Source of the DNA: a virus
Taxonomy: Duplodnaviria; Caudoviricetes
DNA length: 64,000 bases
Virus record (IMG/VR): IMGVR_UViG_3300021399_000122
Location: 32,001-96,000 of that record
Reading direction: 5' to 3' (one strand)
Shown piece after piece: positions 1 to 64,000 of this stretch (positions are counted from its first letter, which is position 1; each line of letters opens with the position of its first letter). Under the pieces are notes generated by a model. The model made no database searches and was not told where the DNA came from. It saw nothing but the letters and a program-made list of their open reading frames with translations. The position numbers and the translations under genes were made by a program.

Positions 1-206
1 ATATATTAGTTTACCGCACCAATACGTATGCGTTTAACGGGAAGTTTAAATCATTAACTATCACAGATTCAAACGGAGGTTTGACACACAATTACATTCC
101 GTGCTACAGAAAGTCCGATTTAGAAATTGGAATGTACGATGTAATAGCGGGTAAATTCCTTACAAACGCAGGAACTGGAAGTCTTGTTAAGGGCAATAAC
201 GTATGA
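1..206 (+). CDS. Partial CDS (3' end), hypothetical phage protein
   Basis: Frame 3 is open from the window start to TGA 204-206 (...IPCYRKSDLEIGMYDVIAGKFLTNAGTG...); stop overlaps the next ATG (ATGA). Confidence 0.75.
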   Translation, partial: ILVYRTNTYAFNGKFKSLTITDSNGGLTHNYIPCYRKSDLEIGMYDVIAGKFLTNAGTGSLVKGNNV

Positions 207-1255
207 TTTACGATATTGATGGAGTCAAGATTAATCATGCATATGATCTTGATGGAACAGATTTAGCCGAAGCATTCGATATTGATGGTAATTCAATATT
301 CAGAAGGGGCAAAGCCACAGGCTATTCAATCGAAAATGTTCAGTCCTACTATCAGCCGAGAACGTTAGAGGTAACCGAACAGATAAATGCACTAAGCGAT
401 GATTGGCAATCATTTATATTTGTCACCGATCCGCATTATCCATCAAATGAAATGCATTCACAGTCAATTGCGCTATATCTGTTAAGCAACTCATCTGCAT
501 CAATGATTGTTCTTGGAGGCGATTATTGTGAAGGCTCATACAACTCTTCACGGTATAAAACATGGACTGCTGAATTTAGGGAAAGCGAAAATAAACACTA
601 TATTCATGCACTGTTTGGGAATCACGAACGCTTTGGCGGAGATCAATCAATGCCAACAGCGTTGAACGATATTTATAGTGATTTTCTTTCTGATAAAGTT
701 GATGATTTGGTTGGCAATCTTGAACAAGACTACTATTATTTTGACGATTCAGTCCGCAAAATAAGATACATGTTTATAAATACATCAGATGGAACGGATG
801 CATCGACAACGGCAGAGAACGCAACTACCATTTCCGCAACACAGCTTGCTTGGGTTAGAGAGGTTGTGCAGTTGCCAGATTCAACATGGTCGCTTATCGT
901 ATTGGCACATGTCAACATGATGTACGGAACTGGTTTGTTAAAAAATAAAGCGGATTTGATAGCCGTCATCGAAACCTGCAATGGCTCCATCGTTGGCTAT
1001 ATCTGCGGTCATCAGCACGCTGATAAAATATCGAAAATATCAGATGGCTTTTATGAATTAACACTTTTGTGTGATAGATTTTCTGAAACATATCCCGAAT
1101 CAGAAACAGAGGGAGGACATAGAGAGGCGGGAACGTATACCGAGCAGGCGGTTTCCGTTGTTTCATTTAATACGATAACCAAACAGGTAGTCATGAGAAG
1201 AATCGGTGCAGGTAACGATCAAGTGTTAAGTTATTCGTATGCGGTTGAAAGTTAA
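203..1255 (+). CDS. Calcineurin-like metallophosphoesterase
   Basis: Motifs TDPH, GGDY, GNHE, AH and GHQH in the correct order; N-terminal (Y/F)D(I/L)DG repeats. Confidence 0.85.
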   Translation: MIYDIDGVKINHAYDLDGTDLAEAFDIDGNSIFRRGKATGYSIENVQSYYQPRTLEVTEQINALSDDWQSFIFVTDPHYPSNEMHSQSIALYLLSNSSASMIVLGGDYCEGSYNSSRYKTWTAEFRESENKHYIHALFGNHERFGGDQSMPTALNDIYSDFLSDKVDDLVGNLEQDYYYFDDSVRKIRYMFINTSDGTDASTTAENATTISATQLAWVREVVQLPDSTWSLIVLAHVNMMYGTGLLKNKADLIAVIETCNGSIVGYICGHQHADKISKISDGFYELTLLCDRFSETYPESETEGGHREAGTYTEQAVSVVSFNTITKQVVMRRIGAGNDQVLSYSYAVES

Positions 1256-1271
1256 AGGAAACATTAAATCA
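1253..1271 (+). repeat. Gene-boundary element TAAAGGAAACATTAAATCA
   Basis: Starts at the stop codon of 203..1255; differs at one base from the copy at 3086-3104. Confidence 0.7.
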
Positions 1272-1288
1272 AAGACAGGAGGTGACAT

Positions 1289-2482
1289 ATGTCAGATATT
1301 GAACAAATCACAAGAGAGGAAGTCCTTCTGAACTCCATTGCAGAAGGAACTGGCTCAGAAATTAAACCGATCACACGGAAAGAAATGTACCTCTCGGCTA
1401 TCGCAGGAGAAACCGAACTCCCTGCCGATATGAAGCCGATCACTAGAGAAGAAATCTTTCTTCAGAAAGTACTGGATAACGGAACTGGTGGAGGCGGTGG
1501 CATCACACCGACAGGAACGATTGATATTACGTCGAATGGCGACCATGATGTAACCGATTATGCTACTGCTCACGTCGCTGTTCCTCAGCCGAGTGGAAGT
1601 GTGAACATTACTCAGAACGGAACACACGATGTTACTGATTTCGCTTCAGCAGAGGTGAGCGTCCCTAATTCCTATACATCCTCAGATGAAGGCAAGGTAG
1701 TTTCAAGCGGAGCATTAGTCAGCCAGTCAAGTCAGACAGTTACCGAAAACGGAACATATGACACAACATTGAAGAATGAGGTTGTTGTTAATGTAAGCGG
1801 AAGCGGTGGCGGCTCAGATGTTCTCAAAGCGATTGTTGAGAGAACTGCTGCTGACATAACATTGCCGAACGGTTTGACAAAAATAGGAAATTACGTATTC
1901 TACGGTTATGCAATTTTACGATCTATAGTATTGCCAAGCAGTTTAACAAGCATTGGACAATATGCATTCAACAATTGCACAGGCTTAACATCTATAACAT
2001 TGCCGAACGGTTTAACAAAAATTGAAACAAGTACATTCCGAGACTGCATAAGCTTGGCATCTATAACAATACCAAGTGGAGTTACAAGCATTGGAACATA
2101 TGCATTCAACAATTGTTCAGGCTTAACATCTATAACATTGCCGAACGGTTTAACAAGTATTGGAAACGACGCATTCAGCAATTGCTCGAGCTTGGCATCT
2201 ATAATAATACCAAGTGGAGTTACAAGCATTGGACAATATACATTCAACGGTTGTAGGAACTTAACGACTTTGGTATTACGCAGAAGTGATGCTGTTTGCG
2301 CTCTTAGTAATAAAAACGCATTAATAAGTACCCCTATTAGAGGTTATAACGGCTTAACAGGCAAAGTTTATGTTCCTTCTGCTTTGATAGAAAGCTATAA
2401 GACGGCTACCAACTGGTCAACAATTTACAATGAAGGACATATGGAATTTGTTGCGATTGAAGGAAGTGAATACGATGATTAA
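1289..2482 (+). CDS. BspA/TpLRR-type leucine-rich repeat protein
   Basis: 23-aa repeats LTSITLPNGLTSIGxxAFxNCxx; N-terminal PITRxE and NGxHDVT repeats; SD AGGAGG. Confidence 0.9.
   Translation: MSDIEQITREEVLLNSIAEGTGSEIKPITRKEMYLSAIAGETELPADMKPITREEIFLQKVLDNGTGGGGGITPTGTIDITSNGDHDVTDYATAHVAVPQPSGSVNITQNGTHDVTDFASAEVSVPNSYTSSDEGKVVSSGALVSQSSQTVTENGTYDTTLKNEVVVNVSGSGGGSDVLKAIVERTAADITLPNGLTKIGNYVFYGYAILRSIVLPSSLTSIGQYAFNNCTGLTSITLPNGLTKIETSTFRDCISLASITIPSGVTSIGTYAFNNCSGLTSITLPNGLTSIGNDAFSNCSSLASIIIPSGVTSIGQYTFNGCRNLTTLVLRRSDAVCALSNKNALISTPIRGYNGLTGKVYVPSALIESYKTATNWSTIYNEGHMEFVAIEGSEYDD
1856..2260 (+). repeat. Near-identical 138-bp-period DNA repeats inside the LRR gene
   Basis: ATAACATTGCCGAACGGTTT at 1856, 1994 and 2132; AGCTTGGCATCTATAA..ATACCAAGTGGAGTTACAAGCATTGGA at 2051 and 2189. 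Confidence 0.9.
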
Positions 2483-2696
2483 AACAGAAAACTTAACGAT
2501 TGGCGGTAAGACCTTCATCCGTACATATTCTGATGCAGGCATGAAAATCCATGGTGGCAGTCCTGCTTCTGATTACGATGAAGCAGTTGATCCTGCTGAA
2601 CTCGGAAGAACCTACACAGAGACAAATATTCCGATCGAAACAGATGCAACCGAAGCAGAGGAAATTCTTTCCATCCTCACAGGAGAATCTGTATGA
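2475..2696 (+). CDS. Hypothetical protein (RTYSD...YDEAVD...RTYTET type)
   Basis: ATG at 2475 overlaps the end of the LRR gene; stop overlaps the next ATG. Confidence 0.75.
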   Translation: MIKTENLTIGGKTFIRTYSDAGMKIHGGSPASDYDEAVDPAELGRTYTETNIPIETDATEAEEILSILTGESV

Positions 2697-3088
2697 TTAC
2701 GATTGAGAAAGCAAGACAGCTTAGAAAGCTGATTGAAAAGGCATCTGCATCACTGGACGATGAACAGGCATTAAACGGTGTTGAACTGTTCCCTAAGTGG
2801 AGCGAATCAGCGAGCTATGCAGTTGGCGACAGAGTTCAGTACGAAGGCACACTGTATAAGTGCTTACAGGCTCATGATGCACAGGCTGATTGGAAGCCTT
2901 CTGAAGCCGTGTCTTTATGGGTTAGGGTTGACGATCCTTCCATTGAATACCCTGCTTGGATTCAGCCTGTAGGAGCACAGGATGCATATCCGAAGGGAGC
3001 AAAGGTCAGCCACCTTGAAAAGCACTGGATCAGCGATGTTGATGGTAACGTGTGGGAGCCGTCAGTTTACGGGTGGTCTGAAGTTTAA
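2693..3088 (+). CDS. Carbohydrate-binding module (CBM5/12, ChiC-like) protein
   Basis: W..SASYAVGDRVQYEGTLYKCLQAH...W.P...LW plus a second AYPKGAKVSH...W.S...NVWEP module. Confidence 0.8.
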   Translation: MITIEKARQLRKLIEKASASLDDEQALNGVELFPKWSESASYAVGDRVQYEGTLYKCLQAHDAQADWKPSEAVSLWVRVDDPSIEYPAWIQPVGAQDAYPKGAKVSHLEKHWISDVDGNVWEPSVYGWSEV

Positions 3089-3104
3089 AGGAAACTTTAA
3101 ATCA
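3086..3104 (+). repeat. Gene-boundary element TAAAGGAAACTTTAAATCA
   Basis: Starts at the stop codon of 2693..3088; perfect inverted repeat TTTAAAG-GAAA-CTTTAAA at 3084-3101. Confidence 0.75.
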
Positions 3105-3119
3105 GAGAATTACAGGGAC

Positions 3120-3380
3120 GCTTCGCCTAGTCAAAGCCGTGATCCGTGGCTGAAGTAACGGATGGAGCGAAGCAAAGGCAGACTGTTGGGAGAAGGCTTG
3201 GTCTGCTATAATTAGCATTGTGTTGCAACTGATGTTAGATACGGCTTTCGGTCACGATTACTAACAGAGAAAGACAAAGGGCGTCTTTGAGACGTCAATG
3301 ACCGAATTTAAAATCTGAGGCCGGATGTGCGCACATCTGGGGCAACCTGCCGCCTGAAGATGCATAGTGCAGTCCTCAGA
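3120..3380 (+). ncRNA. Candidate structured non-coding RNA, family unknown
   Basis: No long ORF; at least 8 complementary segment pairs and one pseudoknot-type pairing (see findings). Confidence 0.55.
3204..3212 (+). promoter_or_regulatory. Possible extended -10 promoter (TGCTATAAT)
   Basis: Exact TGnTATAAT in an intergenic region; no convincing -35. Confidence 0.35.
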
Positions 3381-3409
3381 AACTTTAAATCACCAACCCA
3401 AAAGACTTT

Positions 3410-3432
3410 GGCCATCATATGATGGCCTTTTT
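3410..3432 (+). terminator. Rho-independent terminator
   Basis: GGCCATC-ATAT-GATGGCC followed by T5. Confidence 0.7.
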
Positions 3433-3511
3433 AATTGTAAACAAATTTGTAGAGCGAGCTTAATCAGCCCGCCCTTTTATTTATTTCTTAAATTTATGAA
3501 AGGAAGTAATT

Positions 3512-4000
3512 ATGGCAAATTTTAACAACCCCTATGTACCCGTACCCGGATGGCCGCAGTCTTCTGCGCTCGCCTACCCCGCTTCGGGTCAGCCCTACCA
3601 GCAGATGTCTTACACGCAGCCGTATCAGGCGCAGTACGCATCGCCTCAGATGTCACAGGCAAATTATGCCTACGCAAACTCTGTTAACAACAAGAATATT
3701 ATCTGGGTCGCCGGTCAGGCTGGCGCTGAAGCGTATCAGATGGAACCGGGCTCGCGGGCTGTTTTGCTCGACTCTAAAGATCAAGTTTTCTACATCAAAG
3801 TGGTTGGCCCGGACGGACGGCCCGAACCACTTATGGCATTTAAGTATGAACCTTTGAACCTGAACATGCAGAATGAGAGTTCACAGGCTTCGCAGGCAGT
3901 TGACACAAGCAACTTCGCCACGAAGGATGATCTGAACCAGATCATGGAATATGTCAAGAAGCTTTCTCAGGGACAGAAAGGATCTAAGACTAATGGCTAA
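3512..4000 (+). CDS. Hypothetical protein, gene 1 of conserved 5-gene phage module
   Basis: Q/P/Y-rich N-terminus then IIWVAGQAGAEAY...VLLDS...FYIK. Confidence 0.8.
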   Translation: MANFNNPYVPVPGWPQSSALAYPASGQPYQQMSYTQPYQAQYASPQMSQANYAYANSVNNKNIIWVAGQAGAEAYQMEPGSRAVLLDSKDQVFYIKVVGPDGRPEPLMAFKYEPLNLNMQNESSQASQAVDTSNFATKDDLNQIMEYVKKLSQGQKGSKTNG

Positions 4001-4223
4001 TCCTCTTTTCGATAAGTTAGGGGGATTGTCATACCCTCAAGTTAACTCGCATCTCGGCGCCTACAACGATTTACTTAATCGCGCCCAACAGATGGCACAA
4101 ACCTTACCTCCTACATTTAATCCACAATCAATTATTCAAAACATGTTAAACTCCCATCAGGTTTCGCAGGATCAGCTCAATCAAGCTATGAGCATTGCGA
4201 ATAAACTGACGGGCAGAGGGTAA
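3993..4223 (+). CDS. Hypothetical Q/N-rich protein (module gene 2)
   Basis: MANPLF...NPQSIIQNMLNS...SQDQLNQA; start overlaps the upstream stop. Confidence 0.75.
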   Translation: MANPLFDKLGGLSYPQVNSHLGAYNDLLNRAQQMAQTLPPTFNPQSIIQNMLNSHQVSQDQLNQAMSIANKLTGRG

Positions 4224-4270
4224 AAAAGAATTCTATTAAATTAACATAGAAGGAGGAAATTCTTTTTATT

Positions 4271-5050
4271 ATGTCTTTATCATATGACAATGCAAATGGC
4301 ATGGTTATGCCTGTTTCACCGATGCCTTATGGCGGTAACGGCGGTTTTGGTTTCGGCGGCGACGGAGCTTGGTGGCTCATCGTCCTGCTCCTCATCGGTT
4401 GGGGCGGCAACGGATTCGGTAACGGATTCGGCGGCGGAAGCGGTCAGGCTGAAGTCCAGCGTGGCTTCGATCAGTCTGCTGTTATGAACGGTATCTCAGG
4501 CGTAACATCTGCAATCACAAATCTTGGAACAGCGATGAATGCTGGTTTTGCTAACGCAGAGACAGCTGACAACGCTCGTCAGATTGCGAATATGCAGCAG
4601 GCCTTTGCGGCCCAGACAGCCATGACAAGTGGAATGAACACACTTGCCTCTCAGATTTCTAACTGCTGCTGCCAGTCACAGCTTCAGACAGCAAATCTGA
4701 ACTCGACAATTCTCGCAGAGAATTGTGCCGATCGTGCGGCACTTTCTGACGCACTCCGTGATGTTATCACAAGTCAGAACGCAGGCGTCCAGAGAATTCT
4801 CGACACTATGTGCCAGGATAAGATCGATGCTAAGAACGAGAAGATCGCAGACCTCCAGAACCAGCTGGCCATGGCTCAGCTCGCGGCTTCTCAGAACGCA
4901 CAGACAGCTTCTATCATTGCAAACAACGAAGCACAGACAGGTATTCTGGAACGTTATCTCGCTCCGTCACCCGTCCCCGCTTACATCGTTCAGAATCCTA
5001 ACGGATGCGGTAACTATTTCAACGGATACGGTTGCGGATGTAACGCCTAA
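4271..5050 (+). CDS. Gly-rich, single-TM, coiled-coil protein with Cys clusters (module gene 3)
   Basis: GGDGAWWLIVLLLIGWGG, NCCC, coiled coil, C-terminal GCGC; SD AGGAGG. Confidence 0.85.
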   Translation: MSLSYDNANGMVMPVSPMPYGGNGGFGFGGDGAWWLIVLLLIGWGGNGFGNGFGGGSGQAEVQRGFDQSAVMNGISGVTSAITNLGTAMNAGFANAETADNARQIANMQQAFAAQTAMTSGMNTLASQISNCCCQSQLQTANLNSTILAENCADRAALSDALRDVITSQNAGVQRILDTMCQDKIDAKNEKIADLQNQLAMAQLAASQNAQTASIIANNEAQTGILERYLAPSPVPAYIVQNPNGCGNYFNGYGCGCNA

Positions 5051-5064
5051 CAGGAGGTGGCATA

Positions 5065-5532
5065 ATGGCTGAATACAGTGCAAATGCCGTCCAGACTGTT
5101 AACCCCGGTGAGGTTGTTGTCTTCACCGCCTCAGATGCTCCTTGCATGAGGAACTTCGTGAGGCACAGAGACGGCACAGGCAGTTTCCTTCTCAGCGGTT
5201 GGCTCCCGCCCTTCATGCACGGTTGCCCTTGCAACTCAAGAACAGCCGAGTATCTTGTAGACTTTGGAGCCAATATCGCTGTGCCTACCGGTGGAACAGC
5301 CGGAGAAATCTCCGTAGCCATCAGCGTTGATGGGACAACTATTCCCGCCAGCACAATGAGAGTCACCCCTGCCGCCGTTGAAGAATACTTCAATGTCAGC
5401 AGATCAATCTCCGTGCCGGTGTGGCGTGGCTGTTGTGAAACAGTCGCAATTCGCAACACAAGTGATCAGCCGATCCTTGTTGAGTCTGCCAACATCAGAT
5501 TCACAAGACCTGATCTGAGCGTTACTTATTGA
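5065..5532 (+). CDS. Beta-rich protein, possibly BclA-C-terminal-like (module gene 4)
   Basis: AVQTV.PG..VVF...Y.VDFGANIAVP...ISVDG pattern; SD AGGAGG. Fold assignment is inference. Confidence 0.75.
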   Translation: MAEYSANAVQTVNPGEVVVFTASDAPCMRNFVRHRDGTGSFLLSGWLPPFMHGCPCNSRTAEYLVDFGANIAVPTGGTAGEISVAISVDGTTIPASTMRVTPAAVEEYFNVSRSISVPVWRGCCETVAIRNTSDQPILVESANIRFTRPDLSVTY

Positions 5533-5542
5533 GGAGGAACTT

Positions 5543-5914
5543 ATGGAACTGGAAAAGGTTTTAGAGAATCTTGAAGATTCGGTGAGTTCCGAGCTCGAGA
5601 AACTTGCCAAGAAAGGCGAACTTAACCCGGCAGAGATTAAGAACGCCACCGATGCATTATGCTTACTCGCTAAGATTAAGATGGTCGAAGACGGTGACTA
5701 TTCCGATGAAGAATACTCTGAGACTGACCATGCTTACAGAGGAAGCTATGCAAGAGGCAGAAGTTACCGGAGCCGTAGATATTCAAATGGTTCTAGTAGA
5801 CATAGCATCAATGACCGCATCGTTGATCAGCTTGAAAGAATGATGGACAGTGCAGGCAGTGAGTACGAGCGCAACGTGCTCTCTGGCTGGATCGCAAAAG
5901 TAGAAGCCGAATAA
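5543..5914 (+). CDS. Hypothetical protein with R/S/Y-rich segment (module gene 5)
   Basis: SD GAGGAGG; acidic N-terminus and RGSYARGRSYRSRRYS tract. Confidence 0.8.
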   Translation: MELEKVLENLEDSVSSELEKLAKKGELNPAEIKNATDALCLLAKIKMVEDGDYSDEEYSETDHAYRGSYARGRSYRSRRYSNGSSRHSINDRIVDQLERMMDSAGSEYERNVLSGWIAKVEAE

Positions 5915-5984
5915 TCGGCTGCTTGTCATTGCACCGGATTAACAGCTTGTAGGGTGCTGTTATCCGTTATTAGTTAGCTTGAGG

Positions 5985-6012
5985 AAGAGGGCTCTTTGTA
6001 GGGAGCCCTCTT
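5985..6012 (+). terminator. Hairpin, probable terminator after the 5-gene module
   Basis: AAGAGGGCTC / GAGCCCTCTT perfect 10-bp stem; weak U tail. Confidence 0.5.
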
Positions 6013-6035
6013 ATAATCCTACACGAGACAAAGAT

Positions 6036-6536
6036 ATGGCAAAATCTAAAGCAAGGACTAAGACTATTAAACTCGTCATCGACAACAAAGTCTTGGACAG
6101 GTATGCAGAATATTATTTCACGGAACACCCCAAGGCAAGACTATACCCGATAAAACATCCCTTTCATGAAAGCATTAATACGTGGATGGTGATGCGTCGG
6201 CCGATGATGAATGGTTTAAAACAGAAATGGAAGGACTTTATTAAATGGTTTGTCGATGATCAAGGTTGTTCCAACCTGCGCATCAGCAGATGCGAGATTT
6301 CACAGACGATTTATTACGACACAAATCGTAGGCACGATCTCGACAACGGCGTCCCGAAATTTATTTTAGACGGATTGGTCGAGAGCGGAATGATCGTTGA
6401 TGACGATTCAAAACATATAACAAAGTTAACACTTCAGTGCGCGACTGATACTGAACGCCCGAGAACAGAGCTCAGGATCAAGATCGCTGAATATGAGAGT
6501 ACGGCAGAGGATGATTCCCCTGCCCTTTTTATTTAA
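6036..6536 (+). CDS. rusA: RusA-like Holliday junction resolvase
   Basis: RRHDLDNGVPKFILDGLVESGMIVDDD matches the RusA D-x-D-N...K...D...DD catalytic pattern. Confidence 0.75.
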   Translation: MAKSKARTKTIKLVIDNKVLDRYAEYYFTEHPKARLYPIKHPFHESINTWMVMRRPMMNGLKQKWKDFIKWFVDDQGCSNLRISRCEISQTIYYDTNRRHDLDNGVPKFILDGLVESGMIVDDDSKHITKLTLQCATDTERPRTELRIKIAEYESTAEDDSPALFI

Positions 6537-6557
6537 CAAGGATAAAAGGAGAAGACT

Positions 6558-7142
6558 ATGGTAGCTATTAGCAAAGATATTATCTACAAAGACGCAACTA
6601 TTACAGATACATGGAACGGTGTTGAAATTGAAATCAAGCGTTCCCTCACTGCTGAACAGGCCGCGGCTTTTATCAGGTTTGTTTTTGGTAGCTCTATTAC
6701 CGATGACGGCAACTACCTCCCCGAGGTAGAACACACACTCGCAAGGATTGCGACAATTGCCGCATATACAAATATCGAACTGCCGGAGGATGCAAACGAG
6801 CAGTATGACCTGGTTTATGGAACAGACATCTGCGATTGGATCACCGACAGAATCAATTACGACCAGTTTGCAGCCATTGAAGATGGCATCAGAGAACGTC
6901 GCCTCGCATTCAACCGCGACAAGTCAAATGTTGTCGAGAGACAGATGAACGATATGTATGCATCGCTGAGCTCGCTCGTATCAACACTCGAATCAACGGT
7001 TGGTGAGGTCAGCGGCGAACAGCTGGAAGACTTCCTGAAGCTGCTTTCAAATACGAATATCGATGAGAAGAAAGTTGTCTCAGCAGTGTTCGATGAGAAG
7101 GCAAAGCGCAAACAGGTTAAACCTGCGAAAGAATCAGAATAA
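6558..7142 (+). CDS. Hypothetical protein, possible tail assembly chaperone
   Basis: Good SD; position upstream of the tape measure gene; paralogous to the next gene. Confidence 0.6.
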   Translation: MVAISKDIIYKDATITDTWNGVEIEIKRSLTAEQAAAFIRFVFGSSITDDGNYLPEVEHTLARIATIAAYTNIELPEDANEQYDLVYGTDICDWITDRINYDQFAAIEDGIRERRLAFNRDKSNVVERQMNDMYASLSSLVSTLESTVGEVSGEQLEDFLKLLSNTNIDEKKVVSAVFDEKAKRKQVKPAKESE

Positions 7143-7185
7143 TTGAATTAAGGAAGGAGGAGGTGCCGATCGGCACCATTTAATT

Positions 7186-7581
7186 ATGGGACAAATTAAA
7201 AGACTGTCTGCTAATGATGTGATGCGCGTAACCGGCGTCTCCGGGAAGCAGGCAAGGAAGGTTACGTGGCATACTGCCGAATTTATAATGCGACCACTTT
7301 TATCAATTGAAAGTTATTCCAGCCTCGTGGATAGAATCATCAATGATTGTTTTGACGAAAACGGTGTATTTAATTTGGGCGTTTTGGATTTTTCATTACG
7401 CAAAAATATAGTTTCAGCGTATGCATTTGTCGATCTCCCCACCGATGTTGATGATCTTTACAGGGTTTTATACTCATCAGACTTGTTTGATACGGTTTGT
7501 CGATACGCAAACCAAGCGCAGCTTGAGTCAATACTAAGGGTAGTAACAATTTATGTAGGTGAAGTGTATGGACGAAATTGA
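7186..7581 (+). CDS. Hypothetical protein, paralogue of 6558..7142
   Basis: Shares AY..(I/V)(E/D)LP.D....Y...Y.(T/S)D with the upstream gene. Confidence 0.65.
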   Translation: MGQIKRLSANDVMRVTGVSGKQARKVTWHTAEFIMRPLLSIESYSSLVDRIINDCFDENGVFNLGVLDFSLRKNIVSAYAFVDLPTDVDDLYRVLYSSDLFDTVCRYANQAQLESILRVVTIYVGEVYGRN

Positions 7582-8290
7582 TGCGTATATAAACCAAATA
7601 GAACAAGATGTGATTAATTTTAAAAAAGCTGTTAGGGCTGAAGAGGCAAAACAGGTCGCCGAAATCAAAGAAAAACTTGCAAAAGATATGGCCAAGAAGC
7701 AGGACGCCGTATACGAGAAGCTGTTTAAAAAGGTAATAAAGAATTATTACGCAGCATACGATCCGAAGTTTTACAAAAGACTGGCAGGGAACAATAGCGG
7801 CGGCTTATTTGAGGTGCTGGATTTACCCGACGACGAGATGACAGACAGATCCACTGTTGGGGTTATGTCGCTTGTTGACGGTGGGCAAATGAGTATTTCG
7901 AAGTATGAGGATGGTGGATTTGTAAGCGAACAGGCACCAGCAGAATTGTTCAGAACTACATTTGAGCTTGGCTACCACGGAGGCGCTACAAAAATTAAAA
8001 AAGGAAAAGCTAAGGTCTGGGGCGAGCACCCAAGTCCCGGCACACCATTCTGGCGTAAAGGTGGCGTAGTCACAGCTAAGAACGGCAAGAAAATTAGACA
8101 CCGATGGGCAAGGTGGCACGTGGCGGCTTTCCAATCAGAAGCGCCTAAAGATTTATTTGAATCGGCAATTCAGGAGGCAGAAGACAGCGAAATTCAAACA
8201 TACTTTATTAAAACAGGGACTAAGTACTGCCAAGAGGTGGAGAAGAATATTGCAGCCTATGCCACCAAACTTGCCCAAGAAACATTTTAA
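7568..8290 (+). CDS. Hypothetical protein, possible tail completion component
   Basis: Long ORF in the tail operon; YYAAYDPKFYKR motif. Confidence 0.65.
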   Translation: MDEIDAYINQIEQDVINFKKAVRAEEAKQVAEIKEKLAKDMAKKQDAVYEKLFKKVIKNYYAAYDPKFYKRLAGNNSGGLFEVLDLPDDEMTDRSTVGVMSLVDGGQMSISKYEDGGFVSEQAPAELFRTTFELGYHGGATKIKKGKAKVWGEHPSPGTPFWRKGGVVTAKNGKKIRHRWARWHVAAFQSEAPKDLFESAIQEAEDSEIQTYFIKTGTKYCQEVEKNIAAYATKLAQETF

Positions 8291-8314
8291 TCAACATAAG
8301 GAGGCGATGATGGA

Positions 8315-11300
8315 ATGAGCAATAACGGTAGCAGAGACCTACATTACCATGCCGGTGATATTAATATTGACCTCAATGCAAAATTAAAAGCAGAATTAGC
8401 CGAGGCCCGTGCGGATTTAACTGCCACAAAGGCGCAGCTCGAGGCTAACAATCAAAGCTTAGAAACATATAAGATTAAAGCGGAAGCGGCGGCGGATTCG
8501 CAACAAAGACTGAACAATCAGATCGCAGCCTTGCGATCATCACTTGCCGCCGCCGAGGAAGGTCTCGAAACACTTAAATACGAAACAAATTTCGATCAGT
8601 ACGCAGCTACGGCAAAAAGAGCGGTGGCTGAGTTTAAGGCGTTTTTAACAACCGTAAATTTCAGTGACGTCGATGGAACCTGGCACGACGACGTAAGCCT
8701 GTGGCTTGAAGATCTTGAGAACGGTGCAATGACCGCTGGGCAGGCAATTGCCGAGTTCAAAGCAGAATACACATCATATTTGAATGAAGTTTCTTCTGGC
8801 GGAGGAGGCTTAGACTTACAATCATTTCAATCCTTGTTGGCTACGCTAGAAGAACTAAAAGATTCGCTCGAAAGCGTACTGGAAGAGGTTCGTTTAATCC
8901 GCGAGGAAGGCGTTACCACCGTACAGTCGCAGAGCGGCGTCGGTGGCGTCCTTGAGCAGCTTCAACAGGCCACGCAGGGACTATCGGAAGAATCTAAAGA
9001 GGCATATGATACAATTACCAAACTCGTTACAGGGCTGAACGATTATGGAAATATCGATGCCTCTAAATTATATGCAATAACTAATGCGTTCATTAGTTTG
9101 CAAAATATTGGAAGCGGCACATTTTCAACTAAGACAGTTGAAAACATTATTAGCATGGCTAAGCAATTGGCCGCAGTTGGCCAAGCCGGCCCGATCACCC
9201 TGTCGCTTGATGTTAGTGCCATTGATGGTATTAAGGTCAGCAAAGCGTCCTTAAAGGCACTTGCTGAAAATCTGCCAGAGATTTCTAAGGCGGATGGCGA
9301 TCAGCTCCAAAAAATATTCGCCGCCGACCCTACAAATGGCATAAATAATATTAATGTTAGTAAGGCGAGCCTGGAACATCTCGCAACGAAGTTGCCTGAG
9401 ATTACAAAGATCAACTCTAAAAAGCTCGCAGATATACTTAACGTAAATACAGCCGGGATCAACAGTTTAAAAGTAAGTAAGGCATCTGTAGAAAACATCG
9501 CCAATCTTGCGCGGGCTGCTCAGATATTAAAAGAAAACAATGTAGACCTAACACTAAAAGGCGACCCTAGCGAAGAGCTTAATAAGATAGCGCAGAAGAT
9601 GAGCCAGATCGGCGATGCGGCTGAAACTGCCGCTGACGCCGTCAACGATCTATCGGGTGCATTAGGTTCTCGGGATCTTGAGCCTACCGAGCCAGATGGC
9701 TACAGCCCATTAAATGGAAAAGACTTGGCGGGTAGTGTAAAGAGTGCTTTAAGGTTGCAGGAAGTTCCCGCAGAAAATATTAAAGAAGTTACCAAAGCGG
9801 TTGCTGGAATGCGTGGCGAATTTGTCAGCGCAACAGCGGCATGGCGTGATTACGGGGAAGAAGGACGACACGTCACATCAGTTGTCGTACAAACGGCTAC
9901 TGAGGCGGAAAACGGTATCCAGAAGCTGACTTCACAGGTTGTCGAATTCAAAAGAAATGTGAACGAAGAGACCGGAGAGGTAACGTGGACGTCTAAGCTT
10001 GCCAGCGGAATAGAAAAAATCAAAGCAGTTGCAGACAGTGCAGCGCAATCGACCGATAAGTTAATCAAGCAAAGTGACGCACTCTCCCTAGCCAAGTTGG
10101 ATGATCTTCGTTTAAATGCCGAAAGGGCGATCCAATCAGCATTACGGTCGGGTGTTGGCGACGATAACGATTCTATTGATGCTTTGCGGACGCTTCAGTC
10201 TGTCCTTGGCGATGTGGAATCTGAGTTGAGAAATGCAGATTATTCGCAGAGTGCCTTTAACGAAATCACAAAAGAAGCAAGCGCATTGATTAGTGTTCAC
10301 TCCAAGCAACTCGGTTTTGCGGTACAACAGCAAAAGGAAGAAGCGGCGGCTGTCCGTGAGGCTGAAAAAGCAAAGGCGGCTCTCGTAGATAGGACTAAAG
10401 CTCAAGCAGCCGTAGAGGCAGAGCTTAATAAAGTAATCGGGCCGCTCTATGGCGACGCTATTAAAAACGGCATTTCAGAGAGCGACCCGGGCATGCAGCA
10501 GTTGCAGGCTTATGCATCTGAGCTCTACGCGCTTTATGACTGGATGCAGAATGACGCCAATATGACACAAGCGGAGTTCGAAGAGCATCTTAAAAATATC
10601 AAAGCTTACTATTCAAGTTCAACATCGGCAGTCAAGCAAAGTATTGCTGTTACCAAAGAAGCGGCAAAGGCCGAAAAGGAATTAAATAAGAATCTTGCCT
10701 CTTCCGCGAAAGTTCGCGAATCGGTTGCATCTGCTGTTGAGAGGTATAAGAAGGCAGAATCGTCTTCCGACGAAAACGTTCGGCAGAGTTATTTGAACAT
10801 CCAGTCTCTGACTAACAAGCTGGCAGTCCTTGAAACGAGATATAAAAAAGGAGACATCTCGGCAGAGCAGTTCAAAAAGGGAATTGCAGACGCGAACGCG
10901 GAGCTTCGTAGGAGTTCTCAGTCGCTTGATGACGCTGGCTACGGTGTAGACGGCCTGTCAACAAAGTTCGCAAGGCTCACGCAGGAGCTCGGCCGATTCC
11001 TCTCCCCTTTCCTCCTTGCGCGTCAGGCATGGCAGACCATCAAGCAGATGGCGAACGTGGTCATCGAATTGGAAGATGCGTTTGCCCAGTTGCAGATTGT
11101 AACCGGCGCAACAGATAAGGAACTCGAGGAGTTCTATTCGACAGCTTCTGATATCGCAACAAACCTCGGTAAGAGCATCACCGATATTGCGAAGTCTATT
11201 GAGGTCTTCTCAAGATTGGGTTACTCCCTTCCGGACGCAACAGTGCTTGCAGAGTATGCAACCATGTTGTCAAATGTTGCGAGCGTAACAACTGACCAGG

Positions 11301-14300
11301 CTACTACCGGTCTCACCTCTATCATCAAAGGTTATAACATGCACGTCGAGGACGCCGAACACGTCTCCGACGTTTTAGTTAGCATCGGTCAGAAGTACGC
11401 GGTCTCTGCTGGTGAAATGATGGAGGCCTACGAAAAGGCTGGTGCGGCATTAGCGGCAACCAACACATCATTTGATAAATCGGCGGCGTTAATTGCTGCG
11501 GCAAACGCTGCAGTGCAAAACTCGTCTATTGTAGGAACTGCCCTGAAAACAATTTCTGCAAGAATCAGAGGTTCTAAAACAGACCTCGAGGAGCTTGGTG
11601 AAAGTACAGAAGACCTCGCCGACGGTTTCTCTAAATACGCAAAAGAAATTAAGGCATTAACCAATGTCGACATCATGGTTGAAGGAACAACCAATCAGTT
11701 CAAAGACCTGTACGACATCATGGATGAAATCGCCGAGGTATGGGACGACCTCACCGATACACAACAAGCAAGAACCGCCGAGATCCTTGGTGGCACAAGG
11801 CAGTTGCAGGTTATTGCATCTATCATCAACAACTGGAAAGACGCGCAAGGCGCTTATGTGGACGCGCAGAATTCGGCTGGCGAAGCCGCCCGCGCAAACT
11901 CCATTTATATGGATACTGCAACGGCACACATGAACCAGTTCAAGGCCGCCTTCCAAGAATTAGCACACACAATTATTGATAGTGATTTCCTTAAGCAGGT
12001 TATTGACATTGGAACGGCGATGCTTAAAGCGGCAGACGCCGTTACAAGGTTCATTGAGTCGGCTGGAGGATTGGCGCCTCTTTTAATCAATATTTCCGGG
12101 TTGCTCCTTGTCCTAAGAGGAAATGACATCATCAAATTGCTCAGCAAGGCTGGCACTGCTATGGCAAGCCTTATTAGTACCGTTGGTACTTGGCTAGGGA
12201 CGTTAACAACGGCTGGCGCAGGTGTTATTACGACACTGGATATGGTCGAAGTAAGCGCAACATCCGCAGCGGCTGCAACTGCGCCACTGACAGGAATCAT
12301 TGGTGCGGTAATGGTTGCTGCATCTGCACTTGCCGCAATGGTTATCAGAACAAAGAACAGCATTGCACAAGCTCGTGAAGAGACTATTAGAGCTGGTGAG
12401 GCAGCGGCCACCGAAAGTGCTGAGCTTGTAAACCTTACACAAGCGTATGAAGAACTTGTTAAAGTTGGTTCTGACAGCGCCGCAATTATTGAAGCTAGAG
12501 ACAAGGTACTTGATAAACTGCATGTTGAGTATGACGAGCTCCAGCGGCTGATTGCCGAGTACGGATCATATGAAGAGGCAATTAAACACGCAGCAGCGTC
12601 ACAGGTAGCAGCACAGCGTGCTACATTGCAAGGCGCGTATAACAACGCGGCAAAGAATCTTACGTCGAGCGGATATGAGAGTGCTGGGGCAGCGCACAGA
12701 ATTGATTATGGCGACAACCCAGCTGCAGATAGACGTGCGATCAAAGCTTTGTCTGGCGCAGGATATATAAGCGGCTCTTCCAACGGATTCGGAGGGAGCG
12801 TCGTTAACTATAACCTTGGGGATCTTTCTACAACCGAAGGCATCATCGAAGCGTATGGCAGACTGCACGACATGATGAATATGTTGATCGATGATGGCCA
12901 TGCAAATACAGCCGTATATCAGGATCTTTATAATCTGTATACACAACTCCAAGTCGGTGTAGATTCTTACAATAGCGCACTGAACAACTTAATCGCAAAC
13001 GAGCTGCAGCAACAATACCTTGAGCAAGGTGTTCCTCAGACTGCCGCCGAGTATTCCAACCTCCGTAATCAATTGATCTCAACAGTAATGGCATCGGATC
13101 AATTCTCTGGGTCTATGGCCGAGGCCGGTGCAGTTGTTGACGACTTCCTTGGCAAACAATACGGGCTCGAAGAATTCTCTAACGGCATTCAAGGTGCATT
13201 TAGTAATATCACAAGCGGAGCCGACGCAATCAATGCAGTGCATGATGCGTTTAAGGGTGTCAAGGATACAATCGATGGAGTCACGAGCTCATTGCAGGCG
13301 GTCAGCTCGGTACAAGATCTTGTAGCCAATGGCTTTGTAGTCGATGCTCAGAAAGCTATGGAACTTGCGGCCGCCTACCCCGAAATTCTTGATAACGCAA
13401 CTGTTACCGCAGAAGGTCAGCTTCAATTAAATGAAGCGGCGGTAAACTCGTTTATTGAAGGCAAAGAGAGCGAGATCAACGCGTCAATTGACGCAAAGAT
13501 TGCCGACCTTCGAGCAGACGAAGCTGTGTTGGAGGCGAAGAAGGAATTCGCAACAGGTCAATTACAGATGGCTCAAGCGGTTGCCGAGGGCGAAGATGCT
13601 ATTACGGTATCGCAGTTAAAGAATAGACTTGAAAATTCAAATAAAGTTGTCAACGCCCTTATCCAGATGGGGTACGATGAGGCAACAGCTTATCAGATGG
13701 CGTTGGAGGCAATGTCTGAAAACGTTAGTATCTTCGACGGTAACGTAGGTGATGCGGCGCAAAATATTGCTGACAACTTCGCATCTGCCTCTGAAAGTAG
13801 CGCCAACTCTCTGAACACCAACACGATCCTCATGAATTCCAACATTAACAAGATTACCTCTCACGCCCACGAAGCGGCTAAGGCCGTGAATGGAATCGGA
13901 AGTGGTAATGTTGCTGGTAACGTTTATGATGATGGTGGAGCCGGATCTGCGCATGTCAAAAACTTTAACAAAGCCACAAATAAAAGGGCGCTTGTCAATG
14001 CTGCAGTCAGAGAGAGCAACCGCAACAATGTCGACCTTCAAAATCTGATTTCTAACATTAAAGCGGATATCAGCGGGTACACCGCAGCGATCGGCGCCAT
14101 CCACGGCCAGATTAGTGCGTTAGAGGGGTTGCGCAACTCTGCAATAAGCGGTATTCGAAATTATAAGCCGAGCTCATCTGGCGGCTCCGGAGGTTCCGGT
14201 GGCGGTGGTGGAGGTGGCGGTGGCGGAGGCGGAGGTTCTGGCTCTGGCTCTTCTGAGAAAGAAGAGACTTGGTTCCAGAAACAATACAAACTCCACCAAC

Positions 14301-15784
14301 ACTACGTCAATATGGATCAGGAGACAACCGCCGACTTCCTGAAATGGTTGGAAAAGGCCTATAAGCAAGCGTACAAGGAAGGTATCATCACACTTGATGA
14401 ATACTACAAGTACGAAGAGGAAATTTACAACGGCTACAACAAGATTAAGGAAGCGGCCAAGTCTACCTTTGATGCGCTCGTTGACTACCGCGTCAAGATG
14501 CTTAAGCAGGATCGTGAGAATCAGAAGGATTCAATCAACGACCAGCTCAACGACCTCAAGGATTTCTACAACAAGCAAAAAGAAATGTTGCAGAAACAGC
14601 AGGATGAGGAAAAGTATCTTGATGAGCAGACGGAGAAGCGAAAGTCTGTAAATGACATTAAACAACAGATTGCACAACTCCAGTTCGATACGTCTGCTTG
14701 GGCACAGAAACGTCGTCAGGAGTTGCTGCAGGAACTGTCTGACGCCGAAAAGGATCTGCAGGATTTTGAAGATCAGCATGCTTTAGAAGAAGCTTTGAAT
14801 GCTCTGGATGAAGCATATAATGCCGAAGAGGAAAGACTCAACAAGCAGATCGAAGCAATCGATGAAGTGTTGAATGATCCTAACGCCCTTTACAATCAGG
14901 CGCTCGCGGATATCAAAGGCAACACAGAAGATTTGTTTAAGGCGTTCATCCTGTTTAATAAAAAGTACGGCGATGGCGACGACGAGACAATCAAGAAGCT
15001 GTGGGAAGAGGCTTTCAAGAACAATGAGGACTATAAGAAGATTGTCGGCAAGTATTACGAAGATACGAAGATCGGCAATTATACAGGATATAAAGCCCCT
15101 ACCCCGCCGACAAATCCTCAGCCTCCGACCAGCAGTAGCAGTTCTTCAAAGAGCAGTAGCAGTAGTAGCAGCTCTTCAAGCAGAAGTTCCGCCCCTTCCC
15201 TTTCATCTGGATCAACCGTACAGGTGAAAACGTCTGCGACACATTTCAGCCCCAAGAGCGGAAGCGTGCGCATGGCGTCATTTGTACCGGGCGGTCAATA
15301 CACCGTGTATCAGACTAGCGGCAATGAAGTTCTCATTGGCCGTGGCGGTGTATATACTGGATGGATTTATCGCTCTGACATTGTTGGCTATAAAAAGGGA
15401 ACGAAGAACGCGACACCTGGTCTGCATAAGATTAACGAGGAAGGCACCGAAGCTATCTTCTCATCTGGTGACGGCAACCAATACCGCATGTTCAACGGAG
15501 GAGAAAAAGTTCTCAATGCAAAGGCTACAAACTTCCTGTATGAGTTTGCGATGGCCGGCGCAGAGATTCTCGACAAGATGCGTGGCGCATCTAAGGATGT
15601 GTTCAGGGGTGTGGGCACTATCAATCAGCCCATTGATATCAACATGGGTGACATTATTATTAATGGAAATATTGATAAGCAGAGCGTTTCTGACATCCGC
15701 CGTGCACAGCGTGAACAGGTTAACGATGTCCTTAAGGCATTCAATAAATATCAAATCACTCTCTACAGAGGGGTTAGAAAATAA
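8315..15784 (+). CDS. Tail tape measure protein
   Basis: 2489 aa, Ala-rich helical; TP901-type core (LEDAFAQLQIVTG...FSRLGYS...GTALKTISARIRG); central hydrophobic segments; precedes the distal tail gene. Confidence 0.92.
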   Translation: MSNNGSRDLHYHAGDINIDLNAKLKAELAEARADLTATKAQLEANNQSLETYKIKAEAAADSQQRLNNQIAALRSSLAAAEEGLETLKYETNFDQYAATAKRAVAEFKAFLTTVNFSDVDGTWHDDVSLWLEDLENGAMTAGQAIAEFKAEYTSYLNEVSSGGGGLDLQSFQSLLATLEELKDSLESVLEEVRLIREEGVTTVQSQSGVGGVLEQLQQATQGLSEESKEAYDTITKLVTGLNDYGNIDASKLYAITNAFISLQNIGSGTFSTKTVENIISMAKQLAAVGQAGPITLSLDVSAIDGIKVSKASLKALAENLPEISKADGDQLQKIFAADPTNGINNINVSKASLEHLATKLPEITKINSKKLADILNVNTAGINSLKVSKASVENIANLARAAQILKENNVDLTLKGDPSEELNKIAQKMSQIGDAAETAADAVNDLSGALGSRDLEPTEPDGYSPLNGKDLAGSVKSALRLQEVPAENIKEVTKAVAGMRGEFVSATAAWRDYGEEGRHVTSVVVQTATEAENGIQKLTSQVVEFKRNVNEETGEVTWTSKLASGIEKIKAVADSAAQSTDKLIKQSDALSLAKLDDLRLNAERAIQSALRSGVGDDNDSIDALRTLQSVLGDVESELRNADYSQSAFNEITKEASALISVHSKQLGFAVQQQKEEAAAVREAEKAKAALVDRTKAQAAVEAELNKVIGPLYGDAIKNGISESDPGMQQLQAYASELYALYDWMQNDANMTQAEFEEHLKNIKAYYSSSTSAVKQSIAVTKEAAKAEKELNKNLASSAKVRESVASAVERYKKAESSSDENVRQSYLNIQSLTNKLAVLETRYKKGDISAEQFKKGIADANAELRRSSQSLDDAGYGVDGLSTKFARLTQELGRFLSPFLLARQAWQTIKQMANVVIELEDAFAQLQIVTGATDKELEEFYSTASDIATNLGKSITDIAKSIEVFSRLGYSLPDATVLAEYATMLSNVASVTTDQATTGLTSIIKGYNMHVEDAEHVSDVLVSIGQKYAVSAGEMMEAYEKAGAALAATNTSFDKSAALIAAANAAVQNSSIVGTALKTISARIRGSKTDLEELGESTEDLADGFSKYAKEIKALTNVDIMVEGTTNQFKDLYDIMDEIAEVWDDLTDTQQARTAEILGGTRQLQVIASIINNWKDAQGAYVDAQNSAGEAARANSIYMDTATAHMNQFKAAFQELAHTIIDSDFLKQVIDIGTAMLKAADAVTRFIESAGGLAPLLINISGLLLVLRGNDIIKLLSKAGTAMASLISTVGTWLGTLTTAGAGVITTLDMVEVSATSAAAATAPLTGIIGAVMVAASALAAMVIRTKNSIAQAREETIRAGEAAATESAELVNLTQAYEELVKVGSDSAAIIEARDKVLDKLHVEYDELQRLIAEYGSYEEAIKHAAASQVAAQRATLQGAYNNAAKNLTSSGYESAGAAHRIDYGDNPAADRRAIKALSGAGYISGSSNGFGGSVVNYNLGDLSTTEGIIEAYGRLHDMMNMLIDDGHANTAVYQDLYNLYTQLQVGVDSYNSALNNLIANELQQQYLEQGVPQTAAEYSNLRNQLISTVMASDQFSGSMAEAGAVVDDFLGKQYGLEEFSNGIQGAFSNITSGADAINAVHDAFKGVKDTIDGVTSSLQAVSSVQDLVANGFVVDAQKAMELAAAYPEILDNATVTAEGQLQLNEAAVNSFIEGKESEINASIDAKIADLRADEAVLEAKKEFATGQLQMAQAVAEGEDAITVSQLKNRLENSNKVVNALIQMGYDEATAYQMALEAMSENVSIFDGNVGDAAQNIADNFASASESSANSLNTNTILMNSNINKITSHAHEAAKAVNGIGSGNVAGNVYDDGGAGSAHVKNFNKATNKRALVNAAVRESNRNNVDLQNLISNIKADISGYTAAIGAIHGQISALEGLRNSAISGIRNYKPSSSGGSGGSGGGGGGGGGGGGGSGSGSSEKEETWFQKQYKLHQHYVNMDQETTADFLKWLEKAYKQAYKEGIITLDEYYKYEEEIYNGYNKIKEAAKSTFDALVDYRVKMLKQDRENQKDSINDQLNDLKDFYNKQKEMLQKQQDEEKYLDEQTEKRKSVNDIKQQIAQLQFDTSAWAQKRRQELLQELSDAEKDLQDFEDQHALEEALNALDEAYNAEEERLNKQIEAIDEVLNDPNALYNQALADIKGNTEDLFKAFILFNKKYGDGDDETIKKLWEEAFKNNEDYKKIVGKYYEDTKIGNYTGYKAPTPPTNPQPPTSSSSSSKSSSSSSSSSSRSSAPSLSSGSTVQVKTSATHFSPKSGSVRMASFVPGGQYTVYQTSGNEVLIGRGGVYTGWIYRSDIVGYKKGTKNATPGLHKINEEGTEAIFSSGDGNQYRMFNGGEKVLNAKATNFLYEFAMAGAEILDKMRGASKDVFRGVGTINQPIDINMGDIIINGNIDKQSVSDIRRAQREQVNDVLKAFNKYQITLYRGVRK

Positions 15785-15845
15785 TTTCAAACGGAGTGTC
15801 TCGCCAATCATCCATTTGATTGGCGGGGCATATCCGCCCTATCAA

Positions 15846-15863
15846 GCCCGTATGGGCATTTTT
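15846..15863 (+). terminator. Possible terminator after the tape measure gene
   Basis: GCCC-GTAT-GGGC plus ATTTTT; a second hairpin CGCCAATCA/TGATTGGCG lies at about 15802-15825. Confidence 0.45.
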
Positions 15864-15905
15864 ATGTATATGAAAATATCATTTTAGAAAGGAGCCCGAA
15901 GAACT

Positions 15906-16754
15906 ATGGCAGATATATATGGATCGCACTTCACCTATGGTGGAACGCTTTCATCGACATATGGCATTATGATTGCCAGCGTTGAGTCCGAACGGTTCAC
16001 TCAGGTTGCCGGTACGATTGCCGGCGTGACGATCTTTAACAAAAGCGGCAAGCGGAATTATCTGATTGACGATGACTACTCTGGGTCTCCGCTTTCATTT
16101 GATGTTGATATTGTTACAGATGACGGCAGGACGTTAAGCAACTCTGAATGTCGTGCCATCGAGAAGTGGCTGTTCAATCGCCACAGGTATCGCAAGCTCT
16201 ACGTCGATCACTTGGACGAATGTGGGCTTGCCACAGAGGACTACTCCGCCGAGACAATTGACGGTGAAGAAAAGCGCCTGTATCTGAACTGCCGATTCAT
16301 CAACACATTCTACCTCGAGTACGAGGGCGGCATTGTTGGATATCGGGCAACGCTCGAAGCTGATAATGGCTACTGGTATCAGGACGCTATCACCAAAACC
16401 ATCGATGTCAATAACACATCAGCCTCTGCGACATCTACATTCACTATCGATGTTGACACAGATATCGACGATTACACCTATCCGCGAGTTACCATCAAGA
16501 TGGATAGCGCTGGCGGCGAGGTCACACTTATTAACCAGACAGACAACAGCGCAAGATTTACTTCGTTTGTTGATATTGCTGGTGGTGCAACCGTAATCAT
16601 TGATAGCGAATATAACTATATCAACGATCAATACTATCTGAAGTTTTCCAAGCAGAACTTCCCTCGCCTTCTTGACGGCCCGAACAACTTCACCGTCATC
16701 GGCGCAGTTAAATCAATTACGTTTACTTATAGTAACAGGAGGAACCTTCGGTGA
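15906..16754 (+). CDS. Distal tail protein (Dit-like)
   Basis: Follows the tape measure gene; HFTYGG..SSTYGI start, IEKWLF, and FPRLLDGPNNFTV end typical of Dit proteins. Confidence 0.75.
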   Translation: MADIYGSHFTYGGTLSSTYGIMIASVESERFTQVAGTIAGVTIFNKSGKRNYLIDDDYSGSPLSFDVDIVTDDGRTLSNSECRAIEKWLFNRHRYRKLYVDHLDECGLATEDYSAETIDGEEKRLYLNCRFINTFYLEYEGGIVGYRATLEADNGYWYQDAITKTIDVNNTSASATSTFTIDVDTDIDDYTYPRVTIKMDSAGGEVTLINQTDNSARFTSFVDIAGGATVIIDSEYNYINDQYYLKFSKQNFPRLLDGPNNFTVIGAVKSITFTYSNRRNLR

Positions 16755-19700
16755 TCGTTAAGTATGATTCACTTAACCGTTTTGAGAAGCCGAAGTTAAT
16801 ACTCTGTAACCCCGGTGCTAAATACACCAATGGGCGATTGACAAATGTTCTAGGCACCCTTTCTGATTATGATTCTGAAGAAATCGTCTTTAATTTTAAT
16901 TCAACGTCAGACTTGAACTTCCGCATTTATAAGGTCGAACACGACGATCCTGAGCGTAACGCTCACAGTGCGTTCCTTTACAACGCCATCAAGAATAAGC
17001 GATTGATTTTTGCGGAGAACATCGGGTTCTTTGTAATCGATGATATCAATGTTGGATACGAAGGATTAATTGATTATATTGACGTTACGGCACACTCTGC
17101 AGAGGCAGAGATCGAGCAGAAGAAGGTGCCGTATATTGAGAACAATACATATCGCTTCAGAACCGGCGTTGGCTCTGAGGCGCAGCAAGAAGGCCTATTC
17201 GATACACTCGTATCCCTCCTCCCCCAGTGGGAGATTGGAGAGGTCGATGATGCGGTCGCTGAGAGATATAGAACATTCGAAGATGTCTCCATCGATGCGA
17301 ACATCCTTTCGTTTATGCTTCAGGACATGCAGAATGCATACGAGTGTATCTTTGTCTTCGACACCATTAACAGGGTTATTAATGTATACGATCAGAATAA
17401 TTATGTACGTTTGACCAACATTCATCTTACTAAAGATGATCTGATCGATACGTTGCACATCGAGGAAAACTCCGGCGATGTATATACTGCCGTCAGTGTG
17501 TTGGGCGGCGAAAACATTACCATTGGGGCGGTCAACCCATTGGGAACAAATACGATCTATGATTTCTCGTATTATCTGGATTGGATGAGCGAAGGCTTGT
17601 CTGCGAAGGTGCGCAGGTGGCAACAGCTTGTTGCCGACAAGGAGAGCGAGTATTACAGCTATAGCCTGCAATACTACAATAAGCTCAACGAGTGTTCCGG
17701 CTCTTCGCAGTCTATTCAGCAACTGCAAACGCAGATCACAATCTACAAGAGGCTTCGTGCGAACATTGTCGCCGGGTCAAGTGCATACGCTTTGGCAGAG
17801 TATAACCAGGTTATTCTGGAGAATGGCGGAACTGTAGTTCCGATTACAGAGAACATCTCTGCAATGCTTGCACAGATTGATAGATTGATCGGTGAATGCC
17901 AGACACAGATCGACACGTTGAATCAGGAGCTTGATGCAGCCAACGAAGAATTGGATGCGCTCGAGGCCTCCATTAAAGGCATTGTCGACTCGGTCGCTCT
18001 GACAAGTTACTTCACCCAAGAAGAGTATGATGAGCTGTATTACTACATCTTCGAGGGAAGCTATACAGATGAATACGTGGTTATCACGGACATCATGACC
18101 CCGATCGAACGCTTTGAACAGATGAAGATTCTGTACGATCGTGCGCAGTCACAGCTGAAGCGCGTGAGTAAGCCAACCCAGCAGTTCACGCTGGACGTTG
18201 AGAACTTTATCTTTGCAAAGGAATTCGAGCATTGGTCAGGACAATTAGAGACGGGTTGCCTCATTAATGTCGAACTTGACAACGATGATATAGCGCCCCT
18301 TTTCTTAACTAACATTACAATCAACTATGACGACCATGCATTATCAATGACGTTTGGAAACAGGTTCAACAAGTATGATCCGAAAACGTTATTTGAAAAT
18401 GTCCTTGGCGGAATTAATAAATCTGCCAATACACTTAATTATTTGAAAGAGACTGTCTACCCCATCAAGAGCGGTGAGTTCAACGCAATGCGCGAACAGA
18501 TTCAGGCTTCCAGAGACTTGACGATGGATGCAGCTCTGTCTTCTGAGAATGAAGAAGTCACTATCGATGGCTCCGGTTACACCGGCAGAGAAAAGATTAG
18601 TGATGACGAATATGACCCGAGGCAGGTTAAGCTGACGGGTAAGAGCCTCGTCTTCACCGATGACGCATGGGAGACTTGTAAAGTCGCCATCGGTCAGATT
18701 ATTCTTGGTGACGGTACAGTAACATACGGCGTTAATGCAGAGACAATCATAGGCGACTTGATCATTGGCAATCAGCTTGTCATTAAGGACAACGACGGCA
18801 ATGATCTTTTTACTATTATTGACAACAGAGTCTCATCGGAAGTTTCTACAATCAGTGAGCGGCTGAGCCAGATGATTGTAGACACGCAGTACACTTACTG
18901 TGTTCGCGATTACGGAACGGCACCAGCTGCTTCTGATGCAGACTGGACAACTGCTTTCCCTGAGACGTGGGGTGAAGATCAGCGCGTGTGGCGCAAAACA
19001 ACCATCACCTATGAGGACGGCGATACAGAGGTTAAGGCAATTGAGGATATTACTGGAGCAAAAGGCGATGATGGTGTAAGCGTCACCAGTGTTGTAATTG
19101 AATACATATTGAGCGGATCAAAAGAACGCATCACACCGTTAATCTATCCGAGCACTTCGACAATTGTTGGAAGCGATATCTACCCTTCTGCTTCGGAGGA
19201 ATGGAGCACTACGCCACAAGACTATGTTGAGGGACATTATTACTGGCATAGGCTTGTTACCACATACAGTGATGGCAAGGTCGTCTATGGAGACCCGACG
19301 CTTGATAAAGAACTGAATGATCTCTGGGAAGTGACGTCATTGACTCGGTCTTCGCTCACGCAAACACAGGATGCTATCACGGCACTTGTTGAGCGTGTGA
19401 CAACCGGCGAGAGCAACGTGGATAGTCTTTCTCGCGACGTGTCGGCAATTAATCAGCGTGCAGACTCTATCGAGATGAGCGTTACAGACGTTAGACGCGA
19501 CTATGTCACTAAAGACGAGCTTGGCTATAATTCGGCGACGCAAACTTTCGAACAGGGATCTATCTTAGACATGACGTCTCAGACGATTACTGCAAGTGTG
19601 TGGCGTACTGAAGAAGGTCAGTACATTTACGACACGGTTGCGAATCTCGACGAGAACGGTTTATCTGTTTCAACAAAGAATAGTGATAGTACATCTACAA

Positions 19701-19969
19701 TCAATGGTGACGGCGTACTAGTCACCAAGCAGGTCGAAGGAGAAACGGTTACTGTTGCAAAGTTCACAAAGGAAATCGCATACACCAACAATTTGCAGAT
19801 TGCCACTTTCGCAACTATCGGTGCGCATAGATTTGAAGCTATCGAAGGCCGCGAATGGGACTACCCAGAAAATGGTACTGCTGAAGAAAAGGCTGAGAAG
19901 ACAACCATGGGCACAGGCCTTGCGTGGATCGGTAAGCAGCAAGAATTGATAGAAAATATGGAGTCGTAA
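16751..19969 (+). CDS. Tail spike / baseplate hub (Tal-like) protein
   Basis: Follows Dit (GTGA overlap); ECIFVFDTINR, coiled coils, VFTDDAW...AIG.I...YGVNA, WSTTP...YYW.R repeats. Confidence 0.75.
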   Translation: MIVKYDSLNRFEKPKLILCNPGAKYTNGRLTNVLGTLSDYDSEEIVFNFNSTSDLNFRIYKVEHDDPERNAHSAFLYNAIKNKRLIFAENIGFFVIDDINVGYEGLIDYIDVTAHSAEAEIEQKKVPYIENNTYRFRTGVGSEAQQEGLFDTLVSLLPQWEIGEVDDAVAERYRTFEDVSIDANILSFMLQDMQNAYECIFVFDTINRVINVYDQNNYVRLTNIHLTKDDLIDTLHIEENSGDVYTAVSVLGGENITIGAVNPLGTNTIYDFSYYLDWMSEGLSAKVRRWQQLVADKESEYYSYSLQYYNKLNECSGSSQSIQQLQTQITIYKRLRANIVAGSSAYALAEYNQVILENGGTVVPITENISAMLAQIDRLIGECQTQIDTLNQELDAANEELDALEASIKGIVDSVALTSYFTQEEYDELYYYIFEGSYTDEYVVITDIMTPIERFEQMKILYDRAQSQLKRVSKPTQQFTLDVENFIFAKEFEHWSGQLETGCLINVELDNDDIAPLFLTNITINYDDHALSMTFGNRFNKYDPKTLFENVLGGINKSANTLNYLKETVYPIKSGEFNAMREQIQASRDLTMDAALSSENEEVTIDGSGYTGREKISDDEYDPRQVKLTGKSLVFTDDAWETCKVAIGQIILGDGTVTYGVNAETIIGDLIIGNQLVIKDNDGNDLFTIIDNRVSSEVSTISERLSQMIVDTQYTYCVRDYGTAPAASDADWTTAFPETWGEDQRVWRKTTITYEDGDTEVKAIEDITGAKGDDGVSVTSVVIEYILSGSKERITPLIYPSTSTIVGSDIYPSASEEWSTTPQDYVEGHYYWHRLVTTYSDGKVVYGDPTLDKELNDLWEVTSLTRSSLTQTQDAITALVERVTTGESNVDSLSRDVSAINQRADSIEMSVTDVRRDYVTKDELGYNSATQTFEQGSILDMTSQTITASVWRTEEGQYIYDTVANLDENGLSVSTKNSDSTSTINGDGVLVTKQVEGETVTVAKFTKEIAYTNNLQIATFATIGAHRFEAIEGREWDYPENGTAEEKAEKTTMGTGLAWIGKQQELIENMES

Positions 19970-19972
19970 AAT

Positions 19973-21934
19973 ATGGCTAACATTACAAGCAAATGGGCGG
20001 AGGTAGATTGGTGGTCTGACGCCACGAGCGACGCCAATGTTAAAGCTTATTGGAGAGTTATTGCGCGGTGCGAAGAGAGTAACTCCGATAACTATTCTAA
20101 CGTATACTTTTATGTCCAAAAAAGCATAACGAATACAGCAGGCGGATGGGCAAATTATCCAGCAACTAAATCTATAAAAATCACGGGTACGGGTGCAGCA
20201 AACGATACGCATAGCGCAACTGCAACGTGGAACTTTGGATACTGCGATAGTTCAGAATGGGTAGATGCATCTGGCAGCTACTCTGATTTTTATTGGAGTA
20301 AGGTAAGGCATAACAATGATGGCACTCTAACTGTACAAGCGCACATCACTGGCGACCGCATCACGGCAGGCTTCCCTATTGACACTTATATCACCCTGAC
20401 CTTTCCGACTATTCCAAGGGGTTCTACGATCACATCGTTCAGTAATTTTACTGTTGAGAACGGTTTTACCTTTTCGTACAAAGATATGCTCGATGGCAGG
20501 GCGCTTACGCTTGGTTGTGCAATAGGCAATACGAACGTGCTTTCGAAAACATACACATCATCAGCAGGTTCACACTCCGATACTATTACATTTACCAAAG
20601 CGCAGCTCAATACTATTTACAGCGCAATTGGTTCAAAGGCAAACTCCGCCAACTTTACCCTAACACTATCGACTGGCAGCATCAGTGGGTCTTCCTCCGC
20701 GACTGCAAGAGGGTCGCTCGCCGCAGCTTCTAACAAGCCAACGGTAAGTTCACCAACTATGGCTGAGGCAAACAGCACTATGAAGACCTGTGGGGTCGCA
20801 GACACTGAGATTGTGCGGTATCTTTCGCAGAAAAGAATAACCGTCACCGTGTCTGCGAGAAACGGAGCGTCTATTTCGTCTGTCAAGGTAAAAAATGGTG
20901 ACAACGGAACTAATGTCACAATGAGTTTGGTGTCTGGGAACACCTATTCTGCCATCGTTAATAATCCGTCGGTGGCAAAATATATTGTTACGGCGACTGA
21001 CTCCCGTGGTTTTTCAACAAGCGCTAACGCTACTGGTACGCTAAAGCAGTATACGTACCCTTCAATCACCAAGGTGGCATTCGACAGAGACTCGGCTGTC
21101 GTGTCGACCGGCTTTATCCAGCCCACTGGTTCTTATTGGGGTGGCACCGCTGGTAACACGACAAATTCGGTGACGTGGAATTATCGAATTAACTCCGGCG
21201 CGGTATCGGCGAATTACACGCCCGCCCAAGCTGGTGGCACATGGAGCGGAGGAGTAACCCTCCCAGATGAGACCTTGTTAAGGGATCACACTTATTATTG
21301 CGACGTCACTGTCAAGGACTCGTTTGGACAAACTGCTACATACAGAGCGAGCATTGGTATCGCAGAGCTATCCGTCTGGATTGGAAAGCGCACAGTCAAA
21401 GCCGAAGGTTTTGTTGGGGAGCATTTCATTGGCGGCGAAGCAGACTGCGATAAGTATCTCAATGTATTCCCCGTTGGCGCAATCTACATGAGTGTTACAG
21501 ATGTGAATCCGAGCACATATTTTGGTGGTACTTGGGTTCAAGTTGCACAGGGTCGTGCATTAATTGGTGCGGGCAGTTTGCAAGCAAATACAGTTAACAC
21601 TTGGGGTGATGTCACAGTTGGAGGATTTAATCCTGCTGTAAATGAACGCGGTGGTACATATACTCATAGACACTTTATGGACGGTCAGGATGCAGATGGC
21701 CCGCGTGCCGCAGTCGGTGCCACAGATAGTGATGTTAACTCAATTGGCTATGTCAGCTCACCACCAAGTGCTTGGGGGCCTTCAAGTACTAAACAGTATT
21801 CACTTTCTGCAACGATGAAAGACAAAACAGTTGATCATTCATTTAACCACTACACGCCGGTATTTGGTTATACGCGTGGTTCAACGCTCGTAGAACCGTA
21901 TCTAGCGGTGTATATATGGCAACGCACAGCTTAA
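19973..21934 (+). CDS. Minor tail/baseplate structural protein (DUF859-like)
   Basis: S/T-rich beta protein; PTIPRGS, VTATDSRG; C-terminal FPVGAIYMSV..NPSTYFGGTW...PYLAVYIWQRTA. Confidence 0.75.
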   Translation: MANITSKWAEVDWWSDATSDANVKAYWRVIARCEESNSDNYSNVYFYVQKSITNTAGGWANYPATKSIKITGTGAANDTHSATATWNFGYCDSSEWVDASGSYSDFYWSKVRHNNDGTLTVQAHITGDRITAGFPIDTYITLTFPTIPRGSTITSFSNFTVENGFTFSYKDMLDGRALTLGCAIGNTNVLSKTYTSSAGSHSDTITFTKAQLNTIYSAIGSKANSANFTLTLSTGSISGSSSATARGSLAAASNKPTVSSPTMAEANSTMKTCGVADTEIVRYLSQKRITVTVSARNGASISSVKVKNGDNGTNVTMSLVSGNTYSAIVNNPSVAKYIVTATDSRGFSTSANATGTLKQYTYPSITKVAFDRDSAVVSTGFIQPTGSYWGGTAGNTTNSVTWNYRINSGAVSANYTPAQAGGTWSGGVTLPDETLLRDHTYYCDVTVKDSFGQTATYRASIGIAELSVWIGKRTVKAEGFVGEHFIGGEADCDKYLNVFPVGAIYMSVTDVNPSTYFGGTWVQVAQGRALIGAGSLQANTVNTWGDVTVGGFNPAVNERGGTYTHRHFMDGQDADGPRAAVGATDSDVNSIGYVSSPPSAWGPSSTKQYSLSATMKDKTVDHSFNHYTPVFGYTRGSTLVEPYLAVYIWQRTA

Positions 21935-21972
21935 AAAGTGCGTTTTTATTTTTCTTTCGGAAGGAGGAACTC

Positions 21973-23775
21973 ATGCCCTATATAAAAACAGAATGGGTAG
22001 ATAACGAAACAGCAATTACAGCCAAACGATTAAACAAAATGGAGGCTGGAATTGAATTGGCGAGCAGTGTGCTCCCGGACAACGATGGTGCGGTTGGCCA
22101 GGTTCTCACCAAAACTGAGGACGGTACGCGTTGGGCCGAGGGTGGACGGCCTGCGACTGTGACCGGAGAAACGCTTGACCTGAATGGATCATCGTGGAGC
22201 GGTGGAGGAGATCACGGTGTTGCAGTCGAAGTAGATACGACCCTGTCAGTTAGCGGTGCGGCGGCAGACGCTAAAACGGTTGGCGATGCAATTGGTGATC
22301 GTTCAAAACTGGAAACAACCGCCAAGACCGACCTCGTATCTGCTATCAATGAAGCAGCTCAGAGAGGCGGAGCTGATATTACTTATGATGGCGACACGAT
22401 GATCGTCGACAAAAAAGGCGAAGGTGGATCGAGCGAATGTGAAGCAGTCGATAAGGTAGCAAGAAAAGCTATCGGCAATGTGGCAAGCACAGCCGATCCA
22501 GTGTCAGATGACTATCGCTATAACAAACTTCTAATTTCCGAAACAGATGTATCTCCATCTGAACAGTATTATTCAACTGTTGTTGAAAACGGTGAGTTGA
22601 GGAAAGTCATTAATCCATCAACTTCAACATTTTTTAACAACGGAGTGAATGATGTGTGCGCAGCATTAACCATTGCCGATGACTATCTGAAGAACTGGGA
22701 TCAGTTTTACTATGACATGTCAATTGGCGGAAAGGGAGGATTCGTTTATAACGGAACATTCGACAATCCAGAAGAGGATGCTCCTGCGCTTAATCAAAAC
22801 GGTCAGAAGGCAATGAATTGTGCTATATTCACAAATTTAGTGCTGCAAGGAGTGCCGTACACTTATTCAACGTACAGTAAACTCACACCGACCTATAAGA
22901 ATTTAGCAACGAATCCGGTCTTTGCTCCGAAGTCCAAAGATGCTATTGCTTACGGTCTTGAAAACCAGTATACATATCCGAATCTTTCACATCATGGTCT
23001 GTATACTTGGAAACTTGCAAGATATTTATATGATATGGGAGTATTAAGACCTGTTGGCGATAACATGATCATGAACACTGGACTCGGCTATCAAGCAGAA
23101 GGCACTTATAACCCAGGCGATATTCTTTTCTTTGCGCAGGATGGAAGCGTTAATGATTATTTCATGGGTGTTCGTCATTGTGCACTGTTAGCAGGCTTCA
23201 TTGGCTATTCAACTCTCAAGAAAAATATGTTGATTATTGAATGCTCATCTGTGAATAGTAGCCCAAATATTTCTGCATTGAAAGTCCGTACATTAAGAGA
23301 CAGCGATAATATTGTCGCTGCTTTTACTCCCGGCTACAACAACGGACTGAATTTAATGGCGCAGCCTACTACTAGTTTTGATGAAGACAATCAAGCATTT
23401 TCAACAAATCTCGTTGTTGAAAGAAATAACGTTGCTTGTCACGGATCAGATAACGCAATAAGTGTAAACAGTCAGTTTAGCGGGGTATTTAGCCATGCCA
23501 AACAATACAGAGGTGCATGCGTGCTTGTTGTTGATCCTATTTACACTAACAGTGTTGCTGCTGTCAAATGGGTGATCACATATCATAATACACTTGATTC
23601 ATGGTCGGATTCGATTCTCAACGGATCTGGCGAACATGCGATGGTGGGAGTTGGAAAGTTTATGATTCCGATTCCATATGGAACTGAAGTCAGCCTGTAT
23701 ACAGATTCGGATTATGTATCTGCTGCAAATTTGAAGCTGAATATTGTCACTTCAGATAAGTTCTTGAAAGTTTGA
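21973..23775 (+). CDS. Tail-associated protein with NlpC/P60-like domain
   Basis: Fibre-type N-terminus (GQVLTKT, VDTTLSVSGAAADAK, LETTAKTDLVSAINE); MNCAIF...PGDILFF...RHCAL. Confidence 0.65.
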   Translation: MPYIKTEWVDNETAITAKRLNKMEAGIELASSVLPDNDGAVGQVLTKTEDGTRWAEGGRPATVTGETLDLNGSSWSGGGDHGVAVEVDTTLSVSGAAADAKTVGDAIGDRSKLETTAKTDLVSAINEAAQRGGADITYDGDTMIVDKKGEGGSSECEAVDKVARKAIGNVASTADPVSDDYRYNKLLISETDVSPSEQYYSTVVENGELRKVINPSTSTFFNNGVNDVCAALTIADDYLKNWDQFYYDMSIGGKGGFVYNGTFDNPEEDAPALNQNGQKAMNCAIFTNLVLQGVPYTYSTYSKLTPTYKNLATNPVFAPKSKDAIAYGLENQYTYPNLSHHGLYTWKLARYLYDMGVLRPVGDNMIMNTGLGYQAEGTYNPGDILFFAQDGSVNDYFMGVRHCALLAGFIGYSTLKKNMLIIECSSVNSSPNISALKVRTLRDSDNIVAAFTPGYNNGLNLMAQPTTSFDEDNQAFSTNLVVERNNVACHGSDNAISVNSQFSGVFSHAKQYRGACVLVVDPIYTNSVAAVKWVITYHNTLDSWSDSILNGSGEHAMVGVGKFMIPIPYGTEVSLYTDSDYVSAANLKLNIVTSDKFLKV

Positions 23776-25390
23776 GGCGACTTATGGCAGAAAAAAAGAT
23801 ACTACGTAAAATCTACGATAAAGAATCTGACGTCTTGTATGACATTGGTGGCGCTGTTGATGCTTCTATCGATGGCGATGCGCTGGTGATTGATACTGAT
23901 ACATCTGATAATACTTTTTCAAATGACGATACAGTTGCATTTGCCCCAATCTATAAAGGTGACTATCTCACAAAAGATCTTCCTAGTTCGTGTCTGTTAA
24001 TTGACGGATATTTTTATACATTTAATGCAACAACGAATACCGACAATAAAGGAACGTTACGAGCATTTAATGTTTCAAATAATTCCGAGGATACTGGTAA
24101 AGCTAAGAGTATAAAACTTGGTCATGCAAATTCGGCAGCGTATGATCCGGATAATGGCAAAATTTATATTGCTCCGATTTGGGATTATTCATCCGGAAAT
24201 CCGGTTAACATCAACGAGTTATATGTTTATGGTACTAGCTTTACAACCGTTGACTCTGTAACACTTCCTACTAGGGCATTGGGTGTGTCATATGACGACC
24301 ATACCGGCACGTTATATTACATCGACTATAACTATGATGTTTATAAAATTAAATCGGAAAATGAAATTGTAAAATATTCAACGGTCGATGTCGACAATTC
24401 GGATTTGCAGTTTGCCACAAACGACACAGATTATAGTTTTAACCAAGATTTTGCCGTGAACAATGGGCGTTTTTATCTTTCATCGCCAGTAGGTATTATA
24501 GCAACTGGCGTTCTAGAAAAAGGCAAGACCTCAAAAATAGATGGATTCTATCACATGCTTCATAACGACACTTGGAATAGATATTTCATCGGAGAACTTG
24601 AAGGAATGGAATTCGTTGACGATCATCTCATTGCCTCTGTTTACAGCGATTTGAATCTCGGTTATAAAAACGGAATGGTTGTAGAACTTCCAATAACCAG
24701 CGTGGCGCCAACTCAGGGAGCATTCGGTTGGGGATTGACGAATAATACATTTTCGATCAACAACACCACGATTAACAAATTTAGACTGGCATCGAACGAA
24801 CTTAGAAGTCTTAATCAGCTGACTAACTGTATTTTTAAACCGTCAGCTATTAATGTTGGAGAATCTGGGGGATCATTTACAGATCCTTGTGATGAACCTA
24901 TTATTACAAGTTCGGCGCTGATTAGAATTAAAGGCAAATATTCAGTCAAGAATATTACAGTTTTTAATGGCGAAGTAAATTTCCATTTTGATGCTTCTGA
25001 TTCAGTTCTCGAATTACGTGCCACAAGCGGTGTATGTATTGGGAACGATCGGAATGGGATGATACATTTCAGCAGTCCTAATAACCAGATAAACATCTCA
25101 ACTCCAAACTATAGTGCTAGTTCTGTATCGCTTCTTGGAATCGGATATGTTGGGCCTGTTACGGTTATTCATAAGCCATTAGCATCTCTTGAAAATAAGA
25201 GCGCTTTAAACATCGGTTCTACGAATGTAATAGGCGAAACCGGTATATTTGTAGGAAGTGTCAAGAAATAGTGAGGTGACTTATGACAGAAAAAAAGATA
25301 CTACGTAAAGTCTATGATAGAGCGTCCGGCATCTGGTATGACATTGGTGGATCTGTCAATGCTTCTATCGATGGCAATTCGCTGGTAATC
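23773..25390 (+). repeat. Imperfect ~118-bp direct repeat at the starts of two genes (23773-23891 and 25272-25390)
   Basis: TGAGG(C/T)GACTTATG(G/A)CAGAAAAAAAGATACTACGTAAA...TATGACATTGGTGG...ATGCTTCTATCGATGGC...CGCTGGT in both. Confidence 0.85.
23784..25271 (+). CDS. Putative receptor-binding protein with beta-propeller
   Basis: LGHANSAAYD, GVSYD, NQDFAV, GELEGMEF blade-like motifs; N-terminus shared with the next gene. Confidence 0.55.
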   Translation: MAEKKILRKIYDKESDVLYDIGGAVDASIDGDALVIDTDTSDNTFSNDDTVAFAPIYKGDYLTKDLPSSCLLIDGYFYTFNATTNTDNKGTLRAFNVSNNSEDTGKAKSIKLGHANSAAYDPDNGKIYIAPIWDYSSGNPVNINELYVYGTSFTTVDSVTLPTRALGVSYDDHTGTLYYIDYNYDVYKIKSENEIVKYSTVDVDNSDLQFATNDTDYSFNQDFAVNNGRFYLSSPVGIIATGVLEKGKTSKIDGFYHMLHNDTWNRYFIGELEGMEFVDDHLIASVYSDLNLGYKNGMVVELPITSVAPTQGAFGWGLTNNTFSINNTTINKFRLASNELRSLNQLTNCIFKPSAINVGESGGSFTDPCDEPIITSSALIRIKGKYSVKNITVFNGEVNFHFDASDSVLELRATSGVCIGNDRNGMIHFSSPNNQINISTPNYSASSVSLLGIGYVGPVTVIHKPLASLENKSALNIGSTNVIGETGIFVGSVKK

Positions 25391-26677
25391 GGTAGCGACA
25401 AGATTGATGCGAACGCGTATCCGTCATCAACTCTTGATATTCTGACGACTCAAGTCATCTATAATGCGATGATGAGCTACCACATGCATATTTGGTCTAT
25501 AGGAAGCAACAACAAATTTAGTTATGGCAACTATCTGACAAACAATACTTCTGGTAATAGCATGACCGCATTAGATCCTGAAGGAAGCGGAACCGTATAC
25601 GACAAGCTTGATTGTTCGACATTTGTGCTTCTTTGTTTGATGGGTATACCATTTCAGGATTCTCCTTATAACGGAAAAACAAACATTAGTCCAGTTACAA
25701 CATTCGAACGGTTCTTCAAAGTTGATCCGGAACGAAATCCTTCAGGACGAATCAGATGGGCTGGAGAACTGTTGGAATACGCAGAGAGCAACGGCCTTGT
25801 TTACAAATACACTGACCCGAAGCAGGTAAAAACAGGCGATGTGGTCTTTTATATTTGGGACGACGATAAATGGGCAGAATTCCCATCGACAAGTTTCGCC
25901 AAGAAGGGATACGGGGCGTATAAACACTGTGCGCACGTAGGAATGCTCATTGATGGTTGCACCATGGATGGCTATACGAATGGGATTGGCATCATCCAGG
26001 CCATGAGCACTGATGCACTTATCGATTTACGTCCTTGGGAGGGCTTTGAAATCCCAGGACAGCATTTATATCCTTACATCATGAGACCTAATCTGAAACT
26101 GATCGGTGATGTATGGGCTCGTGGATTATGGAAATTCAGAAGTCCTGGCGACAGAACGAATCCGGACAAACTGTTTCTGAATTACTATATGGATTCGCAA
26201 GCAGTCAGATTTTCTGGCAACAGGATTCCGTCAAACGCTTTTGACTTTGGTCTTACAAGCGGCGCGCCGGACGACACTAAAACAGGAAGATTGACGACAT
26301 ACTACATTCCATATTCGCCATCGATTGTAATTGAAGGATTTCAGTCCGGAACAAAGTACATTGCATCGTATTACAACGCTAATCAGGAATACATTGATTT
26401 AACGACTAATACGATCGATCGAACAAAGAAGAACACCGCTTATATTCGACTGTCTTTCGAGAGCGCTACGAATGATGGAGTTCTTACGGCAGATCAGAAA
26501 ACGGCTCTCATCAATAACATCGTCATTCGTTATCACAACGAGAGCATGGCATATGTAAGAGATGAGAATATAAATTCGCATTTGCCAAGTTACAACGGAG
26601 TTGATAGCGTATTTTACTTTACGACTCCGACGCTGATTAATCCGCAGGTTGTGTCTGGTAATTTATATTTGGAGTAA
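25283..26677 (+). CDS. NlpC/P60-like domain protein
   Basis: LDCSTFV...TGDVVFY...AHVGML Cys/His motifs. Confidence 0.7.
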   Translation: MTEKKILRKVYDRASGIWYDIGGSVNASIDGNSLVIGSDKIDANAYPSSTLDILTTQVIYNAMMSYHMHIWSIGSNNKFSYGNYLTNNTSGNSMTALDPEGSGTVYDKLDCSTFVLLCLMGIPFQDSPYNGKTNISPVTTFERFFKVDPERNPSGRIRWAGELLEYAESNGLVYKYTDPKQVKTGDVVFYIWDDDKWAEFPSTSFAKKGYGAYKHCAHVGMLIDGCTMDGYTNGIGIIQAMSTDALIDLRPWEGFEIPGQHLYPYIMRPNLKLIGDVWARGLWKFRSPGDRTNPDKLFLNYYMDSQAVRFSGNRIPSNAFDFGLTSGAPDDTKTGRLTTYYIPYSPSIVIEGFQSGTKYIASYYNANQEYIDLTTNTIDRTKKNTAYIRLSFESATNDGVLTADQKTALINNIVIRYHNESMAYVRDENINSHLPSYNGVDSVFYFTTPTLINPQVVSGNLYLE

Positions 26678-26680
26678 TCT

Positions 26681-27859
26681 ATGGCATTTGTTAATAAAAT
26701 TTACGATAAAGATAATGATGTTTGGTACGATATTGTCGGGAATAAATCAAATCAGAATAGTTTCCCAACGGCATCCGGCCCAAACTATGATTTTCTTCCA
26801 TGCTTAAAAACATGGCTTTATAACAACGATAAACTTAGGTATTCAAACCTAGGAGGAAATCCGAATAGTTTTAATAGAGTCAATAAAGTAAACTCGATGA
26901 TTACGGAGCCATTAGCGAGTTCGGTTGTCGACGGGAAGTATCCGATCGACTGCCAGTCGTTAGTTATGATATGCTTAATGGGTATAGGCTTTGAAGAATC
27001 TGTATTTGGAGATAGGTCAAATACTCCAAAATATCCTAGAGCCCCTATCAATTTCCTTTCTGATGACTTTTGCAAGTATACGTTGATCGTTGGTCACGGC
27101 GAAACAAAGTCATTACCGGATAATATTTCGTACAGACGACTAGCAACTTGGCAATTTGCAGAATTCTTGGACAGTATTGGCATGTACTATCATGTTGGAG
27201 AAGGGTTCTCTTTAGATAGTCTTCAGCCTGGGGATATTTTGTTCGAAGGAAGAGATGAATATTTGCCCAAACTTGATGGTATTTTTCACGCAGAATTTTA
27301 TGTTGGTAAAACACATCTTGATGGTGTTTGGGTGGCAGAATCAGCAAGTTCCCAAGACACTTATCCAGTTCATATAAGACATAAATCAATAAGCACCCTA
27401 AAAGAAAAACTTGTTGGTTATGCAAGAATTCCACTTGGTTATAACAATTACGGTAATGTGAACGACAATATTGCAACATTCACTAGTGGGAATACTGCAT
27501 ATAAGCATACAGCTACACTTGATGCTCCGGCAGCAAATTGGGACTTATATGAGGTAACGGTTAAGTACACATATAAGGATGCCAACGCTATTGGAAATGC
27601 TTTCCCGGCCATTGATATTGGCATGTGGATCTATTCAAGATATAGTGACGATACAATGCCTAACGTCAAGGTAAACGTCCCGATTGTAATTAAGCACATC
27701 GTATGCGTTAATCCAGAGTATCACGAATTAACGGCCGATAATGTTACGACATTAACAGCGACTTTATATGTACCTAGTGACAAATCTTATACAGTAACTG
27801 ATTCATCAGGAACCACGCAGATTATTTCTGTGAAAGCTCTTATGAGAAAGAACGGGTGA
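26681..27859 (+). CDS. NlpC/P60-like domain protein
   Basis: IDCQSLV...LQPGDILF...FHAEFYVG. Confidence 0.7.
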   Translation: MAFVNKIYDKDNDVWYDIVGNKSNQNSFPTASGPNYDFLPCLKTWLYNNDKLRYSNLGGNPNSFNRVNKVNSMITEPLASSVVDGKYPIDCQSLVMICLMGIGFEESVFGDRSNTPKYPRAPINFLSDDFCKYTLIVGHGETKSLPDNISYRRLATWQFAEFLDSIGMYYHVGEGFSLDSLQPGDILFEGRDEYLPKLDGIFHAEFYVGKTHLDGVWVAESASSQDTYPVHIRHKSISTLKEKLVGYARIPLGYNNYGNVNDNIATFTSGNTAYKHTATLDAPAANWDLYEVTVKYTYKDANAIGNAFPAIDIGMWIYSRYSDDTMPNVKVNVPIVIKHIVCVNPEYHELTADNVTTLTATLYVPSDKSYTVTDSSGTTQIISVKALMRKNG

Positions 27860-27862
27860 CTT

Positions 27863-28066
27863 ATGACTTATATTTCAAAAATTAATGACAAAGACAATGA
27901 TATTTACTACGATATCGCAGATGTACAAGCGAGAGCTGGCATTGAAGATTTAAAGAGCCAATTTGATGAGACCACTATCGGTGGTATTGATGAAATTGTA
28001 AACGCATGGCTCGATAAACACCCCGAAGCAATAATGACTGTGACCGGAGAGGTACTCGACTTATGA
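27863..28066 (+). CDS. Small hypothetical tail-region protein
   Basis: N-terminal KINDKDNDIYYDIAD; AWLDKHPEA motif; stop overlaps next ATG. Confidence 0.7.
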   Translation: MTYISKINDKDNDIYYDIADVQARAGIEDLKSQFDETTIGGIDEIVNAWLDKHPEAIMTVTGEVLDL

Positions 28067-28398
28067 CGGCGAGAATTTCTGGCAAGACTATCACCCTCAC
28101 AAGAGGTGATACATTTAAGGCTACGGTAGAGATTTTCAACGAAGATGGTAGTGTATACGTCCCTCTCCCAGGGGACGAGGTACGCTTCGCTATGAAGCAA
28201 AACTATAACTCAACCGAAATAAAGCTTGAAAAAGAAATCCCAATTGACACCTTGTTACTCGAAATTGACCCTGCAGACACAAAGTGGTTAAAACAGCCGG
28301 CTGATTATGTTTATGATATTCAACTGACGCATATCAACGGAGACATTGACACCTTCATCGCCAATGGAAAGTTTAGAATTATCGAGGAGGTAGATTGA
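28063..28398 (+). CDS. BppU-like baseplate accessory protein
   Basis: ITLTRGDT...YVYDIQLT...IDTFI pattern. Confidence 0.65.
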   Translation: MTARISGKTITLTRGDTFKATVEIFNEDGSVYVPLPGDEVRFAMKQNYNSTEIKLEKEIPIDTLLLEIDPADTKWLKQPADYVYDIQLTHINGDIDTFIANGKFRIIEEVD

Positions 28399-28658
28399 TG
28401 CCTGATAAGCTTAGTGGAACACTGTCGCAAAACGGAAAGCTCAGCGGTGTCTTGTCGACGAAGAACAGACTTACAGGGCAACTTTCGATGGCTGTTGATG
28501 CCGTTTTTAATGATGACTACAACAAACTAAAAGAGGATACGCTCCCTCAAATAAACAGCGTGGCTTTAAAGGGAAATAAACTCTCGTCTGAACTGCATGT
28601 TCAACACGAGATGAATGCAATTTCATATCAGGATATTGATGAATTGCTTTTTGGATAG
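28395..28658 (+). CDS. Hypothetical tail-region protein
   Basis: LSG repeats; DYNKL...PQINSVALKGNK. Confidence 0.65.
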   Translation: MMPDKLSGTLSQNGKLSGVLSTKNRLTGQLSMAVDAVFNDDYNKLKEDTLPQINSVALKGNKLSSELHVQHEMNAISYQDIDELLFG

Positions 28659-28674
28659 ATTGGAGGAAATGAAC

Positions 28675-29511
28675 ATGTCCGATAGTTTTCTGAACTTAAC
28701 TGGTCTCAGGTATTATCACGATAAGTTGAAGAGTTTATTTGCAAAAAAGTCAGATGTCGACACAGCGCTTTCCGACAAAGTTGACAAAGAAACCGGCAAA
28801 GGATTATCGACAAATGACTATACAACAACAGAAAAGAATAAGCTGAGGGATATCGCTACCGGCGCTCAGGTAAACGTAATCGAGTCTGTTAAGGTTAATG
28901 GAAATGCTTTAAACATTACGGCTAAGGCTGTTGACGTGAATGTGCCGACGGCAGTTTCTCAGCTTACAAATGATGGTAACTTTGTAACAGATGCAAGCTA
29001 CGTTCATACAGACAACAACTTCACTGATACATTGTTATCAAAGCTTAATGGTATTGCAGATGGCGCAACAAAAACAACAATCGATTCAGAGCTGAACTCC
29101 ACCAGCGCCAACCCCGTACAAAACAAAGTAATCAACACAGCTCTTGGTGCGAAGGCCCCGCTTGCAACCCCTACGTTCACAGGAACGCCTAAGGCTCCAA
29201 CTGCGGCTGCAGGAACAAATACAACTCAGATCGCAACCACCGAATTCGTGACAACAGCAGTTGCAAATGCAATTGCTGGCGTTACATCTATCAGCTATCA
29301 AGTCGTTACAAGCCTGCCGGCAACAGGTGAAAACGGTGTCATTTATCTGGTTGCTCACTCACACGGAGCCGGAGATGCATATGACGAATATGTCTGGGCT
29401 GGTACATCGTTTGAGAAGCTTGGCAATACAGACATTGACCTGTCTGGCTATATGCTGAAGACAGACATGATTGCAATTACTACGGCTGAGATCGATACAT
29501 TATTTGCGTAA
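28675..29511 (+). CDS. Fibre-like structural protein
   Basis: KVDKETGKGLSTNDYT..EKNKL and APLATPTFTGTPKAPTAAAGTNTTQIATTEFV fibre repeats; SD GGAGG. Confidence 0.75.
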   Translation: MSDSFLNLTGLRYYHDKLKSLFAKKSDVDTALSDKVDKETGKGLSTNDYTTTEKNKLRDIATGAQVNVIESVKVNGNALNITAKAVDVNVPTAVSQLTNDGNFVTDASYVHTDNNFTDTLLSKLNGIADGATKTTIDSELNSTSANPVQNKVINTALGAKAPLATPTFTGTPKAPTAAAGTNTTQIATTEFVTTAVANAIAGVTSISYQVVTSLPATGENGVIYLVAHSHGAGDAYDEYVWAGTSFEKLGNTDIDLSGYMLKTDMIAITTAEIDTLFA

Positions 29512-29525
29512 GGCGGTGACGCTCT

Positions 29526-30773
29526 ATGGCAAATAAGTATTTAGATCCTAATAGCTTATCATATTTTTTAAATAAAATAAAAACATTTTTAGCCAACCAA
29601 GCCGTTGTGCATAAAACCAAATCCATCCCATTCGGTCAAGTTGATAGTACATCCACAGCCACCGTTTTTACAGCAACGGTTGATGGCATAACCGAATTGG
29701 CGGATGGTGTATGTGTGATGCTTAAGAATGGTGTGATAACCTCGGCATCTGGATGCACTCTTAATGTAAATAATTTAGGTGCAAAACCTATTTATCACAC
29801 GAATGGAGAAGAAAGTAGAGTTGGCACGTCTTTCAATGTAGCATACACGTGGTTATTTGTTTATAACAGCACTCGTGTTGATGGTGGATGTTGGGACGCA
29901 TATTGGGGATATAATTCTGATTCGAATGATACAACAACTGGATATGTACGAATTGCTTACGGTCAGTTTAAACCAACAACAAATTTATACCGTTATCAGG
30001 TATGTTTGACAAAAAACGAAGAAGAAATAATACCTGTTACTGAAGTATCAAATAACACTGGTACCGCAAAAGCACTGACAACAGAGTCATTTAACCCGTT
30101 CGCTCCAGTTTATTATTACTCTTCAACAGCAACCGTTACTGCTGGAACGCTTATAACTGCCTCTTATATTTGGTCGGCATACGCGAGAGTAAATATAAGG
30201 TATTCGTTTAATACTGGCGCCACTTTGACGGCAAATAAAGACGTTTATATTCGAGCAACATTAACAAATGGTATTGAGGCGAAACTTGCGGCCGATCCAA
30301 TTACACAGGAATTACCATCAAGCGATGATGGCTATATTTACATTAAACTTGGTCATTCATGTGACAATTATAGAGTTTCGTTGACATATGATCACCCAAT
30401 ATATATTTATAAAAACGGAGCAATTAGAACATTGTCCGGATATAGCGAGTATGCACAATATGTTAATGGGCACACCGTTAGCTCGGACGTTCCGGCGAAT
30501 GCCGTGTTCACAGATACAGTAACAACGGTCGCAGCAACAGGCACAGGTAATGCAGTCACAGACTTGTCCGCAACAAACGGAGCCATCACAGCAACATATG
30601 GTGCAACTTTCCTCACAGAACATCAGGATATTTCTGGGAAAATGGATATTCCTGCCGGCGGTAGTGCTGGACAGGTGTTGACTAAAACAGCAAATGGATA
30701 CGAATGGGAAGATCCAATTTTGCTTGATGCTTACGTTGCAGGTGAAGTGATCACATTTACAGATAATAGGTAG
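29526..30773 (+). CDS. Fibre-like structural protein
   Basis: TLNVNNLGAKPI, VPANAVFTDT, LTEHQDISGK, GQVLTKT motifs. Confidence 0.7.
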   Translation: MANKYLDPNSLSYFLNKIKTFLANQAVVHKTKSIPFGQVDSTSTATVFTATVDGITELADGVCVMLKNGVITSASGCTLNVNNLGAKPIYHTNGEESRVGTSFNVAYTWLFVYNSTRVDGGCWDAYWGYNSDSNDTTTGYVRIAYGQFKPTTNLYRYQVCLTKNEEEIIPVTEVSNNTGTAKALTTESFNPFAPVYYYSSTATVTAGTLITASYIWSAYARVNIRYSFNTGATLTANKDVYIRATLTNGIEAKLAADPITQELPSSDDGYIYIKLGHSCDNYRVSLTYDHPIYIYKNGAIRTLSGYSEYAQYVNGHTVSSDVPANAVFTDTVTTVAATGTGNAVTDLSATNGAITATYGATFLTEHQDISGKMDIPAGGSAGQVLTKTANGYEWEDPILLDAYVAGEVITFTDNR

Positions 30774-30817
30774 ACACAGTTTAACTGTGGAAATCAGAAC
30801 CGTCCACCCTACTGGGC

Positions 30818-30841
30818 GACCGTGATAGTCGGTCTTTTTTT
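30818..30841 (+). terminator. Rho-independent terminator
   Basis: GACCG-7nt-CGGTC followed by T7. Confidence 0.6.
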
Positions 30842-30909
30842 ATGGCAATACATATCGCTTGGCCAAGGTTAGCCGGCCATGCGGTAAACAGCTGAATATT
30901 TATACAAAC

Positions 30910-30936
30910 GGGAGCCACGCAAAGGCTCCCTTTTTT
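30910..30936 (+). terminator. Rho-independent terminator directly before the endolysin SD
   Basis: GGGAGCC-ACGCAAA-GGCTCCC followed by T6. Confidence 0.7.
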
Positions 30937-30954
30937 AATGGAAGGAGAACTATT

Positions 30955-31722
30955 ATGGCTAAATCATATGCCGCTTTTAAGAAGTCTCACCTTGGCCTGA
31001 AGATTGATCTTGATGGATTCCCCGTACAGCAGAAATTCCAGTGCTGGGATTTGGCAAACAAGTATTTTCTCTACATCGGCGGCCACAAGATTCATTGTGG
31101 CCAGACTGGTTATGTCAAGGACATTGCGAATCAGCGTTCCACAAATGGCATCCTGGATTTCTGCGTCGATATCGGCCTTAAGGCTGAGATGCAGCCGGGC
31201 GATATTGTAGTGTGGACAAACCGTTCACCTCACTGCCCGTATTCCCATATCGCCATTTATGACCATGACAACGGTCAGGAAGAAATCTATTTCTTAGGGC
31301 AGAATCAACCTTATCCGTATGTAACAGTCGCACGTATTCCTTGGCAGGGAATCATTGGTGTGTTCCGTCCGAAGATTTTCATGGATCAGACGCCGACACC
31401 GGCACCGGCAAAGCGTCCCGATCAGATCCTCACTGTTGGTTCAAAGGTCAAGAGCTGGGGCTTCTATATCGAGAAGATCGATTACATCCGCCAGTGGGGA
31501 TACAATAGCTGGGTTGGTGGTTGGTTCCCGCTGAAGGACGTTGACGAAGTTGACGCATTGGACGGCAAAAAGGATCAGATCGTGCATGTCGGATCCGGCT
31601 GCGCGTTCCCGAAGACCTACACCGTTACCGCCGTTGACGTCAAGAATGACCGTGCTTTCTTAAAAGAGCTTGGCTATTGGGTCAAGTGCCGCTGTCTTAA
31701 CGAGGTAGAAGAAGGCAACTAA
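30955..31722 (+). CDS. Endolysin (CHAP domain plus SH3-like C-terminus)
   Basis: QCWDL...QPGDIVVW...SHIAI...LGQNQ; Pro/Thr linker; SD AAGGAG. Confidence 0.85.
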   Translation: MAKSYAAFKKSHLGLKIDLDGFPVQQKFQCWDLANKYFLYIGGHKIHCGQTGYVKDIANQRSTNGILDFCVDIGLKAEMQPGDIVVWTNRSPHCPYSHIAIYDHDNGQEEIYFLGQNQPYPYVTVARIPWQGIIGVFRPKIFMDQTPTPAPAKRPDQILTVGSKVKSWGFYIEKIDYIRQWGYNSWVGGWFPLKDVDEVDALDGKKDQIVHVGSGCAFPKTYTVTAVDVKNDRAFLKELGYWVKCRCLNEVEEGN

Positions 31723-31821
31723 GGAAAATGGGGAGATTATTCTCCCCTTTCGTTAAAAGCAAGTTAATCCAAGATCTTTCGTACTACATTTTACGCGGTT
31801 GAATCGGACAGGAGGTTAAAC

Positions 31822-32061
31822 ATGATCGATTGGAAACGAAAGCTGTCCAGCCGTAAATTATGGCTGGCAATCGCCGGATTTGTATCCGGTCTGATGGTAT
31901 TCTTTGGCCGCACAGAATCAGAAGCTACTCAGGTCAGCGCTCTGATTATGTCTGCTGCATCCGTTATCTCTTATATTGTTTCGGAGGGACTCATCGACTC
32001 GGCGAATGCGGGGTTTGTATATCCTGAGGAGCCGACAGATGCCGACCGGAACGGAGATTGA
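31822..32061 (+). CDS. Holin
   Basis: WKRKLSSRKLWLA, two TM segments, YIVSEGLID. Confidence 0.8.
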   Translation: MIDWKRKLSSRKLWLAIAGFVSGLMVFFGRTESEATQVSALIMSAASVISYIVSEGLIDSANAGFVYPEEPTDADRNGD

Positions 32062-32419
32062 AATTGTCTGGTCGTTTCTTGGTAAGATCGCTGCGATTCT
32101 TGGTGTAATCGTTGCGGCTATCAAAGCGATCCAGTACTTGAACTCACTCACCCCTGCGGCGAAGTTAGAGCTTCGTGTTGCCGAGAATGAACGCAAGCTC
32201 AACAACGACTTCGAGCACCTCAAGGCGATCGACGAAAAGATTGCTCATCTGGAAAAGAAAACAGATGACACTCAGCTCCAGATCAAGGAAGTCAATGAAG
32301 GCATCCAGCGAATAGGCAAGTCTCAAATCTCTTTACTCCGTCATTTTGTCACCGGAAACGGCCAGAAAGAAATGTCGGAAGAGGCGGACGATTTAACTGC
32401 GTGGTTCATTGACAGATAA
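32039..32419 (+). CDS. Lysis-associated membrane protein (N-terminal TM plus coiled coil)
   Basis: SD GAGGAG 7 nt before ATG 32039; one TM then coiled coil; follows the holin. Confidence 0.7.
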   Translation: MPTGTEIEIVWSFLGKIAAILGVIVAAIKAIQYLNSLTPAAKLELRVAENERKLNNDFEHLKAIDEKIAHLEKKTDDTQLQIKEVNEGIQRIGKSQISLLRHFVTGNGQKEMSEEADDLTAWFIDR

Positions 32420-32442
32420 AAATTGAATAAAACTGCTCTTTT

Positions 32443-32480
32443 GTTGCGTATACAGCTGCTGCGTATACGCAACTTTTATT
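32443..32480 (+). terminator. Terminator of the lysis module
   Basis: GTTGCGTATAC / GTATACGCAAC 11-bp stem plus TTTTATT. Confidence 0.7.
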
Positions 32481-32553
32481 CCCGTGTAGCCTAACGGCAA
32501 GGCAAGCGACTTTGACTCGCTCGATGTGGGTTCGATTCCCGCCACGGGTGCCA
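32480..32553 (+). tRNA. tRNA-Gln (TTG)
   Basis: Cloverleaf: CCCGTG/CACGGG acceptor, GCC/GGC D arm, AGCGA-CTTTGAC-TCGCT anticodon arm, GTGGG-TTCGATT-CCCGC T arm, encoded CCA. Confidence 0.92.
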
Positions 32554-32557
32554 TAAA

Positions 32558-32668
32558 GGCCGGTGATCAAGCATTAAAAGATTGTAAGACAATAGCTGCC
32601 CAGTAAGCGGAACACGACATGTGCAACTCCGCGTGGGATTCGCGTGATTGAAACTGCACGCACGGCCA
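32558..32668 (+). ncRNA. Candidate small structured RNA downstream of tRNA-Gln
   Basis: GGCCG/CGGCC closing stem, GTGCA/TGCAC inner stem, followed by a strong terminator. Confidence 0.4.
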
Positions 32669-32669
32669 C

Positions 32670-32710
32670 AGACCCAAGCTCTCGCAGGTAGAGGCTTGGG
32701 TCTTTTTTTT
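32670..32710 (+). terminator. Rho-independent terminator
   Basis: AGACCCAAGC / GCTTGGGTCT stem plus T run. Confidence 0.8.
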
Positions 32711-32727
32711 GTTTAGGAGGAAAAGGA

Positions 32728-34143
32728 ATGAATGTACTTGTCGCATGCGAAGAATCCCAGAGAGTGTGCGTTGAATTTAGAAATTTGGGGCATCGAGCAT
32801 TTAGCGCTGACGTTCAGGAGTGTAGTGGAGGCCATCCTGAATGGCATATACTTGGAGATGTTTTGCCAATCCTTGATGGCAACTGCACATTCGTTACTCA
32901 AGACGGTGCCGAACATGAAATCTCTGGTGAGTGGGATCTCATTATCGCCCATCCTCCCTGCACATATCTGACTATTACCGGCAACAGGTGGTTCGATGCT
33001 GATGTGTACGGCGACGAGGCAATCGAACGCGCAAATAAGCGTGACGAAGCAGAAGAGTTCTTCATGAAGTTTGTCAATGCGAAGTGCAAGAGAATCGCTA
33101 TTGAGAATCCGATTGGCTTCATGAGTACACGATATCGTATGCCGGATCAAATCATCCAGCCATATGAGTTTGGAGATCCGGTGCTTAAGAAAACATGCCT
33201 TTGGCTGAAGAATCTTCCCAACTTAAAGCCAACTGATAATCTCCATCTGAAGTATGATGGTGACTTTAGTAAGAACCATGGCGACCTGTACTGTGCAAAA
33301 GATGAGAACGGAAAAATCCTTGCATGGAATGATCCGATGACGGCAAAGCTGCGTAGCAAGACGTTTATTGGGATTGCCAAAGCCATGGCAGAACAGTGGA
33401 GTTCCAGCCTCCCGCCACTCATCGACCCGTCTGAAATCACAAACGATAATTCTATGAATGTATTGGTTGCGTGTGAAGAATCGCAGGCGGTATGTATTGC
33501 CTTCAGACGTAAAGGCCACCGTGCATTCAGCTGCGATTTACGGACAAACAGTGGCGGGTACCCGGAGTGGCATATTAAAGGTGATGTCTTGCCATATTTG
33601 AATGGAAATTGCTCGTTCGAAACTGAGGATGGCGTTACCCATCATCAGGTTGGCAAATGGGATTTAATTATCGGGCATCCGCCTTGCACATATTTGACAA
33701 AGGGTGGCGCCGTTAGGCTCTTTCGAAAAGAAAAAAAGTATTATCCATCGTACGGTACATTCCAAATGGTTAATGTCGAGCGGCTCAAACAAGGAATTGT
33801 TAGTCGCGATTTTTTTATGCGGATTTTAAATGCGGATTGCGACAAAATCGTCGTTGAAAATCCCGTCCCAATGGGAATATACATGCTCCCTGAGCCAACG
33901 CAGATCATTGAGCCATATCAGTTTGGCGATCCATACAAAAAGCAAACATGTTTGTGGATCAAAGGATTGGAAAAGCTGCATCCCACAAATATCGTGGAGC
34001 CTACTATGTGTTGGGCAAGTGGAGGCTCCAAGAATGCAGACGGGACAAAGCGCAAGAGCAAGGCTTTGACAAGCCGAGTTGCTCAAGTAAGAAGTAAAAC
34101 CTTTTCTGGCATAGCGAGTGCTATGGCTGATCAATGGGGATAA
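32728..34143 (+). CDS. Tandem-duplicated DNA cytosine methyltransferase-like protein
   Basis: Two copies of VLVACEESQ...WDLII.HPPCTYL...(I/V)ENP...K.TCLW...RSKTF.GIA.AMA.QW; PC and ENP are C5-MTase motifs IV and VI. Confidence 0.75.
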   Translation: MNVLVACEESQRVCVEFRNLGHRAFSADVQECSGGHPEWHILGDVLPILDGNCTFVTQDGAEHEISGEWDLIIAHPPCTYLTITGNRWFDADVYGDEAIERANKRDEAEEFFMKFVNAKCKRIAIENPIGFMSTRYRMPDQIIQPYEFGDPVLKKTCLWLKNLPNLKPTDNLHLKYDGDFSKNHGDLYCAKDENGKILAWNDPMTAKLRSKTFIGIAKAMAEQWSSSLPPLIDPSEITNDNSMNVLVACEESQAVCIAFRRKGHRAFSCDLRTNSGGYPEWHIKGDVLPYLNGNCSFETEDGVTHHQVGKWDLIIGHPPCTYLTKGGAVRLFRKEKKYYPSYGTFQMVNVERLKQGIVSRDFFMRILNADCDKIVVENPVPMGIYMLPEPTQIIEPYQFGDPYKKQTCLWIKGLEKLHPTNIVEPTMCWASGGSKNADGTKRKSKALTSRVAQVRSKTFSGIASAMADQWG

Positions 34144-34148
34144 TAATA

Positions 34149-34187
34149 AAGGCAGATTGACTTTGATTGTCAGTCTGCCTTCTTTTT
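34149..34187. terminator. Bidirectional terminator where the two gene arms converge
   Basis: AAGGCAGATTGAC / GTCAGTCTGCCTT stem with T-rich tails on both strands. Confidence 0.75.
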
Positions 34188-34437
34188 ACCAGATGCTCCA
34201 CCAAAACTCAGAGCACTTCTTGTATCCACCATAGTTGGGAATCTCATCCATGCGGCGAAGCTTCCTATTACAGATCTGTTTGAACTCTCTGCTACGTCTC
34301 CCTCTGTAGACTCTATGCAGTCTTTCGTCTGTCCAGTGGTGGCATACGCCAGAGCAGATCCATCGCCTGTGGCTGAATACATCGCTATAAAGCTTGGCCA
34401 GCCTTCTTTTGTCTTCTTGCTTGCGCTGGTAACCCAC
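34186..34437 (-). CDS. Basic hypothetical protein
   Basis: SD GGAGGTGA upstream; K...NRKLRR...YKK..EFWW. Confidence 0.65.
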   Translation of the reverse strand: MGYQRKQEDKRRLAKLYSDVFSHRRWICSGVCHHWTDERLHRVYRGRRSREFKQICNRKLRRMDEIPNYGGYKKCSEFWWSIW

Positions 34438-34514
34438 AGTATCACCTCCCGTTAGAAGATGATCACCCCCTTTACTTGAAATAGTATTTTTATCGACCGC
34501 GATACTTTGTAGAT

Positions 34515-34895
34515 TTAGAGCCCCGAAGTTATGACGTGCACCTCGGCGTTGGAACGTTTGGCAATGTTTATCATGTTTGCTGTGCCTCTGCTCTTTCCAT
34601 CCCAGAAGGCGACGACTATTGCCTCCGCTCCGAGCGCATAATTCAACATCTGTCTGTTGCGGATCGGCCCTGCTGACTTTCCGTATTCATCCCAATAGGC
34701 CTCGAATACTGTCACACGAAGCCCCCTTGATTTTGCGTAGTCTTCAGCGATCCTATCTGCGCCACGGCACCCACCGGATATAATCTCCACATTTACAGGA
34801 TCTCCTAGAATGTTATCAAGAGTTGAATATAACAGCTCCCTATCATTAAAAGTCCTCGTCCCGCAGACAATTACTCTTCTTAAAATGGCAATCAC
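34515..34895 (-). CDS. SLOG family (DUF2493/YspA-like) protein
   Basis: VIVCGTRTF...ISGGCRGAD...SAGPIRNRQM...AFWDGKSRGTANM. Confidence 0.85.
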   Translation of the reverse strand: MIAILRRVIVCGTRTFNDRELLYSTLDNILGDPVNVEIISGGCRGADRIAEDYAKSRGLRVTVFEAYWDEYGKSAGPIRNRQMLNYALGAEAIVVAFWDGKSRGTANMINIAKRSNAEVHVITSGL

Positions 34896-34922
34896 ACTAC
34901 TCCTCGCCTTATTGTTTCCATA

Positions 34923-35126
34923 CTATTTACCCTTCCAATCCACTATAACCTTCCACTTATCGCACGGCTCATCCAGTTCTTGATCGTATACTGGGTAGTC
35001 TTCCCAATCTATTTCAATGCCACGAATCTCGCAGTAACAACAATCGGCGTGATATTTGTCACAGCTGTAACATGCGTCAAGGAGATCGCTTTCACTATAT
35101 GCTTTCATAGCCTTAATATAGCACAT
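34923..35126 (-). CDS. Small Cys-rich hypothetical protein
   Basis: CxxC...C...C..W pattern. Confidence 0.55.
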   Translation of the reverse strand: MCYIKAMKAYSESDLLDACYSCDKYHADCCYCEIRGIEIDWEDYPVYDQELDEPCDKWKVIVDWKGK

Positions 35127-35157
35127 TTAACTTTCCGGTAACTTGCAAGACTGTGAT

Positions 35158-35430
35158 TTAAAGTTTCCTTTCTTTTGCTCTCAGTTCTGCTCTGCGCTTC
35201 TGATCTTGTTCGTATAACAACTTTTTATACGCATACGCTTCACCGAGTAACACGCCCAATTCAAATTCCTTTGATTCATGTCCATCACGATAATACTCCA
35301 GTATTGAAGCAACATAGTTGATGTCCGCTTCCAGTTTGTAGATATTACCGATCAGATAATCCTCTGTGAAACTGCGCTGTCTTTCTTTGCGCTCAGAATA
35401 GAGAAGGTTAACATGTTCTTGTTCTGTCAT
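35158..35430 (-). CDS. Hypothetical protein, runs element to element
   Basis: ATG overlaps one element and TAA overlaps the next. Confidence 0.7.
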   Translation of the reverse strand: MTEQEHVNLLYSERKERQRSFTEDYLIGNIYKLEADINYVASILEYYRDGHESKEFELGVLLGEAYAYKKLLYEQDQKRRAELRAKERKL

Positions 35431-35454
35431 AATGTTTCCTTTTACTCTCTTTCA

Positions 35455-35634
35455 TCACCACGGAATTGACACATCGTATTCTTCAGCGAGTGCGCGATAA
35501 TCTTTCTGAAGTAACATGATTCTGCCTAGAGGAGTCACCACATGTGCGCCAAACAGTTTAGCAATAATACACTTTATTTTCTGTCTGAAGGTTTCCGCAA
35601 TGTCATATCTTGCGATAAATTCATAATCGTCCAT
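35455..35634 (-). CDS. Small hypothetical protein (MDDYEFIARY...)
   Basis: Translated by hand, 59 aa; TAATG coupling to an upstream 22-aa TM mini-ORF. Confidence 0.5.
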   Translation of the reverse strand: MDDYEFIARYDIAETFRQKIKCIIAKLFGAHVVTPLGRIMLLQKDYRALAEEYDVSIPW

Positions 35635-35698
35635 TAACAGCTACTCCTGCCTAGTATAAATCCGAGTATAATTCCTGCTATTGTGCCAAGAATGCAAA

Positions 35699-36097
35699 TC
35701 ATTGGTTGTCTCCTTTAACGTGCTTTCCGTAACCGCTTTGGCTTTGCAACGTTGTTACGGTCACTTCCCCATCGTAGATTGACACAAGATATTCGCCGTC
35801 TTTGTTGAAAGCAACATTCGTTGTCGATCCGTTCTTCTTGACTTCAAACGGAAGCAATCCGTCATTCGTGACGCTGATTTTATCGCCAACCTTAATAATC
35901 TGCTCTTTTGTGTATATAAATTCTGCCATATCGTCACCTAAAGTTTCCTTTTGCTCGGCTTTTGCCAATTTGTTCAACTCTCTGCGATTTGATGAGTTGT
36001 AAAACATGATCCGTTTGCATTTCCAATTTTTGCTTTTCAGTGCGGTCTTGATAACGTAAGCATTTACTTGCTTTCGTTTTTTGTTTTCGCTTGTCAT
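35699..36097 (-). CDS. Hypothetical protein; probable in-frame join of two units (internal start 35929)
   Basis: An element at 35939-35952 is followed by SD AGGTGA and an in-frame ATG (MAEFIY...). Confidence 0.55.
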   Translation of the reverse strand: MTSENKKRKQVNAYVIKTALKSKNWKCKRIMFYNSSNRRELNKLAKAEQKETLGDDMAEFIYTKEQIIKVGDKISVTNDGLLPFEVKKNGSTTNVAFNKDGEYLVSIYDGEVTVTTLQSQSGYGKHVKGDNQ

Positions 36098-36108
36098 AAA
36101 CTTCCCTT

Positions 36109-36222
36109 TTAGTCATCCCCTCCGAACCAACCAAACACAAACCAGACCACTATCCAAACTGCTATTATAAAAAGGAAAGACTCAGCATAGAGAGAACATA
36201 TATTTTTCGCGAAATCAATCAT
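36109..36222 (-). CDS. 37-aa single-TM mini-protein
   Basis: MIDFAKNICSLYAESFLFIIAVWIVVWFVFGWFGGDD*; start and stop each overlap a boundary element. Confidence 0.6.
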   Translation of the reverse strand: MIDFAKNICSLYAESFLFIIAVWIVVWFVFGWFGGDD

Positions 36223-36237
36223 AAAGTTTCCTTTTGT

Positions 36238-36390
36238 TCACCTTTTATTCAATGAATTGATTCTAATTTCTGCCATGACTGCCCACAGCAGAAAGTAGCA
36301 AGGCTTTGTCCAATCCTGCAACGCCACATAAATAAGCGATGCTGTAATGCAAGTGATGCAGAATACGCTCAGACACTGTTTGTTGTTCAT
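36238..36390 (-). CDS. 50-aa membrane mini-protein
   Basis: MNNKQCLSVFCITCITASLIYVAL...; SD GAGGA; ends 2 nt before an element. Confidence 0.55.
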   Translation of the reverse strand: MNNKQCLSVFCITCITASLIYVALQDWTKPCYFLLWAVMAEIRINSLNKR

Positions 36391-36415
36391 TCCTCTTTTT
36401 CCTTTCCGTATTCCT

Positions 36416-36685
36416 TTAACGATCTGATTTCACCTGTTCTTTATAGGCTTCATACATCTGACCGATTACAGATATGTCGTGAATACTCATGTCGTCTCGC
36501 TGAATGTATTCACGCATGAAGTCGACTGGTACAGCTTCCTTAGCCGGTGCAGAATATATCATTTCCTCTACCTTAATAACACCGTTCATCCAGTCTTCAC
36601 CCTCATGCTGATAACTTGGTTCATCTTGTATCTTTTGAACCTTTTCAAGCAACGCTTCCTTCTCAATTAATTCAGTCATTTTCAT
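36416..36685 (-). CDS. Hypothetical protein, LIDAD-like family
   Basis: ELIEKEALL...APAKEAVPV; SD AAGGAG. Confidence 0.7.
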   Translation of the reverse strand: MKMTELIEKEALLEKVQKIQDEPSYQHEGEDWMNGVIKVEEMIYSAPAKEAVPVDFMREYIQRDDMSIHDISVIGQMYEAYKEQVKSDR

Positions 36686-36708
36686 TCTCCTTCCTGTATT
36701 CCTTTATC

Positions 36709-36939
36709 CTACCACACAGTCCATATCGCATACGCCCCCATGGCGATTCCAATGCATATGAGTATAACAAATGCTACAAAACATACGAGCCCCGCTATAT
36801 CCACGATTTTTTCAATAATCTTTCCAGTTTTGCCAATGCCAGTTGTTACATCGAGTACCGAAAGCACCGTGCAAATTAAAACGAAAGTGAGCAAGATTTT
36901 CACAATAAATTTGCCTATAGCTATAGCATTAATACTCAT
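36709..36939 (-). CDS. Two-TM membrane protein
   Basis: Two hydrophobic helices; ATGA coupling upstream. Confidence 0.65.
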   Translation of the reverse strand: MSINAIAIGKFIVKILLTFVLICTVLSVLDVTTGIGKTGKIIEKIVDIAGLVCFVAFVILICIGIAMGAYAIWTVW

Positions 36940-37237
36940 TTGTTTTGATCCTTTCGTAATTCTTTTTTATTACCGTTGTGTGACCTTTTATTCTCAAAAT
37001 ACCACCGTATCGATCTGTGGATCAGAATGCCAGTGATGTTACCGAGAATTACTGCAAGATAGTATTTCCAGCCCATAATCATCTCCTTTAAACTTTAACG
37101 GTTCGCTGAACGTGCGTAATGCTAAGAAGTTCGGAATCATGGTCAATCAGTTTGACAAGAGTATCAAGCGTAATGCTGTCATCGTACTGTTCCATGCTTT
37201 TGTCTGCATAAATTACGATCCACATATATCCTCCTTT

Positions 37238-37507
37238 TCATCTCACTTCCAACGTTCCAAGTGTGCAGTGACAAATGCCATTTCCTCCGTTGCTCGGGTG
37301 ATTTGCACAGTATCGGCATGGTGTTGAAAGTGTGGGGACTTCATGATTGAATTTCTCCATCGAAGATTGCCTCCTCTCATTGGTTTTCTCTTCAAAGCAG
37401 TCATGAACTTCTCGTCCATCAACCTCGATTCCGAATTTCTTGCACAAATCGTAATACCATCGAAAGTGAATACAGTTATCGCAGTTTCTTTCGTGAGTAA
37501 TAGTCAT
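37238..37507 (-). CDS. Cys-rich hypothetical protein
   Basis: NCDNC...C...C and PCRYCANHPSNGGNGICHC motifs. Confidence 0.65.
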   Translation of the reverse strand: MTITHERNCDNCIHFRWYYDLCKKFGIEVDGREVHDCFEEKTNERRQSSMEKFNHEVPTLSTPCRYCANHPSNGGNGICHCTLGTLEVR

Positions 37508-37512
37508 CCGCT

Positions 37513-38217
37513 CTAATCAATCCTCCTGATGTCGTAATATAAGATGCTGATGTTTCCGAAGTCTTCGTCGACGTGGTGGTGGCCAGCATACCAGTGACCA
37601 AAATCAACAGTGTGCTCGACGCCTTCCAAGAATAAGTTCAGGTCATTCAGATTCGTCCTTGACCCGTATATCTTGTAGGCGAGATCTGCTGGGATATCAT
37701 GCGTGATGATATAGTCAACCCTGTTATTAACAGCGGCCAGATTCTTATGTGCCTCTATGTACTCTGTCTGGGACGGCATCTCCTCGTCCCACCAACAAAT
37801 GCCCCTATCGTTTCTTTCAGTGTGTGTGAACTTACCCCGGTCAATCGATTCGGCACCACCCATTGTGAAGAATTTCTTGCCATCGATTGTGAACACTTGT
37901 CCTCTCATCAAATGCAGGATATGGGGGCGAAGCACGTGTACCCTGCCGCCATTCCACGCCTCAATCTTGAATCGGCTATACAGTGCGTTGAAGTTTTCGT
38001 GGTTGCCATCCACGAACAGCGTTGTCCACGGCTTGTTCTCGAGCCAGTTGAGCCAGTACTTCTCAGTCGAATCCTCTTGGTTTCGCCAGACCAATCCGAA
38101 GTCACCGCATATGATGACGTAATCATCTCGCGTCAGCTCTTTTCCTTCTGGAAAATTCTTCGTCGTCAACTTTTCGATGTCGTATGAGCCGTGAGTGTCA
38201 CCCGTAACATAAAACAT
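37513..38217 (-). CDS. Metallophosphoesterase
   Basis: TGDTHG, CGDFG, DGNHEN, ITH, GHHH motifs. Confidence 0.9.
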   Translation of the reverse strand: MFYVTGDTHGSYDIEKLTTKNFPEGKELTRDDYVIICGDFGLVWRNQEDSTEKYWLNWLENKPWTTLFVDGNHENFNALYSRFKIEAWNGGRVHVLRPHILHLMRGQVFTIDGKKFFTMGGAESIDRGKFTHTERNDRGICWWDEEMPSQTEYIEAHKNLAAVNNRVDYIITHDIPADLAYKIYGSRTNLNDLNLFLEGVEHTVDFGHWYAGHHHVDEDFGNISILYYDIRRID

Positions 38218-38349
38218 TTAATCACCTCTCTGTATGAGCTTGCGCAAGCCATTTCTAGAGGCGGTTTAAATCTTCGATCAAGTGTTCGTCTGTCACCAGA
38301 ATCGCTCACCACACCTCTGTACAAGCCATGCACAGGCTAATAATCGTTA

Positions 38350-38770
38350 ATCGGAATACCACTTCTACCATCAAGCTTTGGTTTGATAGCACAAGTGATA
38401 TTTCGATTCGTTTTCTCTGCCAAATCCAATAACTTTGGATTTCACGGAGGGAATTAACCAGCTTTCTAACGAAGAATTCATATCACAGCAGCTCTCCTCG
38501 TTTTGAAAAGTGGTAAATTGGTGGTACTTTTGGCTACGCGATTCGATCTAAATCTAGGTTTTATCGGTTCTTTTAGAATTTGTTAGCTACTCCAAGCATC
38601 AAGTGCCAACCTCTTTATGAATTGTCACGAATCGTCACATTTCGCTGCTTTTGTCATGTTCGCCGTTACATATCGTCACATTTCGTCACGTATTGTCGCG
38701 GTCAAAAGTGGTAGAAATTGTGGTAGCCGGTTATAAATCTTGGGGTAAATATGAGGTTGTGGTAAATTCA
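38350..38770. mobile_element. Probable attP region
   Basis: Non-coding, directly downstream of the integrase; GTGGTA-type repeats near 38510, 38521, 38708, 38719 and 38759 with an inverted pair at 38357-38372; 10-bp phased repeats at 38621-38701. Confidence 0.65.
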
Positions 38771-40030
38771 AACGATTTTACCATCAAGGTTAGCGAAACT
38801 CTTCTGTTTCTGCCCAGCCGTAGCCTCGTTATATACATTCATGGTTGTCGTGATTGATGCGTGCCCCATCACATCCTGAATCACTTTAAGGTTTGTTTCG
38901 TTCTCACAGAGCCTTGTGCAGAAGGTGTGCCTAAGAACATGCACCGAGAATTTTGGTAGCAACAACGGCTGTCTGTTCTCAGTCTCTGACCGCCTCATCT
39001 CCTCATCGTTGTAATCTCTTTGAATCGCATACAATGCGGCGTTAACCGTACCGGGGATTGGCAACGACCCTTTCTTGGTTCGCCAGATGAATCCGGTCAA
39101 GCCTTCGATCTCAATCTCCTTGGAGATATATCTGGTCTGTTTTTCTCTTTCTTCTAGCAACAGGTCTCGGATACTGCTAAGCATTGGGATCGACCTGACA
39201 CCGCTTGCTGTCTTTGGCGTGCTTATGCTGAACCCGTAGTTGTCTGTTCCGTCCGTCTTGTAATAGATCATCGACCTCCTTATATATATAAGGTTATTGT
39301 CGAAGTCACAGTCGCTCCAAGTTAAGCCGAGTGCTTCTCCCACCCGGCACCCAGTGCCAAGCATAAACTTGAACAGAGGGTACCAATGGGAATATCTCTC
39401 GTGTTCAGCAATGTACCCGAGGAACGCTTTCTGCTCCTCGATCGTAAGGCAATGCTTGCTTTTTGGAATGTATTTAATCTCACGTTTTAACTCTGCCAGC
39501 ACACCATCACACGGGTCATACCTGAGCCCACGATTATTGATTGCGTTCTTGACTATCAGCTTCAACGTTTGATCAACTTTGGCAACTGTCTCAATAGAGT
39601 TCCCGTCGTCTAGCAGCCTTACATAGAATTTCTTAATGTCATTGCGCTTCAGTTTTGAAATCTTTTGTCGACCAATATACGGGCCGATCTTTGTGGTGTA
39701 CGTATATTCGTATTGGTCTTTGCTTTTGCGGTTAAGTGACATTTTTGTCTCCATGAGTGTCACTATGCCGTCGTTAAGCGTTTGTGTCTCTGCGACATGC
39801 GTATCCAACCCGCTATAATCTTCGTTGGCGATACGCGCCTCAGCATCTCTAAGCGCCTCGCAGTCACGCTTGCCTGCTGGCACTTTGTCGGTTCGAACGA
39901 GCTTCCAGCTATATATGCTGTGCCTGACCCCGTTGCCGTCCTTGTAACGGTATTCATACTGGCCGTTGCTACGTTGCCGCTCATTCGGTTGTAGTAATCT
40001 GCCCTTCTTGTCCTTTCTTTTCTCAGACAT
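38768..40030 (-). CDS. int: Tyrosine integrase, Tn916-like
   Basis: N-terminal KRKDKKGR.L..NE.QR..G.YEYRY arm-binding domain; GCRVGE, PKT, HVLRHTF, MGH, VY catalytic set. Confidence 0.93.
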   Translation of the reverse strand: MSEKRKDKKGRLLQPNERQRSNGQYEYRYKDGNGVRHSIYSWKLVRTDKVPAGKRDCEALRDAEARIANEDYSGLDTHVAETQTLNDGIVTLMETKMSLNRKSKDQYEYTYTTKIGPYIGRQKISKLKRNDIKKFYVRLLDDGNSIETVAKVDQTLKLIVKNAINNRGLRYDPCDGVLAELKREIKYIPKSKHCLTIEEQKAFLGYIAEHERYSHWYPLFKFMLGTGCRVGEALGLTWSDCDFDNNLIYIRRSMIYYKTDGTDNYGFSISTPKTASGVRSIPMLSSIRDLLLEEREKQTRYISKEIEIEGLTGFIWRTKKGSLPIPGTVNAALYAIQRDYNDEEMRRSETENRQPLLLPKFSVHVLRHTFCTRLCENETNLKVIQDVMGHASITTTMNVYNEATAGQKQKSFANLDGKIV

Positions 40031-40108
40031 TACTCTCTCCTTTCTTAGAAGAGCCGCCGTGATATGTATAGGACATTCTAGTATTTTTGCCTACGGTCGG
40101 CAATACGC

Positions 40109-40441
40109 TCATAAATTTGCTTCCTTCGAAAATGTTTCGCTCATCTTTTTTACTGCTCGGAAGCAATAACCGTCAGCGGGTGTATATTCACGCCAGACAT
40201 CACAGTACCCAGAACGATCGCGATGATTGACGCAGTGCTTACACTCAGTCACTGATTTGTCTTTTGGAATAATTCCTGTGATTGGTTCCTTGACATACGG
40301 AGTTGTACCGTTTGCGGTCATAACTATCACCGCCGGGTCTCGGTAACCACACAAACACGACCATGTCGTACCGCTGGTGCCGGTTGATACCTCCGGGATC
40401 ATATAACTACCACACAACGGACATTTCCTATAGTATTCCAT
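40109..40441 (-). CDS. Zinc-ribbon hypothetical protein
   Basis: CPLCG...CLCG and CKHC...C...YC. Confidence 0.65.
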   Translation of the reverse strand: MEYYRKCPLCGSYMIPEVSTGTSGTTWSCLCGYRDPAVIVMTANGTTPYVKEPITGIIPKDKSVTECKHCVNHRDRSGYCDVWREYTPADGYCFRAVKKMSETFSKEANL

Positions 40442-40643
40442 TGCTTCTTTGCCCCTCCAGTTCTCTTAAGCCTTCTTCTTGTTTCTTGATAATCACATCC
40501 AATTTACCGTTGATCCAATTGATGGCCGACTGGTAACCGTCGTGATATCCATCTGCGTAATCATTCTTGTGAGGATCGGTAGACTTGCTAATTATGCACC
40601 AGACAGCGGCTCCAACCCACATCCCAATGTAAAATTCAACCAT
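40428..40643 (-). CDS. Small membrane-anchored hypothetical protein
   Basis: N-terminal TM; Y..GY.DG motif. Confidence 0.6.
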   Translation of the reverse strand: MVEFYIGMWVGAAVWCIISKSTDPHKNDYADGYHDGYQSAINWINGKLDVIIKKQEEGLRELEGQRSNGIL

Positions 40644-40956
40644 TCACGCTCTCCCACTCAATCATTGTCTGTCTGGCAAAGTCATGCGCGTCGCCCTCGT
40701 CAAATCCACGTCCAGACATCTTCTGTAGGTACCGCCTATATTCATGGGCAATCGTGTACGGAATGTTGTACTCAGGATTAGGTATGTCGCGTGCTACATA
40801 GATCACTCCCTCCGCCTCGCTGTATGCGCCGAACCCGATTTCATTCTCAACTTGGACATGCTTCAGCCCCTCTAAGATGAATACTGGCGGGAACGGTGCT
40901 TGGCCAGTGTGCTTTCCCTCTAGCCATTCAATGAACCTGTCCGTCATCTGGCTCAT
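40636..40956 (-). CDS. Hypothetical protein with degenerate zincin-like motif
   Basis: GFGAY...IYVA...TIAHEYRRY...E..A..FA; second His of HExxH absent. Confidence 0.6.
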   Translation of the reverse strand: MSQMTDRFIEWLEGKHTGQAPFPPVFILEGLKHVQVENEIGFGAYSEAEGVIYVARDIPNPEYNIPYTIAHEYRRYLQKMSGRGFDEGDAHDFARQTMIEWESVNG

Positions 40957-41141
40957 TCGTTGTCCTCACTCTCTTCCCGATATTCGGTATATATATTGAT
41001 CAGGCAATGCATTGCGTACAGGGTGATCGCGTAGCCCACCACAGATAGCTCATTGGACTTGATTGCAATTAGTGAAGCCACCCACACACAAAGTATGAGA
41101 ATCGCTTTAAATAAATAGAATGCTCCGTTCATCGCCCCTCC

Positions 41142-41342
41142 TCAGTATGCATCGCACACGATCTGGACATGGGAACCATCCTTCCCCACCTCGTATATAT
41201 CACCGTCGAGGTGAACCTCTAGTTCTGTGAGGTTGTCTCTGACCGCATCGACAAGGTTCTGGAAGTCAGCCTCGATCTTGATATGGACTTCCTGATTTGC
41301 ATCGAAATCAGCAAGATTCTGAATTAATTCGTAAACTGTCAT
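41142..41342 (-). CDS. Hypothetical protein (MTVYELIQNL..FD type)
   Basis: Common phage small-protein N-terminus. Confidence 0.65.
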   Translation of the reverse strand: MTVYELIQNLADFDANQEVHIKIEADFQNLVDAVRDNLTELEVHLDGDIYEVGKDGSHVQIVCDAY

Positions 41343-41366
41343 CTGGTTTTCCCTTTTAATCTTGAT

Positions 41367-41386
41367 AATAAAATCGTAGTTTTATT
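41367..41386. promoter_or_regulatory. Perfect inverted repeat AATAAAA-N6-TTTTATT
   Basis: Overlaps the stop of 41382..41627; related copies at 15869, 32426 and 34475. Confidence 0.5.
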
Positions 41387-41627
41387 CAGCCCTTTTCTCT
41401 GCCATGAAGCAGTATCCGTCTTCTTTTGTTCTCCGGTCTCCCCACTTCGAACAGACGTTAGTGACTATGAACTGGGTGCTGCTGTCAATGTGCACACAAA
41501 TGCTTTCAATGAAATACTTACAATCCCTACATCGTATTAGCTCTATCACCGGTTCCCCGAAGCATGTCATTTTTGATTTGTCCAGTTCAATAACCGCCAT
41601 CGGTGCCTGTATGATGTATTCGTTCAT
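41382..41627 (-). CDS. Cys-rich hypothetical protein
   Basis: ELIRCRDCKY...C...GYC..AE. Confidence 0.7.
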   Translation of the reverse strand: MNEYIIQAPMAVIELDKSKMTCFGEPVIELIRCRDCKYFIESICVHIDSSTQFIVTNVCSKWGDRRTKEDGYCFMAEKRAE

Positions 41628-41705
41628 TCTTCTTTCCCTTTTATCTGTCCAGTTTCATATAAATTAGAGTCAGGAGAATAATGATTGCCCATCCTTGTAT
41701 ATATG

Positions 41706-41948
41706 TCATTCCTCTTTTTCCTCAATGAACATCTCGCATTCGCCAATAACGCCACGCTCTACGTCGCCGTGAATTTCGCACATCATCATGTATGGCCCGC
41801 TCGAATAATCCCACCATACATCTGTACAATGGTCGCAGAACACACATGCTTTATGCGGGCATTTGTATGTGCGACGGCCAGTAAAAGGGTCGTCGATTAC
41901 GTAAGGTCTATTCCATGTCGACTTGTCTACTTGTGCTTTCTCAATCAT
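41706..41948 (-). CDS. Cys-rich hypothetical protein
   Basis: CVFCDHCTDVWWDYSSGPY...C. Confidence 0.7.
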   Translation of the reverse strand: MIEKAQVDKSTWNRPYVIDDPFTGRRTYKCPHKACVFCDHCTDVWWDYSSGPYMMMCEIHGDVERGVIGECEMFIEEKEE

Positions 41949-42387
41949 TAATCACTCGGCCATCTTCCATCTTCCAAACATTCTTTTCCCTATAAGCCCT
42001 CGGCATCGGCATCCATGCGATTGCCTTTTCGTAGATCAGTCGACTAACCTCCGTCGCAGAGCCGTTCTTTACTTCACATTCGAGTACGCCCCAATCTTCT
42101 TCCATAACCTCGTAATCATTGTCAGACCATTTAACCGTGACCAGAATATGCTCACCAGTGTCAGGCCTCTTCTCGGATAATGGAATCCATCTGCCCGTAT
42201 TTGCCTCTGTTCTCTGATGAGTTTGAAGGCTCTCCCCAAGTAATATAAGTGCAGCTAATATCCACTGTGGTGCCAGTACCCATATCCACGACCACTCAAT
42301 CGCATGCGTTAATTTCAAGTAGATAAACAATAATGTAAGCATGTCGAATCCATCGAGTCCGAAATCATATTTATTTCTGTGTTCCAT
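41941..42387 (-). CDS. Hypothetical protein: TM N-terminus plus DUF551-like domain
   Basis: LKLT..I.WSW.WVLAP.W fused to RWIP.SE..P...LVT...IAWMPMP. Confidence 0.7.
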   Translation of the reverse strand: MEHRNKYDFGLDGFDMLTLLFIYLKLTHAIEWSWIWVLAPQWILAALILLGESLQTHQRTEANTGRWIPLSEKRPDTGEHILVTVKWSDNDYEVMEEDWGVLECEVKNGSATEVSRLIYEKAIAWMPMPRAYREKNVWKMEDGRVIND

Positions 42388-42393
42388 ATTTAA

Positions 42394-42636
42394 TTACCTA
42401 GCTACGCACTCCCCGTCTCGTTTACATCCGCCGCCGTATACATAATCCTCGCAGCCCTCACAGGGACTAATGTTCGTTTTCGGAGCCTGTCTTGTTTCTG
42501 CCCAGTCTGCCAAGAGAACCTCCAGTGACTCAGCGTGGCTATCTGCGCCGGCTTTCCTCGCCAAATTGATCAAGTCTCTGATGAACGAAACAGGCACTGC
42601 GTCGACTGTGGGCTGCGCATCAATCAGCCTTGTCAT
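42394..42636 (-). CDS. LIDAD-family hypothetical protein
   Basis: MTRLIDAQPTVDAVPV. Confidence 0.7.
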   Translation of the reverse strand: MTRLIDAQPTVDAVPVSFIRDLINLARKAGADSHAESLEVLLADWAETRQAPKTNISPCEGCEDYVYGGGCKRDGECVAR

Positions 42637-42899
42637 TTTGCTTCTACTCCTCTAGAACAGAAATCGTTCTCGTCAATACAGTAATCTTGTGTCAAAGTGC
42701 AGAATTCAGTGCCGGGGATGATGACGCCATATGCCGTATCGTAATCGCAGTATTTGCAGTGTTTGCACCTGACCACAGGGACTGCGTCCACTTTTGGCTC
42801 TGCCTTAATCACTCCCGTTACTCCATATTGCTCGATGAATTCATACAGCGGATCATCCCGCAAGTGTTCAATCAGCGCGTCTGCATCAATCAACCTCAT
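42633..42899 (-). CDS. LIDAD-family hypothetical protein
   Basis: MRLIDADAL...PKVDAVPVVRCKHC...DFCSRG. Confidence 0.75.
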   Translation of the reverse strand: MRLIDADALIEHLRDDPLYEFIEQYGVTGVIKAEPKVDAVPVVRCKHCKYCDYDTAYGVIIPGTEFCTLTQDYCIDENDFCSRGVEAK

Positions 42900-43161
42900 G
42901 ATCGTCTCCGTCCATTATTGCTCCACACCACGGGCACCGGACGTGATCGATGTTGTCTGTGCAGCCATCGCATTTCGAGCACATCCAGCCATAACCCCAC
43001 CATATCCACTCGCCATGCACGACCGGCTCTGCATCAATTGTTGGTGCTTTGTCTATCTCTTCAAATACTGCTTTTTCAGATTCAAGCAAAAACTCTTCGC
43101 TTGCGATTCCGAGCTTTTTGATAATTGACTTTTCCAGCTCGTCTGCATCAATCAGTCTCAT
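42886..43161 (-). CDS. LIDAD-family zinc-ribbon protein
   Basis: MRLIDADEL...APTIDAEPVVHGEW...CSKC...CPWCGA. Confidence 0.75.
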   Translation of the reverse strand: MRLIDADELEKSIIKKLGIASEEFLLESEKAVFEEIDKAPTIDAEPVVHGEWIWWGYGWMCSKCDGCTDNIDHVRCPWCGAIMDGDDHEVD

Positions 43162-43167
43162 TGCAAC

Positions 43168-43428
43168 TCACTTTCTGCATTGATCAAGAACAGACCTTAC
43201 ACCGATCGCCTGATCGTTCGCACAAATCCACGCATCTGAATACGGGCGCTTTGTGTCGCGGTAGCTAACTGCCGCCACATAAAGGTCTTCGACGTCTTTT
43301 GCGCAGATCGCCTCAATCGCCGGCGTCGCATTAATCAGATCAATAATGCCGTCGGCGCTAAGTGTGTCGTGTGAGAATGCCCAGTTTAGTTTTGCTTTGA
43401 GCTCATCTGCGTCAATCAATTTGGTCAC
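43168..43428 (-). CDS. LIDAD-family hypothetical protein
   Basis: GTG start after SD GGAGG; KLIDADEL...ATPAIEA. Confidence 0.7.
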   Translation of the reverse strand: MTKLIDADELKAKLNWAFSHDTLSADGIIDLINATPAIEAICAKDVEDLYVAAVSYRDTKRPYSDAWICANDQAIGVRSVLDQCRK

Positions 43429-43681
43429 AGTGTTTCCTCCATTCATCGATAATGTCGTAGTAACCACTTTGTATATGTTTAATGCATTCGATATCCGACG
43501 GGGACTCAGCGCACTCGAGTGTTTTATCCCACGACTTTGCCTGTTCGATGAGCCATTCAATGGGGATTGCATCGACCGTAGGCGCTTCATATATATCGCG
43601 GTACGGGACTACCCACACGATTCTATCCCCTATCACGGCTTCCGTTGGAAGAAGCCCACTATCGTCAATTAGTCTTACCAT
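43412..43681 (-). CDS. LIDAD-family hypothetical protein
   Basis: MVRLIDD...APTVDAIPIEW. Confidence 0.7.
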   Translation of the reverse strand: MVRLIDDSGLLPTEAVIGDRIVWVVPYRDIYEAPTVDAIPIEWLIEQAKSWDKTLECAESPSDIECIKHIQSGYYDIIDEWRKHCDQID

Positions 43682-43715
43682 TCGGTTTTCCCTCTCAAAA
43701 CTGTTCGTTAAGGCA

Positions 43716-44012
43716 TCAAATCGGAGTAATCAGCTCTGTGGAGAGGCACGCTTTGAGTTCAGAAGCCACCTCAGCTAGACACGCCTGCACGGTCTGTACA
43801 GCTTCTACCAATTCCATATCGCCCTGCAGGCTATCCTTTACGCGATATCTGATGTACTGCTTCAGCGCCTTTTCAAGTGTTGAGTGGTACGTGATATTCT
43901 TGTAGGAGTCGACAAGCTCCCCCTTTTTGTCGGGTCGCTTGCCGGCATACTGCATCAGATTGTATGAAGCCTCGTCGACGTCGATATACCAGTCATCTTT
44001 GATGTGGATCAT
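43716..44012 (-). CDS. Hypothetical protein
   Basis: ATGA coupling; TYHSTLEKAL motif. Confidence 0.7.
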   Translation of the reverse strand: MIHIKDDWYIDVDEASYNLMQYAGKRPDKKGELVDSYKNITYHSTLEKALKQYIRYRVKDSLQGDMELVEAVQTVQACLAEVASELKACLSTELITPI

Positions 44013-44200
44013 TTTTCGTCTGCTTCTTTCAACAGCCAGAGTTTGACCCCAAGCGAACAGGCGAAGTCAGGGCACGCCTCTGCTTCATACCGATACGCAC
44101 AATTCAGGCATGTGTTTGTTTCGGTGGAGTCTTTGATGAGGTCTGCCATTTTGTCTACCGTCATGTTTTCAAGCATGACATCATAATTTGTCTTTGCCAT
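44009..44200 (-). CDS. Hypothetical Cys-containing protein
   Basis: SD AAGGAG; TNYD.L..M...CLNC...C...WL. Confidence 0.7.
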   Translation of the reverse strand: MAKTNYDVMLENMTVDKMADLIKDSTETNTCLNCAYRYEAEACPDFACSLGVKLWLLKEADEK

Positions 44201-44210
44201 TTCTTTCTCC

Positions 44211-44414
44211 TTATATAGCGTTGATACCATCAAGATATTTTTCGAGAGCTTTTCGTTTGATTAATGGGCGGGTGCCGTTCCAGAGAATGAAGTCTGCGTC
44301 TTTGTTCTCACACACAATCTTTCTCAGTTTGTTTTCCCCGATCCCGAAGTATTGTGAGGCGACGGTGACACTGAATGCGTACCGCTCATTGACTGGAACA
44401 TCGTTCAGCGTCAT
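44211..44414 (-). CDS. xis: Excisionase, Tn916 Xis-like
   Basis: VPVNERY..SV..ASQYFGIGENKLR...FILWNG.R.LIKR..LEKYL. Confidence 0.85.
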   Translation of the reverse strand: MTLNDVPVNERYAFSVTVASQYFGIGENKLRKIVCENKDADFILWNGTRPLIKRKALEKYLDGINAI

Positions 44415-44583
44415 CTTTCTGTTCCTCTTCGTCGTCACATTTTATGTAATAAGTGATCTCTGCGCCGCAATTGGCACAGTGGCATTCGTGAATAATTCCC
44501 TTGCCGGGAATACCATAATCTTCAAAGTCAAAGTCGGCATCCCAGACAACGCTCCTGCTCAAACAGTGGAAACATTCGTACAT
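44386..44583 (-). CDS. Zinc-ribbon hypothetical protein
   Basis: CFHC...W.ADFD...CANCGA. Confidence 0.7.
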   Translation of the reverse strand: MYECFHCLSRSVVWDADFDFEDYGIPGKGIIHECHCANCGAEITYYIKCDDEEEQKDDAERCSSQ

Positions 44584-44777
44584 CAGTCACCGTGCCCCGA
44601 TCTGGTGCCGCTGATCAGCCAGAGCACCAGCCACACAGCGAGGCTGAGTCTCCATGACCAGATATCAAGTGACAGCAATGCGCATATCAGATAAAGGATT
44701 CCCGCCGTCAGAGCGAAGCTAACCGCGCAAGCTGCGATATAAATGAGCAAGATCGTGAATATAGAGCCTTTTCCCAT
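44583..44777 (-). CDS. Small membrane protein
   Basis: Hydrophobic; SD GAGGAGG. Confidence 0.65.
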   Translation of the reverse strand: MGKGSIFTILLIYIAACAVSFALTAGILYLICALLSLDIWSWRLSLAVWLVLWLISGTRSGHGD

Positions 44778-44862
44778 TACATTCCTCCTCTGCTTTCAAG
44801 GTAGATTTCGTACACAATGATGATGGTGGCAATCGCCAACACCCAGTACACAGCACTCGTCA

Positions 44863-45309
44863 TCAGAGTTTACCCGTACTGCCGAACCCGCCTGTCCCAC
44901 GGTCGGTGTCGTTAAGTGAATCAACCCGTTCAAAGTTAATTGGGAGATAGGGAATTACGACGAGCTGGGCGATCCGTTCGTGTTTTTCAATTGACATCAT
45001 CTCATCGGTATCGTTGTGAAGGGCAACGATGACCTCACCTCTGTAGTCGGAGTCCACTACACCAACACAGTTCGCAGGGCGAAGCCCTCTTTTGACCGCA
45101 ATTCCAGACCTTGCGAAGATCGCGCCAAATGTTCCATTTGGAATGGCAACGCTGATGCCTGTGCCGACCTTAACTGTAGAGTGAGGGGCTATATCGTAAG
45201 CCTCGTCTGAGTATAAGTCGTGCCCTGCCGCCTCTTTTGATCCTTTGGTCGGCGTGACTGCCCCTTGGGTTTTGGTGAAGGGGACTCTGTAGACTTTTTC
45301 TTCGGACAT
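44863..45309 (-). CDS. dut: Trimeric dUTPase
   Basis: AGHDL, ARSG, GVVDSDYRGE, RIAQL, RGTGGFGSTG. Confidence 0.95.
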   Translation of the reverse strand: MSEEKVYRVPFTKTQGAVTPTKGSKEAAGHDLYSDEAYDIAPHSTVKVGTGISVAIPNGTFGAIFARSGIAVKRGLRPANCVGVVDSDYRGEVIVALHNDTDEMMSIEKHERIAQLVVIPYLPINFERVDSLNDTDRGTGGFGSTGKL

Positions 45310-45468
45310 TTTTGCTCCTTTTTGTTTTCTTTTTTACCAACATTTTTCTTTGGATACGTGCACTTGATCGTTGTTGTGTCCTCAGCTTTTTTAAAAAGGC
45401 AAGGGGTGTCGTTTTCGGTCTGATCCCATGTCAACAGGCACATGCCTTTAATGTGATACCCGCAAGTC

Positions 45469-46005
45469 TTACATACTGGTCTTGCCATACTCCAACGTCA
45501 CCACCTTACCTTCTGTTAATGTGCGCTTCACATCGATGATCCGCTGATTTTCCGAACCACGGAACGCAAGCGCGATATTCTTTTTTGAAATTACGAACCT
45601 TCCATCTACTAACACGTCGACGTATGACAACATTTCATCGGTTACTGCACAATGTTTGACCCCGGCTGGCGCGAGATCGTCATCGATTCTAAAACCCGTA
45701 TATGCCCACACGTCTTTATCCGGTAGTTCTGCCCTTACTCGTCGAAGCAATGTTACCAAGACGAGTTGATTTTCAGGTTCGAACGGTTCGCCGCCAAGCA
45801 ATGTCAATCCGCGAATGTGTGACGGCTTCAGAGCGTCTATAATTTCCTGCTCCGTTTCTTTTGTGTACTCTTTACCGAAGGTGAAGCTCCATGTCTCCGG
45901 TTGGAAGCACCCTTCACAATGATTCGTGCACCCAGACACGAACAGTGAGACTCTCACTCCGATTCCATCGGCAATATCATTTTTCTTAATCGCTCCGTAG
46001 TACAA
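45469..46005 (-). CDS. nrdG: Anaerobic ribonucleotide reductase activating enzyme
   Basis: G.GVRVSLFVSGCTNHCEGCF radical-SAM motif; LGGEP; DVLVDG.F; FRGSENQR. Confidence 0.93.
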   Translation of the reverse strand: MYYGAIKKNDIADGIGVRVSLFVSGCTNHCEGCFQPETWSFTFGKEYTKETEQEIIDALKPSHIRGLTLLGGEPFEPENQLVLVTLLRRVRAELPDKDVWAYTGFRIDDDLAPAGVKHCAVTDEMLSYVDVLVDGRFVISKKNIALAFRGSENQRIIDVKRTLTEGKVVTLEYGKTSM

Positions 46006-46068
46006 AGTTCTTCACCTCAGTTTGCGGCGGGAGGGGCGTGAGCCCCACCCCGTCCATCTATTTTCACA

Positions 46069-46764
46069 TCAGATTGAATCTGCCCACTCGCTGATCCAGC
46101 TCCGATGGTTTTTGGTCAGAGTGCAGACCGCCGCTCGCTCCTGACCTCTGAAGTGCTCAATATACTTGGTAAACCCGCTTAGTTCCGGGCTATCCAGATC
46201 GCACTGGAACTCATGCCCAATCACAATAACTTTCACGTTTTTACCAATTCTAGTGAGCGTTTTTTGCAGTTGTGCCACCGTATAATTCTGGGCTTCGTCA
46301 ATGATCACGACGGCGTCATCAAGGTTAGAACCTCTCAGATACGTATCGGTAATACATGTGATGTATCCACCCTGCGACTTCTCAGCTAAAGACGTGTCTT
46401 TAATTGCCGTGTTGAGGTTGACGTGGCACCTCTCCAAGGCCTGATAGAACGCTTCGAAGTATACGGAACTTTTCTCAGTGATGGTGCCGGGTAACCACCC
46501 CTGCCTTTTCTCTCCGTATGGAGCCATGATGTAGATGATGTCGTTATACATCCCGCACTTTACGAGAAGATTTGCCACGCCGGTAGCGATCGTGGTTTTG
46601 CCAGTACCCGTTTTGGCGTTGACAAACACGATATCAATGTCGGGGTTAAGCAACGTATCCGCAAATAATATCTGTTCCTCGTCCAGTACCAGGCCGTAAA
46701 ACGGCTCATCTCTGAATGACTCTGGCAGAACTGCACCGCTAGATGCTTTCTTTTTTGAGGGCAT
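46069..46764 (-). CDS. phoH: PhoH family ATPase
   Basis: GTGKT, GWLPG, YLRG, IIDEAQN, LTRIG, QCD. Confidence 0.9.
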   Translation of the reverse strand: MPSKKKASSGAVLPESFRDEPFYGLVLDEEQILFADTLLNPDIDIVFVNAKTGTGKTTIATGVANLLVKCGMYNDIIYIMAPYGEKRQGWLPGTITEKSSVYFEAFYQALERCHVNLNTAIKDTSLAEKSQGGYITCITDTYLRGSNLDDAVVIIDEAQNYTVAQLQKTLTRIGKNVKVIVIGHEFQCDLDSPELSGFTKYIEHFRGQERAAVCTLTKNHRSWISEWADSI

Positions 46765-46769
46765 CTTGT

Positions 46770-47426
46770 CTAGATCACCTCATCCAGATCGCAGTCCTCT
46801 CCAAGGATGCAATCGATGAATCCTCTCTCCTTCGCCTCGTCAGCGAACATGTACCATTCAACCCGTGCGTTTTTTGCGTACTCTTTAGCGGTCACCTTAG
46901 TGCGTGAGATCACATATTCTTTGTTTCTCTGGTCAACGCGTTTTGCGAATTCCATCTGATCCTGCACCTTGGTGCTGCTGCCATATGTGAAGTTCGATCC
47001 GTCGTGGAGAAGGATTTTTGAGTTCTTAGACCCGATTCGTTTGTGGCCTGCAAGGCCGATTAGAAGCCCCATCGAATACCAGTAGCCGAGGTTAATCGTA
47101 TAAACCGGTGTCTTGCTTGCCAGAATGACATCAATCAGCTCTGTTCCAGCGTCCACCACCCCGCCCTCCGAGGTGATGTACAGCAGAATGGGCTTGCGCT
47201 CTTCAATCGGAATACCCTTATCATCAGCGTTATACTGAAGGATTTTGCGTACCGCATCGAGCACGCTCCAGACCTCGATTTCCCCTGTAAGGTAAAGTTT
47301 CCTGTCTTCAATGTCTTTGTAAAGGTAAAGGTCGTCGAGGTTGAACTGCCCGATCAGTGCTTCTTTGATGTCTTCGTCATCGAAGTCCACTTCGATCCCA
47401 TGGAATTTTTTACTTCTCAATTTCAC
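46770..47426 (-). CDS. clpP: ClpP-like protease subunit
   Basis: LYITSEGG, SMG (Ser), LLHD (His), EAKERGFID. Confidence 0.8.
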   Translation of the reverse strand: MKLRSKKFHGIEVDFDDEDIKEALIGQFNLDDLYLYKDIEDRKLYLTGEIEVWSVLDAVRKILQYNADDKGIPIEERKPILLYITSEGGVVDAGTELIDVILASKTPVYTINLGYWYSMGLLIGLAGHKRIGSKNSKILLHDGSNFTYGSSTKVQDQMEFAKRVDQRNKEYVISRTKVTAKEYAKNARVEWYMFADEAKERGFIDCILGEDCDLDEVI

Positions 47427-47435
47427 TGCCTCCTG

Positions 47436-47966
47436 TTAATCCTTGATGATGTCCGTCAGCGCCCGAATAACTTCAGCCTTGAAACTCTCTAAGGTTCCGC
47501 TGTTATATAAGATGACGTCTGGTATCGTATCATCTAAGGCTGTTTCGGACGGGTGCGCTTTCTGTTCCTCGGTTAGCTCAGACGTGAAGCCCAGCCGAAC
47601 GACTCTTACATGAGTTCCGTTGAAGTATTTCTTCATCACATCAACTTCATTCGGGAACCTCGCGTCGGGGATCAGAACGTAATCCCACACGCCGTTGAAC
47701 AACACAAGCAAGGAGGAGATGAAGTCTACCCAATAGTCAGGGCGTTCCTTTCGTATGATGTCCGTGCCAACATACTGGAGAATGTGACGCCCGTTCTCAT
47801 CTTTGTTTCCATCCCAATCGAAGTAACTCCGGCAAATGAACTTGAGCAAATCGGCATAGTGCATGATTTGCACCCTGAATCCATGGCGTGTAAGCTCTTC
47901 TTTGATGAAGCCTGCCGTGGTATCCTTACCGCTCTGCGCATGACCGGAGATGACTACTACTTTCAT
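47436..47966 (-). CDS. Deoxynucleoside monophosphate kinase-like
   Basis: SGHAQSGKDT, YADLLK, LQYVGT, PDARFPNE, HPSE. Confidence 0.85.
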   Translation of the reverse strand: MKVVVISGHAQSGKDTTAGFIKEELTRHGFRVQIMHYADLLKFICRSYFDWDGNKDENGRHILQYVGTDIIRKERPDYWVDFISSLLVLFNGVWDYVLIPDARFPNEVDVMKKYFNGTHVRVVRLGFTSELTEEQKAHPSETALDDTIPDVILYNSGTLESFKAEVIRALTDIIKD

Positions 47967-48601
47967 CAGCCGACCTCGGCATGATCACATGTGATCAAAT
48001 ACCCGTATGGCAATGTGGCGATCCACTTGCAGAACTCTCTCCACTCTGGCAACCGGTGGTTTAACCTCTGCTTGTAAATCGTTTTGAGTTGGCGATAGTT
48101 CGTTGTCATCCCTGCCGTAAGCATGAATCCAGCAGGATTGCTGTACAGAATTTCGAGATATCGTCTTGTGAGCTCTTCGCGATCCGTCGTTTTGTTGTAG
48201 AGCGTAATCTTCTCACGCATAATTTCAACAATTCTCTGGTCAACGTATTCGTTATAAGACTGTTCAATGTCGAATTTTGCAATCCTGTGCATCGTGCTCT
48301 GCGAACTCACGAAGTCTAGGAAGTGGTAACGTTCAGCCTCAACCCAGACCTTGTTGCTAAAGGTCAGGTCGAACTGTACAATGACCCCGGTCAGCCATTG
48401 ATCCTCCCCGCTACCGCTTGGAGACTTAGCAAGTGCCTCAATGCCCTTGGTCAGGTCGCTGTTGACGTCTTCCAGCGCAACATTCATGGGGAACTTGGCA
48501 CGGCGGATGCTGTTATTAAGCCCATAAACCTTAGCGTTGGAAACACAGCTGCAACCGGGCACATCGTACTCGTCAATGTACTTCAGTTGTTTGTCAGTCA
48601 T
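47966..48601 (-). CDS. ThyX-like flavin-dependent thymidylate synthase family protein
   Basis: ERYH...SSQSTMH and P.GF...TNYRQLKTIY.QR..HRLPEW..FC resemble ThyX motifs; divergent. Confidence 0.55.
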   Translation of the reverse strand: MTDKQLKYIDEYDVPGCSCVSNAKVYGLNNSIRRAKFPMNVALEDVNSDLTKGIEALAKSPSGSGEDQWLTGVIVQFDLTFSNKVWVEAERYHFLDFVSSQSTMHRIAKFDIEQSYNEYVDQRIVEIMREKITLYNKTTDREELTRRYLEILYSNPAGFMLTAGMTTNYRQLKTIYKQRLNHRLPEWREFCKWIATLPYGYLITCDHAEVG

Positions 48602-48684
48602 TTGCCTCCTTTTAGTAGTTTTTAGAGTTTTAAGAGGTCTTTAAGGTGTTGCTTTCGTAACTTTTGCCTAAACCCCGTTTTTAG

Positions 48685-48805
48685 TAATCACACGGTAAGG
48701 ATTTGCACCTTACATGAAAGAGTTTATTGACATCGAGTGCGACAATCATGTATGCATCCATGCTCTTTCATCACTCCCAGCGTCTACCTATTCCGCCACG
48801 TGTAA
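48685..48805 (-). ncRNA. tRNA-like RNA with a large insert replacing the anticodon arm
   Basis: Acceptor TTACACG/CGTGTGA, D arm GCG-GAATAGGTAGA-CGC, T arm GTAAGG-TGCAAAT-CCTTAC; no canonical anticodon arm or CCA. Confidence 0.65.
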
Positions 48806-48930
48806 TTTACTCTCGTTTCAACCTCTTAAGCCCTATAACTTAGACTGCCTTTCGCAGCCTTGTTATTCAGCAGGATTTCTCTTTCTGAATATTTATATTA
48901 TAGAGCATAAGGATTGATTTGTGTAGTAAT

Positions 48931-51900
48931 TTAGTCCAATATTTCATACTTTTCTAATGTGAAATATTTCCCATCTTGCGAGTATGACCGACAGTAGATC
49001 ACATCGTTCTGTTTTATCGGTTTTTCCTTAAAAACCCTGTCCCAAACAGTGAATCTGCTTTCCTTGCCGCTGCCAATTGACTTAGTAAACACAGATCGGC
49101 CGATGATTTTCTGGTCTTTTTTTCTTCTCACAGGCTTAATATCAAGAACGTACAGCTTCCGGCGGTCTTCCTCTTTGCCAGTGACGTATCCGGCATAGCC
49201 CATCGCCTCAACGAACTTCTTAACCTTCAATGTGTCAGACAGATCAGGCATTTTTTGTGACAATATGATGTCTTCACATTCGCACATTGCCGACATAACA
49301 TCGAGAATCGTATAGCTCTTCGCAATACCTCCAGATTTCGTGACGCCGACCGAGTATTTGCGAATAACTTTTTCGTACAACGTGTCATCGACCGTTTCTC
49401 GTTTGATCTGTTTAACCTCGCCCTGTTTAAACATCTCACGATGAAGTGACGCTATGTACATCAGCTCTCTCTGATTGCCAAAATCAGCGAAGAAGTCAAT
49501 ACTGATCAATATATCGACCTGCCTTGCGTTGATTTGTGTCTCGTGCTCGATGTCATACAGCACTTCCATGAAGTGTGTGTATTTCTTCCCGCTATGAGCA
49601 AGGTTATATAGCGAACTTGCAACCTTCTTATTCATGAATTTGATTGCACTCACACCCTTGGCAATAATATGGCGTTCTGGGTCGCAGAGGTAGTCGTCTT
49701 TGGAAATGCCCCATCTTGGCATCGTGACCTGGATACCGACCTTCTTGGCATAATTTATAATCTGTCCGGTCTTTTCAAGGTCGTCGCCAAATGTGTTCAA
49801 AGCTGCTGTGAGGAATTCTAACGGGTGGTAGTACCTCAGATACCCGCAAATATATCCAATTGCCGAGTACGCATCGGAGTGATTCCATGAAAATCCATAT
49901 GCGGATGCGTCCAAGATAATCTGAATGAACGGTTTAATTACCGCTTCACATTGTTCCTCTGACATTTGGTACTCGCGTGTGCAGAATTCAACGAATCTCC
50001 GTTCAATCTCTGGTAACAGCGTCTCAGTTCCCTTTTTCTTTGCAATGGCTCGTCTTACCGTGTCTGATTCGGCGGCTGTATATCCGCAGAATTTCACAAG
50101 GAACTGCATGATTGTCTCCTGCATGGCAATTCGTCCGGCTTCTGGTGCCAAGAATTCATTCAATGCATCGAATCCGTTGTCATAGAATACCCCATTTGCC
50201 ACGCTATCACGGAAACTGGCACACGCAGGTCTCAAAAGCCCGTTGCCAAACGACATCCACTTCAGCATTGAGAAGTTCGGGATCTTTGACTTTGCTACTG
50301 CAAGCGTTTTATCCGACATAAACTTGCGTATGTACTGCTGAGCGCTGTTTGATTCCCATTGGAAGATCAAAGTCGTGTCATCTCGAATACTTTTCCACAC
50401 CTTTTCGTCCTCGAGGTCGACAGTGTCTGGCGTAAGTGGGTCTATCCCCAACAATTCGCAAGCCCCAGTGATAACTGAGAGATTATCGAGCCCTAAGATG
50501 TCCAATTTCACGAAGAACAAGGAGTCTAATTCCTTCATATTTAGCATTGAAACTGGGTAGTCTGTACTTGACAGTGAACACAGCCCGATTTCTTCGTTAA
50601 TTGCCATATCGCTAACCAAAACGCCACTTGGATGCGTTCCGACGGACACGATTGTGCCGTTTACAATGTCAACGAACCTGAATACCTCTTTATACTTCTT
50701 TCTTGCGAGCTCAATATCACTCTCCGCAACCTGAATAATTTCCTCAGCCTTTTTTATATAGCCAGATGGGTCGTCTTTGGTCGCGAGTAAGGCTCTGCAA
50801 ACGTCTCTTATCGCGCCTTTAAGAGCAATTGTATTAAATGTAATAATCTCTGCGGTTCTGATTTGATCGAGTCCCATCTTATCTTTAAGAAGGAACTCCT
50901 TGACACGGTCGCGGTCAACACCACCATAGTCTGTATCAATATCAGCCAATGAAACACGGTCTGGATTTGAGAATCTGAAGAAATTTAGATGGAATTTCAA
51001 GCTATCCATCTGCGTAATGCCGAGCAGATAGGCCACCATACTGCCAGATACGGAACCTCGGCCCGGGCCACAGTGAATACCATGTTTTCTTTCCCATTCA
51101 CGCAGATATGTCTGCATGAGCATGAAGTCTACTGACTTTGTCTTTTCAAATACAGCAATCTCCTGATTAACCGCCGCCTCAATTTCCTCCCGACTGTGGT
51201 TTTTAAGTGCGAATGGATGATGGTCAATCGCATATTCAATCTTTTCTCTGAAAACCTTTGATGGATTCTCATAAATATGAGGGTACTTCGGCGACCGATC
51301 GACATCGAACGGCTCCACCATGTCTGCCAGAACATTGGTGTTTTCAATTGCCTCCATATATATATGCTCGGGGACTGACCCTTGCTTACGATAGGCATCG
51401 ATGAGCTCGTCGTATGTCTTAAACCTGAGATCCCAATTATCTTCACCGTCAAAATGGATATTTTTGCTCGCTTGCAGAACCCGTCTGCCTTCAACATGGG
51501 CACCATTCAGTGCGTGTGTATCAGTCCCGGCGATCAATCGGATTCCGGTCTGATTGCTCATCTCAATCAGTTCATTGTTGTAGTTCTTTTGTTTCTCATC
51601 AATATGATGACCGATCTCCAGAAAAGCCCGATGCTTATTTCTTGCCAAGAACTCAAGGAATTCGTCTTTAATCCCCCGTTCCGCCTTACCGAAAACCCCG
51701 CCGACACATGCCGATGTAATGATGATGTTGTCAGACGCATTGAACAATTCCTCAAAAGAGATTCGGGGCACGTAATAGAAATGATTGTCATTCCTGTTAA
51801 AGCTCTTGGAAATCATCCTGTTTAATTCGAGAAACCCCTCATGGTTACGAGCGATCAAGACGCAGTGGTAATTATCACGAATCTTTTCTGTAAGATCGTA

Positions 51901-52128
51901 AGTTAAATACGCCTCGACTGCGTGCACATACTTCATGCCAGCGGTCTCAATCGCTTCTTTTTTGTGCAGCCATTCCATGACGGAACCATGTTCGGAGAAC
52001 CCAAACGTCGTCATTCCGCATTCCTGTGCCGCCTTCACATAATCCCCAAATTTAGTAACGCTATCTATGTTTGTGACCGCATTGCTAAGGTCGGAGTGAA
52101 TGTGGTAACAGAAATAATTCCCTGTCAT
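48931..52128 (-). CDS. dnaE: DNA polymerase III alpha subunit
   Basis: PHP domain (HIHSD, SEH, DTH); GPGRGS..GS..AY.LGIT; DIDTD; HPSG; KLDILGL; YGFSWNH. Confidence 0.95.
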   Translation of the reverse strand: MTGNYFCYHIHSDLSNAVTNIDSVTKFGDYVKAAQECGMTTFGFSEHGSVMEWLHKKEAIETAGMKYVHAVEAYLTYDLTEKIRDNYHCVLIARNHEGFLELNRMISKSFNRNDNHFYYVPRISFEELFNASDNIIITSACVGGVFGKAERGIKDEFLEFLARNKHRAFLEIGHHIDEKQKNYNNELIEMSNQTGIRLIAGTDTHALNGAHVEGRRVLQASKNIHFDGEDNWDLRFKTYDELIDAYRKQGSVPEHIYMEAIENTNVLADMVEPFDVDRSPKYPHIYENPSKVFREKIEYAIDHHPFALKNHSREEIEAAVNQEIAVFEKTKSVDFMLMQTYLREWERKHGIHCGPGRGSVSGSMVAYLLGITQMDSLKFHLNFFRFSNPDRVSLADIDTDYGGVDRDRVKEFLLKDKMGLDQIRTAEIITFNTIALKGAIRDVCRALLATKDDPSGYIKKAEEIIQVAESDIELARKKYKEVFRFVDIVNGTIVSVGTHPSGVLVSDMAINEEIGLCSLSSTDYPVSMLNMKELDSLFFVKLDILGLDNLSVITGACELLGIDPLTPDTVDLEDEKVWKSIRDDTTLIFQWESNSAQQYIRKFMSDKTLAVAKSKIPNFSMLKWMSFGNGLLRPACASFRDSVANGVFYDNGFDALNEFLAPEAGRIAMQETIMQFLVKFCGYTAAESDTVRRAIAKKKGTETLLPEIERRFVEFCTREYQMSEEQCEAVIKPFIQIILDASAYGFSWNHSDAYSAIGYICGYLRYYHPLEFLTAALNTFGDDLEKTGQIINYAKKVGIQVTMPRWGISKDDYLCDPERHIIAKGVSAIKFMNKKVASSLYNLAHSGKKYTHFMEVLYDIEHETQINARQVDILISIDFFADFGNQRELMYIASLHREMFKQGEVKQIKRETVDDTLYEKVIRKYSVGVTKSGGIAKSYTILDVMSAMCECEDIILSQKMPDLSDTLKVKKFVEAMGYAGYVTGKEEDRRKLYVLDIKPVRRKKDQKIIGRSVFTKSIGSGKESRFTVWDRVFKEKPIKQNDVIYCRSYSQDGKYFTLEKYEILD

Positions 52129-52490
52129 TCTTCCTGTTTGTCGAGCTTTCTTACCTCGCTGATATGCCCCCAGACATAGTCCGCAAAAATATCAAAGTTT
52201 AACTTCAGCTGATCATAAACATCGATCTTAACGGCCTCTTTCTCATAGTCACCGACCCACGGGCCTATGACAATTTCCCACTCGCACTTCGACCAATAAT
52301 AGTACATCAGCAGACTTTTCATTCCCTTTGTAAATTCCTCTTTGCTAATATAATGCGTCTTACCATCGTCGCCTTTTTTGCGCTGTCTTGCAAGCTTCGC
52401 GAGGTCGGCGCAAAAACGCCCGTGGTCAAAGACATTAAAGGTCGTTATTTTTCTTCTGTTGAAGTCGTGGTAGTACACGTTCCACTGCAT
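52125..52490 (-). CDS. Conserved hypothetical phage protein
   Basis: W.VY..DFN...YYYWSKCEWEI...KIDVYDQ. Confidence 0.75.
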   Translation of the reverse strand: MQWNVYYHDFNRRKITTFNVFDHGRFCADLAKLARQRKKGDDGKTHYISKEEFTKGMKSLLMYYYWSKCEWEIVIGPWVGDYEKEAVKIDVYDQLKLNFDIFADYVWGHISEVRKLDKQEE

Positions 52491-52792
52491 TTTGACTCCT
52501 CCTGCTCAAACAATTTCTGGAGATTCCCACCCGGAGTAAGGTCGGCTCCTTCGTCAACGAACTCGTCAAGCGCAACATGCGCCGGCGGAACTGGCCAATT
52601 AAACGGGCTCCATCTGATTTCAGCGTCTAGAAACTTTGTGTAATTTAAGTCAGGTCTAACGAAATTTGGTATATCTTCCCATCTCATATCAATCTCCTTA
52701 CAATCAAATTCGGCGACGGCGTCGCCGGTCGCCCTATCTACAATGCGCATCGACGACGGCCCTCTTAATGTGTATGGTATGTCATCTCTCAT
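52445..52792 (-). CDS. Hypothetical protein
   Basis: SD AGGAG; fills the gap in the operon. Confidence 0.55.
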   Translation of the reverse strand: MRDDIPYTLRGPSSMRIVDRATGDAVAEFDCKEIDMRWEDIPNFVRPDLNYTKFLDAEIRWSPFNWPVPPAHVALDEFVDEGADLTPGGNLQKLFEQEESKCSGTCTTTTSTEEK

Positions 52793-52803
52793 CGCTATCG
52801 CTC

Positions 52804-53787
52804 CTATCTAATCCTCCGTTTCCTGCCGTATAACTCCATGAACACGTCCTTCCCCTTATCCACAGGTGCGTCCTTTTCATCAAGCAAACCCTTATCGTCA
52901 TACAAGTAACTGACATTCACGTATTGTTTAAGTTTGAAAAGCCGTTCTATTGTCCATGGCTGCACATCTTTATCCAGGGCGAACACCACATTCACGCCCA
53001 GCTTAGCGAGGATGCGCATCTGGTATTCAGATAAGTGCGATGTCAGAATTGCTCCGGTATTATGAATGCCCCACGTGTCGGCGATCAGAACACTTTTGCA
53101 ACCTTCAAACAGTATGACTTCACGCTTTTCTCTTATGGATTCCATATTCTCGCAGATGCCATAGACAATGTTGATCTGACCCCAAGGGTAGAAGTACGTA
53201 TATTTACGCAGTCCTTTCTCCTTAAAGTCTGGGTCAAGCGTCCGCCCACCAATATTCACTATCTTCCCGGCAATATTTCTGATCGGATAGACCAGTCTGT
53301 TGCTGAAAGGATCGTAGCAGACCTGAAATTTCTTCAAAGACTCTTTAGAAATCCCCTCTGCCTCCCAAACGGCAAGCTTGTCGGCCGGTCTTTCGTACTT
53401 TTCCATGACATCATCTGGTAAAACAACGCCAGCGAGTGCCTTCTGCTCGTGTTTTTTCTCAGCAAACCGCTTACATGTGAGCGTGGCTGACAGTTTTGGC
53501 TCCCCGATGACCACATCGCCATCAAACCCTGCATATTTTTTGAGAATTTCGACTGCCTCTTTGCTTCCACAGTGGAAATACTTCTTAACAAAGTGAAAAA
53601 CGTTGCCACCCTGCCCGGAAGAGAAGTCATACCACTGATTGATTTCCCGCCTTACTGAGAATGAAGGGGTCTTCTCCTCCGTAAAGGGAGACAGACCCCA
53701 AAATTCATCATTTTTTGGGAAAAGTTCCGTGTACTGACCGATGAAATCAACAATGTCTATCTGTTTGATCAAATCTACAAGTTCCAC
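52804..53787 (-). CDS. dnaG: DNA primase (DnaG-type)
   Basis: PF..EKTPSF, RLVYPI, GGR, KY, TOPRIM FEG...LDKD...KD. Confidence 0.88.
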   Translation of the reverse strand: MELVDLIKQIDIVDFIGQYTELFPKNDEFWGLSPFTEEKTPSFSVRREINQWYDFSSGQGGNVFHFVKKYFHCGSKEAVEILKKYAGFDGDVVIGEPKLSATLTCKRFAEKKHEQKALAGVVLPDDVMEKYERPADKLAVWEAEGISKESLKKFQVCYDPFSNRLVYPIRNIAGKIVNIGGRTLDPDFKEKGLRKYTYFYPWGQINIVYGICENMESIREKREVILFEGCKSVLIADTWGIHNTGAILTSHLSEYQMRILAKLGVNVVFALDKDVQPWTIERLFKLKQYVNVSYLYDDKGLLDEKDAPVDKGKDVFMELYGRKRRIR

Positions 53788-53806
53788 GTTACCTTTTCAC
53801 TCCTTT

Positions 53807-55138
53807 TTAGTATGGCGTTTCGGGAATATGCTGTTTAGCTTCTGTCAACATGCATGTATTTCCCTCAAATTCGATGTCAATCCACTCTCCAGAGACATGC
53901 TGCATGCCATTTCTGTTATGAGATACGATCAGCTTCTTGTTTCCACAATCCGGGCCGTACGTTTCAAGCTCCTCCTCGCTCTTATCGGTTAAGAGAAGGA
54001 TCGAACTTGCGTTTCGGTAGATTTTTGCACTGTCCGCAAGCTTTCCATAGCTGTTCAACTGGGCTGCAGCCAATGCCGCGATTCCCATGGCACCGGCAAT
54101 GTCGTTCTTAACCATATCGGTGAGCTTTCCGAGCTCAGCATAGGTCGCGAAGGCATCAGAATCACCACTCGACTTCAGATAGTCGACGATCAGGATGTCA
54201 AGCCCGTCAAACTTGTGATAAGTTTTCTGAACGGCGGTATAAATCGCCTCCTGACTGAACAACGGCATATAAATATGCTTGAATTTACAGGTCTTGACCC
54301 ACGCTATCGCCTCTTTAATTCTCTGGCCTTCTTCTTCGTCGTATCTGCCACTGCGAACTCGCCTGAATTCGATCCCTGTGAGATGAGAAACCAATCTGCA
54401 CAGGAACAATCTGCTGGAAAGCTCGCTGTCTATGTACATTACGGATTTTCCACGCTTCAGGAGGTCTACTGCCTCGTTAAGCATGAACATTGACTTGGCA
54501 CCTTTCGCTGGTGCGCCAAGCACGACGAGTTCGCCAGGTTCGATAGTTAAAAAATCGTTCAAAGTAGGAAACTTGAATGGCGTGCCGGCGAATTTGCCGT
54601 CTTGATGCGCCTCGACCTCAGCCCAGAGCTCATCAACAACATCACCGAAGACGGGGTCGTCATCGATGACTGAATAAGACGACATTGTCTCGTCGATGAG
54701 TGTGTAGATTTTCTGCTGGACGCCCTCGACCGTCCGGTCGTAACATAAGCCCTGACATTCCTGTAATTTTCTGAACGTATCGCGTCTAAATGCGGCGTCG
54801 AGGACGTTTGAAACGAGCATTTTATATTCTTCAACGGTATTTCGTTTCAAAACATCACTCATTTCAAATAATTCCTGCAACTTTTCTACCGAAAGCGCAT
54901 CTGCCAGTTTTCTTGTGGCTTCGGAGGCGTTCAGATCCTCAATAATATTGTAGGGGTCTATGTTTTTGATTTCCCTTTTGACCAGATCGCTGATCGCCGT
55001 GTAAATCAGGCGGTTTTCCTTATTGGTAAAGTGGTTTGGGAGTAAGAACTCTGAGTAATAGATTAATTCCGGATTATGAATCAACGATGCAATTATCCCG
55101 GCCTCGCTCTCAATGCTATTTATATCGTCAGCTCTCAT
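53807..55138 (-). CDS. dnaB: Replicative helicase (DnaB-like)
   Basis: N-terminal E.GII.SLI...HF domain; P-loop GAPAKGAKS, YIDSEL, IVDYLK, AQLN, ADS.KI, NRNG. Confidence 0.88.
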   Translation of the reverse strand: MRADDINSIESEAGIIASLIHNPELIYYSEFLLPNHFTNKENRLIYTAISDLVKREIKNIDPYNIIEDLNASEATRKLADALSVEKLQELFEMSDVLKRNTVEEYKMLVSNVLDAAFRRDTFRKLQECQGLCYDRTVEGVQQKIYTLIDETMSSYSVIDDDPVFGDVVDELWAEVEAHQDGKFAGTPFKFPTLNDFLTIEPGELVVLGAPAKGAKSMFMLNEAVDLLKRGKSVMYIDSELSSRLFLCRLVSHLTGIEFRRVRSGRYDEEEGQRIKEAIAWVKTCKFKHIYMPLFSQEAIYTAVQKTYHKFDGLDILIVDYLKSSGDSDAFATYAELGKLTDMVKNDIAGAMGIAALAAAQLNSYGKLADSAKIYRNASSILLLTDKSEEELETYGPDCGNKKLIVSHNRNGMQHVSGEWIDIEFEGNTCMLTEAKQHIPETPY

Positions 55139-55931
55139 CTGAATTTCCCTTCCTGTCTACAAAGCAACATTCATCGCTATAATCACACAGATATCGGCAG
55201 AAGAAGTAATCAATGTTCGGATAGAAATCATTTGTCGCCTGAATCTTCTCGATAGTGTGTGTTGCCCACTCAATTGCTTCCTCGTAACGCTCCATCACGA
55301 ATGGTTCCTCGATGAACACCCCACTTTTGAAACAGTTGAAGCATAGCATGACCGGGAATTTCCCGTATTCTTCGCGGACGGCAGAAGCATACAGATATAA
55401 TTGGCGGAGCATTTCATCTAGTTCCTTATCCTTCAGGGTCGGTTTCTTGCGTTTACTCCGTGGTTTTAAGTCTCTTGACTTGTTGTCGACGATGTAATAT
55501 TCCCCATCTTTTTCCCCAAGGTAGTCAATAAACCCCACGAATCTATGCCCTGCGATCTCGAAGCGAACTTTCTTTTCCACGTCAACAACGTTGTATGGAA
55601 ATGGTTCGAACGATTTCAGGTATTCATAACCAGCCCTGATATACTTGTCCACGATTCCCCCGGGAGGGCGTTCGCCTTTGACGTTCTCGGAAAACTTCGA
55701 CAAGAATTCAGAAGCAAGCGCCCCTTTGGGGAGTTCGCCCTTGTAATACCGCTCCAGAAGCTTGTGAATGAACGAGCCATACGAGCTGTAAAACATAGGC
55801 TTTGAATTGATCCGCAGCGGATCGTCTATGTATTCAAGAAACCACTTATACCGGCAGGTATTGAAGCAGTCAATGCGACTATAGCTCCATGTCATTTTCT
55901 TAATCAGAGAATCATATTTCCCTTCTGACAT
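55128..55931 (-). CDS. PD-(D/E)XK nuclease (Cas4/AddB-like)
   Basis: SYSR...C.YKW, G...H..LE, GFID, IVDNKS, QL.LY, C-terminal C..C...C. Confidence 0.85.
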   Translation of the reverse strand: MSEGKYDSLIKKMTWSYSRIDCFNTCRYKWFLEYIDDPLRINSKPMFYSSYGSFIHKLLERYYKGELPKGALASEFLSKFSENVKGERPPGGIVDKYIRAGYEYLKSFEPFPYNVVDVEKKVRFEIAGHRFVGFIDYLGEKDGEYYIVDNKSRDLKPRSKRKKPTLKDKELDEMLRQLYLYASAVREEYGKFPVMLCFNCFKSGVFIEEPFVMERYEEAIEWATHTIEKIQATNDFYPNIDYFFCRYLCDYSDECCFVDRKGNSDES

Positions 55932-55946
55932 TTCGCTACCTCACGA

Positions 55947-56333
55947 TCAGAACGGCAGATTTGAATCGTCAATTTCCGCCAGTGGCTCAGTTTTTTCTTC
56001 AGCCGGGGCTGTGTGCTCGGTGTGGCTATTGTCGCCTGCGTCATCAGCCATTTCGAAAGAGAAAATCTTGAAGTTTGTGTACATTTCTCTCTTTTCCTTA
56101 TCGTATTTTGTAGAGACGTCAACGTCACCGAGCTTAATACGATCTCTTTCTTTTAATTCGAGAGCCCTCTTCGCTGCACTAGAGCCGATAAATGCAACGA
56201 ATGCCCCGAAATCCTGTACGTATTTATCTGTTTTCGGATCTTTTCTGCTGATTGAAATCTGTGCCTTGGTCAGTGTCTGTGAAATTCCTTCGACACTCCA
56301 AACGGTTGCGTATGCGCCTTTTCTAAAACCCAT
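55947..56333 (-). CDS. ssb: Single-stranded DNA-binding protein
   Basis: OB-fold-sized protein with acidic tail ending DDSNLPF. Confidence 0.75.
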   Translation of the reverse strand: MGFRKGAYATVWSVEGISQTLTKAQISISRKDPKTDKYVQDFGAFVAFIGSSAAKRALELKERDRIKLGDVDVSTKYDKEKREMYTNFKIFSFEMADDAGDNSHTEHTAPAEEKTEPLAEIDDSNLPF

Positions 56334-56335
56334 CT

Positions 56336-57103
56336 TTATTCCCCTTTCTTTTTTGTTGCCTTAACCTGCTCGCCATTACCTTCAGACGGCTCTTCGCTAG
56401 GCTTTTCATTAAGATAAACCGCCTTGAAGTCGTTCAGAATGCGAGCCGCAGTCTTAGAATCCTTGATCTTGTTATAGTCAGAATTCTTTACGTACTTACC
56501 ACAGAAGTCTTTGATCTCTTCCTTCTTATCACCATTGTTGGCGAGGAAATCCTTAATGAGATCATCAAACTCTTTGATCAGCGCCTCAGCAATTGCCTTG
56601 TCTTCCTGCGCCTCAGCTTCTTTCTGCTTGCTGCGGTAGGCATCGACATCATTGTCGACCGTGGCAATCTGGAAGTAGTCAATCAGGAAGTACCTTGTGC
56701 AATACGTCAGCGCAGAACCGAACGCCTGCGACGGATCGCCCTGCGAACCAACGAGATGCCACGGCACGAGGATCGTTTCGTCGAGGTTATCATCGTTGAT
56801 CCACTGGAATTCCATCTCGGCATCGATGAGAACTTCATACGTTACGTCTGTGTACTGGGTGCCGTCTTTAGCGAACTTCACCTTTTCGTTGCGGAGCTGC
56901 TCATATTTAAATGAGCCCGGCACAATCTTTGGGATCAGTGACACATGGTATTTTTTCATACCAGCGGTGATACCAGCCAATACAGAAGCAATGTCGGCAT
57001 ACGTGTATCCGTAACCTTTTTTGTCTTTTCCGACCACACCGGACATGCTTCTGACCATGGCAAGTTTCTGAACCAAGTTGAGTTTTGTAACATCTTCACT
57101 CAT
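56336..57103 (-). CDS. ERF-family single-strand annealing protein
   Basis: KKGYGYTYA...QAFGSALTYCTRYFL...D.D signature. Confidence 0.88.
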   Translation of the reverse strand: MSEDVTKLNLVQKLAMVRSMSGVVGKDKKGYGYTYADIASVLAGITAGMKKYHVSLIPKIVPGSFKYEQLRNEKVKFAKDGTQYTDVTYEVLIDAEMEFQWINDDNLDETILVPWHLVGSQGDPSQAFGSALTYCTRYFLIDYFQIATVDNDVDAYRSKQKEAEAQEDKAIAEALIKEFDDLIKDFLANNGDKKEEIKDFCGKYVKNSDYNKIKDSKTAARILNDFKAVYLNEKPSEEPSEGNGEQVKATKKKGE

Positions 57104-57136
57104 AAGTCTTAATCTTTACCATCCTTTCACATAACT

Positions 57137-57179
57137 TGGCGGAGACTGACGGAGTCGAACCGTCATAAACCCTTTCTCC
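57137..57179 (-). pseudogene. tRNA fragment / minihelix (T arm plus acceptor 3' strand plus CCA)
   Basis: GGAGA...GACGG-TTCGACT-CCGTC-AGTCTCC-G-CCA; no D or anticodon arm. Confidence 0.6.
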
Positions 57180-57240
57180 ATTATATTCGTTTCTATCTTT
57201 TTATATGTAATCGATAGCCCGCTTTTGACGGGCATCGTTT

Positions 57241-58239
57241 TTATTCCCAGAAGACCGACTTCCAGGTTTTGTAGTCGTGAAGGAGTGTGCTTGCTGTGGA
57301 TGCGATCCTCACATATTCGCTCCGATTGGTTGTATACGAAGCGTTCTCGTCAATGTCAATCTGCGCTTTGTAAGCGATCGTCGATGCGGCATATGACCTG
57401 AAGTTTGGCTCAATCCCGGTCTCGAGTTCTTTGCGATAGGCCTCAAAGAATAACCCAGACATTTGAACTGATTGCCACTTCAGCCGAGGGATTTCCGGGA
57501 ATTTCTTCAAAGCCCTGGTCATAACCCTTGCCGTTCCGGCTTGTAGCGTTGGTAACTCAATTTCAGAAATTGTCCTGAGCAGCTGTGAACCTGCCGCTCT
57601 TGGGGTAGTAATGTCGTACTTGCCAGCCCTGAGGGTGTGTATCATACGCATATTTACTGCGGCTTCGAAATCTGATTTCGCCAACTCGTAGATTGGATAC
57701 ACCCGCCCTTTGTGACGGACTACCATTTCCGTTAGATCGACATCCTCTGCGAGGACGTCACAGACATCTCTGGATTCCATCCCGGCATAAGCGAGCCACC
57801 AATAAACCCTTCTGGTTCTGTTTGCACCCATGTAGTCAAGTGGTTCGCCCATTGCGACACTTATTTTGTCTAAAACTTCGTTTAAGTGCTGCGGATTTTT
57901 TAAGTGAAGCCCTTTGAACGACTCCTTATTGATTAAACCCTGATCGGTGCGATCTCTTTTGTTTAATAAATCATGATTGACTTTGATGGATGGTTCGTTT
58001 TGAATGACCCACCGAACATACATTCGTATATCGGAGGCCCGGGACGCTGCCGTTCTGGTCGTTCTCCCGCCCCTAACGGATATTAACTCCCAAAATTCCT
58101 CCACTGTGAACTCCGAGATGTCTTTATGCTTTTCGGTTTCAAACTCGGCGATGCTTTCAAAGAACACCTCACGTTTACGCCGACCATCATTATCGGGCAA
58201 AGACTCCAAAAACTTTCTTTTGACTTTGTCGTTATACAT
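57241..58239 (-). CDS. MrpR-like repressor (degenerate tyrosine recombinase fold)
   Basis: MYN...K..FL...FE....KDISEF, WLAYAG, SVQMSG.F; lacks the R...HxxR...Y catalytic set. Confidence 0.6.
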   Translation of the reverse strand: MYNDKVKRKFLESLPDNDGRRKREVFFESIAEFETEKHKDISEFTVEEFWELISVRGGRTTRTAASRASDIRMYVRWVIQNEPSIKVNHDLLNKRDRTDQGLINKESFKGLHLKNPQHLNEVLDKISVAMGEPLDYMGANRTRRVYWWLAYAGMESRDVCDVLAEDVDLTEMVVRHKGRVYPIYELAKSDFEAAVNMRMIHTLRAGKYDITTPRAAGSQLLRTISEIELPTLQAGTARVMTRALKKFPEIPRLKWQSVQMSGLFFEAYRKELETGIEPNFRSYAASTIAYKAQIDIDENASYTTNRSEYVRIASTASTLLHDYKTWKSVFWE

Positions 58240-58265
58240 AATATCCCTCTTTCCATAATTATGTA

Positions 58266-58775
58266 TTACGCAACTTGCGTTGCGTCAAGGGATACCGCTC
58301 GATTTCTTACGTCAATTAATTTCTCCTCCGTTATTCTTGAGATCGCTCCTGTTGCCAAAAGATATGCAACAGAGACCTCCTCCATTTGTTGCGGTTTGAT
58401 AGTCGTCAGGTACTTGATCAGTTTTTTCTTCGAAACGCATACCGGATTTTCACATAAAACCATACTGTCATGTTGCAATCCCGCCTCCCCGGCGTTGAGG
58501 ATTACGTGTGTTGGCTGGTTGGTTTTCTTAAGCGAAGTTGTCAGCGGTAGCACGATTACATTAGGGCTATACTGATTACCCTTGTTGTTCGAGATAATGA
58601 GCGCAGGCCTTACCCCGCTCTGTTCCTGATCGGTTCCGTCGAATCTAAGAAGGTAGATATCGCCGAGGCTCGGTATTTTACTTGGTTCTGTATTTAAGTT
58701 CGTTTCTATCCTTTCCTTCTTTGTGATTAAATTTTTAGCACATTCCTTTGCCTCCGTCAATATATCGTGACGCAT
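58266..58775 (-). CDS. PemK/MazF-family endoribonuclease
   Basis: GDIY...EQSGVRPALIISNN.GN..SP.VIVLPLTT...H...DSMVLCE. Confidence 0.88.
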   Translation of the reverse strand: MRHDILTEAKECAKNLITKKERIETNLNTEPSKIPSLGDIYLLRFDGTDQEQSGVRPALIISNNKGNQYSPNVIVLPLTTSLKKTNQPTHVILNAGEAGLQHDSMVLCENPVCVSKKKLIKYLTTIKPQQMEEVSVAYLLATGAISRITEEKLIDVRNRAVSLDATQVA

Positions 58776-59076
58776 TTTCTTTGTTTACCCAGTAGACAGT
58801 TTCAGAGTATTCATTTCCGACCTCGTCGGTGCAGATGATTTCAAACTTCATTTTCCCGTCCTCCTTCTTTGTTGGGATTATATTTTTAACGTTATCGAAC
58901 TGTATCGATACAGATCGACCCTTTAAAACCAGCGTTGCCGGTATGTAAAAAACCATGGCCTGTGTAAAAGCCGTGGTTATATCGAAGCTATATTCAAGCT
59001 TGCTAGAGCCAGCATCGTATACGGCAACGCCATCGCAATGCTGATTGATGTAGTTTTTAAATTCTGTTAAATCCAT
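58735..59076 (-). CDS. Hypothetical protein
   Basis: SD GGAGG; in operon. Confidence 0.7.
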   Translation of the reverse strand: MDLTEFKNYINQHCDGVAVYDAGSSKLEYSFDITTAFTQAMVFYIPATLVLKGRSVSIQFDNVKNIIPTKKEDGKMKFEIICTDEVGNEYSETVYWVNKENASRYIDGGKGMC

Positions 59077-59109
59077 TGTTGTTCCTCCCTCCGAACGCCG
59101 TCAGCAATA

Positions 59110-59340
59110 CTACTCCGCCGCTTCATTCAAAAGATCAATTACATCCTGAATCCCTTGCGCGGCGTCATCCAATTTATCAACCGCGTTTTCCATCTTCTCA
59201 TAACGATCAGAGTATTCAAGATTCTCGGGCATATTATAAAGGCAATCCTGTTCTTCGCTTCTTGCGTTGTCGATTAATGAAAAAGCCGTTTCCAAAATCG
59301 AAACGGCTCTGTAAATCTTGTTTCTTCTTTTGTCGTTCAT
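59110..59340 (-). CDS. Conserved helical hypothetical protein
   Basis: MN..RR...EEQ....NMPENL..S.R...ME. Confidence 0.8.
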   Translation of the reverse strand: MNDKRRNKIYRAVSILETAFSLIDNARSEEQDCLYNMPENLEYSDRYEKMENAVDKLDDAAQGIQDVIDLLNEAAE

Positions 59341-59348
59341 TACCCCTC

Positions 59349-59699
59349 CTAGTTAGCAATTAAAACCCATATACCTGGTATTGATATCGTCCATTTTGTT
59401 CTCGCCTCTTCGGTCGCTTCAAAGCTGAGCCCGGTGGCCCGCATAATAACATCACAAACGAATGACGAATCAGCCACGGTCTCTTCTACATAGAAACTTT
59501 CCATAGTTATTATAAAGCCCATGTTGTCCTTGTCGAAGTCAACATCAATATTCTCCACGTCCCAATTTTTTATGAAATCTTCTATTGCTAGGATGGTGTC
59601 GACAAATTCCTCGCGGAGACCAAGGTCAACCGCATATACGCCATCGTATTTATCAGTTACGTTATTGGCGATACTAGTAATCAGCGCTTTAAAATCCAT
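59349..59699 (-). CDS. Acidic hypothetical protein
   Basis: SD AGGAG; starts just after the upstream stop. Confidence 0.7.
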   Translation of the reverse strand: MDFKALITSIANNVTDKYDGVYAVDLGLREEFVDTILAIEDFIKNWDVENIDVDFDKDNMGFIITMESFYVEETVADSSFVCDVIMRATGLSFEATEEARTKWTISIPGIWVLIAN

Positions 59700-59700
59700 A

Positions 59701-60114
59701 TTAATTCTTACTCCTGTCGGTCGATCTTGTGGCCATATCAAAGAACGTTAAATTAATATCCACAAATCCGTCCGTTCTCGCCTCAACCTCAAGCGAGTCG
59801 GAAAGAGAGATGGCGTATTTAAAAGCCGTCATGTCTTTCACACTAACAGGTTTTGTCCTCAAGCCAATTGTACCGACACGGCCCTGTCTGGTTATCATGG
59901 GTTTGAGTGTGCAATTCCTTCCGCCAACCGGAAATGCTATTGCCATTAGGTCGCAAGCAATATTAAATTTGTTGTGTTGTGATTCATTCTTTTCGTAGCT
60001 CTCGGGCTTTCCGGGCTTAGCGTTTGCAGCCGCATACATAAGCGCCTTTATTATCGGATCATTTTCAAACGCCGCATCATAATCTTCTTCTAGATTAATT
60101 TTATACTTTTCCAT
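59701..60114 (-). CDS. Hypothetical protein
   Basis: SD GAGGA; follows iscS. Confidence 0.7.
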   Translation of the reverse strand: MEKYKINLEEDYDAAFENDPIIKALMYAAANAKPGKPESYEKNESQHNKFNIACDLMAIAFPVGGRNCTLKPMITRQGRVGTIGLRTKPVSVKDMTAFKYAISLSDSLEVEARTDGFVDINLTFFDMATRSTDRSKN

Positions 60115-60115
60115 A

Positions 60116-61228
60116 TCATCCTCTTATCGTTTTAACACATGCCGCGATGTTGGTCGCTGCCGTTTCCACATCACTGGCTGTATTCATACTTGAGAAAGAA
60201 ACCCTGATCGAACTCATCGCCTCTTCATCAGATAAGCCCATAGCCTTCAAAACCCTGCTTGGTTTTGTCTCACCGGCATGGCATGCTGACCCGGCAGATA
60301 CGCAGATTCCCCTAGACGAAAGCATTAAAATTAACGTTTCAGCATCAACACCACGGAATGTAAGGTTTAAGATCTTTGGGTTAGGCTTCCCATTAATTTG
60401 AATTATATCATAAACCTCCGCTCCAAAGTACTTTACACATTCTTCATACAGCTTTGATTTGAACATGTTGGAAAGTTTCGGATCAACTTTGGCTTCTGCA
60501 ATATGGTTACAAGCCTCCCCAAATCCAATGATACCGAGTACATTCTTTGTTCCCGGCCTTACCCCGCCGCCCTGTGTTGGCGAACCCGCCAGCAGCGGAA
60601 CGATCGTTGACTTATCTTTGACATAGATAGCGCCAACTCCTTGCGGGCCGTGTACTTTGTGCGACGAGATCGTCAAGAAATCCACATTAAGCTCTTTGAC
60701 ATTGATTGGATATTGTCCGAAGGCCTGGACATAATCGATGTGTGCTAATGCTTTTTTTGAATGCGCCATTTTAACGACCCTTGAAATATCATTAGCCGTT
60801 CCGACCTCATTGTTGACGGCCATTATCGAAACTAAGCCAGTGCCAAAACCAATCGCATCATTAAGTTCATCGTAGTTAAGTTCCCCACCCCTATCAACAG
60901 ATATAAACTTGTGTGGTTTCCTTATATTGACCGCTTCATAAACTGATGAGTGCTCAACTGAAGATGTGACAATTCCGCGACTGTCAAAGCCATTGATTAC
61001 AGTGGTGTTACCCTCAGTGCCACCAGATGTAAAATAGATACATTCGGGGTCTGCGCCAATTGCGTCAGCCACCTGCCTTCTTGCATTCTCTACCATGTTT
61101 GAAAGCGGAAACCCAACACAATGCCTTGAATCTGGATTACCATAAAGCCCCGCATCAAGATAATACTTCATAACGCTTATTACGTCATCAGACATTTTTG
61201 TCGACGCTGCGTTGTCAAGATAAATCAT
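60116..61228 (-). CDS. iscS: Cysteine desulfurase (IscS/NifS group I)
   Basis: IYLDNAAST, GNPDS, FTSGGTE, EH, NNEVG, D.VQ, SSHK (PLP Lys), SAGSAC (catalytic Cys). Confidence 0.93.
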   Translation of the reverse strand: MIYLDNAASTKMSDDVISVMKYYLDAGLYGNPDSRHCVGFPLSNMVENARRQVADAIGADPECIYFTSGGTEGNTTVINGFDSRGIVTSSVEHSSVYEAVNIRKPHKFISVDRGGELNYDELNDAIGFGTGLVSIMAVNNEVGTANDISRVVKMAHSKKALAHIDYVQAFGQYPINVKELNVDFLTISSHKVHGPQGVGAIYVKDKSTIVPLLAGSPTQGGGVRPGTKNVLGIIGFGEACNHIAEAKVDPKLSNMFKSKLYEECVKYFGAEVYDIIQINGKPNPKILNLTFRGVDAETLILMLSSRGICVSAGSACHAGETKPSRVLKAMGLSDEEAMSSIRVSFSSMNTASDVETAATNIAACVKTIRG

Positions 61229-61437
61229 TATGAATCGCCCTCCTCGTTTGCCCGTTTTGTATATTCCGATATGAGTTCTGCCTTTAGCTTTTCTTTCAGG
61301 CGCTCGCGCTCCCGCGCTTCTTCTTCGTCTACACGGTTCATAGCATTAACCACTGACCACCCGTCGTGTTCCAGCAATTGGCATATTCTACCTTTGTACA
61401 GAATGGCATGGTCGCCAATATATTCAAACTGAGACAT
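61228..61437 (-). CDS. Hypothetical protein
   Basis: Overlap-coupled on both sides. Confidence 0.65.
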   Translation of the reverse strand: MSQFEYIGDHAILYKGRICQLLEHDGWSVVNAMNRVDEEEARERERLKEKLKAELISEYTKRANEEGDS

Positions 61438-61993
61438 CCTCTATCCTCGCGTAAATATCACAATACACAGAGTCGACTGCGTCATCGATCTTCTCGATAA
61501 ACCAAGGCTTGTCAACTACCTCTCTGTAGTAGTATGGCCAATTCCCACCGCCAATTTTTGCATGAATATATAACACATCGCTCCTTCCGGCGTACTTGTT
61601 CCAAACCTCCCACTGGCGTTTGTAACGTACTAGGTCGTTGTGAATTGCGGTTTTAAGCAATTTTTTCCTTCTGCCGTGAATCCGATCCCATCTGACAGTA
61701 CTGTTTTCGTCACACCAATCACCATTGATGTATCGCGCAATATTCTTATTAGTACCTGGGCAATAGTCTGAAAACCAATTGTTATAAACCCACCTGCTTC
61801 TAATCAATTCGCACAAGCAGCCCACCTCAAGTGATCGCATATGCTCTTTCTTCCATTTGTCAAAGTCAATCGGCTCTTCGTCCTTCATTAATCTATAGCC
61901 TCGTAACCTTGGGCAGTCGATCCCATTTCGCTGTGCGATCTCGCTCAGCTCTTCAATTTGTCCGTAAGCTCCTAAATCCATATCATCCTCCAT
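61424..61993 (-). CDS. Conserved hypothetical phage protein
   Basis: MDLGAY...PRLRG.RLM...IHA.IGG.NW...DD..D..YCDIYA.I. Confidence 0.8.
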   Translation of the reverse strand: MEDDMDLGAYGQIEELSEIAQRNGIDCPRLRGYRLMKDEEPIDFDKWKKEHMRSLEVGCLCELIRSRWVYNNWFSDYCPGTNKNIARYINGDWCDENSTVRWDRIHGRRKKLLKTAIHNDLVRYKRQWEVWNKYAGRSDVLYIHAKIGGGNWPYYYREVVDKPWFIEKIDDAVDSVYCDIYARIEDVSV

Positions 61994-62166
61994 TAATTTG
62001 AACTTGCCTTCTCGTAAAGCCAGTCAAGGAATTCCTGTCTTGGCACAACGATAACCTCGTCGTCTGGCATAAGCCCTGTGATGACACACGTATCGTCAGG
62101 AAGCGGCACTTGTTTTGCAGTATTCGGACTGCAGAATGCAACGACAATTTCATCATCTCTGATCAT
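61993..62166 (-). CDS. Small hypothetical protein
   Basis: SD GAGGA before ATG 62166; TAATG coupling downstream. Confidence 0.55.
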   Translation of the reverse strand: MIRDDEIVVAFCSPNTAKQVPLPDDTCVITGLMPDDEVIVVPRQEFLDWLYEKASSN

Positions 62167-62167
62167 A

Positions 62168-62446
62168 TTATTCCTCTCGGAAGACTTTCCTAAACTCAAC
62201 ATCGCCAGCAATCAATGCCGCCTTGTTGATACACTCCTTATATTCCTTGCCACGGTTGTTATAAAACTCAGCTTTTATAAGCACAAAACGGGGGTATTCT
62301 TTGACGACAACCACCCTGTCTGGCTTGTGCGGGCCGATACCGCTGACTGATTCATTGAACACAAAACCCCTTGTGCAAATCAGTTCATCGCCTTCCTTGA
62401 GACCAAGATTAATCTCGGCGTCAATGGGCTTTCCTCTTTGAAACAT
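62168..62446 (-). CDS. Hypothetical protein
   Basis: SD AAGGAGG; VV..YP.FV...Y.ECIN. Confidence 0.7.
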   Translation of the reverse strand: MFQRGKPIDAEINLGLKEGDELICTRGFVFNESVSGIGPHKPDRVVVVKEYPRFVLIKAEFYNNRGKEYKECINKAALIAGDVEFRKVFREE

Positions 62447-62457
62447 TAAAATCCTCC

Positions 62458-63351
62458 TTAGTTATATACTGACGGTCGTTCAGGCTCTGACTGTTGTGCC
62501 ACAGGAGCTGCAGGGAGCGTGAATGAATACTTCTGTGGAGCAACTTCCGGTTCGTTGTCCATAACGTCCGGCGAGTCGTACTCTTCCAGCGAGCTGTCGA
62601 CCAGATAGTTCTCTGTCTCTGAACCAAGATTCAACTTCTTATAAGCCTCCTCAATTTCCTCACCCGTAATACCGATGTAATCCAACGTCTGTGCTGGCGA
62701 AGAATGATTCAACATCTTCTGAAGAAGCAGAAGTTTTCTTGTGTCGTTGTTGCTCATCACCATCTGGTGGTAACAGAATGTTTTTCTTAGCGTGTGGGTA
62801 GACACCTTGGCTGTAATTCCAAGCTCGTTCGCAATGTCGCCCAGTATTCTGTTTACAGACCGGATAGTGATTGGTTTACCCGAGTTCTTACCACGGTTTC
62901 CTTCGCATCTGAACATGTAATCGCTGAGGGAAACCCCGGGAGTGTGTTCGAGGTACAATGTGACCGCTTCGACGACTGCGTTATTAATCGTCACATAACG
63001 GTTCTTCTTTCTTTTCCTTGTGTTCCTCGTCTTCTTTTCGAAAACCGGGAACGCATCTTTAAATGTCAGGTTATCATTGATCAGGTTTGAAAACCTCAGG
63101 ACAACAAGGTCGCTGATTCTTAACCCGAAGTTAATTCCAACAATGAACAGCATGTTGTCCCGATATCTGCCTTTGGAGATCAGGAATTTAGAAATCCTGT
63201 TAATGTCATGCAAGCTTTTGATTGGCTCCGCTGCATGCTCTGGAGCCAACTCACAATGCGTCACCTCTTTCGCCGGCGCAATCATGCCGGCATCAAGTTT
63301 TCTCGCCCTGTTTTCTTTCAAAACCCTGACGTTGATTGTTGACTCACCCAT
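62458..63351 (-). CDS. Tyrosine recombinase (short, Xer-like)
   Basis: GINFGLRISDL, EKKT, STHTLRKTF, LNHSS, TLDYIG: full R-K-H-R-H-Y set; no arm-binding domain. Confidence 0.92.
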   Translation of the reverse strand: MGESTINVRVLKENRARKLDAGMIAPAKEVTHCELAPEHAAEPIKSLHDINRISKFLISKGRYRDNMLFIVGINFGLRISDLVVLRFSNLINDNLTFKDAFPVFEKKTRNTRKRKKNRYVTINNAVVEAVTLYLEHTPGVSLSDYMFRCEGNRGKNSGKPITIRSVNRILGDIANELGITAKVSTHTLRKTFCYHQMVMSNNDTRKLLLLQKMLNHSSPAQTLDYIGITGEEIEEAYKKLNLGSETENYLVDSSLEEYDSPDVMDNEPEVAPQKYSFTLPAAPVAQQSEPERPSVYN

Positions 63352-63361
63352 ATTCCCCTCC

Positions 63362-63742
63362 TTACTCTTCTTTGAGTATATTCATTCTCGTTTCAATCCC
63401 TTCAAAGTACATCTCAATAGTACCCTCTTTCACGTTTGCGTCAAGGGTTTCGTCTTCAAAACCCTCAAGGTCGATATAGAACTCGTTGAACACAACCGGA
63501 TACTGTGACATCAATTCATACTGGAGAAGGTCGGTGTTGGCAAATGCCGTGTCGTCGAGGTCGCGCACTTCGCAATGAACGACATACGGATCATTGTCAT
63601 CCAGCCACTGAATAGATGTGAAGAAATCAAACTGTACGACGTTGTCTCCGAAAGCAACCTCATAGCCACCTGGCGAAGCGAGTGTCTCTGAAATAGGTTT
63701 GTTGAAGACAAGATCAAAAGTCATAGCTCTGAGTTTAGACAT
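63362..63742 (-). CDS. Acidic hypothetical protein
   Basis: SD AAGGAG; 126-aa ORF. Confidence 0.75.
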   Translation of the reverse strand: MSKLRAMTFDLVFNKPISETLASPGGYEVAFGDNVVQFDFFTSIQWLDDNDPYVVHCEVRDLDDTAFANTDLLQYELMSQYPVVFNEFYIDLEGFEDETLDANVKEGTIEMYFEGIETRMNILKEE

Positions 63743-63768
63743 ATTGTATTTTCTCCTTCCAATTTAAA

Positions 63769-63789
63769 AGCCCGCCTTAACAGCGGGCT
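63769..63789 (-). terminator. Rho-independent terminator
   Basis: AGCCCGC / GCGGGCT stem followed by TTT on the minus strand. Confidence 0.6.
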
Positions 63790-63790
63790 C

Positions 63791-64000
63791 TTATTTCCAT
63801 TTGTAATTCGGCGAATCAAATAAGTGATAAACAAACTTTGAAGGTTTCATATAGGCAAGACGCCCATCCCCGATTTGCTCGAGGTGGACATCAAGTCCTT
63901 TTTGATTCCAGTAATATTCAATCCTTCGGCATATTCTACGATTAACCAGTTCTTCTACCCCATAATTCAGCCTCAGTTCGTCCTTCCATTCGGGGATGGC
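63791..64000 (-). CDS. Partial CDS (3' end), hypothetical
   Basis: Open frame from the window edge (AIPEWKDELR...) to TAA 63791-63793. Confidence 0.65.
   Translation of the reverse strand, partial: AIPEWKDELRLNYGVEELVNRRICRRIEYYWNQKGLDVHLEQIGDGRLAYMKPSKFVYHLFDSPNYKWK

Follow-up and report, generated by a model that had tools for sequence, protein, structure and literature searches.

A gene-junction motif of rumen phages that is also the end of a host chromosomal repeat family

A 15-mer found at gene junctions in rumen phages is also the terminal inverted repeat of a family of 140-700-bp palindromic, non-coding, MITE-like repeats in rumen Clostridiales chromosomes, and it is this sharing of one sequence by phage junctions and host repeat ends that is new here. 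In the phages, breakpoints of module gain, loss and replacement repeatedly fall at the motif. Our favored explanation, which we hold tentatively, is that the motif is a portable junction derived from a repeat end, supplying a stop codon plus a Shine-Dalgarno sequence (SD) and serving as a recombination joint.

The analysis began from a 64,000-nucleotide stretch of a phage genome (hereafter the window), in which an earlier note had described a 14-bp element at gene boundaries in two accessory arrays. All eight copies cited there were found in the sequence as described, their placement over or against stop or start codons agrees with our ORF calls, and the shared ending of the two arrays is borne out by GAAACTTTAAATCAC at the end of each. 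The element is wider than first thought, with a consensus of about 19 nt, TAAAGGA(A/C)AC-NW-TAAATCA. Scanning the whole 104,848-bp phage genome for the 13-mer AAAGGAAACWTTA, we found six exact copies (1254 and 3087 on the + strand; 35159, 35430, 35939 and 36222 on the - strand) and none beyond them. The longer form GAAACWTTAAATCA is exact at four sites (1258, 3091 and 3379 on +; 35154-35167 on -), and the variant at 36097-36110 reads AAAGGGAAGTTTA followed by TG. A near-match with one mismatch lies at 47293, within a ClpP-like gene, and GGGAAGTTTAAATCA occurs at 39-53, in coding frame. Allowing at most one mismatch, about 0.25 copies of AAAGGAAACWTTA are expected by chance and seven were reached in none of 100 shuffles. 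The motif is far above chance expectation and confined to junctions.

Table 1. Motif copies, neighboring genes and recombination genes of the phage (window coordinates)
Feature	Position	Strand	Remarks
Full junction element TAAAGGAAACATTAAATCA	1253..1271	+	ORF 203..1255 stops at TAA 1253-1255
Three-gene module between two full motif copies	1289..3088	+	
BspA-like LRR protein	1289..2482	+	
73-aa ORF	2475..2696	+	
CBM5/12-like protein	2693..3088	+	
Full junction element TAAAGGAAACTTTAAATCA	3086..3104	+	TAA 3086-3088 is the stop of the CBM gene (ORF 2693..3088)
Module X, non-coding, structured	3105..3378	+	No Rfam family
Right-part motif copy GAAACTTTAAATCA	3379..3392	+	3' strand of the module X closing helix
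Intrinsic terminator	3410..3435	+	Closes the operon just past the motif-bounded modules
Full copy AAAGGAAACTTTAAATCA	35154..35171	-	ORF 35158..35430 runs in and stops at the internal TAA
Left 13-mer abutting ATG 35430	35430..35442	-	Ordinary SD-plus-start of ORF 35158..35430
Left 13-mer	35939..35951	-	In frame within ORF 35699..36097; followed by GGTGA and ATG 35929
Variant AAAGGGAAGTTTA abutting ATG 36097	36097..36110	-	SD-plus-start
Left 13-mer abutting ATG 36222	36222..36234	-	SD-plus-start of a 37-aa membrane peptide
PD-(D/E)XK nuclease and ERF single-strand annealing protein	55128..57103	-	
Tyrosine recombinase	62458..63351	-	No link to the motif in other phages

In array 1 (+ strand), the first full element is followed by the LRR gene's own SD, AGGAGGTGA, and ATG 1289. 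The CBM gene has the motif next to it in relatives L187, L194 and L199 and a terminator directly next in L188 and L189. Module X is 94% identical to positions 11432-11736 of L022, where the neighbors on both sides differ, and its 3' domain also occurs in L186; in both relatives the counterpart of the 3379 copy is degenerate (GATTTCTTTAGATCA and similar), with the pairing retained. Rfam returned no family for module X, the relatives' motif loci or the host repeats. By eye, the CBM gene end and module X have no similarity of the kind expected of a DGR template and variable repeat, and a hammerhead-like core in module X fails in register. In array 2 (- strand), an extended -10 promoter-like site, TGTGCTATATT, lies about 35 nt downstream of the 35154..35171 copy; a search for relatives of ORF 35158..35430 found none. 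The copy at 35939 marks either an internal start or the junction of two fused genes.

Among related phages, the motif occurs in many rumen contigs as solitary copies, always in gene sense and most often merged with the preceding gene's stop codon; what comes next may be a gene, a tRNA-type gene, a non-coding module, a terminator or a promoter. Across the viral contigs and the window, exact GGAMACWTTAAATCA has 33 non-coding contexts; a slightly looser pattern covering more loci gave 26 non-coding contexts in which a sense frame 80 or more codons long ends no more than 30 nt upstream, the stop being the TAA of TAAAGG in 11 of them, and the antisense arrangement is essentially absent. Most related phages have a single copy (range, 1-8 per genome); in the window, three copies are full and others partial, and tandem arrays occur in L186 and L187. 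The central bases vary among copies (TT, AT, AA or GA), the window's TTT or ATT being replaced in relatives by AAT or GAT. One copy, in G002, sits in an open frame and was excluded as evidence. A search of a phage collection gave no match, as did a metagenome search with the CBM end plus the motif as pattern, and a literature search for the motif string found nothing relevant. As a CRISPR repeat or host attB the motif yielded only single, mostly coding chance matches in a genome-collection scan. In L017, L027, L186 and L194, a conserved fiber gene some 2 kb upstream of the motif contains an inverted partial copy, TGGCTCTTTAAATCA; we judged it to be no more than chance would give in a search allowing 3 mismatches, and it represents one homologous site. 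An inversion model was also rejected, there being no coding sequence on the opposite strand.

The earlier note had proposed that the copies are insertion and excision junctions of mobile cassettes, a claim that is supported only in part. Comparing relatives, we found that several modules change neighbors at the motif, including the non-coding element at 3087-3392, a 48-nt unit and several genes. The 48-nt unit lies between motif copies behind four different genes (in L186, L187, L445 and L447), and gene Z directly follows the motif in L437, follows a leader in L187 and L439, and follows a tRNA plus leader in L440. For homologs of the window genes at 36416..36685 and 37238..37507, the motif precedes the gene in L186 and L444 and not in the window. 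Against the claim, the entire array-2 block (about 34489-38560) is an indel relative to the closest relative, G001, with no motif at its edges.

The host repeats carrying the same 15-mer number 26 copies in G011 and 30 in G035, and 14 of 41 related genomes were positive, with controls near 0. An inverted partner lies 140-700 bp away at 13 of 20 host loci, conserved inverted ends flank variable palindromic centers, and G-rich repeats of 7 nt make up the arms. The copies are intergenic and dispersed singly rather than arrayed; G011 has nine near-identical 150-nt copies. One G011 copy (C84) is absent, repeat and motif alike, from the same intergenic region in G032 and G015, and a different family member occupies this region in G018. 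One 6-bp target-site duplication (CTTTAT) was seen and none at other copies, and a search of the host genomes found no transposase and no autonomous or IS-sized element with these ends. A complete inverted-repeat pair was found only once in the viral contigs scanned (in L339), and copies in the window and its relatives are solitary and in sense, without both inverted ends; given this near absence of complete elements, the phage copies are not simple insertions of the host repeat. A portal search gave only a 40% match, which does not tie the phage to the repeat-carrying clade.

As a portable junction, the motif would act as an adapter that provides a stop codon and an SD-like AAAGGA, the latter probably used as a real ribosome-binding site at 35430, 36222 and 36097. 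Because the motif is the only stretch common to otherwise unrelated junctions, it would be the place where modules join, insert just 3', or are lost. Exchange would most likely proceed by short-homology or illegitimate recombination, or by the activity that moves the host repeats. The phage encodes ERF plus an exonuclease, and the nuclease and ERF genes in Table 1 are candidate machinery for short-homology exchange.

The strict sense orientation of the phage copies fits a functional RNA or transcription signal, and a purely DNA-level model needs selection to account for it. The motif may be a cis-acting expression signal of the sense strand, mosaic joints coinciding with it only because it is the sole conserved stretch at gene boundaries; we consider this possible but unlikely. 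Candidates are an RNA processing site separating the modules of long late transcripts, a ribosome-retention or coupling element acting after the stop, and a promoter for a sigma factor or activator. Such a signal would suit the position directly behind stop codons, 2-8 nt ahead of tRNA-type genes (L194, L440, L027 and L186) and ahead of non-coding modules and SD-ATG starts, as well as the SD-like left half with its use as a ribosome-binding site. The segment is also AU-rich and single-stranded, since the small hairpin UAAAG-GAAA-CUUUA is not conserved, being broken in the AAT and GAT variants. However, full copies stand right before terminators (L011, L295, L304 and window 3379) and ahead of sigma-70-type promoters (window 35159 and L194), positions that are pointless for a promoter. 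The sigma-70, sigma-54, sigma-H and ECF consensus sequences misfit in spacing, a promoter scan predicted no sigma-70-like or other promoter at any copy, and the proteins scanned include no phage RNA polymerase or sigma factor. Most phages, moreover, have a single copy, and the host copies are inverted pairs around palindromes that are insertions.

The earlier note's model, widened, would have a dedicated site-specific system insert and excise cassettes, the solitary double-stranded phage sites being attI-like and the hairpin-forming inverted-repeat elements of the host attC-like. Units do lie between direct copies (1253, 3086 and 3379 in the window, and the tandem arrays of L186 and L187), extra units sit immediately 3' of the motif ahead of the same gene, the host elements resemble attC in their conserved inverted ends and variable palindromic centers, and the phage encodes four tyrosine-recombinase-like genes. 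However, the proposed 6-bp spacer flanked by inverted arms is not kept. The central bases vary, with AAT and GAT variants that break the AAAG/CTTT symmetry, and AAAGGAMAC and TAAATCA, the two conserved halves, lack dyad symmetry and are not each other's inverse complement. Apparent joints fall after TTTA, before TTTAAATCA or within GGAAAC. Nor does the 62458..63351 recombinase, put forward as the enzyme, fit the role; a homolog was found only in G001 and is absent from G003 and G009, which are near-complete motif-bearing phages, and neither array has a recombinase gene next to it. Genomes as a rule have one copy, and in the hosts the motif is found at the inverted ends of singly dispersed short palindromes, not in a cassette array. 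We regard a dedicated system as improbable, and the route is probably not a tyrosine-recombinase reaction of the integron type at a palindromic core. Slightly more doubtful still is a specific form in which an undescribed cassette-exchange system, common to rumen Clostridiales and their phages, would recognize the 19-mer, with host hairpins as folded donors, solitary phage copies as acceptors, and insertion of genes, tRNA-type genes and small RNAs at the 3' edge.

At 35430, 36097 and 36222 a start codon is preceded, at a distance of 5-10 nt, by a purine-rich match to the anti-SD, and these three of the eight copies are ordinary ribosome-binding sites; such a match is missing at 1253, 3086, 3379 and 35159, for which, as the earlier note held, an SD role alone is insufficient. 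That the whole motif is a mere family of similar ribosome-binding sites is thus very improbable: three copies abut an ATG at a suitable spacing, stop-plus-SD junctions of the TAAAGGAG type are common in array 2 (36418, 36710 and 37095) and AAGGAAAC-type sites are common among relatives, but this reading is already contradicted by the startless copies, those four and dozens in relatives, which precede tRNA-type genes, non-coding modules or terminators, and the right half TAAATCA is conserved and the 15-mer is also the end of host repeats.

The portable-junction reading can be set beside known systems. Correia elements, REPIN-type repeats and bcr1 are small palindromic dispersed bacterial repeats related to MITEs. 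Like MITEs, the host elements are short, non-coding, multi-copy, dispersed and intergenic, with terminal inverted repeats and insertion polymorphism seen as presence or absence at orthologous sites; unlike MITEs, they have no consistent target-site duplication, no cognate transposase was found in the host genomes, their arms are built of the G-rich repeats, and the phages hold only solitary sense-oriented ends fused to stop codons. Like integron attC and attI sites, the motif lies at gene 3' ends, often overlapping the stop codon, and the host elements share with attC short conserved ends around variable palindromic centers; unlike integrons, there is no integron integrase, the phage copies lack a conserved inverse-core/core pair, most genomes are without arrays, and the host elements are dispersed.

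In T4-type phages, promoter-early stem-loop (PeSL) cassettes are conserved short sequences lying between the small accessory genes of hyperplastic regions, and recombination between them yields insertions, deletions and replacements among related phages; they are composite sigma-70 promoters plus terminator stem-loops with demonstrated activity, and they yield mini-circles (PMC2839356, PMC4122927). As with PeSLs, indel and replacement breakpoints between related phages lie at the motif (module X, the 48-nt unit and gene Z), the array-2 indel against G001 being an exception. Unlike PeSLs, the motif is 19 nt, has no promoter consensus and no conserved hairpin, and is common to bacterial chromosomal repeats; no copy joins a sigma-70 promoter to a terminator stem-loop. 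In cluster A mycobacteriophages, stoperators are asymmetric 13-14-bp sites, oriented with transcription in short intergenic regions and often at stop or start codons, with at least 20 per genome, and match the repressor's operator (PMC9283540, PMC6550527). The motif is likewise asymmetric, oriented with transcription and placed at stop or start codons, but it has 1-8 copies per genome, no operator counterpart was seen, and it is also a chromosomal repeat end.

Together, these results place one short sequence at many joints across a group of rumen phages and at the end of a mobile host repeat family. Phage genomes are mosaics, and to our knowledge the sequences joining their modules are rarely identifiable. 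The motif offers a testable handle on the trade of accessory genes, tRNA-type genes and small RNAs, and a marker to locate such joints in metagenomes. Were a dedicated enzyme to act on it, the motif would define a new gene-cassette system in Bacillota phages.

All eight motif copies listed in the earlier note are present in the window. Exact copies of the 13-mer AAAGGAAACWTTA lie at 1254 and 3087 (+) and at 35159, 35430, 35939 and 36222 (-), and scanning the remainder of the full viral record (104,848 bp, 89% complete, with the window at bases 32001-96000) gave no others; with at most one mismatch, the chance expectation is 0.25 matches, and the observed count was not reached in any shuffle. 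GAAACWTTAAATCA occurs exactly at 1258, 3091, 3379 and 35154-35167. The placement described for the copies relative to genes was also borne out: the TAA of TAAAGG is the stop codon of ORFs 203..1255 and 2693..3088, ORF 35158..35430 stops at a TAA within the motif, an ATG directly follows the copies at 35430 and 36222 and the variant at 36097, and ORF 35699..36097 contains the copy at 35939 in frame.

The copies form two classes. Those at 35430, 36222 and 36097 have only the left, Shine-Dalgarno-like part and are ordinary ribosome-binding sites, as indicated by their layout of AAAGGAAAC, a short AU spacer and a start codon; the copy at 35939 probably belongs with them. Junctions at 36418, 36710 and 37095 in array 2 (accessory genes) read TAAAGGAG or TAAAGGAA, and AAGGAAAC-N3-5-ATG starts occur in relatives. 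For the extended copies, a Shine-Dalgarno role is insufficient, as had been argued, since they carry TAAATCA and no start codon explains them. At 36940-37077 (-), we observed a small membrane protein (...WYFEN) whose homologues in contigs L194 and L442 stop at the motif; the window has TAAAAGGTCACAC at the corresponding bases, and its reading frame continues for another 18 codons.

Features associated with the motif, the phage genome and host repeats (L numbers denote loci or contigs)
Feature	Location	Remark
Extended motif copies	1253, 3086, 35159; right-part copy 3379	TAAATCA present
Genes with own Shine-Dalgarno sequence after motif	window 1289, L009, L044, L371, L437, L443, L444	
tRNA or tRNA-type genes after motif	L194, L440, L027, L186	2-8 nt downstream
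Module X after motif	3087-3392	non-coding
48-nt unit after motif	L186, L187, L445, L447	non-coding; three ACTCGAAA repeats
Conserved element after motif	L010, L013, L038, L442	non-coding
Intrinsic terminators after motif	window 3410, L011, L295, L304, L323	
Sigma-70-type promoters after motif	window 35159, L194	
tRNA-type gene	48690-48800 (-)	~110 nt
AGACGAG-box leader	L187 4470-4585 and 5140-5215, L010 600-690, L440	fibre-lysis region
Tn916-type integrase	38768..40030	
MrpR-like protein	57241..58239	
Recombinase	62458..63351	
Further tyrosine-recombinase-like gene	outside window	
PemK/MazF-like endoribonuclease gene	58266-58775 (-)	169 aa; Pfam E 3e-24; replication/recombination region
Reverse transcriptase gene	genome 102240-103445 (L232 7240-8445, -), outside window	RVT_1, E 5e-17
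Host palindromic repeats	L233-L247, L248-L274, L405-L432	rumen Clostridiales MAGs G011, G035 and relatives

Among the viral contigs searched, the exact 18-mer occurs in 45 stretches; in those from rumen-type metagenomes it lies just 3' of stop codons, in a wide range of unrelated settings, the GGACAC variant is equally common in rumen-type viral contigs, and rumen metagenome contigs hold additional cases. Loci chosen independently of the motif, as neighbours of the CBM gene, carry variants with central AAT or GAT or, in close relatives, a terminator only, without the motif. The motif has the consensus TAAAGGA(A/C)AC-NW-TAAATCA, with (G/C)A(G/A)A frequently next to it on the 3' side, and the central AAT and GAT variants mean that the AAAG/CTTT symmetry proposed earlier is not a conserved feature. 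Exact GGAMACWTTAAATCA has 124 distinct contexts in viral contigs and the window, 91 in long open frames (for the most part one conserved helicase gene, from unrelated phages) and 33 non-coding. A slightly looser pattern, allowing A, T or G in the first central position and A or G in the final position, gave 131 contexts in a wider locus set; 26 of these have the end of a sense frame of 80 or more codons within 30 nt on the upstream side, with the TAA of TAAAGG as its stop in 11, and the reverse (antisense) arrangement is virtually absent. The majority of related phage records have a single copy. In G003 (L014/L026), a 40-kb circularly assembled relative, the motif starts at position 2; this assembly may have broken at the motif as a sequence common to many co-occurring genomes.

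The motif as a sense-strand expression signal is a serious rival explanation because its orientation is strict. The variety of its downstream partners argues against a promoter role and fits either a neutral adapter or a signal that goes with the end of the preceding gene. The tRNA-type gene of the window has an acceptor stem, a Leu-like D arm (GTGGCGGAATAGGTAGACGC) and a T arm with loop TGCAAAT, with ~65 nt replacing the anticodon arm, and neither ARAGORN nor Rfam called it; homologues in L027, L022 and L186 differ in their central inserts and usually lie directly 3' of TTTAAATCA. These phages also have a second repeated leader between genes, with three AGACGAG boxes (AGACGAGATCGT ... CAGACGAGGTGA), immediately 5' of the starts of several small genes.

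Module X is 94% identical to L022 11432-11736; identity begins at the motif and stops at the right-part copy, and the flanks are unlike on either side. The 3' domain of X recurs in L186 within a tandem series of short units with motif copies between them. The 48-nt unit, flanked by motif copies, stands behind four different genes; gene Z follows the motif directly (L437), after a leader (L187/L439) or after a tRNA and leader (L440); and homologues of 36416..36685 and 37238..37507, which lack the motif in the window, are preceded by it in L186 and L444. Breakpoints therefore coincide with the motif, as the check proposed in the earlier note demanded; a single common crossover position is absent. 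Relative to G001, the closest relative, with inverted synteny, the array-2 block (~34489-38560) is an indel with no motif at its edges, and in G001 a single motif copy, together with a terminator, closes a fibre-gene block located elsewhere in its genome. Read off the alignment, one X hairpin shows compensatory changes between the window and L022 (CCGG.../...CTGG versus TTGG.../...CCGA). Within X, at 3287-3435 (+), there is also a sigma-70-like promoter (TTGAGA, 16 nt, TAAAAT; 10/12), apparently kept in L022 (TTGAGG, 16 nt, TAAAAT; by eye); a candidate small RNA gene would yield ~110 nt covering the conserved 3' domain and ending at the terminator at 3410-3435.

A dedicated cassette system is a less likely, unsupported alternative. 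The phage encodes ERF and a PD-(D/E)XK nuclease in addition to its tyrosine-recombinase-like genes, and the phage proteins scanned included neither an RNA polymerase nor a sigma factor. The recombinase at 62458, suggested earlier as the enzyme acting on the motif, has a homologue only in G001 and none in the near-complete motif-bearing phages G003 and G009, which speaks against that assignment. A motif copy in G002 was set aside, as it is located in an open frame. The anatomy of an integron or tyrosine-recombinase site, as first envisaged, was not found at the motif.

A genome-scan match in a rumen Clostridiales MAG (L076, G011) was the starting point for a whole-genome search of G011, where GGAMACTTTAAATCA with at most one mismatch has 26 copies versus 0 for a control pattern; 14 of 41 relatives carry copies, up to 30 in G035. 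Palindromic elements of 140-700 bp have this 15-mer as their terminal inverted repeat, and their arms are 7-nt G-rich repeat arrays or GC-rich hairpins. The inverted partner is present at 13 of 20 G035 loci, and four of the other seven adjoin a contig end, where it was possibly cut off. Nine near-identical 150-nt copies occur in G011, alike only as far as the repeat ends, and the orthologous intergenic region in G032 and G015 lacks both element and motif. These are MITE-like mobile repeats, for which neither a consistent target duplication nor a transposase was found. The 7-nt units (GATAGGA, GTGAGGA, GAGTTGA, ATTAGGG and others) stand 3-5 in tandem, with a G-rich 5' arm and a C-rich 3' arm, and a second repeat type (~440 nt) is made up of GC-rich hairpins; every type has GG(A/G)(C/A)(A/G)CTTTAAATCA in inverted orientation as its borders, and none matched Rfam. 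Phage contigs contain hardly any complete inverted-repeat elements. Portal search placed no close prophage in the Clostridiales repeat clade, which leaves environment and taxonomy as the only links between the phage and these particular hosts.

The closest described phage analogue is the promoter-early stem-loop (PeSL) system of T4-type phages (PMC2839356, PMC4122927); stoperators (PMC9283540, PMC6550527) resemble the motif in placement only. The connection to host repeat ends is new here. Together, these results show that the motif is genuine and conserved and that it marks mosaic joints. The evidence best supports a portable junction that derives from the ends of host mobile repeats or is common to them; it would supply a stop codon and Shine-Dalgarno sequence and would serve as the joint for module exchange.

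Follow-up and report, generated by a model that had tools for sequence, protein, structure and literature searches.

Two candidate RNA families on an accessory cassette of a tailed phage

The tRNA clusters of phages include small stable RNAs, e.g., the species 1 and species 2 RNAs of T4 (rnaC and rnaD), which have been known for some 50 years, and the tRNA-like stable RNAs of T5. These are short, structured non-coding RNAs that lie among tRNA genes, and tRNA-processing enzymes presumably cut them out. Other phage-associated structured RNAs that are often near tRNAs are ROOL, which was first found in rumen samples, and GOLLD, both of which are 500-800 nt long. A further arrangement is that of the HK022 put RNAs and the λ pR'-tR' leader, in which a short structured transcript lies between a promoter and a terminator, before a long phage operon. 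Small ribozymes are also relevant: theta ribozymes flank tRNAs in gut phages, and a role at tRNA 3' ends has been proposed for them (PMC10879173).

We analyzed a segment of phage DNA that an earlier note had described as an unrecognized structured non-coding RNA of ~260 nt. The first part of this description is supported by conserved folds that have no Rfam match. The second part is not, as the segment is instead a chain of separable modules, two of which (modules A and C) are found apart in other phages. Sequence comparison shows that modules A and C each belong to a conserved RNA family, and neither matches an Rfam 15 family. As far as we searched, they are confined to phage contigs and metagenomes, with one copy of module C in a Ruminococcaceae metagenome-assembled genome (MAG).

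The modules resemble each of the described systems in some respects. Like the stable RNAs of T4 and T5, module A lies among phage tRNA genes in loci L204, L298, L294 and L130. However, in our phage the modules are located on an isolated cassette in a virion-gene region with no adjacent tRNA, and we do not claim a relation in sequence or structure. Theta ribozymes are likewise small pseudoknotted RNAs directly beside phage tRNA genes, mostly in gut Caudoviricetes, but they follow the tRNA 3' end, adopt the HDV fold with its nested double pseudoknot and have a catalytic C in J4/2 (PMC10879173). Neither module has that helix order or that C, and the HDV-type models in Rfam give no match. ROOL (RF03087) and GOLLD (RF02032) differ in their length, and neither our sequence nor the homologous loci match them at gathering score. 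Unlike the put RNAs and the λ leader, the modules recur without terminators or operons, and relatives with the same operon lack them. Finally, we encountered anticodon-less tRNA-Leu-like RNAs, a phage-only family with at least 120 IMG/VR loci of which ARAGORN and Rfam call none. These share phage RNA islands with the modules, flanking module C in five loci and module A in three (L295, L299 and L300), but they are distinguished by an acceptor stem, a Leu-type D arm and a T arm.

The window and its cassette

The window, i.e., the whole stretch of 64,000 nucleotides that was analyzed, comprises bases 32001-96000 of a 104,848-nt IMG/VR virus record. Because it encodes a 2489-aa tape-measure protein, tail proteins, integrase-family proteins, a DNA polymerase and a DnaB-type helicase, we conclude that its source is a tailed phage, which is probably temperate. 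DNA similar to the segment or to the window's first 12 kb is absent from the GenBank phage collection. Related sequences are contigs from IMG/VR and JGI metagenomes, one being the Ruminococcaceae MAG RUG14376, whose "RUG" label we take, by naming convention, to denote a rumen genome. At gathering score, the sole Rfam 15 match in the window is a tRNA at 32480. The anticodon-less tRNA-Leu-like RNA has one copy in the genome, at 48681-48811 on the minus strand.

Just upstream of the segment are genes for a calcineurin-like phosphoesterase, a BspA-type LRR protein and a CBM5/12 protein. Downstream, from 3512, a tightly packed module of five genes of unknown function and a tail operon form a long co-directional stretch. 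The segment and its surroundings contain the following features.

3087-3104, plus strand: full boundary box AAAGGAAACTTTAAATCA, with its first bases on the TAA stop (3086-3088) that ends the upstream CBM5/12 gene; start of the homology to locus L002
3109-3211, plus strand: module A, predicted conserved structured RNA (alignment of 14 sequences, covariation, RNAalifold, covariance model)
3213-3304, plus strand: module B or linker, common only to the window and L002
3305-3391, plus strand: module C, predicted conserved four-way-junction RNA (alignment of 13 sequences, RNAalifold, covariation, covariance model)
3379-3392, plus strand: half box GAAACTTTAAATCA, 14 nt, an exact direct repeat of 3091-3104, overlapping P1/P0 of module C on their 3' strand; end of the homology to L002
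3410-3432, plus strand: predicted intrinsic terminator GGCCATCATATGATGGCC with T-run (7-bp stem with five G-C pairs, then TTTTT; visible in folds)
near 3453-3487, plus strand: weaker terminator-like hairpin, predicted from sequence
8315-15784: tape-measure gene, in the long operon co-directional with the segment

The full and half elements that were said to flank the segment, and the terminator that was said to follow it at 3410, are therefore all present. The same is true of the proposal that the segment is cargo in a cassette slot, for it forms a discrete block (3084-3393) that is missing from this slot in 80 related phages. These phages share the gene module p162-p90-p259-p155, and their loci were fetched via the downstream p259 gene. 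Module C is absent within ~4 kb in 80 of 80 such loci, and module A is absent from the 55 of the 80 that were searched for it (L214-L268). In the ten best-matching loci, p162-p90-p259-p155 is conserved and the phosphoesterase, LRR and CBM genes are not. In L214, L216, L219 and L220, a conserved "DCTVRAI" gene abuts the p162 homologue directly. Because relatives run the same flanking genes without the accessory material, the cassette slot is real. As in a "moron", the RNA block is present in the window's phage and the slot lacks it in relatives. Morons are accessory units set between conserved genes with a promoter and a terminator of their own; here the terminator is clear, and the candidate promoter is a TGNTATAAT consensus match. 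The ~300-nt block is a mosaic accessory cassette, and the RNA block is one unit of inserted accessory material.

Locus L002 offers the closest comparison. The sole long block that it shares with the genome is 3084-3393, with 93.9% identity over 311 nt. Positions 3084-3283 are 100% identical, and positions 3284-3393 are ~83% identical. The break in identity at 3283/3284 therefore implies a recombination joint inside the block, whose halves have separate histories.

Conservation and predicted structure of the modules

All eight pairings that had been listed for the segment are present where the earlier note placed them. It is also correct that there is no long ORF, as none of at least 60 aa lies in the segment under translation table 11. 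An ORF hidden in a recoded frame was ruled out: with table 4 or with TAG read as Q, the frames of at least 60 aa that overlap 3089-3440 all enter from the flanks. Perfect complements of at least 7 nt number 7, compared with 2.15 in dinucleotide shuffles, i.e., about three times the shuffle mean, and 14 of 500 shuffles reach 7. The proposed check by folding-energy z-score was borne out only mildly (-1.63 for 3089-3430, -1.95 for 3240-3310 and -2.06 for 3311-3385), and for 3105-3250 not at all (+0.25). From the single sequence alone, structure exceeds chance only mildly, and the case for structure is carried by comparative evidence.

The comparison with known families was negative. Modules A and C match none of the 4227 models of Rfam 15, and a search of 2900-3600 at E-values up to 10 found nothing inside 3105-3391 other than a MicA match driven by the terminator. 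Loci L028, L048 and L054 had no match at E-values up to 1, and the other loci, searched at gathering score, had only a tRNA and a group I intron elsewhere. ARAGORN, with introns allowed, finds no tRNA or tmRNA in 2891-3772, and there is no match to RF00005. The core sequences of modules A and C had no match in the literature that we searched, in which we also found nothing relevant on phage RNA motifs.

To find homologues of module A, we used a sensitive blastn search against the collected loci, which gave short matches in three tRNA-rich phage loci, and a pattern scan on the hairpin loop, which gave 16 loci. Among these, 13 besides L002 have the whole module. The L002 copy is identical to that of the window, and so by itself carries no covariation information. 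The parts of module A are as follows.

3115-3119, plus strand: conserved 5' GGGAC (alignment)
3120-3126 with 3167-3173, plus strand: P1, predicted closing stem (covariation, RNAalifold)
3135-3138 with 3148-3151, plus strand: S1, probable pseudoknot AGCC/GGCU (alignment)
3142-3147 with 3158-3163, plus strand: S2, predicted inner stem (covariation, RNAalifold)
3178-3183 with 3201-3206, plus strand: P3, predicted hairpin with invariant loop CUGUUGGGAGAAGGCUUGGU (covariation, RNAalifold)
3204-3212, plus strand: extended -10-like motif TGCTATAAT, a consensus match only, overlapping the 3' strand of P3

The predicted architecture is a closing stem around a small pseudoknot, followed by a hairpin with a 20-nt loop that is nearly invariant in the alignment of 14 sequences. 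The earlier note had suggested covariation as a check, and in both modules the helices are kept via compensatory changes. In module A, 96.9% of alignment cells are paired, compensatory changes occur at 15 of the 23 pairs and 0 of 500 shuffles are as good. When partners are slid, at most 39% are paired. For example, the closing stem is GCUUCGC/GCGAAGC in the window and GAGCCAC/GUGGCUC, GUGCGG/CCGCAC, AUCUGAC/GUCAGAU, GUCCGGU/GCCGGAC or yet others elsewhere. This stem, the inner stem (AUCCGU/ACGGAU in the window) and GCAGAC/GTCTGC had all been among the listed pairings, and are now seen to be conserved with compensatory changes. Covariance model R2 scores 107.5 bits at 3109-3211.

The window's AGCC can pair with a GGCU that sits between the strands of the inner stem, which would form a local H-type pseudoknot; in L130 the corresponding sequences are AACC/GGUU. 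RNAalifold, which cannot draw pseudoknots, gives a nested GCC/GGY pairing instead, and this pairing is broken in both the window and L130. We consider the local pseudoknot to be probable, although not proven. The earlier note had proposed a different, long-range pseudoknot, pairing AAAGCCGT at 3133 with ACGGCTTT at 3241. This pairing is not general, because the other members of module A do not have module B, and thus lack the region of the 3' partner.

For module C, we scanned IMG/VR, JGI metagenomes and GTDB species genomes by pattern, which added 12 copies of the 3' part of the segment. Many other pattern matches were dropped as coding-sequence coincidences (GNLxPED). The parts of module C, which except for P0 are based on the alignment of 13, are listed below.

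3305-3311 with 3385-3391, plus strand: P0, predicted A/U-rich extension (single-sequence folds)
3314-3320 with 3374-3380, plus strand: P1, predicted closing stem (alignment, RNAalifold, covariation)
3321-3329 with 3332-3340, plus strand: P2, predicted hairpin
3341-3343 with 3349-3351, plus strand: P3, predicted hairpin
3352-3360, plus strand: J3/4
3361-3364 with 3368-3371, plus strand: P4, predicted hairpin

The pairing TCTGAGG/CCTCAGA, which had been noted as enclosing three small hairpins, thus corresponds to a conserved four-way junction, and RNAalifold gives this fold for the alignment. Paired cells amount to 98.5%, 8 pairs are changed on both sides and 0 of 500 shuffles reach the observed values; sliding the partner by 1-3 columns leaves at most 48% paired. 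The closing stem varies among CUGAGG/CCUCAG, ACGGGG/CCCCGU, GAUGGG/CCCAUC, GCUGGGG/CCCCAGC and CCACGGGG/CCCCGUGG. Single-sequence folds recover the junction in most members, with the closing stem extended to 10-17 bp, and the extension in the window (P0) uses the half box. Covariance model R1 scores 91.3 bits, and finds one copy per locus and none elsewhere in the genome. The 35-nt junction core, GGYAACCUGYCRCCYGAAGAUGCAUAGUGCAG, is invariant in the 13 sequences. It is important to emphasize that the families are small (13-14 sequences from a smaller number of independent lineages), and that the extent of the invariant stretches may be exaggerated as a result.

Both modules contain many G-U pairs, on the plus strand only. 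Because of these pairs, we assign the folds to the plus strand, which is the predicted RNA strand.

Module B has only one homologue, in L002, which is near-identical, and when exact patterns from module B and from further parts of module A were scanned for, L002 was again the only match. Its listed pairings therefore have no comparative support.

3213 with 3232, plus strand: candidate hairpin TAGCAT/ATGTTA (pairing)
3247 with 3299, plus strand: candidate stem TTCGGTCA/TGACCGAA, enclosing the hairpin GGCGTCT/AGACGTC at 3280/3290

The tip hairpin in L002 has a 3-nt deletion and three substitutions, with pairing still possible. These changes are the sole hint that selection may act on the structure of module B.

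Genomic contexts and possible functions

Module A is found without module C in 12 loci. In large phages, whose contigs are 119-178 kb long, it is part of tRNA/tmRNA arrays. A gap of 3-9 nt separates its end from tRNA-Phe in L204 and L298 and from tRNA-Asn in L294, where it also follows tRNA-Ile(UAU). The GGGAC of module A is preceded at 5-6 nt by a T-arm and acceptor end of tRNA type in L204 and L298, and in L204 and L130 the module is near a phage tmRNA. In L302 it is flanked by repeated ATGGCACTTTA.

Module C is found without module A in L003, L004, L007, L008, L026, L028, L034, L046, L048, L054 and L068. An anticodon-less tRNA-like RNA is beside it in 5 of the 13 loci, located downstream in L002, L003 and L004 and upstream in L007 and L028, and in four loci the distance is 7-17 nt. 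Elsewhere, module C lies before or after assorted genes, and no conserved protein neighbour exists among the 13 loci. We also inspected 100 loci holding the tRNA-like RNA: three of them have module A and none has module C. The tRNA-like RNA and module C therefore share an "RNA island" habitat, rather than forming a fixed pair. Both modules are rare in bacterial genomes. The exact module C core has one match in 185,579 species genomes, namely in RUG14376, and among 151 genomes of this MAG's family, only RUG14376 itself has module C and none has module A.

We estimate a probability of roughly 0.55 for the following reading as a whole. The segment is an accessory cassette with a chain of small structured RNA genes, and is neither a single large RNA nor a gene leader. 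By analogy, modules A and C most likely belong with the small stable RNAs of phage tRNA clusters. The block would be transcribed on the plus strand, starting at TGCTATAAT (3204), continuing from the virion genes upstream or both, and transcription would end at 3410-3432. The RNA would then be cut in its A/U-rich linkers into stable species of ~70-100 nt. These might act in trans via their invariant parts, which are the 20-nt loop in module A and the 35-nt core of the junction in module C. Their partner could be a conserved part of the machinery for translation or RNA processing, from either host or phage.

Two candidate interactions were tried and rejected. Mimicry of 16S rRNA (suggested by GGGUAACCUGCC/GGUAACCUGCC) was examined using a locus of the Ruminococcaceae family that covers the 16S gene and the beginning of 23S. 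The longest exact match is 9 nt, a length reached by 143 of 300 shuffled cores. Pairing of the module A loop with the module C core, or of module C with the tRNA-like RNAs, yielded only 4-bp matches by eye.

Modules A and C add two well-supported families, one probably pseudoknotted and one with a four-way junction, to the RNAs of phage tRNA islands, which hold many unnamed small structured RNAs. They travel as a short cassette between otherwise unrelated phages, and their invariant cores are handles for experiments, e.g., self-cleavage assays, pull-downs and probing. If the modules are stable passengers, they are still useful entries for catalogues of RNA families and for annotating phages, in which such stretches look like empty intergenic regions. 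If one of them is catalytic or binds the machinery for translation or RNA processing, it would represent a new way for phages to manipulate the host.

The alternative that survives best, which we nonetheless consider unlikely, is that module C, or else the entire transcript, works in cis as a leader. Analogous to a put-like processive antiterminator or the λ pR'-tR' leader, it would control how far transcription passes the terminator or terminators at 3410-3490 into the five-gene module and the tail operon downstream. The layout of the window is consistent with this, in that the promoter-like TGCTATAAT, a structured RNA and a strong terminator precede the long operon that starts at 3512 and contains the tape-measure gene. 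Several loci have co-directional genes directly downstream of module C, at times behind a terminator, and this would suit a role in cis as well. The module is followed by terminator-like hairpins and further on by genes in L028, L034, L046 and possibly L008, and an invariant core would suit a conserved target such as RNA polymerase. However, a tRNA-like RNA and a gene come after module C in L002, L003 and L004, where there is no terminator, and in L007 module C faces a convergent gene. Moreover, the 80 relatives run the same downstream operon without module C, module A is found in tRNA arrays and not in leaders, and we saw no way for module C to pair alternatively with the terminator. A riboswitch was rejected on the lack of a conserved neighbour gene in the 13 loci and of any visible alternative terminator pairing.

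The TGnTATAAT motif that had been reported at 3204 is present, as TGCTATAAT (3204-3212), and might be either a candidate promoter for the downstream part or an A/U-rich linker after P3. Most members of module A have an A/T-rich, often TATAAT-like stretch after the P3 hairpin, and the TGNTATAAT match aligns with TCTGCTAAAAT at a similar place in L004. As promoter evidence, the TGNTATAAT consensus is uninformative, with 21 matches genome-wide versus ~13 expected, which is near chance.

We rank next, and also regard as improbable, the possibility that one or both modules are self-cleaving or RNA-processing elements that punctuate arrays and free tRNAs, tRNA-like RNAs or mRNAs. The distances given above argue for such elements: module A is 3-9 nt from tRNA 5' ends and 5-6 nt from tRNA-type 3' ends, and module C is 7-17 nt from tRNA-like RNAs. 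Both modules have covarying helices around invariant junction or loop nucleotides, module A has a probable pseudoknot, and theta ribozymes provide a precedent beside tRNAs in gut phages (PMC10879173). On the other hand, no ribozyme model in Rfam matches at E-values up to 10, and host RNase P and RNase Z already account for tRNA release. Mapped by hand, the HDV and hammerhead folds also do not fit. The helices of module A are arranged as x y z y' z' x' w w', versus a b c c' a' d d' b' (P1-P2-P3-P3'-P1'-P4-P4'-P2') in the HDV-like (theta) fold, a nested double pseudoknot that starts at the cleavage-site G. Module C is an unknotted four-way junction with no upstream partner with which its GGYAACC could form P1, and the joint before its closing strand is GU or GA in 13 of 13 sequences, in place of the catalytic C in J4/2. 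As for the hammerhead, whose core is CUGANGA ... GAAA ... UH, the corresponding sequence in module C is CCUGAAGA or CCCGAAGA (YGAAGA, in which the Y varies), so that U4 is unconserved; its hairpin is followed by GU or GA and not by GAAA, and its junction is four-way rather than three-way. A more speculative idea, to which we give still less credence, is that module A, module C or both constitute a new catalytic or RNA-processing class that punctuates tRNA/tmRNA arrays near tRNA ends, with the ACUUUAAAUCA box as a processing or insertion site.

It is very unlikely that the segment encodes a single integrated RNA of ~290-320 nt (3105-3393) with long-range tertiary pairing, including 3133/3241. 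Although the block 3084-3393 was inherited together in the window and L002, and the predicted minimum-energy fold of 3105-3250 uses AAGCCGU/ACGGCUUU, modules A and C are apart in all other loci, and the z-score of that same region is positive. Furthermore, the partner at 3241 is missing from the other 12 members of module A, in which AGCC covaries with the local GGCU, and the break in identity at 3283/3284 points to separate histories of the two halves.

Least probable of all is that the conserved folds act as DNA, whether as single-stranded signals or as sites of recombination or insertion, and that the cassette is a small, non-autonomous mobile element whose insertion into the box duplicated a 14-bp target: exact 14-bp direct repeats do flank it, boxes also end three neighbouring protein-coding cassettes, module A lies between repeats in L302 and a box occurs without an RNA cassette in L042, but there are no terminal inverted repeats and no recombinase nearby, the G-T wobble positions and the location in tRNA arrays indicate RNA, and recombination between short shared boxes explains the repeats equally well.

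The boxes themselves may serve in recombination, as targets of insertion (a target duplication could account for the 14-bp direct repeat) or in RNA processing. Further copies of AAAGGAAACTTTAAATCA occur in the window.

36-53: box copy with 3 mismatches
1254-1271: box copy with 1 mismatch
35154-35171, minus strand: exact box copy

The boxes at 1254, 3087 and 35154 (minus strand) overlap the TAA stops of the preceding genes. Exact ACTTTAAATCA boxes are beside RNA modules or in the slot in L002, L034, L215 and L302, and one-mismatch forms are found in L004 and L304. In L042, a similar box (ACTTTAAATCACCAA...) is followed directly by a gene. In L215, the slot upstream of the downstream gene module contains the box GAAAACTTTAAATCA, a hairpin and a terminator.

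Repeated boxes and terminators around the RNA cassette

A box, AAAGGAAACTTTAAATCA, recurs in the window at the ends of successive units, three of its copies overlap TAA stops, and a further terminator-like hairpin is placed between the terminator at 3410 and the gene at 3512.

36-53, 1254-1271 and 3087-3104, + strand: box AAAGGAAACTTTAAATCA
35154-35171, - strand: box AAAGGAAACTTTAAATCA
3453-3487: second, weaker terminator-like hairpin, GCGAGC...GCCCGC followed by a T-rich run

Related boxes, either exact ACTTTAAATCA or with one mismatch (in L004 and L304), are found in other phage contigs (L004, L034, L215, L302 and L304), beside RNA modules or in the same accessory slot. The box may serve in recombination, as an insertion target or in RNA processing. 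The hairpin at 3453-3487 shows up only in a weak L20-leader alignment and is missing from the list produced by the terminator scan.

The order terminator, TGCTATATT, structured RNA, terminator occurs in a second unit at genome positions 30503-30810 (L090:11503-11810), in the same cassette region and about 1.2-1.5 kb ahead of the window start. The first of its two terminators shares 83% identity with the terminator 3' of module C, the four-way-junction RNA, in contigs L028 and L034.

Sequences accompanying modules A and C in other phages

Module C is adjoined in five contigs by tandem repeats of 9-20 nt, in two to four copies, whose sequence is particular to each phage (TACTCGAAA, GATCGTTCAA, TTGATCACTGAAATCAGC and ACAAACTTGC). 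These repeats look like protein-binding iterons or operators. In L034 a box precedes a small conserved ORF, which in L217 occupies the same accessory slot. Module A, the pseudoknotted RNA, ends in a hairpin that occurs alone with its invariant loop in two loci, in each case with a ribosome-binding site and start codon about 20 nt downstream; this hairpin may therefore be a separable sub-module.

L004 (-) about 1290-1320, L028 840-930, L034 (-), L008 1760-1830, L054 540-620: tandem repeats adjoining module C
L034 (-) first 200 nt, L217:2937-3092: ORF of about 50-60 aa, ...YFYKADEFPEVVVNERHELKSLANSCHIHLP...
L296:958-1036 (-), L303:4558-4636 (+): solitary module A hairpin
L130:6451-6796, L204:4254-4603: tmRNAs in large module A-bearing phages
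L294:2787-2862, L304:3545-3623: tRNAs with anticodon CUA in such phages

The CUA tRNAs, which ARAGORN labels 'Pyl', are amber suppressors, and hint at TAG recoding in these large module A-bearing phages.

Other structured RNAs of the studied phage

Two further RNAs are encoded by this phage.

Window 48681-48811, - strand: anticodon-less tRNA-Leu-like RNA with acceptor stem, GGAAUAGGUAGAC D arm and T loop UGCAAAU
Genome 21205-21584 (L090:2205-2584): group I intron, matching Rfam RF00028 at 56.1 bits

In the tRNA-Leu-like RNA, which has a DNA polymerase gene just upstream, a long stem replaces the anticodon arm; neither ARAGORN nor Rfam made a call at this position, and the family is present in at least 120 IMG/VR loci. 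The intron lies within the virion-gene region.
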